Shown here: one piece after another, positions 1-57,881 of the stretch
How positions within the stretch are numbered: the first letter of the stretch is position 1
Layout of the letters: each line of letters opens with the position of its first letter
Source of the DNA: Ginglymostoma cirratum
Lineage: Eukaryota
NCBI GenBank assembly: GCA_024137785.1
Contig: JAHRHZ010000002.1
Span: forward strand, 19,115,760 to 19,173,640
Direction of reading: 5' to 3'
DNA length: 57,881 bases
Notes under the pieces: model-generated
The model's input: only the letters and a program-made list of their open reading frames with translations
What the model was told of the DNA's origin: nothing
Databases searched by the model: none
Program-made: the position numbers and the translations under genes

Positions 1-146
1 ATTAATACACAAATTGTAATGTTTAAAACTTCAAATCCAAATATTCAAAAGATGATTAATGCATTTATGAAATGTTAAACTATACAAAAAATTTTAAATC
101 CCTATACAAGATATACATGGGACAGCACCATGCTATATGTACACAA

Positions 147-478
147 GGTGGCACAGTGGCTCAGTGGTTAGCACTGCTGCCTCACAGCACCAGGGACTTG
201 AGTTTGATTTGAACCTCAGGCAACTGTCTGTCAGAGGTTTACACATTCTCCATGTGTCAGCCTCCCTCTGGGTGCTTCAGTTTCCTCCCACAGTCCAAAG
301 ATGTGCAGATTAGGTGGATTGACCATGCTAAATTGCCCATACTGTCCAAAAATGCGCAGGCTAGTTGGATTAGCCGTGGAAATTGCAGGGGAAGGGAATG
401 GGTCTCGGTGTGATTTTTGGAAGGTTGGTGTGGACTCGATGGGCTGAATGGCCAGCTTCCACACTGAGGGACTCTACG
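147..478 (+). mobile_element. HE1-like tRNA-derived shark SINE
   Basis: ggtggcacagtggctcagtggttagcactgctgcctcacagc head, central domain, tail ...acactgagggactcta. Confidence 0.85.
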
Positions 479-1418
479 AAATTCATAGACAAGTCACTGA
501 ACTACACAAAACCTCAAGATCTGCATACCATATCCACCTTTTCTCCTTCTGCTGGGTTTGTTTGTTTTGTGTAGAGTTATTTGATTCTATTTAATTTTGA
601 GACTTTATGTGCACATACATGATTTCTTTACTACAATTTTGCTTTCACACTTTGATTTTGTGTTTCATGGTTTGAATGTTTTTTCTTTAATTTTTTTGCA
701 CTTCACACTTTCTTTTGTGAATGAGGGTTATGGTTTTATACTGAAATGGGTTTCTGCATTATGCCTGAGTCTGTGATGGCCTAGAGAAGGTGGATTTGAT
801 CTGTGTGTTTATTGTGGGTGTGATGTAAAGTGTAAGGTGATTTTACTTTTTCTGTCAGTGAGGATTTTTTGCTATCGAGTTTAGTTTTTGTTCTTATACA
901 TTTAGTGTAATGTAATTAATTGTGTAATGTAATAGTTTAATGCATGTGCTCCTTTTTTATTTAAAGGCATTGATAATTGTTGAGAGGTAGGACTGGCTCA
1001 TGAATTCAATAAAATACTTGCAAAAATACTCATTTATTAAAAGCAGGTTTCAATGCCTATACATACAGAGAAATCCCCACTTACACTAGAAGAAGCTAAT
1101 TATCTTATATGTTGAGATTTACTTTTGTCTGGATCAAGATTTATGTATGTGATTTCAGGTTTGGCTTGTAAAGGTGATATGCATGGCACCAATCAGGAGT
1201 ATGATGGACTACTTTTCAATTGCCTGACAGAGTGCAACTCTAAAAGCTTTCAAGCAACTTGACACCATTCAGGACAAAGCAGCTACTTGGCTGGCACAAT
1301 TTTCAATATTCATTCCATTTCCCACCTCCCAGTGGTAGCAATGCACGCTATCTTCAGGCTGCACTGCAGCAATGCATCAAGATAATACCACAGTATTTTC
1401 AAAAACCATGCTGTCTAG

Positions 1419-2091
1419 TGCGATGGTGCTGTCACTTTAAGAGGTTATTTTGTTCATTTTTTAAAGAGAGGTTTTAAGATAGAGGTACTGAGCTGTCTAC
1501 TTGAAGAGCCAGTAAAGTATACAGCTTGTGAGGCCTTGGAGTTTTTTTTAAAAGTTGAAACAATAGAAGCAGTTTGGATGGGTGTGGCCAGATCTCACAG
1601 ACCAGGCTTTCTAGCTATTGTTTTAGTTTTCAGGTTAGCTTTAAGCAGTTGTTGGTGGAATCTCAACAGGGCAGAAGCTGCTGGAGTTTTGAAGAAGTAG
1701 AAGCCATCTTTTCCCTCCTTTGGTTACAGCTCGAAGCCGGGGCTTCTCTCTGCTGCTGGGTCACTTGTGAGACAAATCTATTTGCTGAATTTCTCTTTTT
1801 GCCAAGGGATGTGTTTATGGGATGTTACTATGTTGGAACAGTTAACCAGTAATAGTTACTGTAGTCTATTATTTTCCAGTAGAATTATGTTATTCTAAGT
1901 TCTTCTATCTTTTGTTGTATTTTAACTATAGTGTTTGAATAAATGGGGTTGTGCTTAATGTTGAGTAGTATGACCAGTCGAATTGCATTAGGAACACAGC
2001 ATGTTACTTCTGTCTTGAAAATGAGAAAAAAAGTTAGTGTCTAGGCTATCTTCTTAAAATATTTTGAGGTGATCTGGTCTGGTCCATAACA
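1419..2091. mobile_element. Solo LTR
   Basis: TG...CA termini with flanks ctag/caag; interrupts an older repeat; same family recurs inverted from 57577. Confidence 0.65.
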
Positions 2092-2489
2092 CAAGCATCC
2101 AGATAGACAATAGCAATGGGAATAGAAGAGAACCACAACCAGGAATTTCCCTTCTTGCTATCCTGACTTTAAACTGTATTGCCATTCTTTTATTGTCAAT
2201 GAAACTCACTTTCTATCTGCACTGTGGACCACAGCAGGACCACAATCATTTGAAAAAGCAGCTGTTGAAGGGCAATCTGGAATGGGTAATAAACGTTGGC
2301 TTTGCCAGTGATACCCATGTGCAAAAAAAAATTTCTGTGTGCCTATTACTTTGATTTTGTTTTCTATATATATAAATGACACAAACATTTGTACCGTACA
2401 GATTAAAAAAAAGTGAAACCATCCTATGGCTAGAAAATTTATACCTTTTTTATATAAATGAGAACCAGCTCCTCTCACACATTTTCATG

Positions 2490-2830
2490 GAATCCTAAAA
2501 TCCCTACAGTGTCGAAGGAGGCCATTTGGCCCATCGAGTCAACACTGACCTTCCGAAGAACATCCCACCTAGACCCCCCTATTCCCTAAACCCTGCATTT
2601 CCCATGGCTAATCCACCGAGCCTGCATACTGTGTGCAATTTAGCATGGCCAATTCACCTAATCTGCACATCGTTGGACTGTGGGAGGAAACCGGAGCTCC
2701 CGGATGAAATCCATGCATACACAGGGAGAATGTACAACTTGCATATAAGCAGTGGCCTGAGGATGGAATCAAACCCGCGTCCCTGACGCTGTGAGGCAGC
2801 AGTGCTAATCACTGAGCCACCGTGCCTGCC
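2490..2830 (-). mobile_element. HE1-like SINE
   Basis: reverse complement of the 147-478 family. Confidence 0.85.
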
Positions 2831-3743
2831 ATTTTATGCAAAAATATTTAACTTTCCGTACATACAATACCTCTCCTTATTCTGAAAAAAAAATCATTAT
2901 TAGCTGGAAACACGTATTTCAATTTTCATATAACCTTACATTTATAGTGAGGTCAGATTTGCAGGGATGTAATCATCCCTCCTTATGAAAAAGGTTACTG
3001 TCTCAAATATCAAAAATCAGACCCATTATATGTTTAAAATCCAAATTAGATTTAATATATCCCTTAGCCTCTAGATTCTCCTCACATACAATTTACGCAA
3101 CACCTCGAGCAGAGTGAAATTGAAAGTCTATCAAATATTAGAGACATTAGAACAGTAAGTTCCTTTTTTTTCTGTTTGTAAGTACCCTTTCAGAAGAGAG
3201 GTTGAAGGAGAGAGTTGCAGAGCTAATGGCCGAGGCAGTTGAAGGCATGATTGCTCAATAGTGAAGCACATCCTGTTAAAGATTACCAAATGACAAGAAT
3301 TAGATATACGCTGGAGACCTGTATGATATGTAGGATTGGAGGAGAATACGGAAGTAGGAAGCAATCGGTCCTCGGAAAGATTGAAAACAAAGGATTTTAA
3401 ACTAGACCGGATGTCAACGTAGGCCAACATTAACAATCCACGTAACACAATAAGCCATAACCAATAAGGTGCAAATTCTCTTTTAAATATCATGATTCGA
3501 AGTACAATAGAACTTAATGACCAAGTCAAACTCTAGTTCCATCTTCCGCCTCTCTTCATGGAAAGAGGTCATTTATTAGTTACAAAATATTGTTCTACTT
3601 TAAGGAACAAAATAAAACCCATCAAGCCACGAAATTAAATCAAGGCAAAGGTAATTCACAACGGTAAAGGAAATCGTTTTCGTGATGGCCGTAAGTTAAC
3701 AGCGGTTCCACATGTTATAGAAAATATCAGCAACAGGATGTGG

Positions 3744-3918
3744 GATAACAAGGTGTAGAGCTGGATGAACACAGCAGGCCAAGCAGCATCAGAGGAGCAG
3801 GAAGGCTGACGTTTCGGGCCTAGACCCTTCTTCAGAAGTGCTGCTTGTCCTGCTGTGTTCATCCAGCTCTACACCTTGTTGTCTCAGACTCTCCAGCATC
3901 TGCAGTTCCTACTATCTC
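3744..3918. mobile_element. Short Penelope-type inverted-repeat element, family A, with hammerhead motif (3808-3835, minus strand)
   Basis: arms gataacaaggtgtagagctggatgaacacagcagg / cctgctgtgttcatccagctctacaccttgttgtc; 13-bp TSD gcaacaggatgtg at 3730-3742 and 3920-3932. Confidence 0.8.
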
Positions 3919-4799
3919 TGCAACAGGATGTGACCTTGTTTTGCTGAACTGGGCTGGTGATAAAAGTCGTCTTGACATAGAAAAACTCTCTCTGCCTTTT
4001 GATGAAAGTATTACATCCTCTTTTGTAGCGGTATAGATGAAGATTTCACTTCCTAAGAGACCACATAGAAGTCCTTTACTTCAAACTATAAACACACCAC
4101 TTTCTGTAAAATTGCACGTTCTGAAACTGGACAGTCCTTGTTAAAATGTCCCCCGATATAAATACCTGCTGTCATTGGCACAGTTCCACCGTGAGCACTG
4201 AGTTACTTAGCCATCGAGAGCTGAGTGCTATCTTGCGCACAATGACTTCGGGAAACAGCGGGCCGGCCGGCTGAGAGCGTTGCAACTTTCCTGCCAGTTA
4301 ACAGTCAAAGAAACAACTTTCCTTTAATCTCTACTCTGCAGATATGGAGATGGAGAGAAACATAAGCCCTCTGGCACTGGCTTTCGTCTTCTTTGAAGTA
4401 TGCGTGTCGTAAATATTTATTTTTGCTCGTTTATTCGGTGTAGGTATCACTTGGCACGCCAGCATTTATTGCCCAGTTGGAATCGCCCTTCAGAGGGTGG
4501 GAACGAGCTACCTTCTTGAACCTAATTGGGCCTGATATGTGGCAGGATGCTTCCTCCAGAGGCGGGAGGTTTGGTTGGGGGTGGGTGGGTGAGGGGGGAG
4601 GTGGGTGGGTGGGGAGGGGGGGAGTTTGTGGGAGTTGAGGGAGGGGTATAGGGGTGGGTAGGTAGGAGGAGACCAGAGCTCAGGTATACCGTTTAAGAAA
4701 ACAAGACATCTCGCTCTTTATATAGAGATGGGGAGAGTTAATTCTATTTTAGGGAGATGTTAGTCTGTGGGATTCGTCGGAGGGGAGTGCAAACTTTCT

Positions 4800-5540
4800 T
4801 GGAACATAGAACTGCGCAGCACAGGAATGGGTTCTTACCCCCACGTTGTTATGTCGAACATGAGCCCAAATTAAATTAATCCATTTTGCCTACCTTTGGT
4901 CCATGTTCCTCCATTCCTTGCGTACTCATGTGCTTATTCAAAAGTCCCTTAAACGCCATTATCGTACCTGCCTCCACGACCACCCGTGACAGCGCGTTGT
5001 AGACACCTATCTTAGTTTGTGGTAGACGTTTTTCAAGGCAGAATTAGATAGATTTGTGATACACAAGGCAGACCAGGGCTTCGTGTGGAAAGCAAGTGAA
5101 GTGGGGGAGGAGGTAGACAAAAGGAAAATCCGGGTGAGATCACAACCAGACCAACCCTGAAGGGCGAGCAGCTTTGAAGTGGCCGAATAGCCGACTTCTG
5201 CTTTTTAAATGGAAATCGGACGCAAAGGAATCAGCTTCGCCTCAGTAACAGAAAAACAAGTTATTAGTTAAAGGGTCAATGACAAGGCGGCATAATTTTA
5301 AGGGGAAGGGCAGGAGGTTGACAGCAGATTTGACGATTTTTTTTGGGTGGCTCGAATTTAGAATGACCTGCCTGGGAGGGTCATAGAGGCCTCACAGTCT
5401 TTAATAAGATGCTCAGATGAGCGCTTGAAATGTCATAACATTCGAGACCTTGGGCCACATGCTGGGTGTTGAGAATAGTTTCCATTGGTCAGAGCCGACT
5501 CGATGGGCCGAAGGGCGTCTTCGGCGTTATATGATGCTTT
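4800..5540. mobile_element. Mosaic of CR1 3'-tail fragments in both orientations
   Basis: aacatagaac...cacaggaatggg tail and gggcataattttaag...gatgggccgaagggc tail. Confidence 0.6.
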
Positions 5541-6714
5541 AGTCCCGCCTCCTTACGAATAATCCGATTATATTCACTCAGATAACTTTTCTTTCTCCAC
5601 ATATTTATTTGAAACAAATTATTTTGTGGAAATTGATGCCATTTTCCTGTTTGTCTTGTAGGATTGCTGGCTTCAAATATGAAAACAAAAGCTTATGAGG
5701 ATTAATATTCTTTCCCTGGGCGACGTCATAAGCCAGTTTGAGAAAATGCATTTTTTGCAAGTAACTTTTGTTTTCTTTAGCGAAAGTAGGCACATTCTAA
5801 AAGTAATAGTTTTGAAATCTGCCGATGTCCACCTACAAAATCCTGAAAAATCAAAAATACCGGAAAGAATTCTTACATTACCTGCCGGTAGAATATTAAC
5901 TGAAGCGATTCTCTGCATTGTTGCTGCAGACAAATCGCAGTGTTTTCCCTCTCTCTCTTATCCTCTCTTTCCCCTCTAACATCTCCTTTCTCCATTCGCC
6001 CTCCCCCTCCCATTGTTTTTCCATCTCCTTCTTCCCCCTTACTCCCCGACCACTTCACCTCCCTCTTCCTCCACACCCTAACTACAATGCTTCACAGCCA
6101 AAATTCTGTGGTCTTAACGCTGTTCAAACGTTTCGATTTAAACGGGGACCAGACCAGAATTTAGCTTGAGGATTTGCTAATTTGACCAAAAGTCTCCCAA
6201 AGGCCCCTGTTTGTTTCGTTTTGGCGCATTGCCAGCATCTATAAAGGGGTGACTGTGAAGCTGATAAACAGGATGTTCACCCCCTCGAAACTAAGTAACA
6301 TCTCACATAGCCCTGCAGTTGACCGCACGAGGTGGCATTTTAAAAGGTAATTATAGACAAATTAAGAATTTGCATTTCTCTCACCCGCAACTATGAGTGG
6401 GCTTCTAAGCAAGTCTCCAAACCATTGGACTACTCTTGAGGCAAACCTCGTATGCATTTTGAAATATTCCTGCTGCAAGCAATTGCTGTGTATCTGATCA
6501 GCTCAGTAACACTTCTTGGGAAGCTGGTTCAAGAGCAGCAGGAAAACATAACACAACCTGGGAGTTCCCAAAGTGAACAGTCTGTATAAATTCATCAGTC
6601 TGTCTAAGTTCATCCATGACACCATGGACAGTAGATTCCGAACCGGTGGAATGTAGCAAATGTGCACTGAGTTATAGAGTGTCAATGATTCTTCCATCCA
6701 TCTCATCCTTGCCG

Positions 6715-7070
6715 AACAGGAATCCTAAATAAATCTAGACCAACTTACCAGTATTTAGCCCACATCCATTTAAACCCGTCCTATCCATGAACCTATCCAG
6801 ATGCTTTTTAAAATTATATAATTGTACCAGCCTCCACTACCTCCTCTGGCAGCTCATTCCATACACGCATCACCCTTAGCGTGAAAATGTTGCCCTTCGG
6901 GTCCCTTTCAAATCTTTACCCTCTCGCCTTAAACCTACGCCCTTCAATTTTGCACTCCCCTACCCTGGAAAAAAATACCTTAGCCATTTACCCTATCTGC
7001 GCACTTCATGATTTTATTAACATCTCTAAGGTTGTCCTTCCAACTCCGACACTCCAGGGAAAACAGCCTC
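6715..7070 (-). mobile_element. CR1-type LINE 3' fragment
   Basis: nucleotide similarity to 13591-13920. Confidence 0.75.
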
Positions 7071-7999
7071 ACAAGATAGAACCCAGACAGAAGATTAGGC
7101 CGGCAGCCTGACATCCGCCATTGCTGGAATCCATGGTTAAGTAAGTAATAACTATAAGTCTTCTGGAAATTTATACAGACTGCTCACTTTGGTACACTCA
7201 CGTTGTGTTATGGTTTCTTGTTGCTCTTGAACCAGCTTCCCAAGAACCTGATCAGATACATGTCAATTGTTTGCAGCAGCTGTATTTCAAGATATATTTA
7301 GGAAATTGTTTGATGGGAGGGGAATTGCGTTTAACAAATTCATTCCGTACTTTTAAGCATGTAACTAACACGGTAGATAAAGTAGGATCGGGGAATGTAG
7401 CAGTTTTAGGTTATCAGGAGGTAGTAACGAGTGGACAGCTCCAAGGACCATTGCTACAACAGCAGCTATCCGCAGTCAATGTTAGCCACGCAGACGAAGG
7501 GACGGGGAGTTACTTTAGCTAAGAGGTGGCATACACTGTTAGGCAGTGAGTTGAGACAGCGCGCAGAATCACGCTGAGATTCAGTGACAGATTGAGTGGA
7601 CGAGAAGGCAACAGAGATGGCGATAGAGACAAGCCTTCTCTCTGAGGGGGTAGAGTTTTCTTACGCGGGAGGTAGCAGTGGTCGGATCTTCAAAATGCAT
7701 TCTAGGCTGACTTAGACAACTTTTTTTTGACGGGTGAGGGAGTTTAGGGTTGTGGAGGCGTAGGCAGGAAAGCGAAGTTGAGATCACAACAAAAGCAAGC
7801 GTGATCTGACTGAATGCTGGAACAGACTCGAGGGGCCGAACGGCTTACTTGTGCTCCCCAGGCTTGCATTCCTGTGCGGTGAGCTGCAACACCAGAATAC
7901 AAGGCCACATAGGCGCAGCAGATTCGACAAAACAGTCTCTTTCAACACAATGTGCTGACGCCAACTTTGACCTGGTTAGACAATGTCAAAACTCATTCG

Positions 8000-8261
8000 C
8001 CGGAACCGAAATTCCACTGCGAGGAAGCAGAGTTAGGAAAATAAAAAGCAGAAGACCAGTAACATTTTCAACCTTGCAACCCAAAGCCTTGTGTGAGCTG
8101 GATGGTTTTACTTCCGCCCTCGCTTCCGGACGTCCTAAACTGGGAGCGAGTCCAAGCTGCCTAATACGGTGTTTTTCCGTGCTCAGACCAGGCAAATACA
8201 CTGCAGTCGGTAACCTGCCTTTACCGTCAACACAGCAGACCTCGGCAGTGAGGAAGTGGCC
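8000..8261 (+). promoter_or_regulatory. Putative gene A promoter with clustered ETS motifs
   Basis: gaggaagc, acttccgcc, gcttccgg and gaggaagtg (8250-8258) immediately upstream of the leader ATG. Confidence 0.4.
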
Positions 8262-8316
8262 ATGAATTTGTGTTCTATCGCTGCCTTGGCCCTAATGTCT
8301 TTCCTCTTGACCGCAG
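8262..8316 (+). CDS. Gene A exon 1, signal peptide [18 protein letters not shown](G)
   Basis: Kozak-like gtggccATG, hydrophobic leader, phase-1 donor CAG|gtaaga; joins to GVHS, an Ig-type leader ending, at the start of the V exon. Confidence 0.88.
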
Positions 8317-11300
8317 GTAAGATTTTGTAAAGTACCTGTGCATTGCTGCGGAGGAGTGGGAAGTTAATGGCAAGGGTGGGAGTGTGGCGTTGGTGAGAAA
8401 TGATAGGGACAGAGGTACTGTTACACGATTTACTGAGTTCCAAACTCCCGGAGCCTGTGCTTTAGGGTCTCCAATCGTTTCGGGAACACTCGGAACCATC
8501 AGAGTTAACGTCTGGAGTCCGGTAACCCTTCACTCAGAACTGCTTATTTTTTTAGAGAAGAACAGTTGGACAGACAAAGGATTTGATAACCATCTGGCTA
8601 GGAGGGCGAACAGCTTTTAATAGTGGCGAACAATAGGTAGTGTGTAATGGCAGGCTATATGATAACGAGGCCTGGTGTATGGGGTAGGGGGCTAGGACAT
8701 GGGAGAGCTCAGGCCCTAAAAATATTGAACTCCGCATTGAGTCTGGAGGGCTGCCGGGTCCCCAAGCAGAAAATGAGGTGTTATTCTTCCAGCTTGCGTT
8801 GGGCTTTCCTGGAACACTGCAGAAAACCAGAGAGAGATGTTGGCCAGGGAACAGGATGGTGTGTTAAAGTGACAAACAACTGGAAGCTCAGTGTCTTTGT
8901 TGCCAGCAGAACATAGATGTTCTGCGAAACGGTCACCCAGTCTACAGCTTCCTTCCCCCAGAGTAGAGGAGTCCACATTGTGAGCAGTGAATAGATTGTG
9001 GAAAGTGCAGGTAAAGTGCTGCTTCACCTGGAAGGTATGTTTAGGCTCTTGGATAGTGGGGAGGGAGGAGGTAAACGGGCAAGCGTTATATCTTTTGCGG
9101 TTGTTGGGGAAAGTGTAGTGGGGGCTGTCGGGGTGAGGTGTTGGGAGTGAAGGAAGAGTGGACCAGGGTGTCCCGGAGGGAAACGTCCTTGTGGAAGGCG
9201 GACAAGAGTGTGGAAGGGAATATATGTCTGGTGGTGGTATCTCACCGTAGGTGTGGAAATGGCGGCTGATGATCTTCTGGATGTGGATGCTCGTGCTGTT
9301 CCTAGGAAGGGTCAGTGGGCCCGAAATGTTAATTCTGACTGTTTTCTTCACAGTTGCTGCCAGACCTGCTGAGCTTTTCCAGCAACATATGTTTTTGTTC
9401 CTTATTTACAGCATCCGCAGTTCTTTCGGTTTTTATCACCAATGGCACTAGCCCGGCATATTGGCAGGGGTTTGTGGGAGTTGGATCTGGTGATGCTCGT
9501 CATGGCCAACACCAAGATCCCCCTTGTCAGGTGTGAGAGCTGTGGCCCTCATATTTCCAGGTCCAGGACCCTCCACCACCAGTCCTCTCCCACCCCTATC
9601 CTCTAAACTAAAGCTCCGTTCAAACTCTGACTCCCTCATTAACCTCAAGAAAACCAACAGCGTGTAACGCCTAACAGGAGGAACAGACGGTGTTCCAGGC
9701 AGAGAGAAAAGGGCTGAGGCGTGGGGAAGGGGGTGTGGGAAGAAGGGGAGGTGTTAGTGAAACATTCCCCTTTCGAATCGAGAAAGGGAGTTAAGGCATG
9801 GATAAAGGAGGAGGCGTGTTCAGTAACCCAAATCTAACCTTGAGCTAACTCAAGAGGGGTGAATGGTGTGAGGGTGGGGGTTAGGTGGGTGGGGGGAGCG
9901 TGAGGTGTGTTCAGTGGGTGCTCCAAGCACGAATAAGCGAGCGATGGCTGAAGCAACGTTTTATTCCTGATAGGAGTTCACTCAAATAAAGGAGCCGTGG
10001 TGCAGTCGCCTCTTTCAGCGGATCTGGTAGAAGGCGAGGCCGTGACTCTGGAGTGCAACATTGATAGCCCCGGACCCAAAACTTACAAATGGCTGAAAAA
10101 TGATCTTCCAATACCTCAAGCCATCCCAATGTACGCCGAGAGAGTAACTGGAAATTCACCAACGTCTGATAATCCATTGTTGATTAATTTGCGGATCAGG
10201 AACCTCACAGAATGCGATTCTGGGACATATTATTGTGTCATGGAGAAACTCGGCAACCAGTTTAAGGGCGGAGGGACGAAACTTGGAGTCAGGCGTAAGA
10301 GATTTCTGCAACTTTGTGTGTATGTGTGTGTGTTACTACATATCGGCGTGCGTGTACGTCTGGATATGTCTGAGTGTGTGTGTGTGCGCGCAGATATCTG
10401 TGTGAATGCAGGAGAGAGTTTAACCTTTTGTATCTCTCTGTGTGAGACTGTCCACACGCGGGTGAATTGTCTCGTGAGTGCGTGCCTGTGAAGGTATATC
10501 TGTGATACATGTTGGTCCTCAGACTGACATACATACGCCTCAGTGGCTCAGTATCCCTTGGAGAATGGGAGTCCGACCATGGGGGAGTGTGTATTTGAGT
10601 GCATATACATGATATTGTACGTCTCTGTGTGAATGTCCATGCATACATGCGTCTGGTGTGCCTCTGCGAGTATGTATTCGTGACTTTTGTGATTACGTCT
10701 TTTGCAGCCTGTGAGAACAGGCTTGTGAGAGTATGTTTGTGTGTCCCTGTGACTGCGTGTACGTCCGCGACTGTTGCAGAAAATCGGCGTCAATACATTA
10801 AGAAAGTCCATTGCTGAGATCCCCGTCGTTGAATGTGAAACAGCAAGTACTCAGAGAGAATTGGCATCCATTTGCTGAGGAACCGACCCTTGTCAAACTT
10901 TTGTTCCCGTTACCATTTTAGGTGTTTCACAAGAAAAGCACTGCCCCCCCAATATCGTACATATCGCAGCGGCTGCAGCAGTGGTATTGGTTCTTTGCAC
11001 TGCACTGACCGTAGTGTCTGTACTACTCAGGCAACGAAGTAAAGGTACTTCATTTGTTCAATCTATTGTTCATACTGCGGCGGACACCGTCTTACCGAAA
11101 CTTTAAACACACGCCTTTCAACCTGTAGGGTCCTCATTATTTCCAGCCGAAATTTTCTGCTTTTCAGCTCATCTTATTTCCCCGGATTTCAAAACTAATG
11201 CGTTCCACCTCATTTAGCCTCCTGTTCTTTGTGAAGTTCTCCTGTCAATTTATAATTGCGGCTGTGCTATTTACCCCGCGCTCCCTCTCCTGCGCACATC

Positions 11301-14300
11301 ATGCACCGGCCTGACTTTGGCGTCTCCTGTCGCCACTGGGTATTTATCTTTGTACAGCCCCAGCTAACAGCACCGCAAGAGCCCACATTATCAAGGCTAA
11401 CTGGAGCGATTCACGTACACAGACCCGCTATCCCGTTTCCAAAGTCAACACGGTACAAGCGATAAACATCGGTTGCCAGACGCACGCACACGCCAAGAAG
11501 GAATAAAAAAATTTTTTTTTATAACCAGGAACATAGATATTTTCTAATCAATCTGTTCCGGATTTTTTTTACCGTTACAACTTGATTTTACTTCCTTTTC
11601 CTGCGCTCGTCAAATTACTTTCCTTGCAGGAGGATGCGGTTATATTTTAGCTGAAACCAACTCATCGACCCTTCCTGGAAAATCTTGTGTTTTGAGCCAG
11701 TGCGCCCCCCCTTTTCACTTTTTTTAAAATCAGAAATGCTGAAACCAGGCCACCCATGACCACCTAGAAATCCAGCTGTAAATTCTAATGCTAGCATCAA
11801 AAGCTACTTGATGCCCAGGTCAATGAGCTCCTGGATTCCAAAGCCAAAGTTTCCCATGTTGCAGAAGTTACCGTTCTTCCCTTCATTTAACCGAACCTTT
11901 CGACTTTTGACTAGAATTTTGTCAACTTTGAGCTCCTCGGATTGGGAAATGAAAAGCAATCTTCTCATTTCTTCTAATACAAAATGATCACAACGGCATA
12001 GCTAGCTTTAGAAAGTGCAGATGTGACTTGAAGTTCCCAGGGACATTACCACGGTGCAACGAGGTCCCTTAGAGTGGGCCATATAGCATATTTACCCATC
12101 AGTGTGGGTGTAGAATGTATACCAGCATACCACAGAACTCAAACGCATTATAACTGGAGCAAGTGGGACTCAAACGCGTGTCTTCTAGCTCAGATGTAGG
12201 GATGCCACCATCGTGCCACCAGAGGTCTATGCGTGTAGATGTAGAGTGCAGACATCGCCAATCATGTTTCGGAGACAAGTCTGATAGTGACAATTTTACG
12301 CAGTCGCAGCAAAGTGAAAGACACTTTAATCCCTGTCATGAAGTTTTTGATTATTTTTGTGAATTGGGAGGAACCACGGAATTGGGGCGAGTCGTGTCTC
12401 AGCGGGAGTGCAGTGACAATCTTGCCACTCTATCATGTGTTCACATCTATTGGTGAGTTAATCATAAGTATATATGGCTAGGACTGAAACTGCGATTCAA
12501 TTACTCATCTTGTATTCAGATTAAATCAGTTTGTGACTTTTTTTTGTTCTTTGCAGCCTGCATTGCTCTTCAGAGGTGAGTTCATACTCTACTTTCGTTT
12601 ACTCTAGTCCCCTGCTTTCTCTCTGATCTGTAAGTGAACCATCTCTCTTGGTCCCCATGCTCTGATTCCTACCTCCATTGAAGTGCAAACTTATCGCATT
12701 GCCGAATACATTTGTTAATCGTGTGTTTTCATCTCCCACAGGCAGTTTGTTGCATACATCACTGAAAAGTCAGCAGGTAACTGATTTCTAACTTGCAGAA
12801 AGGAACTTGACAGGTCATAAATCGATGTGAGTGAAACGTCCCTTCGGCCCATTCTCGCTCACCATCCCAGGGTATTTTACCGTCTTATATACATAAGCAA
12901 CCTATCCTTAGGACACGTGACTTTGTCTCAGTATGCGCGTTGGATTTTAATACAACTAAATGGTTACAATTTTAAGCGGGATAAAGGAATATGGAGACCT
13001 GCAGGTTTCACATCTCTGAGGGTAACAAGGAGAAATTGATGAATGTTCAGAAGTTTACCTGAAGCTTGAATTTATCTTCAATTTGACTTAATTAACCCAG
13101 ATATGAACCTCTCTCGGTGAATACTGTCTCCATTATATGATTGGAATATTTCTATGCTTTTAGCTGTCGAATCTGTTACAATAACTTCCAAATCTTATCG
13201 ATCCACTTCTGCGTCATTTTGTACACATCTCATCCTTCCCCTCGCAAGCTGTGTATCTAGTTTCTCTTTAGCTGCCTTTTAATCCCCTCGATATCAATAA
13301 ATTTATTCATTCCCCCTTCTCCCAACACTCCCACTACTTTAATACACATCCTATATTTGCTCACGTAGTTTACAAAGGAATTCCGTTCAAAATCCACTGA
13401 CTTCATGCGGACCGATCTTCTCTAGACCTTTGTTCTTAAAATTCGGGTCAGACACACTATTCCAACCAATTAAATCCATAAAGAGAATCTATCTTCACCA
13501 GTAGAGAGATCATAGAGTCCCAGAGTTATATGGCTGGAAATAGACCCTTCGGCCCAACTCATCCATGCTGACCAGATATCCTAAATTAATCTAGTCCCAT
13601 TTGCCAGCATTTGGCCCACATTCCTTTAAACCCTTCCTATTCATGTACACATCCAGATGTCTTTTAAATGTTGTAATTGTTCCAGCCTCCACCACTTCCT
13701 CTGGCAGCCCATTCCATACACGCACCAACCTCTGGGTAAAAACGTCGCCCCTCAGGTCCCTTTTAAATCTTTCCCCTCTCACCTTAAACCTATGCCCTCT
13801 AGTTTTGGACTCCCCTAGCCTGGGGAAAAAACGTTGGTTATTCACCCTATCCATGCCCTTCATGATTTTATAAACCTCTATAGGTCACCTCTCATCCTCC
13901 GACGCTCCAGGGAAAATAGCCCCTGCTTATTCAGCCTGCCCCTACAGCTGAAACCCTGTAATCCTGGCGTGAACGAGAGGCCGTTACACTCCTCACATCT
14001 GCGGCAAACAGAAGACACAGATCTCAGGCAAATGAATTGGGCCGAGCTGAAGAGATTTTTGTTGAACTGTAGCTAATGGTATGACCTGGACTGTAGAGTA
14101 TGAAAGGATGATTGGAGCAGACTCAATAGTAATGCACAGAAAGGGAATGAATATATAAACTATAAAACTAGGATTAGTATTTTTTTTCTTTTGGTCTGTA
14201 GGTTATTAAGTACTATCAAACCAAGGAGATAAATGAATTTGGGTGCAGATGAGATGACATGTCAGTCTTGAGGAGCAGAATGGCCATTTCCTGTTCCCAC

Positions 14301-17300
14301 ATTCAAAAAATGCACAGCAGCATCTGAGAGCGAGGATAACTCTTTCTTTTAAAATCGAATCACGGAGGGGTTACATTGGAAATATTTATCGGATTGTTAG
14401 ATGCAGTGGAGAAACGCTGTAATTTCTGCATTTCTCCCCATTTTTATGCATTGTAAATTTAAATTTCAATAAGCAAAAACTATGCAGAGAAAATTAGATG
14501 CCCTACAGGTACACTATGATCATTGTGTCCAAAAATAAAAGTCAATTTGCAGAACATTCAGGATCAATCTTAAAGCAATCCCATATTTGCGTTTACATGT
14601 CTAGTAATGTGTACAAATTTATCTAGATTCAAACGCTACTCCTGTTTACAACAATGTCAGTTATGAGTAAGAAAACAAAAATACCTTACATTGTGCTACT
14701 TGGCCATAAATGGCATCACATTTCCAAAATTCCAGTAATTAATACTGTTCTAAATATATTTGTAAATATGAAAGATGTAGTAATTAATGAATTTCATTTG
14801 AATTTAGCCATACATGTTAACAGATTAGGTTAGGTAAATAAATGGATGTGTTGTTACATTTATGACTTTCTGTTTTGCATATATATGTTTTGCTAACTCA
14901 CTGTTATTTCTTTCCAATAGAGTCTGTCCCACCAAAACAGAAAGGGAAGCACACTGTAAGTAGGATCTTGAAAATTCCACCAATAAAATGTCACGGGTGC
15001 ATTGGAACAGAAGTTGGCCATTCAGACTGAATCTGCTCTGCCATTCCATACGATCATGGCCAATCAAACACTTCAATGCCTTTTACCCACCCCATTCATA
15101 TAACCCTGCAAAACCACTGGTAATGAGGAAGCTACAAACCTCGACCTTAAACACATCCACAATGCCAGAACTTTCATAGCCCCACGTGGTAGTGAATTGC
15201 AAAGGTTCACAGATCTCTGAGGAAGAAATAATTCTCAACATTTTGGACCAAATTTGCAATCTTCTTAATAATAAAATGTACCCTCTCATTCTAGATTCTC
15301 CAGCCATAGGAAGGATCTTTCTTGTATCTGCCTTGTCTATCTATTTGAGTATGTTATCAGATTTAATAAAATCCCCTTTCATTATTCAAAACTCTAAAGA
15401 ATACAAGCCAGTTTGCTCAATCTGTCCTCATAGAACAGTCCCACAATCCCAGCAACAGTACACCAGGTGCAGTCTAACCAAGCTCCTATGCAACTGAAGC
15501 AAGATTTCTCCTGTACTCAAATCCTCTTGCCATTAAGGATACATTCCAATAAGCTTCCTAATAGATTGCTGCACCTATATATTAGCTTTCAGTCATTTAT
15601 CAACAAAGACACCTCTAAGACCCTTTGCATATCTACACTTTCCAACCTCTTACTATTTTGGAAGAACCCTGAACATTAGTTCCTCCTACCAAAGTGAATA
15701 ACTTCACATTATATTGCCACATTCTTGTATATTCACAAAGTCTGTCCAAATCCTCCTGAAGCTGCTTCACATCTACCTCACCACATATAGTTCCATCTAG
15801 CTTTGTGCATTTTGCAAATTTGGAAATATTTGGATCGCCCACTCAATTTCATTGATAGATTTTGTGAACCGCTAGTGTCCAAGTACTAATTGTTGTGATG
15901 CCCTCTAGTCACAGACTGCCAATGTGTGAAACTCCCAATCATTCCTACTCTCTGTTTTCTATCTGCTTACTAATTATTAAGCCTGCGCAGGACAAATCAA
16001 AAATCTTCTGAAATTCAAAAGACTATCAAAAGCCGTCTGAAAGTCTAAGTACACCTTCTTCATCAGCTCTTTTATTAATCAATGTTTTTATTAACATCTT
16101 CAAAAACCTCCAACAATTTCGGCAAACGTGATTTTCCTATTTGCAAATCCATGCTACACCCAATCAGATCGTTATTATCCAAGTGTCTATTTATCACATT
16201 CTTTTTAATTGATTCTAGCTCTTTCTCTACTATTGGTGTAAGGCAAACGGGCCTTAGTTCCTTGTTTTCTCTCTGACTCCTTTTAAATAATGGCATGACA
16301 TCTGCTAACTTCCAAACAACAGAAATCTTTCCAGAATCTATTTAATTTTGGAAGACAATCATCAATGCACAATAGCCACCATTGTAAATCTCTGGGATGC
16401 ACAATATCAAGTTCCGGGATTTATCAACTTCCAGGCCCATTAATTTCTCCAACACAATCGTCTTACTAATGCTAATTTCCTTTAGCTCCTCATTCTCCAT
16501 AGCCATTTGGACTTCTAGCTCTAGGAGATTTTTTGTATGTTCCCCGGTGAAAACAGACACAAAATAACCATTTAGCTTCTCTGCAGTTTCTCTAGTTCCC
16601 ATCATAAATTGTCATGACTGCCTGTAAGGACCCACATTAACGCGTCTATAGTAACATTTTCGGCCCTTTTTTTGAAGTTGTTAGATTGCATTCATATTTT
16701 ATTCTCCCTTGTCATATCTGTCTCTTGGACCTGTAAAAAGCTTCCTATCCTCATACTTACGTATATTTCTGACAACTTTTTAGGCCTTTTCTTTTAACCT
16801 TATACAGTCCAGTACTTCCTTTGTTAACCATGTTTGACAGATCCTTTTTGCAATTTTCTATCGTGAAGAAGGTATATTTGTCCAAAGTCATGTGTTAATT
16901 CTTTAAATACCGTCCTTTGCCTATGTGCAGTTGTGAATTTGAATATGATTGTTCAATCCACCTCAGCCCCTTTGTGTCTCATGCTTTAATAACTTCCTTT
17001 ATTCAAATTTAACACCCTTGTTTCAGATTGAACTACTTCACTTTCAAACATTATGTAAAATTCAATCATATTATGCTCATTCATCCCTTAGGTTTGTTAC
17101 AACAAGATTAACTATCGCCTTTACATTACATAATACTGATTCTAAAACTCTGTTTCCTTTGATTAACATCTTTCAAGACGCTTGAAATAATTTGTCCCAA
17201 TTTACTGTATCAAAATCCTCCAAGATTTTGAATAGTTTTATTACATTGTTCCTTCAAATGTTTTGCTTTAAGGAAAATAGCACTAGCTATCCTTCGTAAC

Positions 17301-18584
17301 TGAAATCCCGCCTTTCTGATGTCATTTCCCCACATATCCTTTCAAAAGGCTAGACAGTTTTCATCCCATCTCGATGCAGAATCACAGAATCCCTACAGTG
17401 TGGAAGCAGACCATTCAGCCCATCGACCCCATACTGACCCTCCAAGGAGCATCTCACCCAGGCTCACTTCCCCATCCTATCCCTGCATTCCCCATCCCTG
17501 AACACTATTGGTAATTTAGCACGACCAATATACCTAGCCTACACAGGTTTTGACTTTGAGAGGAAGCCCACGTAGATACAAGGAGAACGTGCAAAATCCA
17601 CACAGACGGTCGCCCGGGGAGTGGACTCGAACCTAGGTCACTACTGCTGTGAGGAGGCGCTGCTAACAACGGATCCACCATGTCCCGCCCATAATTTTAT
17701 TAAAAAGTAAAACAGCATCCAAGTGACCAACTTAAAGGATTTCAAATTTTCAAATTTTACTCCAACAAGCTAAAAGAAACATTGATTCTCTCTGCAGTTA
17801 TCTTTCAAACGACTGAGCAGAATTCCCCCTTTTATTTTTAATACAACAAAAAATCCCTCACTTTATTTTCTCTGTTAAATAGACATTCAATTCTTTCGGA
17901 ACCAGTCCAACAGCGTTTTCCGCTCCTAAAAACATTCGTTTTCATTGACATCCTGGAAACATTTTTCAATGTGTAAGTTCAGTTCCCTGAAAATGCTCCC
18001 TCCAGCTCAAGCTGGGTGTATCTTCCAGTCTCGCTTATATCTTCACAAATTTGGCATTTTAAAACTGAGCAGAAATATTCACCATAGTTTTGTCTGGTGG
18101 ACCATGGATGTGCAGTCTCTACCTTTCGATCTCACATCCATTCAGCCTGCCCACTCTTGTGAAGTTTAATTATTTTTTAAGAGGAAAAAAATCCCCGTTG
18201 TGTTGAAACTACCTGTCGAGTGGGGTTTTCTGGATATTGCTCCCTAAGTCCTTAATCATGCCAAAGAGAATTGGGGAGAAGGGCGAAAAGGCAGGAAAGT
18301 GGAGTTGAGCATTATTAATTCAGGCACGATCTCATTCGTGGGGTGTGGGCATCACTGTCAAGGCTAGCATTCTGTTGCGCGTCTCTACTTGCCCTTGAGC
18401 CGAGCGATTTGTAAACAATTCATCTGACCGTTCACTGTGTACGTGTTTCTTAAAGCACCGAGAGGGAAAAACTTCGAGCTCCGGTCAAGAAGGGAAGAAG
18501 AAGAAAAGGAAGCCCAAAGAACACCACAGTGTGGAGAATGCGGACTACGTCCATTGTGGGCGAAACCAGGACATGCGGACCTAA
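8262..18584 (+). CDS. Gene A: single VJ-type IgV-domain type I transmembrane receptor (NKp30/CD28-superfamily-like), 7 coding exons, 238 aa. join(8262..8316,9974..10294,10922..11044,12557..12575,12742..12776,14921..14955,18456..18584)
   Basis: All junctions are GT-AG and phase-consistent (1,1,1,2,1,0); total 717 nt ending in TAA. Protein: [23 protein letters not shown] [19 protein letters not shown]([25 protein letters not shown])[77 protein letters not shown]. Confidence 0.85.
8716..9290 (-). mobile_element. Penelope-like retroelement relic (GIY-YIG endonuclease C-terminal region) in gene A intron 1
   Basis: TFPxNRxRxNxCPFTSS...[10 protein letters not shown]...GE...[10 protein letters not shown]...LPVVCHFN and, in another frame, RKLEE: typical vertebrate Penelope endonuclease; frameshifted. 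Confidence 0.85.
9300..9435 (+). mobile_element. Family B Penelope-type terminal repeat abutting the GIY-YIG relic
   Basis: ggaagggtcagtgggcccgaaatgttaa...ccagacctgctgagcttttccagcaac...cagcatccgcagttctttcggttttta, shared with the copies at 19450, 41580 and 52440. Confidence 0.7.
9974..10294 (+). CDS. Gene A exon 2, IgV domain with joined J-like G strand
   Basis: VVQSP...GEAVTLEC...YKW...[16 protein letters not shown]...[10 protein letters not shown]; acceptor ttattcctgatag, donor C|gtaaga. Confidence 0.95.
10315..10765. repeat. Degenerate (GT)n-rich low-complexity tract after gene A V exon
   Basis: interrupted TG dinucleotide runs. Confidence 0.7.
10922..11044 (+). CDS. Gene A exon 3, stalk plus transmembrane segment
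   Basis: acceptor ccattttag; encodes [40 protein letters not shown]; donor AAG|gtactt. Confidence 0.9.
12557..12575 (+). CDS. Gene A exon 4, 19-nt cytoplasmic micro-exon (ACIALQR)
   Basis: long polypyrimidine acceptor ...tctttgcag, donor AG|gtgagt; mirrors the 19-nt exon of gene B. Confidence 0.82.
12742..12776 (+). CDS. Gene A exon 5, cytoplasmic ([11 protein letters not shown])
   Basis: acceptor ttttcatctcccacag, donor CAG|gtaact, phase 2 to 1 keeps the frame open. Confidence 0.8.
13507..13968 (-). mobile_element. CR1-type LINE 3' fragment
   Basis: [21 protein letters not shown]...[23 protein letters not shown]. Confidence 0.9.
14921..14955 (+). CDS. Gene A exon 6, cytoplasmic ([12 protein letters not shown])
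   Basis: branch-point-like ctaac, acceptor tttctttccaatag, donor |gtaagt, phase 1 to 0. Confidence 0.78.
15000..17100 (-). mobile_element. Degenerate CR1-type LINE in gene A intron 6
   Basis: [34 protein letters not shown] remnants. Confidence 0.8.
17378..17690 (-). mobile_element. HE1-like SINE
   Basis: agaatccctacagtgtggaagcag...ctgtgaggaggcgctgctaac. Confidence 0.8.
18456..18584 (+). CDS. Gene A exon 7, terminal cytoplasmic exon ([42 protein letters not shown])
   Basis: acceptor gtttcttaaag, phase-0 open frame in non-repetitive sequence, receptor-tail-like ENADY motif, TAA at 18582-18584. Confidence 0.65.
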   Translation, partial: HREGKTSSSGQEGKKKKRKPKEHHSVENADYVHCGRNQDMRT

Positions 18585-19451
18585 ATGCAACGGCAGAGTC
18601 AATGTACCACCAAGGCTCCAGCAAACATTATTTAAGATCCTCGGCCATACCACAGTTACGTTCCTGAAAGCTAGAGATGATTTTCTTTTTCTGTGTTGTT
18701 TTAATATTTCGCCTGATTAGTATTACATCAATAATGAATAGACAATTTCACGCTCTATACCAAGAATACAATCCCCCCACCCCGCAAACAGTGACAATTG
18801 CAATTTTAAATTCATAGTTTACACTGTGTGGGATGTTGTACAGTGAAATAGTTGCAAGTGAAAATGAATTTATTATTTTGATTTCGACATGAAGAATAAT
18901 TGACCGGATGCAAGACGTCTCTGCTCCCCATCCCTCTCCCCACACGCTACCCAAAGTTCATATTTCCCCGAACCTATGCACTCCGATCACTATCAGTCCG
19001 CATTGCCTTCAGTAGAGATCAGAATCAGGCTGTATCCGATTCCATCAGCCCCTTTAAAGGGCGTATTCGGTTAAAGTTACCCAGGAATTTGGCGGGCAAG
19101 CCTCTACCGACTACTGATCCTTCAGTTCGCTGCTGTTTTCAGGGGTACATGCACGCCCACTTTCTGGAACGTCGAGAGAGAGGCAATGGATAAGAGTCAG
19201 TCTTCCCCAACTACACCCCCCGCCGCCGCCCCCACAGCCCTCGCCTGAGCTCTTAAGCCATTTCCGACTCAGCGAGCCTGGAGTTCCCAACCAACAAATC
19301 CAACTTTACGAGCTAACCCCCGCCCCACAACCCTCGTGGAAGATCACCTGACCAAGTACCAATTGGAGTACTCCTTTTACAGGTCAGACTGTGGGAGTCA
19401 GTTGGGATGACGAGGCAGGGAGGAAAGTTCTGGTCATCTCATCTCATCTCA

Positions 19452-19735
19452 TAAAAACTGAAAGAACTGAGGATGCTGTAAATCAAGAACAAAAACAGAA
19501 GTTGCTGGAAAAGCTCAGCAGGTCTATGAAGGAAAATAAAACAGAGTTAACGTTTCGGGTCCGGTGATTCTTCCTCAGAACAGGCATGCCTAGAAGAGAT
19601 GTGGCAGTGAGTTAAGTACTAAATAAAAACCGAAAGGATCTGAGGAAGGGTCACCGGACCCGAAACGTTAATTTTCTTTTTTCCTTCACAGATGCAGCTA
19701 GACCTGCTGAGCTTTTCCAGCAACTGTGTTTTTGT
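19452..19735. mobile_element. Family B inverted-repeat element with two opposed hammerhead motifs (19549-19578 minus; 19640-19669 plus)
   Basis: inverted arms; CTGAGGA-agggtcaccggaccc-GAAAcgtta; flanked on both sides by gtcatctcatctcat. Confidence 0.8.
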
Positions 19736-21379
19736 CATCTCATCTCATATTCAGCTATCTCAGGCGTTCTGCCAAGTCAGTTGGGAGATAACGAATGGGA
19801 CCTTGTGAAATAAAGTGTGTCTCGATTGTTGAATTCTGCAGAATATTTTGTTTCATTTTAACAGCCACAAATGCAAATTTGAATAAAGCACCTTGGAGTG
19901 CGAAACGTTAGCAGTTAGCAATTTTATGTCGCCACTGTTTATGTGTTGGCGTGAATTGCCTCATGCCATTCTGACGGAAGTGTTTGGCTTATTTTTTGAC
20001 ACAACCTTTAAAGAGCAGCAAGCTGCTATTTCGATATGGAATTATTAAGCTGCCAGCGCCCAGCATTGCCTGCCGCAGTTCCGGTCTCTCAATGCAGGGC
20101 GATGAGGGACACAGGAGCACATTATGTATATATTCTGCCTGGTATATTATCTCTACAGAAATAGGGGATTCAGCCCTGTTGGGGTCCCATCCATGCTACT
20201 GCCTCATGGGCCTCTGCACTCCCCACCCCCAATTAGCTAAACATGTCCCTCCTTTGGCTTGAACTGAATTGTTTGCTGGGCTATTCCAGAGGGTAGATGA
20301 AGGTGAATCACGTTGATACTTGTTTAGATCCGCATGCAGGCCAGGTCAGATAAGGATGGCATATTTCCCTTGCAACTAGATGGGTTTGTACAGCTGATGA
20401 TAGGTTAAGCGCGCAATCCCAGATTTTTAAGTGGAATTTAAATTCCACCAGGTAATACATACAGAGAGATCTCACCCCCTGTAACATTAGACCGGCCTCT
20501 GAGTTACTACACCACTGACATTGCCATTGTACCTATACCTGTTCGTCCTCTTTGTATATCCTTTATCCTCTGTACTTGACTTCTTTTGAAAAAGAAAGTA
20601 ACTCCAGGTTATTTGGCTCAACTCCCCACTGAACGCAAAATTTAGGCATGAGAAAGGGCAAGACTGCCGTCTAAGACTGTTTCAAAACTGTTTGCTCACG
20701 GTAATGATTAGGTAGTACAAATTGAGTAAAGTACACAAAAGTAATTTTTAAGTGGATATTCTGTAACCGCGCCGGGACGTTGCATAAATAATCTGTTGAA
20801 GCTCGCGCCTATTGAACAGTGTGTGGGTGCAGAGAAACGAACGTGTATGTTTTGGAGGGGGAAGCTGCTGCTCAGATTTCTGCGCTATTTGGTCTGCAAA
20901 GACTCTCCTGTTTTGACTCTTTGCAGACCATTCCTGCTGCAGTTGCAGCCATGCCGGGCTTTTTGCGCAATCTTTGACATTTCTGAGGTCAGCGTTTTCT
21001 GGGTGAAATGATCAACGGAAACTCTGACTCGCGGGCCTCTGCCGATACTTTTTGACGAGGCTGTTGCTAGTGTCCCTTTTGTTAGCGGGGCGTATGGTCA
21101 GAGGCACACCGTCAGAGGCACACGGCTCATCTCAGACTCTGCGCAATGTTGCGAAACGTCCGGCTCAAGCCCTGGCTAGAGGGCAGGGGAAGTGGAAGGG
21201 TGCGAGCGTGGGGAGGAGGGGAGGTGTTGGACGGAATGGTGATGTGGTTAGTGGGTGTATTTTGTTTTGCTCGAGTCGGACCGGATGCCATTTATATATC
21301 AAATAAAAATTCTCCAAGGAGAAGCGATTAGCGAGTACCTGGACAGCAGGGCGATCATTGCGTGCAGTACAGTGCAGAA

Positions 21380-21556
21380 TTTATTCACCGATGTCCTTTC
21401 GGGACGGAAACTGCCATCCTTACCTGGTCTGGCCTGTATGTGACTCCAGACCCACAGCAATGTTGTTGACTATTAACTGTCCTCTGGACAATTTAGGGAT
21501 GGACAATAAATGCTGCCTAGCCAGCGATGCCCTCATCCTTTGCATGAAATGAATAA
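21380..21556 (+). repeat. Second shark SINE family fragment (also near 25900, 29200, 29850, 40910)
   Basis: recurrent ttcactaatgtcctttagggaaggaaatctgccatccttacctggtctggcc-type motif ending aatgaataaa. Confidence 0.6.
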
Positions 21557-21647
21557 AGGATTCGACAAAAGTAATTCGAGGGACACTCTTATACAGGATG
21601 GGGTGAGGGTTGGAATATAACGCGCATGTCGAGAACCATCCTGTATT

Positions 21648-21750
21648 AGAAACAAAAATAAAGATTGCTGGAAAAGCTCAGAAGGAAGGGTCACCGGACT
21701 CGAAATGTTAACTCTGATTTCTCTTCACCAGACCTGCAGAGGTTTTCCAA
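21648..21750. mobile_element. Short family B element
   Basis: ttgctggaaaagctcagaaggaagggtcaccggactcgaaatgttaactctg...ccagacctgc. Confidence 0.65.
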
Positions 21751-22030
21751 GGCGGTACCGTGACTCAGTGGTTAGCACTGCTATCTCATAGCGCCAGAGG
21801 CCCGGGTTCGATTCCACCCTCGGGCGACAGCCTGCGTGGAGTTTTACCTTCTTACCCCCGCGTCTGCTCCTGCTTCCTCCCACAGTCCGAAGATGTGCAG
21901 GGTAGGGAAATTGGCCGTGCTAAATTGTCCCCAGTGTCCAGGGATGTGCACATTAGGTGGGTTACAGGGTGTGAGGGTCGGGGTAGACTTGTTGCCCCGA
22001 AGAGCCTGTTCCACACTATAGGGATTCTAT
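21751..22030 (+). mobile_element. HE1-like SINE
   Basis: ctcagtggttagcactgct...ccgggttcgattcc A/B boxes, tail acactatagggattcta. Confidence 0.85.
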
Positions 22031-23039
22031 AAGAGACATGTCACGCAGATGTTGAAGGGAATGCAGTTCTCCGACTGTGCTTAACACACGTTGATGAATT
22101 CCATCCTCAATTAAAATATTCAATTAGATGTGGGCGCCGCCAGCTAGGACAGTATTTGTTGCCCATCTCTAATTACCCTTGAACCCAGTGACCATTTCAG
22201 ACGGCAGCGAGGAATCAAACATATTGCTATGGGTCCGGTGTCACAGTTAGGCCAGATCAAGTGAGGACGGTAAGTTTCCCTAAGGAAAGGATTAGTGCGT
22301 TGAGGTTCTTGTAGTGCAGTGGTAATGCGTACCTTGGAACTAGAAGGCCTGCGTTCAAGTCCTACCTGCTCCAAAGGTAATAACATTTCTGAAGCGATTG
22401 ATTTTAAAATATCTAAAAGGCCAAGTAACTGCTATACGATACGATACAACTACCATCCAATCAGGTCAGGGCTGATTATTTTCTTAACTCATCCGCCCTG
22501 TAGCATCTGTTGAAATACTTTATTCATAAAATTCTATTAATCATAGAACTATCACTTCGATGAACAGATAAAAATTGAGATGGGAGAAGAACCTACTTAA
22601 CATTTACCTGAAAACGAGCATCAATCAATCATCTCTGAAAGGAAAAGTGTGTTGTCTACAAACAGAGAAATGAAACTCACTAATATTCTAACTTCCTACC
22701 AAGAGATACCCCCTCCTCCTCCCGCCCCCGAATACATTACACTTCGTTATTGTGAAATGCAAGAGTTATATCTATGGTGGATCCACGCCTACAGGGAAGA
22801 GTGGAAAATTAATTTTGCTTTGAATTTGGAAAGCCCCCTAACGAGTAGAGTGAAGCACGCTCATTTGCAGATGCGATTATCAGAAGGAAATTTGCCGTAA
22901 GATCTGTAACTGATGAAAGCAGCCAGTCTCCTTAGATTTCTTGATAGGTCTTTGAATTGTTCCTGTAAGCTGTCCTGAAAGCACTTTATTGGTGATAAAC
23001 ATTTATAAGGATTATGGCAGCTAAAGCCTTCAAAAGCCA

Positions 23040-24430
23040 GACATAGAAACCAGGAGCAGGAATTGGCCATTCAGTGCTTTGAGTCTGCTCTGCCATTCGA
23101 TATGATCATGCTGTTCGTCTATCTCAATACCATGACCCTGCTTTCACCACGTACTCTTTGATGCCTTTAGAAGCTAAAAGAAGTATTTATCTTTTTGTTG
23201 CATATGTTCAATGGGTTGACCTCCACAGCTTTCTGTGGTTGAGAATTCCAAAGGTTCACTCCCCTTCGAGTGAAGAGTTTTCTTTTCCCATTGCAGTTCC
23301 AAAGAGTCTACACCACACCTTGAGTCTGTCCCCGGTTCTAAATTACCCAACTAAGGACAGCATCCTCTGTGTATCTAAGAGGAAGGGTCAATGGATCCAA
23401 ACCTTTAACTGACTTCTCTCCATAGATGTTGCCAGACCTGCTGAGCTTTTCCGGTAATTTTTGCACTTGTTCCTCCCTGTATCAAGCTTGTCTAGCCATG
23501 TTACAATTTTAAATATTTCAGTTAGATCCTCCCTCATCCTTCCAAACTCAAGTGAGTAGAGGCCCAGTGGAACCAACCTGGCTTCATAGGACAAACCTGC
23601 CGTCCCTATTATCAGCCTAGTGAATGTCTGTTGCGTTCCCTCTATGACAAGTATATCCTTTATTAGGTAGGGAAACCAAAACTGCATGCAATATTCCAAA
23701 TGTGGTTTGACCAAAGCTCTGAATAACATACCCCTATAGGGGCAGCATACCCTTATTTCTCATCTCAAACCCTCTTGCAATGAAGGCCAATACACCATTC
23801 GGCATCCCAAGTGCTTGCTGCACCTGCCTGTCTACTTTCATTGATTGGCGTCCAAAGACATCCAAATCCCGTTTGGTAACCACACTTACCAATATATCAC
23901 AGATAAATAATACCTTTCCTTTCTGTTTTTCATGCCTAAGTGTATTACATCAATTAGCCACGTTGTACTTCAACTGCCACATGCTTCCCCATTCACTCAA
24001 ATGGTCTACATCTCCTTGCAACCTCCTTACATCACAACTCACAATGACAGTTCTGCCCATTTTGTGGCGTTAGCAAACTTGGAAATTTTGCATTTGGTTC
24101 CCTCTTCCAGACCATTCATACATACAAATAACTGGGGCTCAATACTGATTCAGTATCCCACCAGTCATTGCCTGCCACCTGAAAAAAGACCCAGTTGTTC
24201 CCACTCTGTTTCCTGTCTGTCAATGAATTTGTGATCCATGCTAATGTACTTCTCCCTATCTCATTGGCTTTAACTTTGACCACTGCCCTACTAGGAGAGA
24301 CTTCAACAGAAGCCTTCTGAAATCCAAGTACACCACAATCACTTGTTTCCTTTATCTATTCCATTGGATACATCCTCCAAAATCCCAGTAGGTTTATTAA
24401 GCATGAATTGCCTTTCAAAACTCCATGCTG
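23040..24430 (-). mobile_element. Degenerate CR1-type LINE with a family B fragment inserted near 23375-23470
   Basis: LVKPHLEYCMQFW...LGLYSLE..RMREDL. Confidence 0.82.
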
Positions 24431-26369
24431 GTTTTCCAAACTTTCTAGTCATGGAGGTATTTTTGCCATCACTTGTGTAAATTAGAGATTAGTCAGGAAA
24501 AAAAAAGTGCATTACAGATGAAGAGAAGACCATTCCAGTGATAAAGGAAGTAACTGGATCAGAGAGAAAGTTTAAGAGGAAGACAGATCTTCTTATCCTT
24601 TCATGAGACAGTGGTGTTGCTAGCTAGGCCAACATTTGTAGCCCATACAAAATTGCCCCTGAGATGGTAAACCACCATCTTGAGCCACTGAAGTCTTTGT
24701 ACTCAAAATGTAAGACAACTAAAAAAAAAAGAGTGAAACTGAAGGAACATCTGAGAAAAGGATGATAACTGTGCGACAGAGGCGATGAATGTGAATAATA
24801 AGTGAGGGGTGGGCGGTGGGGTGAAGAGAGAGAGACAGACAGAGAGAGAGAGAAATCGCACACGTGGGTGAAAGAGTGAGGTTATGACTGAGAGAATTGA
24901 ACTATCATTGAACTTGCTATTATCTTCAATGTTTTGAACATCATTTTGATTTTTCCTTTCTCTAGGAAACTGCAACATTACGTGTGCATATTGTAGCAAA
25001 CAGTGTAGGAGGCTTTGATGGTAACCAACTCTTGGGGTGCAGCAGTACAGCTAAGTATGAATTTCTGTTGTAAATTGGCTGACTGCTGATAATAAACGTG
25101 GTGCAAAATTAGTACACATTAACTGTGAGGGAGTTAATCATGTAGTGATAAAATCAGGTCAGAGGGTGGCAATGTGGTAGCGCCTTAGTTAAATGCCAAT
25201 CAGTCACCATTCAAATTCCACCTTCTCCAGAGGTATGTGTGGGAATGTTGATTAAAAATATTTAGAGCCAGTTCAAAATTGAGAGTACAAAATCTTGATC
25301 CCTGCACAAAACACTATTGCTTGTGTCATATTCTCCTTTTGATTGGCGAGGTCTCAGTAAGTGGTACCTATAGGCATTTGTACATATTGCAAAAGTAGTC
25401 CATTGCTAATGGAAAAGGCTTATAATGATCATTTTTCATGCAGTTTCTGTTTTCTTTGTGAGAGCTGTCCATTATGGATCGTAAAATGCTAAAACTACAC
25501 AGCTAATTACTCATTCACTTCAATTTTTACTGGTTTAATTTGGTCACCATTTGTAGTCACATTGTAAATATGTTTGTGCAGATTTTCTATTTACAAATGC
25601 TTTCTTCCCAAACTTGCTGATAATCCCACTAGGCAAACTGAACAGACAAAATTACTGCATGAAGGCAGGAAGTTATTGGAACGGTCAACAGGATGTAGCA
25701 GGGCACATACAGGAGCCAGTTGATTCCTTGAATTTGTTCCTTTGTTCAAATGGGACAAAGGAGATTGGTGGAAATGGCATAGTCACAAGACTAATAGTCC
25801 AGATGTCCAGCCTAATCTCTCTAGTCACATTGGTTAGGATCCCACGGGAGGTACTGGTGGAATTGAATGCACTCATTGATTTAGAAAAATAAAGTCACTA
25901 TGAAACAATTGTTTCATCAATTGTTTCTAAAAATCCATCTAGTTCACTAATATCCTTTAGGGAAAAATTCTTAACTGGTCTTCATCACCTCAATTTCACA
26001 ACAATATGATTGACTCTTAACTGCTCCCAGATTTAGGAACAGTAACAGATCATTCAGCCCCTTTCGAGCCCATTCTACCATTGAATGAGAGGTGTGGCCT
26101 AACAAGTAAGTCAGCTTAATTGTGAATATTTTAAAAATTCTGGTTTTGCCAGTGATGCATACACCTCACGAAAGAATAAGTAACCTCCATTCAGCTGACT
26201 TGGTGATATGTATCCCTTAATCATAGAAACATAAGATTTTACAACACAGAAAGCAACTGAGCTGAAAAAAATGGGCTGACATTAAACAGTGTGGTCAAAA
26301 CCCTGACATGGGTTTAATTAATGAATGCCAAAGTGGTGAATGATCGGTGGCCAGACCACAATGTTATCA

Positions 26370-27160
26370 CAGACAGGGACCTGAGAGAAAAAGAGAGGGT
26401 GGATCCTGTCGTGTGGTTCCCTCAGCAGACTATCAAAGTCATTTGGCAGAATGCCTCATCACCAGAACTTTCCAAAAAGCGCCAAGACATCGCTTGGCTT
26501 GTGTTGAGATGGGCACTACCTGTGAGATCCTTCATGTTCACCTGGCCAGTCGGCTTCACCGCACACTGCCCTCAAAGTGGCTTTGGAGGGGGGTGGGGGT
26601 GTTGGAGACAGTTATACATCTCCTTATGGAATGTGTCCTTGCAAAGGAAGTCTGGAAGAAGATGCAATGATCTGTGTTGAGGTTCGTCCTGAGCAGCTCC
26701 ATCACACAGCACTCTGTGCTCTATTGTCTGTTCCCTGGGATGCACACTGAGACAATCATCAACTGCACCTGAAGGACCATCAACTCAGTGAAAGATGCTC
26801 TTTGATCTTCCCGAAATTTGTTGGTCTACCAGAACAAAGAATTGACCTTGACCGAGTGTTGTAGACTGGCACCTTCCAAGGTCCAGAACTATATGTTGAG
26901 GGATGCACTCAAGCTTGGGGCAGCTGCTGTTGTCTGAGGTCTTCTTACTGAAGGTAAATGGGGTCCATTCAGTTATTGGGCCCTCCTAGTGCCTCCAGTA
27001 TATATAAATATTAGTATTGTATGTTTAAGAGAGCTTTTTTTGGGTAAAGTCAAATGCAATGTTTTGATTACCTACTTGATATGCAACTGTACAGAACAAA
27101 ACTGTTTTTGTGATGATGTATGTATACAAAGAGTTTTTTTGTGAATAACATGTATTTTTG
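26370..27160 (+). mobile_element. Tx1/L1-clade LINE 3' end (RT-associated zinc-binding region plus tail)
   Basis: WQNASSPELS..QDIAW...ALPVRSF...HCP...ETVIHLLMECVLAKEVWKKM, frameshifted. Confidence 0.75.
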
Positions 27161-27209
27161 AAATAACGGAAAGTTATCACAGACAGGGTCCTATTTGCTG
27201 ATTTATCAC

Positions 27210-27446
27210 TGTCAAATTAAGAATGGTGACTGAGGTCGGTATTCCATCACCAAGTCACCCTTTATTTACATGTGCACTGTGCACTGGCTGTGGCCAGCCA
27301 GTTCAGAGTCAGTTCCTGAAGTGAGGAGTTTCTGAATCTCCTATTTATGTCTGTCAGCCAGGGCTCCCTGATTAGCCCAGGTTAACAACCCTATCAGGGA
27401 TCTCATAGTAAATAAGATCCACCTGGTTCCAATTACTATAGTGACA
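27210..27446. mobile_element. Short solo LTR
   Basis: TGTCA...TGACA inverted termini, minus-strand AATAAA. Confidence 0.55.
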
Positions 27447-27541
27447 ATGATCTTGGTCTTGTCAATCAAGTTAGAGAGCCAGTAACTGAGGAGCCATAGC
27501 TGCACCATGGGATAGGTGGCTGCAGCTGAGGAATATGGGAG

Positions 27542-28283
27542 CGTTAGGTTCGTTTTCGGAGACCCTCACGGACTTGATGCAATAACAAGACACTGACCTG
27601 TTTAGAAAAACACAAATCCTTTATTACAAAGCAAGTACAAGCTGTGGAGGATCACTGTACTCAACCCGGCACAGAATGCAGAGTCTCGTAAGCGATTCTC
27701 CCCGAGCAGCGGACAGTCCCCGCTTTTTATACCTTATCGAGAGCATAATACAAAAAGCAATTTTACATCTCACAATGGCATGTTACATGAAACAATCACC
27801 ACATCGGACAATGACATGATAACACAAGCAATTACTACATCGAAAACATAAAGAAAGCAGGATACAGTATCGATCGTTCTCAAAGTGACTGCTAACGGCA
27901 GGAGGTGATTTCAGGTTGCCGAAGTGCCTGGCTTGAACGAAGGTCAGTGTCCTGGCCCCTTTAGCAGAAACAGAAGTTACATTCTTTACAGGATTTCAGA
28001 AGTCTCACACCTTTAGAAACGTTGCCACCTAATCTTATTTGAGACAGCTTGCACACACCCCTGTGCTGGAACATTACGATTTACAAAGTTTCTATTCAGG
28101 CAGGAAGCTTAAAGCAGTGTCTTTTCTACTTATGTATAGGAAGATAAGGATTTACAAAGTTTTACACCTAAATCTAGTTGGGCAGGAAGTTTTAAGGCAG
28201 TGCCTGCATACCTCTATGTAAGCAGATAAAGGGCATTAATTTATAGACAATATAGAAATCAATGGGATGTTATCCCAATAACA
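27542..28283 (-). mobile_element. Probable solo LTR
   Basis: gtta...taaca termini, minus-strand TATA (tttttatac) and AATAAA (ctttatta) in LTR order. Confidence 0.5.
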
Positions 28284-28340
28284 TCTCAGGAGGACCAAGG
28301 TCCACAGGAGTTAATCATAAATAAACAAAATAATCATGGT

Positions 28341-28925
28341 TAGAGATATTAGGTACTGCAGATGCTGGAGAATCCGAGATAACAAGGTGTGGAGCTGGAT
28401 GAACACAGCAGGCCAAGCAGCATCANNNNNNNNNNNNNNNNNNNNNNNNNNNNNNNNNNNNNNNNNNNNNNNNNNNNNNNNNNNNNNNNNNNNNNNNNNN
28501 NNNNNNNNNNNNNNNNNNNNNNNNNNNNNNNNNNNNNNNNNNNNNNNNNNNNNNNNNNNNNNNNNNNNNNNNNNNNNNNNNNNNNNNNNNNNNNNNNNNN
28601 NNNNNNNNNNNNNNNNNNNNNNNNNNNNNNNNNNNNNNNNNNNNNNNNNNNNNNNNNNNNNNNNNNNNNNNNNNNNNNNNNNNNNNNNNNNNNNNNNNNN
28701 NNNNNNNNNNNNNNNNNNNNNNNNNNNNNNNNNNNNNNNNNNNNNNNNNNNNNNNNNNNNNNNNNNNNNNNNNNNNNNNNNNNNNNNNNNNNNNNNNNNN
28801 NNNNNNNNNNNNNNNNNNNNNNNNNCTTCATCAGAAAAGGGTCTAGGCCCGAAACGTCAAGCTTTCCTGCTCCTATGATGCTGCTTGGCCTGCTGTGTTC
28901 ATCCAGCTCCACACCTTGTTATCTT
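28341..28925. mobile_element. Family A inverted-repeat element spanning an assembly gap
   Basis: inverted arms on both sides of the N run; near-perfect 14-bp TSD aaaataatcatggt / aaaagaatcatggt. Confidence 0.75.
28426..28825. other. Assembly gap (400 N)
   Basis: N run. Confidence 1.
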
Positions 28926-30289
28926 AAAAGAATCATGGTGTCCAGTATCAGAGGGAAATTCTCTTGAGGAAAATCATTGGCACCATGCATGTGTCTTTGT
29001 TGTGTAATACTCTGTCCACCTCTCAGCCTCCATTTAGTTTTCTTTTAGTCAGTCATTTCACATTTGATTTTTATCTATCCCTTTCCAAACTGAAAGCTGG
29101 CCACTGAGAGAGTAAACCAGAGGCCCAGTTTCATGCTTGAGCCCATTGGTTTCAATTCTCATCATGGCAAATTGCGGAATTCAGATTCAAATTTGGCTCA
29201 TAACTCTGGAATGAGAAGCTAGTAATGGTGGCTATGCAACTGTCATGGATTGTCATAAATATACAAATGGTTCTTTAATATGCTTTAGGGAAAGTCATCT
29301 GCTGTCTTTACTGTCTATGGCGTATATCTGATTTAATGCACTCAGCCATGTGGTTGATTCTTAAGTGTCCTCTGAAATGACCCAGTTTAATAGATATTAG
29401 GGATGCTCAGTGATGTCCATATCTCATAAACAGATACAAAATACTTAAACATAATTTAATTATGATAACCATTGCCTAGATGTTCTGTCACTGAAATAGA
29501 CTTCTTTTCAATCAACATCATTCTATAGAATTATGCACAGTATTACTTTATTTCATGCTAGGCTGAAAATGTATTAATCAAGAGTATTTTCCTGTGCCCA
29601 TTTTAGAAATCATCCAGTGTCATCATCCTTAACCCTGTACTTTGCCATTGATAGAGCATGGTAGCATGTTGGTTCCAACAAGGATACCAACTCTCAGGTG
29701 TGGAATAGCAATCCAGAGATTTAAGCAAAGAGTAATGAGGCAAATAGTACTATGACATTTGGGAACTTTGAATCCAGTGAATGATCTAAAAAATGGAATT
29801 AAATACTTAGTAATGAAAAGAAACGTTAAAATGAAATTACAGTATTGTCACTAGATCCTATCAGGTTCACTAATGTTATTTAGGGAAGTACATTTTTACA
29901 TCATCTTTCCTGATCTATATGGGTCTTCAGACCCACAGTATTATTGACACTTCAGTATCCTTTCGAATTACAAGGCTGAGTCAGCTGCAATCATTCTTAG
30001 TTAGAAGTGCCAAAGGGATAATTCACCTGACTGCTCCTAGATGCGCTACACAAGCTAGTCTCCAGCAAGCCTGATTATTTCAACTTGATAGCAAGAAGCA
30101 GTTGAATGCGTTGGATACTGTCCTAGTAATATTCCTGGAAGTCTGCGCTCCAGAACTATACTTGTCTCAAGTCTAGCTGTTCCATCACAGCTACACGTTG
30201 GCATTTATTTGACTACGGCAACATTGACTAGGCATAGCCTGACTATTAAAAGTGTAACAGATCCAATCTGGCCTACAACTGTTCAATTG

Positions 30290-30910
30290 CCTTCATTGCT
30301 CAGTCCTTTGAGTATAGGAGTTGGGAAGTCATGTTGAGGTTGTATACAACATTGGTGAGGCCTCTTCAGTAATGCTACGTCCAGGTCTGGTTGCCCAGTT
30401 ACAGGAAGGATATCATTAAGCTGGATAGGGCTTCAGAAGAGGTTTACCAGGATGTTGCTGGATATGGAAACTTTGAGTTAAAAGAAAGGCTGCATAGGCT
30501 GGGACCTTTTTCACTGGAACGTAGGAGATTGAGAGGCGATCTGATAGAAGTTTATAAAATAATGAGAGGTTTACATAGAATTAATAGTTGCTGTATTCTC
30601 CTTAGGATGGGGGTTTCAAGACTGGGGGCACATTTTTAAGGTAAGAGGAGAGAAATTTTAAAAAAGACATGAGGTGCAACTTTTTTTACACAGACGGTGG
30701 TTCACATGTGGAATGAACTTCCTGAGGAAGTAATTTAATGTGGGTACAATTACAGCATGAAAATATATCTGGATATTTATGTGAACAGGAAAGGTTTGGA
30801 AGGATATGGGCCAGGAGCATGCAGTTGAGACCAGTTTAGTTTGAGATAATGTTTGTCATGGACTGGTTGGACCAAAGGATCTGTTCCATGCTGTATGACT
30901 CTGTGACTCT
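30290..30910 (+). mobile_element. CR1-type LINE 3' fragment
   Basis: ERLHRLGPFSLERRRLRGDLIEVYKIMRG. Confidence 0.88.
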
Positions 30911-31254
30911 ATCATCAAAATGATGAATGATACCATCAGGACTGCTACCGAGCAACATTCGATCACCAATAATCTGCTCAATAATGCCGCAATTGGATTA
31001 TTCTCACCTACTCCCACCTATTCCTCCTAGTTCCTGGTGTGATTACCACGTTGAACCCAAAAACAAATGAGTAAGGAAGTGAAGTTGAGATGTGAGAGTG
31101 ATTGTCCTAGACGGAGTTAGATAATAAACGTGGTGCGAGTGTGGAATTATGGAGTAGCGAAAAGCTGGAATTAATGGGAATCAAGTTGAAACCTCTCCAC
31201 TAATTGAAGCTAACCTGAAGAAAAATGGTTATGTTTGTTGAACTTCAATTATCT

Positions 31255-32040
31255 CAGATGGGACAATAGGCTGAGGAGTGGCAGGTGGAGTTTAATTTAG
31301 AAAAACGTGAGATATTGAATTATGGTAAGGCAAATCTGGGCAGGACGTACATAGTTAATGGTGGGAGTGCTGCTGAGCAAAGGGACCTGGGGTGCTGATG
31401 CATATTTCCTTGAAAGTAGAGTCACAGGTAGACAGGGTGGTGAAGAAAGCTCTTGCATGCTTGCCTTCATTGGTCAGTGCATTGAACATAGGAGTTGGGA
31501 TGTCATTTTGCAGCTGTACAGAATTAGACCACTTTTAGAATATTGCATTCCATTCTGGTCTCCCTGCTAAAGGAAAAATTTTGTGAAACCTGAAAAGATT
31601 ATTGCCGGGATTGGGAGAGGCTGAATAAACTTGGCGCTATTTTCCTCGGAAAGTCAGTGGCTGAGAGGTGACCTTATAGAGAATTATAAAATCATGAAGG
31701 GCATAGACAGGGTGAATAGCCAAGGTCTTCTTTCCGGGGTAGGGGAGTCCAAAACTAGAGGGCATAAGTTTAACGTGAGAAAGGAACAATTTAAAAGCGG
31801 CCTAAGGGGAAACGTTTTCAGCAGAGCTGGAGCGTGTATGCAACGAGCTGCCAGTGGAAGTGGTGTAGGCTGGTATGATAACAACATTTAAAAAGGCATC
31901 TGGATGGGCACATGGACAGAAAAGGATTTTGAGGGATAAGGGCTAAATGTTGGCAAATGGGACTATATGAATTTAGGATATCTGGTCAGCATGGACGAGT
32001 GGGACGAAGGGTCTGTTTCCACGCTGTACAACTTTACTAC
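31255..32040 (+). mobile_element. CR1-type LINE 3' fragment
   Basis: RPLLEYCIPFWSP; LRGDLIENYKIMKGIDRV..KTRGHKF. Confidence 0.88.
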
Positions 32041-32559
32041 AGCTGTACAACAAAAGCCTGCAAATCCTCAGACAGCCTTCACCACATGGGGTTCAGCAGT
32101 TCAAAAAAGGAATTAACTATAACTTCTCAACGGCAATTATGGAAGGTTAATAAATGCTCACATTCCATAACTGAATACATTGAATGAAAGAAGTCCTCTT
32201 CTTTACAAAAAAAGCTTTGAAATTTGCCTATAGTTCTGCCTCTAATTATTATTATTATTAAGGACATCACTAGCACATCAACGAATTCATGCAAGCCGAA
32301 TAATTTAACCACTGTTTAGTTAACGTCCGTGCTCACCTAAACGTGCCGCGTTTGCCTTTAATTTTGTCCCACCCGTTTTTTGGCTGATGTTTAGTGTCGT
32401 GAGTTGACCGGCTGTGACTTCCGTGTTCCAACCGGCTCCATCTCGTGGTCAGCTGAAGAACTGACTTGAGTAGTTTTCCAGTCTCCTTGTCAGCGCCAGC
32501 AAGGGCGCGGTTACTCAGGTTCCGTCAAAACAACGACAACAAAAAATCTGGTTATAGCG

Positions 32560-33250
32560 GTATACAGCGCGGAAACAGATCCTTCGGTCTAATTTGTCCA
32601 CGTCCATCAGGTTTCCCATACTAAACTAGTCCCATTCGCCTGCATTTGGCCGATATCTATCCAAACTTTCCGATTCACGTACCTGCCCAAAGTCCGTTTA
32701 AATGTTGCAACTGTACCCGCATCTACCAATTCCTTTGGGAGTTCATACCATATACCCTCAAAAAAGTTGTGTCTCAGGTCCCTTTTAAATCCTTCCTCTC
32801 TCACCTTAAATCTACGTCGTCTAGATTTGAACACCCCCCAACCCTAGAGAAGGCTTTTCACCTTATCTATTCCTTTTATGATTTTATGAATCTCTATAAT
32901 GTCAACCTCCTACGCGTACAATGTATAGTTCAACCTCCTACGCATCAGGGAAAGAAGTCCCAGCCTATGCACTCTCTCCTTATAACCCTCAAATCCTCCA
33001 GTTCCAATAACAGCGTTATAAATCTTTTCTGTACCCTTTCCAATTTATTAATATCCTTCTTATATCATAGCGACTAGATCTGTGCACAGTACTGCAAAAG
33101 TGGCCTCATCCATGTCCTGTACAGCCGCAACATGACCTCCCAACCTCTACACTCAATGCTCTGATTGATGAAGGCAATCACCTTCTTCGCCATCCTCTCT
33201 GCCTGCGGCACCACTTTCAATGAACGGTGTATCTGAACCCTTTAGGTCTC
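32560..33250 (-). mobile_element. CR1-type LINE 3' fragment
   Basis: FKVREEGFKRDLR...WYELPKELVDAGTVATFKR. Confidence 0.85.
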
Positions 33251-35792
33251 TCTCGTAACTGATGTCCTTCATCCCTGGAACTATTCATAAAATACCCTAT
33301 AGTTTAAAGGTTCTGATTTCGAGGCAGGAGGACTAGAAAGTTCCCAGAAACATGCTCCACCTGTGTAGAATTAGCCGAACTCAGTTTTAGAAGTACCAGG
33401 TATGATGCAATGAGAGCAGTACTGTTTTCGTATCCAGATTAAACACCATATGAGTTGTAGATTCGAATATTTAATTTTTCATTTCCTGTCCAAATTATAC
33501 GCTGGTTTTGTGGCAAGTCCGCTCTGGACGCGCCTCAATCTCTGAAAGTCAGCATGACGTGTCTGAGGAAAGTATGGTGGAATATCCAGCAGAATCTGTC
33601 CTACAGGTAATTGGAGAAGTCCCCAGTATTGTTCGAAGTCCAATTATTAGGACTGAAATGTTGATATTGAACACACTTCTAAATTCCACTCTTCCAGCCC
33701 GGCCATGAAGGTGAAAATTGCACGCCACCACCCCTCTCCCATCCGCTCCCTATCCTCTCCACCGCCTAATCAGGTCACGTACCTACTGCTGTTAGCCTAC
33801 CAGGCTGTCAGCGGGGGCGTAACACCGGTTATATTTGAAGGTCCCTTATCCACTATACTGGGCAGAGATACGGTGCCCACTCCGTCCCTACATAGAATTC
33901 GAACTCAGAAAGCACAAGGAGGAGTTCGTTTCGGGCTGGGCCGATCAGGAGGTTGCTGACCGGTGAAATGCGTAAGGCTTGATAAGCTACAACCAGCGGG
34001 AGTTGGAAGGTTTCCACGAGTTACTGGGTAACTTACTGGCTTTGGTTTGGTGAGCAATGGTCCCAAAGTGGTCACATTCAGGAAGGTTGAAATTCCACAA
34101 TTCTCTAGAACTATTGTAATGATGCCAGTCGATGCCAATATTGGACAGATCCAATCCCAGAAGGAAACTTGGCCTGTTATATATATTTGGCTTTTGCAGT
34201 TAGTAAATGTGGTCTTTAGTTACTGAAATACTCAATGGCACGCGCCTTGAAGGGGATCTTGCAGCTTGCGACGTTCCTGTGTATCTGCTGCCCTTACCCT
34301 TCTAGACGGTAGAGTTCATGGGTTTAAAAGGTGTGGTCGAAGAAGTCGGGGTGATTTGCAGCACACTTTACATAAGCACGCTTTATCATTCTAATGGTAA
34401 TCTGCTTTTCCTTTGTCATCCAGGAAACTCTAGATTCGTTTGTTCTACTCTTTCTATTTGACGGAATATGCCTCAACTAGACGCGAACCATTTGCACTTT
34501 GAAGGTGGCCCATTGTTCAGTTACTGTGATTTTATCATCGACCTGTTGTTCCAATCAAACCTGATCAGGTCTTTTCATGCTCCATTAAAGTCGGCCCTCT
34601 GCCAACCGATCTTTTTTACTCTGGCCAGTTACAAGTCATTCTCCAACACCACCCTGAACCACCACCCTAATATAATGATCACAGTCTCTTAAAGATTATC
34701 CAACAGACACTTGATCCACTTGGCCCACCTCATTTCCAAGAACCAAATCCAACAATGCTGATTTCCTTGTTGAACTGGACACATATTGCTGTAGGAAATA
34801 TTCCCGAACTTAACACAGAACCACTTGCACCTTTCTGCTTCTTCTACTACCAGTTTCCTAGTCTATGTTTGGATAATTGAAGACCCCCATTATAACTACT
34901 ATGTAATGTTGGCAATTCTCTGTGATTTCCCTTCAGAGTCTTCCTCTATGCTGTAACATGTTAGATTTCTCGTCTAACACTGTACCTTGCCCTTCCTTGG
35001 CCCAGATCTGTGTCACCACCATAACATAATAAATTGACATTATAATCTGCCCCTGTAACTCCCCAACCTTAATTACTATACTCTGTGTCCCTCGATATTT
35101 TTCGGACATTATTTATGCCCTCTTTTGTGAAAACAGAACCAAATTATGTAGTTAATTGGTCTGATCTCAGTCTCAAACATAACTTCACATATTTTTGCCT
35201 GAAAGAGATCTACAGTTGTCTTCACTAATCTTTTCTCATTTCATGTATAGAAGCGTTTACAATTAGTTTTTATGTTGCCCACAATCTTACACTCGTACTC
35301 TAATTACCCTCTTCTTCAATCCGTTTGCTCCCTTGAACTTGTAGATTGCAGACAGGCATTGTAGAATCAGGAGTTTAGTTACATGCTGTAGAATTCATCG
35401 ACTTTGATGTGCTCTTGTGGTCACTGTGTTTATACAGTTGGTCCTGATAATTTTCTGGCAGTAATAACCCCCAGGGCCTTGCCAGCAGAGGATTGAGCTG
35501 TGAACATTGAGGAACGATACCAAGATTCTCTCTCGTTAGAGACAGTCATTGCCTCATATGTGATACTATACCTTACTTGCTATTTATCAGCCGAAGCCTG
35601 GGTGTTGACCAATTGTTGCTATATGAGGGCATGGGCTGCTTCCATATCAGAGGAGTATTGAACGGTGTTAAACATTGTACAATCGTCAATGAACATCCCC
35701 ACCCCGACCTTATGATGTAGGGAATTCATTGATGGAGCAGTTGGAGATAGTTGAGCAACAACATTACCCCGAGGAAATCCTGCAGAGGTAGA

Positions 35793-38770
35793 ACAACAAA
35801 GAACAAAGGAAATTACAGCACAGGAACAGGCCCTTCGGCCCTCCAAGCCTGCACCAACATGCTGCCCATCACAACTAAAATCCCTACCCTTTCAACAACC
35901 GTATTCTTCTAATACCATCCTATTCATGCATTTGTCAGACGTCCTTTAAAAGTCACGATTGTACCTGCTTCCATTACCTCTCCCAGCAGCGAGTTCTAGG
36001 CACTCACCACCCTCTGTTTAAAAATCTTGCCTTGTACATCACCTTTAAACCTTGACCCTCGTGCCTTAAACCTATGCCCCCTAGTAGCTGACTCTTTCAT
36101 CCTGGGAAAAAAGTTTCTGACTGTCCACTCCGTCCATGCCCGTTATTATCTTGTAGACCTCTGACAGGTTGCCTCTCAACCTCTGTCGTTTCGGTGAGAA
36201 CAACCCAAGTTTCACCAACCTCTCCAATGTCCTCCATACCACGCAACATCCTGGTAAGTCTTTTCTGTACCTTCTCCCAAGCCATCACATCATTCTGGTA
36301 TTGTGGTGACCAGAATTGAACACAATATTCCAAATGCAGCCGAACTGAGGTTCTATAAAGTTGCAACATTACCCGCGAATTTTTAAACTCAATGCTCCAG
36401 CCAATGAAGACAAGCATGCCATATGCCATGTTGACTATCTTCTCCAACTGCATTGCCACTTTCGGTGACCTGTGTACCTGTACACACAGATTCCTCTGCT
36501 TATCAGTACTCTTAAGGGTTCTGCCATTTAATGTATATTTTCCATCCGTATTAGGCCTTCCAAAATGCATTACCTCACATTTTTCTGGATTAAACTCCCA
36601 ATCTGCCATCTCTCTGCCCAAGTCAACAACTGACCTATATCCTGCTGCATCCTCTGACAGTCCTCATTGCTATCCGCAAATCCACCAACCTTTGTGTCAT
36701 CTGCAAACTTATCAATCAGAGCAGTTCCATTTTCCTCCAAATCACTTATATATATTGCAAATAGCAAAGTCCCAACACTGATCCCCGAGAAATGCCACTA
36801 GAAACAGCCCTCCATTCAGAAACACACCATTCCACTGCAGCCCTCTGTCTTCAATGACCGAATCAGTTTTTTTTTATCCATCTTGCAAACTCATCTCTGA
36901 CTCTATGTGACTTTACCTTCTGCATCAGTCTGCCATAAGGGACTTTGTCAAAGACCTTACTGAAGTGCATGTAGACAATATCCACTGCCCTACCCTTATC
37001 ATCGATATTTTTCATCACTTTCTCAAAAAAACTCAATCAAGTTAGTGAGATGCGATGTCCCCTTCACAAAACCATGCTGCCTCGCATTAATACGCCCACT
37101 TATTTCCAAGTGTGAGTAAATCCTGTCTCCAAGAATCCTCTCCAAGAATTTCTGTACCACTGACATAAGTCTCACTGGCCTGTACTTAGCTGATTATCCC
37201 TGTCACCCTTCTTAAACAAAGGAACAACATTGGCTATTCTCCAATCCTCAGGAACCTCCCCTGTAGCCAGTGAGGAGACCAAGAGTCTTTTTGAGACCCC
37301 AGTAGTTTCAGCCCTTGCCTCTCTCGGTATTCTGGGGTATATCCCACCAGTCTCTGGGGACTTGTCTGCATCAATGTTTTTCAAGACACCCAATGCCTCC
37401 TCTGTTTTGATATCAACATGACCAAAACTATCCACATACCCTTCCACAGACTTATCATCCACCAAGTCCTTCTCTATGGTGAATACTGATGCAAAGTACG
37501 CATTTAATACCTCGCCCATTAAGTCTGGCTCCACAAATAAATTCCCTTCCCTGTCCTTGAGTGGGCCAACCTCTCCCTGACTACCCTCTTGCTCATTATA
37601 TATGTATAAAAAGCCTTGGGATTTTCCTTAATCCTGTTGGCCAATGACTTTTTAGCCCTCCTGACTCCTTGCTTAAGTTCCTTCTGACTTTCCTTGTATT
37701 CCAAACTTGCTTCGTGTGTTCCCAGCCTCCTAGCCTTGACAAATGCTTCCTTCTTCTTTTTGGCTAGGCTTCATCCTTATAGGAATGTACCATTCCTGAG
37801 TTCCCAGCAGCCTACACTTGAAAGCCTCCCACATACCAAATGTCGATTTGCCCTCAAACATCTGCCTCCAATCTACATTCTTTAGTTCCTGCCTAATATT
37901 GTTGTAATTAGCCTTTCCCAAATTTAGCACCTTCACTTGACAACTATACTGAATTGTGATCGCTGCTCCTGAGTTGTTCCTCTACTGAGACATCGACCAC
38001 CTGGCCAGGCTCAATCACCAATGCTAGGTCAAGTACGGCCCCTTTCCTAGCTGGACTATCTATATATTGTTTCAAGAAGCTCTCCTGGATGCTCCTTACA
38101 AACTCTGCCCCATCTGAGCCCCAAACACTAAGTGAGTCACGATCAATACATGGGAAGTTAAAATCACCCATGACAACAATTCTGTTACTTTTACGTCTTG
38201 CCAAAATCTACCTGCATATCTGTTCATCTATCTCCCGCTGGCTGTTGCGAGGCCTATAGTAAACACCAAACATTGTGATTGCACCTTTCCTGTTTCCAAG
38301 TTATACCCATATTGCCTCACTGTATGAGCCATCCGAGGTGTCCTCCCTCAGTACAGCTGTGACATTCTCCTTAACACAAGTAATGCAACGCCCCCACCCC
38401 TTTTACATCCCCCTCTATCCTGCCTGAAACATCCAAAGCCTGGAACGTTAAGCTGCCAGTCCTGTCCCTCCCTTAACCAACTCTCTTTAATAGCAACAAC
38501 ATTATAGTTCCAAGTACTAATTCAAGCTCTTAATTCATCTGCTTTACCTGTTACACTTCTCGCATTGAACAGATGCACTTCAGTCCACTAGACCCGCTTT
38601 GATCAGCAAACACACCCTGCCTACTCTTCCTCTGAGTTTTACTGGCTGTATTCTCTAGTTCCCTTTCAGTCAATTCACCTTTGCTTTGGTTCCCACCCCC
38701 TGCCAAGCCAGTTTAAATCCTCCTGAGTGACACCAGCAAACCTCGCAGCCAAAATATTGGTGCCCTTCCA
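35793..38770 (-). mobile_element. Long CR1/HER1-type LINE ORF2 relic (endonuclease to RT to 3' tail)
   Basis: VVMGDFNFP, VPEDWRIANVVPLFKKG, KFADDTKVGG, FNPEKCEVMHFG, LEYCVQFWSP in broken frames. Confidence 0.92.
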
Positions 38771-38894
38771 GTTCAGAAGCAGTGACTGCGCTGATGCAAA
38801 TATTCTCCACGTTAGCCAATCAGCATCACCACTCTGCTGCCTTCTTCCAGATCTTTTTCTTCTTTAATGAAATGCACGCCATTTACACCACATA

Positions 38895-39112
38895 CACCTA
38901 CATTTCCCATGTCTGATCCACCTAATTTAGACACCCCTGAACACTACAAACAATCTATTTAACCTGCATATTTTTCAACTGCAAGAGGAAACCGGAGCAC
39001 CGGGCAGAAACCCATGCAGATATTGCGCAAACTGCACACACAGTCGCACGAATATAGAATTGAACCCTAGTCCCTAGCGCTATCAGATAACAGTTCTAAC
39101 CAGTGAGCCATC
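38895..39112 (-). mobile_element. HE1-like SINE (partial)
   Basis: gaggaaaccggagcaccggg...ttgaaccctagtccctagcgct...ctaaccagtgagcca. Confidence 0.75.
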
Positions 39113-39127
39113 CGTAAGCTGCGCCTA

Positions 39128-39199
39128 TACATTGGTCGGGAATCGAACCCGGTCCTCCCACGTGGCAGGCAAAAATTCTACCACTCAACCAAATGATGC
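39128..39199 (-). pseudogene. tRNA-Gly(GCC) pseudogene
   Basis: reverse complement gcatcatttggttgagtggtagaatttttgcctGCCacgtgggaggaccgggttcgattcccgaccaatgta matches vertebrate tRNA-Gly-GCC, with a damaged acceptor stem. Confidence 0.85.
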
Positions 39200-51500: not shown

Positions 51501-53975
51501 GACTTCCGCAGTCGAGCTGCATAAAAAGGACTATCATCCAATTTGTACCCATCTGGTTTACCTCGCGTCCAGGAAACTGCACCAACTAGAATTGGGGTTC
51601 CTTCAATGTCCAAGGCGCAGTTCAGCGTGACCGATTCTCCCTCTGTTACAGTTATAAAGGGAGGGAACTGGAAGACAGTGACATTCATCTTCGTATCCAC
51701 TGGTAGAAAGAAAAGATTATTGGTTACAATTTTATTCATATTTTTGTGTATATATATAATATATATATAGATTAAACAAACAGGAGGTGTTAGCAGTTTA
51801 AGATACATTACATGCCTGCCGAAAGTGCATGAAACCTTCACCATATAAGATAGGGTCTGAACCACGAAGTCAGATGAACGTTTTATTGTGCTACTCCTTT
51901 TCACTGCCTTGTGATCTGAACCAAGAGTTCAAACCCTAAAAGGCAATTGCTAAAGCAATGTCGAGATCCTCTATCGCTCAACATTTTACTTTTTGATTAT
52001 TAATTGCTTTCTATTAATGTGGGGCAACATTGAGCCTTCGTTGCTGGGGTTTCCTTAAACTTAAAGAAATTGCAGCAACATTTGCAAGGTGGGGCAAAAG
52101 TGAAGGGAGTTCTGTGCCGACCTGGCAACAGGGAAACTCCGATTAATTTACTTGTTTGATTCTACTCATATCGACTATATGAAATCGCGTGTAATCTGCA
52201 AACTAGAAACAAATTTAGCCCGTAGAAGTTCGTTGAACATATGTGCGAAAGGATGCTGTTGCACCCTAACTTCGTCGACTTTATTTTGAATAAGCTGTTC
52301 ATCTATTTAAGCCGAGCAGGTGATTGCGTTTCTGATAGCTGGCGAGACCTTCATCTTACATAGCGGTTATTATTGTACATCATACTGATACAGCACTTTC
52401 CAGGGCTCATAATCCGAGCACGACTGTTCCCTAACTACGTAAAAACCGAAGGAACTGCACATGCTGCAAATCAGGAATAGTGTCTGACGAAGGGTCACCG
52501 GACCCGAAACGTTGATTTTGAATTTTCTTCAAAGATGCAGCCAGACATGTTGAGCTTTTGTTCTGTTCTTACTCCCTTACTGTTGAAATGTCGAAGTGAG
52601 CTCTGAACTTCAAGGAAATCTACATCAAGTAACTAAAAAAATCACAAGACGCAGTGTGATTTGCAAAGAGGAATCAAGAGCGCGTTGTGATTTAGAGAGT
52701 AGAACAGATCGCGGGAGCAAGATAAGCGGAAGAAGCGCGAGGGTCAGATAAAAGGAAATGGATATTCAGAAGTCGGGAATAAAAATGACTACGTTCCATT
52801 GACGTAGGATCAAGGAAAGGATTCCATACGAGAAGCAGAAAGATGGAAGAAAAGGAAGTTTGTATAAGAAAGGGTGAAAATAAGGGAAGAAACAAAGTGG
52901 GGTGACTACCACAAGTAATGATGGTGGTATTGGGCTATACTGACAGTGTTGGCCGGGTGGTCGTCGTGTGAGGAGTTATAGGGTGGTGAAGTTTAGGGTT
53001 GATGATCACAAGGTGTAAGAAGAATAGCTTCGTCCGAGATAGGGAAGGCCCTTGTTCGAACGCAGATCCACCAGATTGCTGGAAAGATGTTGACTTTTCC
53101 TGATCATCTGGTCGACGATATAAGATCAGGAGGCTGACAGTATGGGGAGGTTCACGGACGATCGCACTGAGCTTTGGTTGAACCCACAGTTGCTCAGATA
53201 TTTAAGCAATCCCCAAGAAGCAAAATCTAGACAACACCCGGGTCTGGGCGAAAAATCCTGTAAACAATACAAATGTGAGCGACGCGTACGTCCCGTGAGC
53301 AAAATAAAAGCAAAGGATTACACCATAATAATTACACGTGTTTATGATTTTTTTGGAAAAAGAAAATAACTATAAATTTGTATAGCGTCCCTTCACATCC
53401 TTGAATTATACGAAATGCTTCAGAATTGAACCTTGCTTTTCAGTTATTGTTGAGAAATCTAACGTGGGCATCAAATCCTGTCAGCAGCGCCTCACTCGTC
53501 GGCTTCAATTCAGTTAAAAGGTTCGCCCCAAATTTCTAAAACCCTCCGCCGTAATTTCGATGCGAGATAGCTTGTGACACTTAGCTGCCGATCTCCCACC
53601 AAAATTCCGAGCAGGAGAGAGAGAGAAATCCTGGCAGAAACTGCACCTCTGTGAGTCCCAACATTGTATCCCAACTTAGGATAAAATTGCGGGAGTGATA
53701 CTATGTTTTATACCGCAGCCGTCTGTGAGTTGCAGGCGCTTGACGTTCACAAATTCGCTTCCGTTCGCATTTCTGTGGATATTTCAACCAGTCCAATTAC
53801 CCGTGGCAAGATGACAATCGCTTCTTAGAACACCCGTAGTTTCTGCAACATTTGCGACGCAAAATAATGTTTTTTTTTAATCCTCGATTTGGAACGGCAA
53901 AAATCAGTGGAACTCACCCGCGCTTGTTGCAAAGATAATCGACTGCATGAGGGTCAGCAGTTGTCGTAAAACCAT
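48502..53975 (-). CDS. NCR3: Gene B: NKp30/NCR3-like single VJ-type IgV receptor, first 6 exons (199 aa). complement(join(48502..48530,49385..49413,49510..49528,50219..50338,51358..51699,53918..53975)); terminal exon uncertain
   Basis: V domain motifs LVGAVSW and YYCRVSVMGREGRDGNGTKLEVK resemble, from memory, human NKp30 AIGSVTW and YVCRVEVLGLGVGTGNGTRLVVEK. Junctions are GT-AG with phases 1,1,1,2,1,0. The symbol indicates likely family, not proven orthology. Confidence 0.7.
48901..49192 (+). mobile_element. HE1-like SINE
   Basis: ggttagcactgct...ggttcgattccacc...acgctgtagggattcta. Confidence 0.85.
49385..49413 (-). CDS. Gene B exon 5 (DLGATNTTY)
   Basis: acceptor ttttgctttttatag, donor G|gtatgt, phase 2 to 1. 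Confidence 0.75.
49510..49528 (-). CDS. Gene B exon 4, 19-nt micro-exon (AILRLKR)
   Basis: acceptor tttattttccag, donor AG|gtacgg; same length and phase as gene A exon 4. Confidence 0.8.
50219..50338 (-). CDS. Gene B exon 3, stalk plus transmembrane (KEAEKNSGNNNSLLGLGGAVTLLVIIVMVLMFGLIQQNK)
   Basis: acceptor tccttatttcag, 23-residue uncharged hydrophobic stretch, donor AAG|gtttgc. Confidence 0.88.
50917..51120 (-). mobile_element. HE1-like SINE, 3' part
   Basis: catagaatccttacagtgtggaagtaggccattcggcccatcgag...ttgcacatct. Confidence 0.8.
51358..51699 (-). CDS. Gene B exon 2, IgV (VJ-type) domain
   Basis: VFQFPPFITVTEGESVTLNC...VSW...INISDLIEKDSDTYYC...GNGTKLEVK; acceptor ttctttctaccag, donor C|gtaagt. 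Confidence 0.95.
52440..52570. mobile_element. Family B element with hammerhead motif (52484-52513) in gene B intron 1
   Basis: CTGACGA-agggtcaccggaccc-GAAAcgtt. Confidence 0.75.
53918..53975 (-). CDS. Gene B exon 1, signal peptide MVLRQLLTLMQSIIFATSA(V)
   Basis: agcATGG start, hydrophobic leader, phase-1 donor G|gtgagt. Confidence 0.85.
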
Positions 53976-54240
53976 GCTCTCTGGATTTGTCAGGAGGTGG
54001 CAGATAAGTCAATCTAGAAGGTGAGAAAGGTACTTAACATTAACGGTTCTCAAAGCGTGAATGGAATTATTTGCGGTCTCCACGTAGATGACACAGGATA
54101 TGCAAGTTGTGTCTGCAACTGAACTCTCTTCGGCTTTAAAACGGCCTTGTTTAGAGTTCTGGAATTGTCAATAAATACCTTGACCACAGTGTTTGATAAG
54201 TAGGAAACGCAGACCATGAAACAAAGCAACGACCCACATG
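53976..54240 (-). promoter_or_regulatory. Putative gene B promoter (GATA and RUNX-like motifs)
   Basis: cagataag at 54001, tgaccaca at 54181 and aggaaa nearby, upstream of the leader exon. Confidence 0.3.
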
Positions 54241-54699
54241 ACATGTATGTGTGATTTTATATTTAGGTCGTGGAGAGTCCCTGCCCCGCGCATTTCTCCA
54301 TGACGTTGGACTTGAAGATACGCAAAGGGGAGGAATGAAACTACCGGTTCTATTATACACAGTACCAGAAAATGCAAGTCTTTCTTTCTTTTTATATCCA
54401 AAAAAATGTTAGAAAATTCTAATCATTGTACTGGGTTGAGTGGGGAACAGAAGATTGGGCTTTATTAACCCATTAAGGCTAATTTTATCCTGCGGTACTC
54501 CATACTATTTTAATATAAGCCTAAAGTGGCTGCGCTCGAGCAGTTGGGAGTGTGACTAACAACATTCAGACACAGAGACGAGTTATACACATCCAGTTGT
54601 AGCTAGCATTGAAAGCTTTCACTTTCTCAAGGGGGATTCGAATGATTCGAACGTTTGGGAGATGATGGTTTGGTGCTCGGGGGTGGGTTTCTCGGGGGT

Positions 54700-54765
54700 G
54701 GGTTTCCTGCTCCTATGATGCTGCTTGACCTGCTGTGTTCATCCAGCCCCACGCTTGTTATCTCT
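54700..54765 (+). mobile_element. Family A fragment
   Basis: tttcctgctcctatgatgctgcttgacctgctgtgttcatccagc...ttgttatctc. Confidence 0.65.
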
Positions 54766-56669
54766 ATTTTTGTGCATGTTTCTCTGTGTGTGTGTGGTCT
54801 TTGGATAGTTAAGTGATGCTTATCTGGATTAGTAGACATACGCATGAAGTTTTCAGAGAAAGCTTAAGTTTCGAAATGTCGATCACAGCTAAGACTAGAA
54901 ATAGAGTGACAACTGGTATAACCTAACTGTCTTTTTCCTGGAATATACCACGATTTAAAGAGAATTAAAACTCATTATGTATGCAACAAATGGCGTGACT
55001 GATCGAATCTTCTACATTCGGTTGTGCTTTCATAATGACATAAATTGTACCGAACATTTGTTTGTTCAACCTGTAATAGCAACGTTTTATTATTTGCCTA
55101 TGGAGTGCAGCAAGGCTTCTTCAGAATGATTTCTAGGGAGACAGGATTGTCGCATAAGCAGAGACAGGACCGACGAGGCCTGCACTCACAGGACTTGAAT
55201 GAGACGAGGAATGCATTGCACTGCACAAAATTCTGGCAGAGCGAGACTGACTGTATGCTAGGCTAAAGTTTCTCCTGTCTGCGTCGTCCAAATGAAGGTG
55301 ATAACGTTTCATGATATGGGACAGACCATTTACAGATGAGGAGAGTAATGATTGATGTAATTCTTTGCCACATAAGGCTCCTGAGACTAAATCACTGAAC
55401 ATATTTAAGAAAGAAATAGATACATTTCTAGTGTTTAGTGGCGTCAAAGGCTATTGAGAGAGCTTGAAGGTATGGCCCTGAGATACAGAATCACCTTACA
55501 TTCATATTGAATGGTGGAGAAGGATTGATGGACCGAATAGGCTATTCCAGCTTCGTGTTTCAACCCTTCCATATTAGCAAGTGGGAAAGAATGAGTACAT
55601 TTTATTATGTATTCAGCTTCCTGGCAATTCAAAGAAATCTGTAGTGCCGGTCATGCCTTGATGTAGAAGCAGTTGCACGTTGTAGAAAATGCAAATCTTT
55701 GCTTCTTTGACTAAAGTTAAATTAGTGTTATTTTCGCCAGGCTTTCTTTAGTTTTTAATTGGAGCAGTTAGAGGTGAAAAACACACAAATGACGAAAATA
55801 TTTTTAAAATGTATGACTCTAAACTGCTAATTTTGCAGTTTTGGCATAAATGTGTGCTGAATCACGTAGCAGACCAATTGCTGTCCCTCAGAATAGAAAG
55901 GTTTATTTTCATCACTTCCGGCTTTAGTTCAGCAAAGAAAAAAACAGATTGGAGACATAAGTTGGCTTAAATACCTCTAATATTCAGAGTCAATAAATTC
56001 TCGTGTGCTATGATGGTGAAGTTTGCCCTTAATTCACACATAGTATATCATTTTTGAAAACCAGTATATTTTAGGAAGTTTTGAGTTGGGAGATTAGTAT
56101 GGGAATCTCACTGTTAGGTCCCATACCACACGATGCTTGATTTGCAGTGATTTTTCGGTTCGCACTTTCATTCCATTACAACTAATACACTTTGCTGAGA
56201 ATAGTAAATAAAGCCTGAAATAAAAGAGAAAATGTAGCAAATCAAAGGGAATGGAAGAAAGCTCCTGCAATGAGGGAAGAGTTGGTGGGACGCAATTTAA
56301 CCCATGACAAGTTATTGATTTACACAGATACTGAGCCTATGGTTTAAACCTGTTCACAGTTGGGGTACTCCTTGTCCCATGTGAAGGTCTGACGTACATT
56401 GATGCAAAGACACAGATAGCAGTGATTCGTCAAAACTGCATCATTACTGTGACATGAAACAGGCAAAATTACAGAAGCTGGATTACAGAGACACTTTGTC
56501 GAACAAATCCAAAGTTCTCACGTCTTCCCATGCCCTGATAACTCACTGAAATGACCTTTGGTAATTTCAATGTGCTGTGAACTCCACCAGCTTCAGTTGT
56601 GGCTTTCTTGAATTCTCCAATGAAGCTGAGAACAGGCTAGATGTTGAACCAAAAAGTCTGTGAAATCAA

Positions 56670-56890
56670 GTGAAATACTGCAGGTGCTGGAAATCTGAAA
56701 TACAAACAGGAAATGCTGTTCTGACAGCACTTGTAGAGAGAGAAAAAAAAACTGTTAATATTTAATGTGTACAGTTGAAAGTGAAAATCCTGAAGAAGAA
56801 TCAAATCCGACTCCAAATGTTAAGTTTCTTTCCATTTGCCTGGATGCTATCAAATTTGTTGACTTTCTCCCGCATTTTCTGCCTTTATTT
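56670..56890. mobile_element. Older degenerate inverted-repeat element of the same class
   Basis: aaatactgcaggtgctggaaatctgaaatacaaacaggaaatgctg...cctgaagaagaatc...gcattttctgcctttattt. Confidence 0.5.
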
Positions 56891-57576
56891 ACTCAGATTC
56901 TTCGTTATCCGTTATAGGTTCACCGGGAATTTCATAGATAGGTACTAATAAAGCCTATTATGAGTTCCTTGCTAATATTCCAACATGAATTCTAAGCCAC
57001 GAAGATTACAGTCATTCACAGCAGTAGACAGATGTACAATATGCATTGCTATCTTTCTAGGAGAGAATCTTTTCCTCCGTATCGAGTTCAGTGCTGCAGT
57101 TTTGTAGGAACATTGAAGTTAGGTTCAGGAAGATGTCGTTCAGTCTTTAGAGAATACTCCATCGTTTAATGAGATCCTGACTGATCTCACTGTGATCTCA
57201 GCTCCACTGTGTCTCCTGTCCCTGATAGCCTTTGACTGCCTTGCCCGTCAAAATCTTTTTAACTCAACCTTGAATAAATTTAAAGATACAACGCCCACTG
57301 CATCCTGGGAAGCGAATTCCAAAGATGACGAACATTCTGAGACAAAGAGAAAATATTACCCTCATCTTTGTCTTCCGTAAGAAAACTTTTGTTTTTAATC
57401 TATGTCCCCCAGTTCTAGAGTGTACTACTGGAGGAAACGTTACTTTAATCATTGATTAATCTATTTTCCTTTTCGTTGTCCCGAGGTCTACATTAGTCAA
57501 GTCAGAAGCGACTGAGTTAGATTCTATTCCTGGAAAGTGGTGCCTAATGTGCAAATATATAACAATGGGTACAATA

Positions 57577-57765
57577 TGTTATGGCCCAGACCAAACTCGC
57601 TCAAAATGTATTAAGAAGATAGTCTAGATCATGAAGTTATTTTAAAGTTAAGTGTAAGGCGTTGTGTTCTGGATGCAATTCGATTGGCTAAACTGTCAGG
57701 CTTGAAACAAAACACAGTTTATTCATATGTTACAATTAAACTACAGGCAAAGTTGAAACAAAATA
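57577..57765. mobile_element. LTR of the same family as 1419-2091, opposite orientation
   Basis: tgttatggcccagacc...aagaagatagtctaga is approximately the reverse complement of 2039-2091. Confidence 0.7.
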
Positions 57766-57769
57766 AAAG

Positions 57770-57881
57770 AGATAAAAGGTACTGCAGATGCTGGAGAATC
57801 CGAGATAACAAGCATGGGGCTGGATGAACACAGCAGGTCAAGCAGCATCATAGGAGCAGGAAAACTTGACGTTTCGGGCCT
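57770..57881 (-). mobile_element. Family A element truncated by the window end
   Basis: actgcagatgctggagaatccgagataacaag...gacgtttcgggcct. Confidence 0.75.

What the first reader, a model, noticed from the sequence alone, without database searches (positions are those of the whole stretch)
8262..53975. Convergent pair of diverged germline-joined VJ-type receptors with identical exon architecture
Seen: two genes on opposite strands facing tail to tail. Each has a leader, a single VJ exon, a TM exon, a 19-nt micro-exon and two further short exons, with identical intron phases 1-1-1-2-1-0. Both TM exons end in K followed by a phase-1 G, and both micro-exons read A-x-x-x-L-x-R, yet the V domains are strongly diverged. 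Known: single-exon VJ receptors (NKp30, CD28 family, CD8, CD79) are relatives of antigen-receptor V domains, and NKp30 homologs exist in cartilaginous fish. Inference: an ancient inverted duplication produced a two-member shark receptor system, possibly co-expressed or functionally paired, which would be easy to mis-annotate because of the micro-exons.
Basis: partly seen in the sequence, partly recalled or inferred. Interest (0 to 1): 0.8.

Follow-up and report, generated by a model that had tools for sequence, protein, structure and literature searches.

The report
Two known nurse shark NCR3 genes
The window holds two real, tail-to-tail nurse shark immune-receptor genes that share a seven-exon layout with a 19-base micro-exon, but both are already deposited as members of the published shark NKp30 (NCR3) gene family, so this is a correct reading of a known thing and not a new two-gene receptor system.

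Summary
Two convergent genes are present, each with a leader, one VJ-type V exon, a TM exon ending in K plus a phase-1 G, a 19-nt micro-exon and two short exons. Intron phases are 1-1-1-2-1-0 in both, all splice sites are GT..AG, and each CDS is 717 nt (238 aa).

Both products are 100% identical to deposited nurse shark proteins named "natural cytotoxicity triggering receptor 3" (QTT61902.1 for the + gene, QTT61901.1 for the - gene). A 2025 paper lists eight nurse shark NCR3 records (MT914154-914161), and a 2021 paper is devoted to the family.

RNA reads and contigs confirm the gene 1 junctions. One assembly gap lies in intron 6 of the - gene and the other is intergenic, so no coding residue is missing.

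The two proteins are 30% identical and colinear, so they are old paralogues. Each has orthologues in several elasmobranch orders.

"Two-member system" and "functionally paired" are not supported. This scan has already noted further NKp30-family genes on other stretches of the same genome, 67 kb and 137 kb away and 8-9 Mb away.

Only the - gene has a specifically NKp30-like V domain and a C-terminal ITIM. The + gene has a generic VJ domain and an invariant juxtamembrane motif.

Verdict: already known, low interest.

The parts
8262..8316 (+). Gene 1 exon 1: leader, ends in phase 1
   Evidence: tblastn of P0010 residues 1-19, 100%; GT donor
9974..10294 (+). Gene 1 exon 2: single VJ-type V-set exon (J-like GGGTKLGV), phase 1 to 1
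   Evidence: Pfam V-set E 7e-10; 100% to P0010; RNA joint 10294>10922
10922..11044 (+). Gene 1 exon 3: stalk with Cys (HCPPN), uncharged TM, ends ...RSK + G (phase 1)
   Evidence: sequence; hydrophobicity scan; RNA contigs X1 and X5 cover 10922-11042
12557..12575 (+). Gene 1 exon 4: 19-nt micro-exon, A-C-I-A-L-Q-(R), phase 1 to 2
   Evidence: unique pattern hit; P0010 167-173; the bin depth in X5 and X1 equals 19 nt at the depth of the spliced contig
12742..12776 (+). Gene 1 exon 5: 35 nt, (R)[11 protein letters not shown], phase 2 to 1
   Evidence: sequence; RNA joint to 14921 in X11, X1 and X5
14921..14955 (+). Gene 1 exon 6: 35 nt, [12 protein letters not shown], phase 1 to 0
   Evidence: tblastn 100%; RNA joint
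18456..18584 (+). Gene 1 exon 7: last coding exon with a polybasic run and ENADYVHCG, stop TAA at 18582-18584.
   Evidence: tblastn of P0010 197-238, 100%; sequence
53918..53975 (-). Gene 2 exon 1: leader, phase 1
   Evidence: tblastn of P0001 1-19, 100%
51358..51699 (-). Gene 2 exon 2: single VJ-type V exon (GNGTKLEV), NKp30-like
   Evidence: best PDB matches are human NKp30, E 1.4e-9, and with the family profile E 1e-10; 100% to P0001
50219..50338 (-). Gene 2 exon 3: stalk without Cys, uncharged TM, ends ...QNK + G (phase 1)
   Evidence: sequence
49510..49528 (-). Gene 2 exon 4: 19-nt micro-exon, A-I-L-R-L-K-(R), phase 1 to 2
   Evidence: unique pattern hit; residues 174-179 of P0001
49385..49413 (-). 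Gene 2 exon 5: 29 nt, (R)DLGATNTTY, phase 2 to 1
   Evidence: sequence
48502..48530 (-). Gene 2 exon 6: 29 nt, AVPNLQRTTQ, phase 1 to 0
   Evidence: sequence
47325..47724 (.). Assembly gap inside intron 6 of gene 2, at the centre of a palindromic repeat copy
43589..43708 (-). Gene 2 exon 7: last coding exon ending ...HVEYATIY (ITIM-type V-x-Y-x-x-I), stop TGA at 43591-43589
   Evidence: tblastn of P0001 200-238, 100%; sequence
28426..28825 (.). Assembly gap in the intergenic stretch between the two 3' ends, at the centre of another copy of the same palindromic repeat

Best explanation
These are two already deposited members of the nurse shark (Ginglymostoma cirratum) NCR3/NKp30 gene family, lying tail to tail about 25 kb apart. 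Each encodes a 238-aa type I membrane protein with a signal peptide, one non-rearranging VJ-type V domain, a short stalk, an uncharged TM helix and a cytoplasmic tail spliced from four small exons. The two are ancient paralogues that keep the same exon plan.

Gene 2 (- strand) is the NKp30-like one. Its V domain is closest to human NKp30 and its tail ends in V-E-Y-A-T-I. I infer that it signals by itself through phosphotyrosine recruitment of SH2 phosphatases (inhibitory type), not through an ITAM adaptor as mammalian NKp30 does.

Gene 1 (+ strand) belongs to a slowly evolving lineage found across sharks and rays. It has a generic antigen-receptor-like V domain and a conserved stalk cysteine, from which I infer a disulfide-linked dimer. 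It also has an invariant juxtamembrane segment [18 protein letters not shown], half of it encoded by the micro-exon, plus a polybasic run and a conserved D/E-Y-V-H tyrosine. Its signalling mode is not known; I infer tyrosine-based and possibly palmitoyl-dependent signalling.
For: - Identity: P0001 (QTT61901.1) and P0010 (QTT61902.1), both named natural cytotoxicity triggering receptor 3 of Ginglymostoma cirratum, match the exons at 100%.
- Literature: PMC12227049 lists nurse shark NCR3 genes MT914154-914161. Kinlein et al. [quoted passage not shown]
- Exon plan and phases.
- RNA: joints 10294>10922 and 12776>14921 appear in polyA raw reads and in two sets of contigs. Bin depths fit inclusion of the 19-nt exon.
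- Paralogy: 30% identity, E 2e-13, colinear.
- Gene 2 V domain: NKp30 gives the top four PDB hits.
- Gene 2 clade: support 100/99 across three shark orders.
- Gene 1 orthologues: the invariant [18 protein letters not shown] is found in 10 species, including sawfish and sevengill shark.
- TM helices are uncharged, and the VEYATI motif is present.
Against: - The gene 1 V domain is not specifically NKp30-like. NKp30 is absent from the top 60 PDB sequence hits, both for the single sequence and for the family profile. It ranks only 25th by fold, behind CD79b, VNAR, TCR and SIRP.
- Other species' annotations leave the gene 1 orthologues unnamed, or in one case call it SIRP-alpha-like.
- The -2 position of the gene 2 EYATI motif varies among sharks (V, T, A, D). 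A second ITIM tyrosine present in other sharks is N in nurse shark.
- No functional data were available. The 2021 family paper could not be read here.
Confidence: 0.9

Rival explanations
1. Gene 1 is not a true NKp30 relative. It is a separate, conserved elasmobranch VJ-receptor lineage, closer to SIRP, CD79b or antigen-receptor V domains. It merely sits in the NCR3 cluster and was named NCR3 by proximity and domain type.
For: PDB sequence searches with gene 1 alone and with its family profile put VNAR, CD79b, TCR alpha, IgL and SIRP first and do not list NKp30 in the top 60. The fold search is led by CD79b. NCBI auto-named the Mustelus orthologue SIRP-alpha-like. The gene 1 group is only weakly supported as one branch (28/92), and its link to gene 2 is unresolved in the V tree.
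Against: Gene 1 has the same seven-exon plan as gene 2, with identical phases, a 19-nt micro-exon and the K+G junction. The colinear similarity to gene 2 extends beyond the V domain. The K-A-x-x-x-L-x-R junction is shared by three lineages of the family. The depositors named it NCR3.
Confidence: 0.2
2. The two genes form a functional pair, co-expressed as a heterodimer or as an activating/inhibitory couple. That would explain why the convergent arrangement is kept.
For: They are adjacent and share an architecture. Their orthologues lie on a contig of the same length, which I read as the same chromosome, in Scyliorhinus canicula and Mustelus asterias.
Against: Neither TM has a charged residue. 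Only gene 1 has a stalk cysteine. Neither tail has an ITAM. The family has many more members nearby. Co-expression was not tested, because only gene 1 was laid with reads.
Confidence: 0.05
3. The tail-to-tail orientation is a scaffolding artefact. The contig holding gene 1 (1-28425) may be joined in the wrong orientation at the 28426-28825 gap.
For: The two genes are separated by an N gap of estimated length, and no read evidence across it was obtained.
Against: Both sides of the gap belong to one palindromic repeat copy, with 49-nt arms that are 100% complementary. The second gap interrupts another copy of the same repeat at the same internal place. There the join is confirmed by gene 2 exons 6 and 7 lying in the right order and strand.
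Confidence: 0.08

Closest known systems
Nurse shark NCR3 family (GenBank MT914154-914161; Kinlein et al. 2021, Immunogenetics 73:333)
   Same: The two products are letter-for-letter the deposited proteins QTT61901.1 and QTT61902.1.
   Different: Nothing differs in sequence. I could not read the paper, so I do not know whether it shows the exon coordinates, the convergent arrangement or the 19-nt micro-exon.
Human NKp30 (NCR3), PDB 3NOI, 3PV6, 6YJP
   Same: It has a single non-rearranging VJ-type V domain. The gene 2 V domain aligns over its whole length, including the G-N-G-T-x-L-x-V J-like strand.
   Different: From my own knowledge, mammalian NKp30 has a TM arginine, pairs with CD3-zeta or FcR-gamma and has a short tail. 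The shark genes have uncharged TMs and long tails built from four exons. Gene 2 carries an ITIM-type motif. The gene 1 V domain is not specifically NKp30-like.
SIRP alpha/beta N-terminal V domain
   Same: It gives some of the best full-length V matches for gene 1 and the second-best group for gene 2. SIRP alpha also signals through tail ITIMs (my own knowledge).
   Different: SIRPs have two further C1 domains. The shark genes have one Ig domain only.
CD79b (Ig-beta)
   Same: It has one V-type domain, a stalk cysteine and a TM. It is the top fold hit and a strong profile hit for gene 1, covering V, stalk and TM.
   Different: CD79b has an ITAM tail, and gene 1 has none. The E-values are no better than for many other V domains.
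PD-1 ITSM (TEYATI)
   Same: The gene 2 lineage ends in an invariant E-Y-A-T-I. The bamboo shark orthologue reads T-E-Y-A-T-I. The PD-1 motif itself is from my own knowledge.
   Different: This is a short motif only. No V-domain or gene-structure link to PD-1 was seen.

Membership tests
NCR3 / NKp30 family | One non-rearranging V domain with the J-like G-x-G-T-x-L-x-V strand, encoded in a single exon | tested here: met
   Both genes meet it: GGGTKLGV in exon 9974-10294 and GNGTKLEV in exon 51699-51358. Pfam V-set matches at E about 7e-10.
NCR3 / NKp30 family | V domain closer to NKp30 than to other V-set families | tested here: inconclusive
   Gene 2 meets it: NKp30 gives the top four PDB hits. 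Gene 1 does not: NKp30 is absent from the top 60 sequence hits and ranks 25th by fold.
NCR3 / NKp30 family | Identity with sequences deposited under that name for this species | tested here: met
   100% identity to QTT61901.1 and QTT61902.1.
NCR3 / NKp30 family | Linkage to the MHC | not tested
   Only unchecked scan notes place MHC class I genes 10-14 Mb away on the same assembly piece. The linkage claim is in the title and abstract of the 2021 paper as I recall them; the paper was not readable here.
NCR3 / NKp30 family | Binding of a B7H6-type ligand | not testable with these tools
   This needs a binding assay.
Mammalian-type activating NKp30 | Charged TM residue for pairing with an ITAM adaptor (CD3-zeta or FcR-gamma) | tested here: not met
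   The TM stretches [22 protein letters not shown] and LLGLGGAVTLLVIIVMVLMFGLI have no charged residue.
ITIM-bearing inhibitory IgSF receptors | Cytoplasmic (S/I/V/L)-x-Y-x-x-(I/V/L) | tested here: met
   This holds for gene 2 only: V-E-Y-A-T-I at the C-terminus. E-Y-A-T-I is invariant in the orthologues that reach the end. Gene 1 has V-A-Y-I-T-E and A-D-Y-V-H-C, which do not fit.

The most novel reading that the evidence does not exclude
The 19-nt micro-exon may work as a splice-controlled tail switch. It converts phase 1 to phase 2, so skipping it shifts the frame of the whole tail. In nurse shark gene 1 the shifted frame stays open through exons 5-7 and for roughly 40 codons into the 3' UTR. 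The basking shark RefSeq isoforms of the orthologue are exactly that reading. If those isoforms are real, elasmobranch NCR3-family genes would make alternative cytoplasmic tails from one gene, as human NKp30 a/b/c isoforms do. The invariant [18 protein letters not shown] module of the gene 1 lineage would then be present or absent by splicing.
Probability: 0.12. Interest if true: 0.45.

Novelty: already known. Interest (0 to 1): 0.18.

Why it matters
NKp30 is one of the few natural-killer-type receptors traceable from sharks to humans, and its unsplit VJ exon bears on how antigen receptors arose. This window gives exact exon coordinates for two deposited nurse shark family members. It shows that both use the same seven-exon plan with a 19-nt micro-exon, and that neither has the mammalian adaptor-pairing TM residue.

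Nothing here changes the published picture of a diverse shark NCR3 family. The practical value is for annotation. Gene models in other sharks and rays skip the micro-exon or the TM exon, and the widely conserved gene 1 lineage remains unnamed outside nurse shark.

Tried and rejected
Adjacency and orientation of the orthologues in whale, zebra, bamboo and cat sharks therefore could not be tested. Only 'contig of the same length' for both orthologues in S. canicula and Mustelus was seen.
- The 2021 family paper, the 2012 B7H6/NKp30 paper and the 2015 review are not held. What I say of their content is from titles in reference lists and from memory.
- The protein atlas search gave only generic single-V-set membrane proteins such as CD47-like, CD83 and TIGIT.
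- The fold search of the gene 1 model does not tell V-set families apart.
- Pfam found nothing in six intergenic or intronic ORFs.
- tblastn with all family proteins found no third V exon in the window. A weak hit at 20860-21054 (E 0.18) was dismissed.
- RNA run X12 laid no reads at all.
- The two junctions flanking the 19-nt exon were not listed as joints, because the exon is too short to be laid. Its inclusion rests on bin depths and on the deposited protein.
- I did not build or search a joined spliced sequence. Exons were searched one by one by reference, and split codons were read by eye.
Full report
**1. What is there**

The window has exactly two V-type exons. One is on the + strand at 9974-10294 and one on the - strand at 51699-51358. 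Both score as V-set domains and both end in a J-like strand, GGGTKLGV and GNGTKLEV, without any interruption.

- Downstream of each lies a hydrophobic exon, found by a hydropathy scan and read. Both end AAA G|GT.
- I searched for a 19-nt exon between AG and GT that would read A-x-x-x-L-x plus the first two bases of an Arg or Ser codon. This gave one site after each TM exon, 12557-12575 and 49528-49510, each behind a strong pyrimidine tract.
- Two further short exons follow in each gene: 35 + 35 nt in gene 1 and 29 + 29 nt in gene 2.

**2. Identity**

I searched each V exon by reference inside the stop-free ORF that contains it.

- The - gene returned a 238-aa protein at 100% identity: P0001, QTT61901.1, UniRef A0A8A9WRC0.
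- The + gene also returned a 238-aa protein: P0010, QTT61902.1, A0A8A9WR54.
- Both are named 'natural cytotoxicity triggering receptor 3 [Ginglymostoma cirratum]'. The window is therefore nurse shark.

tblastn of these two proteins on the window places every residue.

A script confirmed AG and GT at every boundary, phases 1,1,1,2,1,0 in both genes and a CDS of 717 nt in both. I read the split codons by eye and they give the residues of the deposited proteins. I did not build or search a joined spliced sequence.

**3. The gaps (the test asked for first)**

- Gap 47325-47724 lies in intron 6 of gene 2. Exon 6 ends at 48502 and exon 7 starts at 43708, on the same strand and in the right order. 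No residue of P0001 is missing, so the gap hides no coding sequence of this isoform. Only the intron length is uncertain.
- Gap 28426-28825 lies between the two stop codons (18584 and 43589) and is intergenic.
- Both gaps sit at the centre of copies of one palindromic repeat. The arms are 28377-28425/28876-28924 (100% complementary) and 47232-47281/47725-47774 (94%).
- The second join is validated by the gene structure. By analogy the first is probably right, but the convergent orientation formally depends on it.

**4. Transcript evidence**

I laid reads on 9900-15000 of gene 1, using runs found.

- The joint 10294>10922 and the joint 12776>14921 (listed at 12774>14919; the cut fits 2 nt further on) were seen. 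Both are GT..AG.
- They appear in raw polyA RNA reads (3 and 5 reads) and in contigs of two other runs.
- The joints on either side of the 19-nt exon are not listed, because the exon is too short to be laid.
- Bin 12465-12635 nevertheless fits inclusion. In X5 its depth is 1.33, which equals 19 nt of the spliced contig (depth 11.9) spread over 171 nt. In X1 it is 15.1, which equals an unspliced contig (9.87) plus 19 nt at depth 46.6.
- Together with the deposited protein this supports inclusion of the micro-exon.

**5. Relationship of the two genes**

- P0001 and P0010 align colinearly over 179 residues at 30% identity, E 2e-13, through V, TM, micro-exon and the next exons.
- The junction motif K-[A/V]-x-x-x-L-x-R occurs in three lineages: gene 1 type (KACIALQR), gene 2 type (K[A/V]ILRLxR) and a ray type (KAYALLVR). 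The micro-exon is therefore a family trait, not a peculiarity of this pair.
- Gene 2 orthologues are found in bamboo, bullhead, smooth-hound and cat sharks. They form a clade with 100/99 support.
- Gene 1 orthologues are found in whale, zebra, bamboo, white, basking, cat, smooth-hound and sevengill sharks, and in sawfish and skate.
- In the gene 1 lineage the V domains are only about 40-55% identical outside the carpet sharks, but the segment [18 protein letters not shown] is invariant or nearly so. That is independent support for orthology.
- In the V-only tree the gene 1 group is one side of a branch with weak support (28/92).
- The duplication therefore predates the split of the galeomorph orders, and very probably the split of sharks and rays.

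**6. What they resemble**

- For gene 2, human NKp30 is the best solved relative, with a single sequence (E 1.4e-9) and with the family profile (top four hits, E 1e-10).
- For gene 1 it is not. VNAR, CD79b, TCR alpha, light chains and SIRP lead, and NKp30 is absent from the top 60.
- A model of gene 1 has V-domain pLDDT of 83-91 and predicts one long helix through the TM and the conserved juxtamembrane segment. It matches CD79b first and NKp30 only at rank 25, all with similar E-values.
- Gene 1 is thus filed in the family on its deposited name, its exon plan and its colinear similarity to gene 2, not on its V domain.

**7. How they probably work**

Shown:
- Both are type I membrane proteins with an uncharged TM. 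They lack the TM arginine through which mammalian NKp30 pairs with ITAM adaptors (that feature of mammalian NKp30 is from my own knowledge).
- Gene 2 ends in V-E-Y-A-T-I, which fits the ITIM consensus. E-Y-A-T-I is invariant in its orthologues, while the -2 position varies.
- A second motif, (I/L/V)-x-Y-A-K-V, present in other sharks reads S-I-C-N-A-K-V in nurse shark.

Inferred:
- Gene 2 signals on its own through phosphotyrosine and SH2 phosphatases, that is, as an inhibitory type.
- Gene 1 has a conserved stalk cysteine, so it is a likely disulfide-linked dimer.
- Gene 1 also has a juxtamembrane cysteine that is a possible palmitoylation site, a polybasic run and a conserved [D/E]-Y-[V/I]-H tyrosine. 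None of its tyrosines fits ITIM, ITSM or ITAM, and its signalling mode is open.

**8.

- 'Two-member system' does not hold. PMC12227049 lists eight nurse shark NCR3 records. [quoted passage not shown] Unchecked notes of this scan place further NKp30-family genes 67 kb and 137 kb beyond the window and 8-9 Mb before it, with MHC class I genes 10-14 Mb before it on the same piece.
- 'Functionally paired' has no support. Only gene 1 has a stalk cysteine, and neither TM is charged.
- 'Easy to mis-annotate' is borne out. The basking shark models (P0020, P0167) and the skate model (P0023) leave the family consensus right after the TM-exon K+G. Translating nurse shark exons 5, 6 and 7 in the frame produced by skipping the 19-nt exon gives [22 protein letters not shown] and [12 protein letters not shown]...QTLFKILGH. 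This is colinear with the basking shark tail. Whether that is a real isoform or a model error is not known.
The only related observation is that gene 1 and gene 2 orthologues sit on a contig of the same length, which I read as the same chromosome, in S. canicula and in Mustelus asterias.

**9. Verdict**

The genes are already deposited and belong to a published family. Novelty: already known. Interest: low. The only loose thread worth a look is whether the micro-exon is skipped in real transcripts.

Noticed in passing
window 28342-28926 and 47232-47803: Both assembly gaps interrupt copies of the same palindromic repeat at the same internal place. The arms are 49-50 nt long and 94-100% complementary. 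A further copy of the arm core lies at about 3763. This hairpin-forming element seems to break the assembly.
   Followed up: partly
window 13491-14003 (intron 5 of gene 1): A very high-copy repeat is abundant in RNA data. Summed contig depth is in the tens of thousands and raw-read depth is about 60-80, with many variant letters and loose ends. The neighbouring exons have a depth of only a few reads.
   Followed up: no
P0020 and P0167 (Cetorhinus maximus), P0023 (Leucoraja erinacea); corresponds to window 12557-12575: The gene models of the gene 1 orthologue skip the 19-nt micro-exon, so the whole tail is read in a shifted frame. In nurse shark that shifted frame is also open through exons 5-7 and roughly 40 codons past the normal stop. 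This is either an annotation error or a real alternative tail.
   Followed up: partly
P0007 and P0009 (Scyliorhinus canicula isoform X2 models); corresponds to window 50219-50338: The models of the gene 2 orthologue join the V exon directly to the micro-exon and lack the TM exon, which is symmetric at phase 1 to 1. They predict a soluble form.
   Followed up: no
window 43664-43666 (- strand, exon 7 of gene 2): Nurse shark has AAT (Asn) where four other sharks have the tyrosine of an (I/L/V)-x-Y-A-K-V ITIM-type motif. Only the C-terminal VEYATI motif remains in this species.
   Followed up: partly
window 36887-36982 (- strand): A repeat-derived stretch here matches the N-terminus (residues 5-36) of the Chiloscyllium plagiosum model P0003 at 41% identity. 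By eye it looks like a reverse-transcriptase fragment, but Pfam found no family in the neighbouring ORFs. The extra N-terminus of that model is probably a transposon fragment fused by the annotation.
   Followed up: no
window 10310-10395: A (TG)n microsatellite lies just after the V-exon donor of gene 1. RNA reads show length variants there, which suggests some unspliced or read-through transcripts.
   Followed up: no
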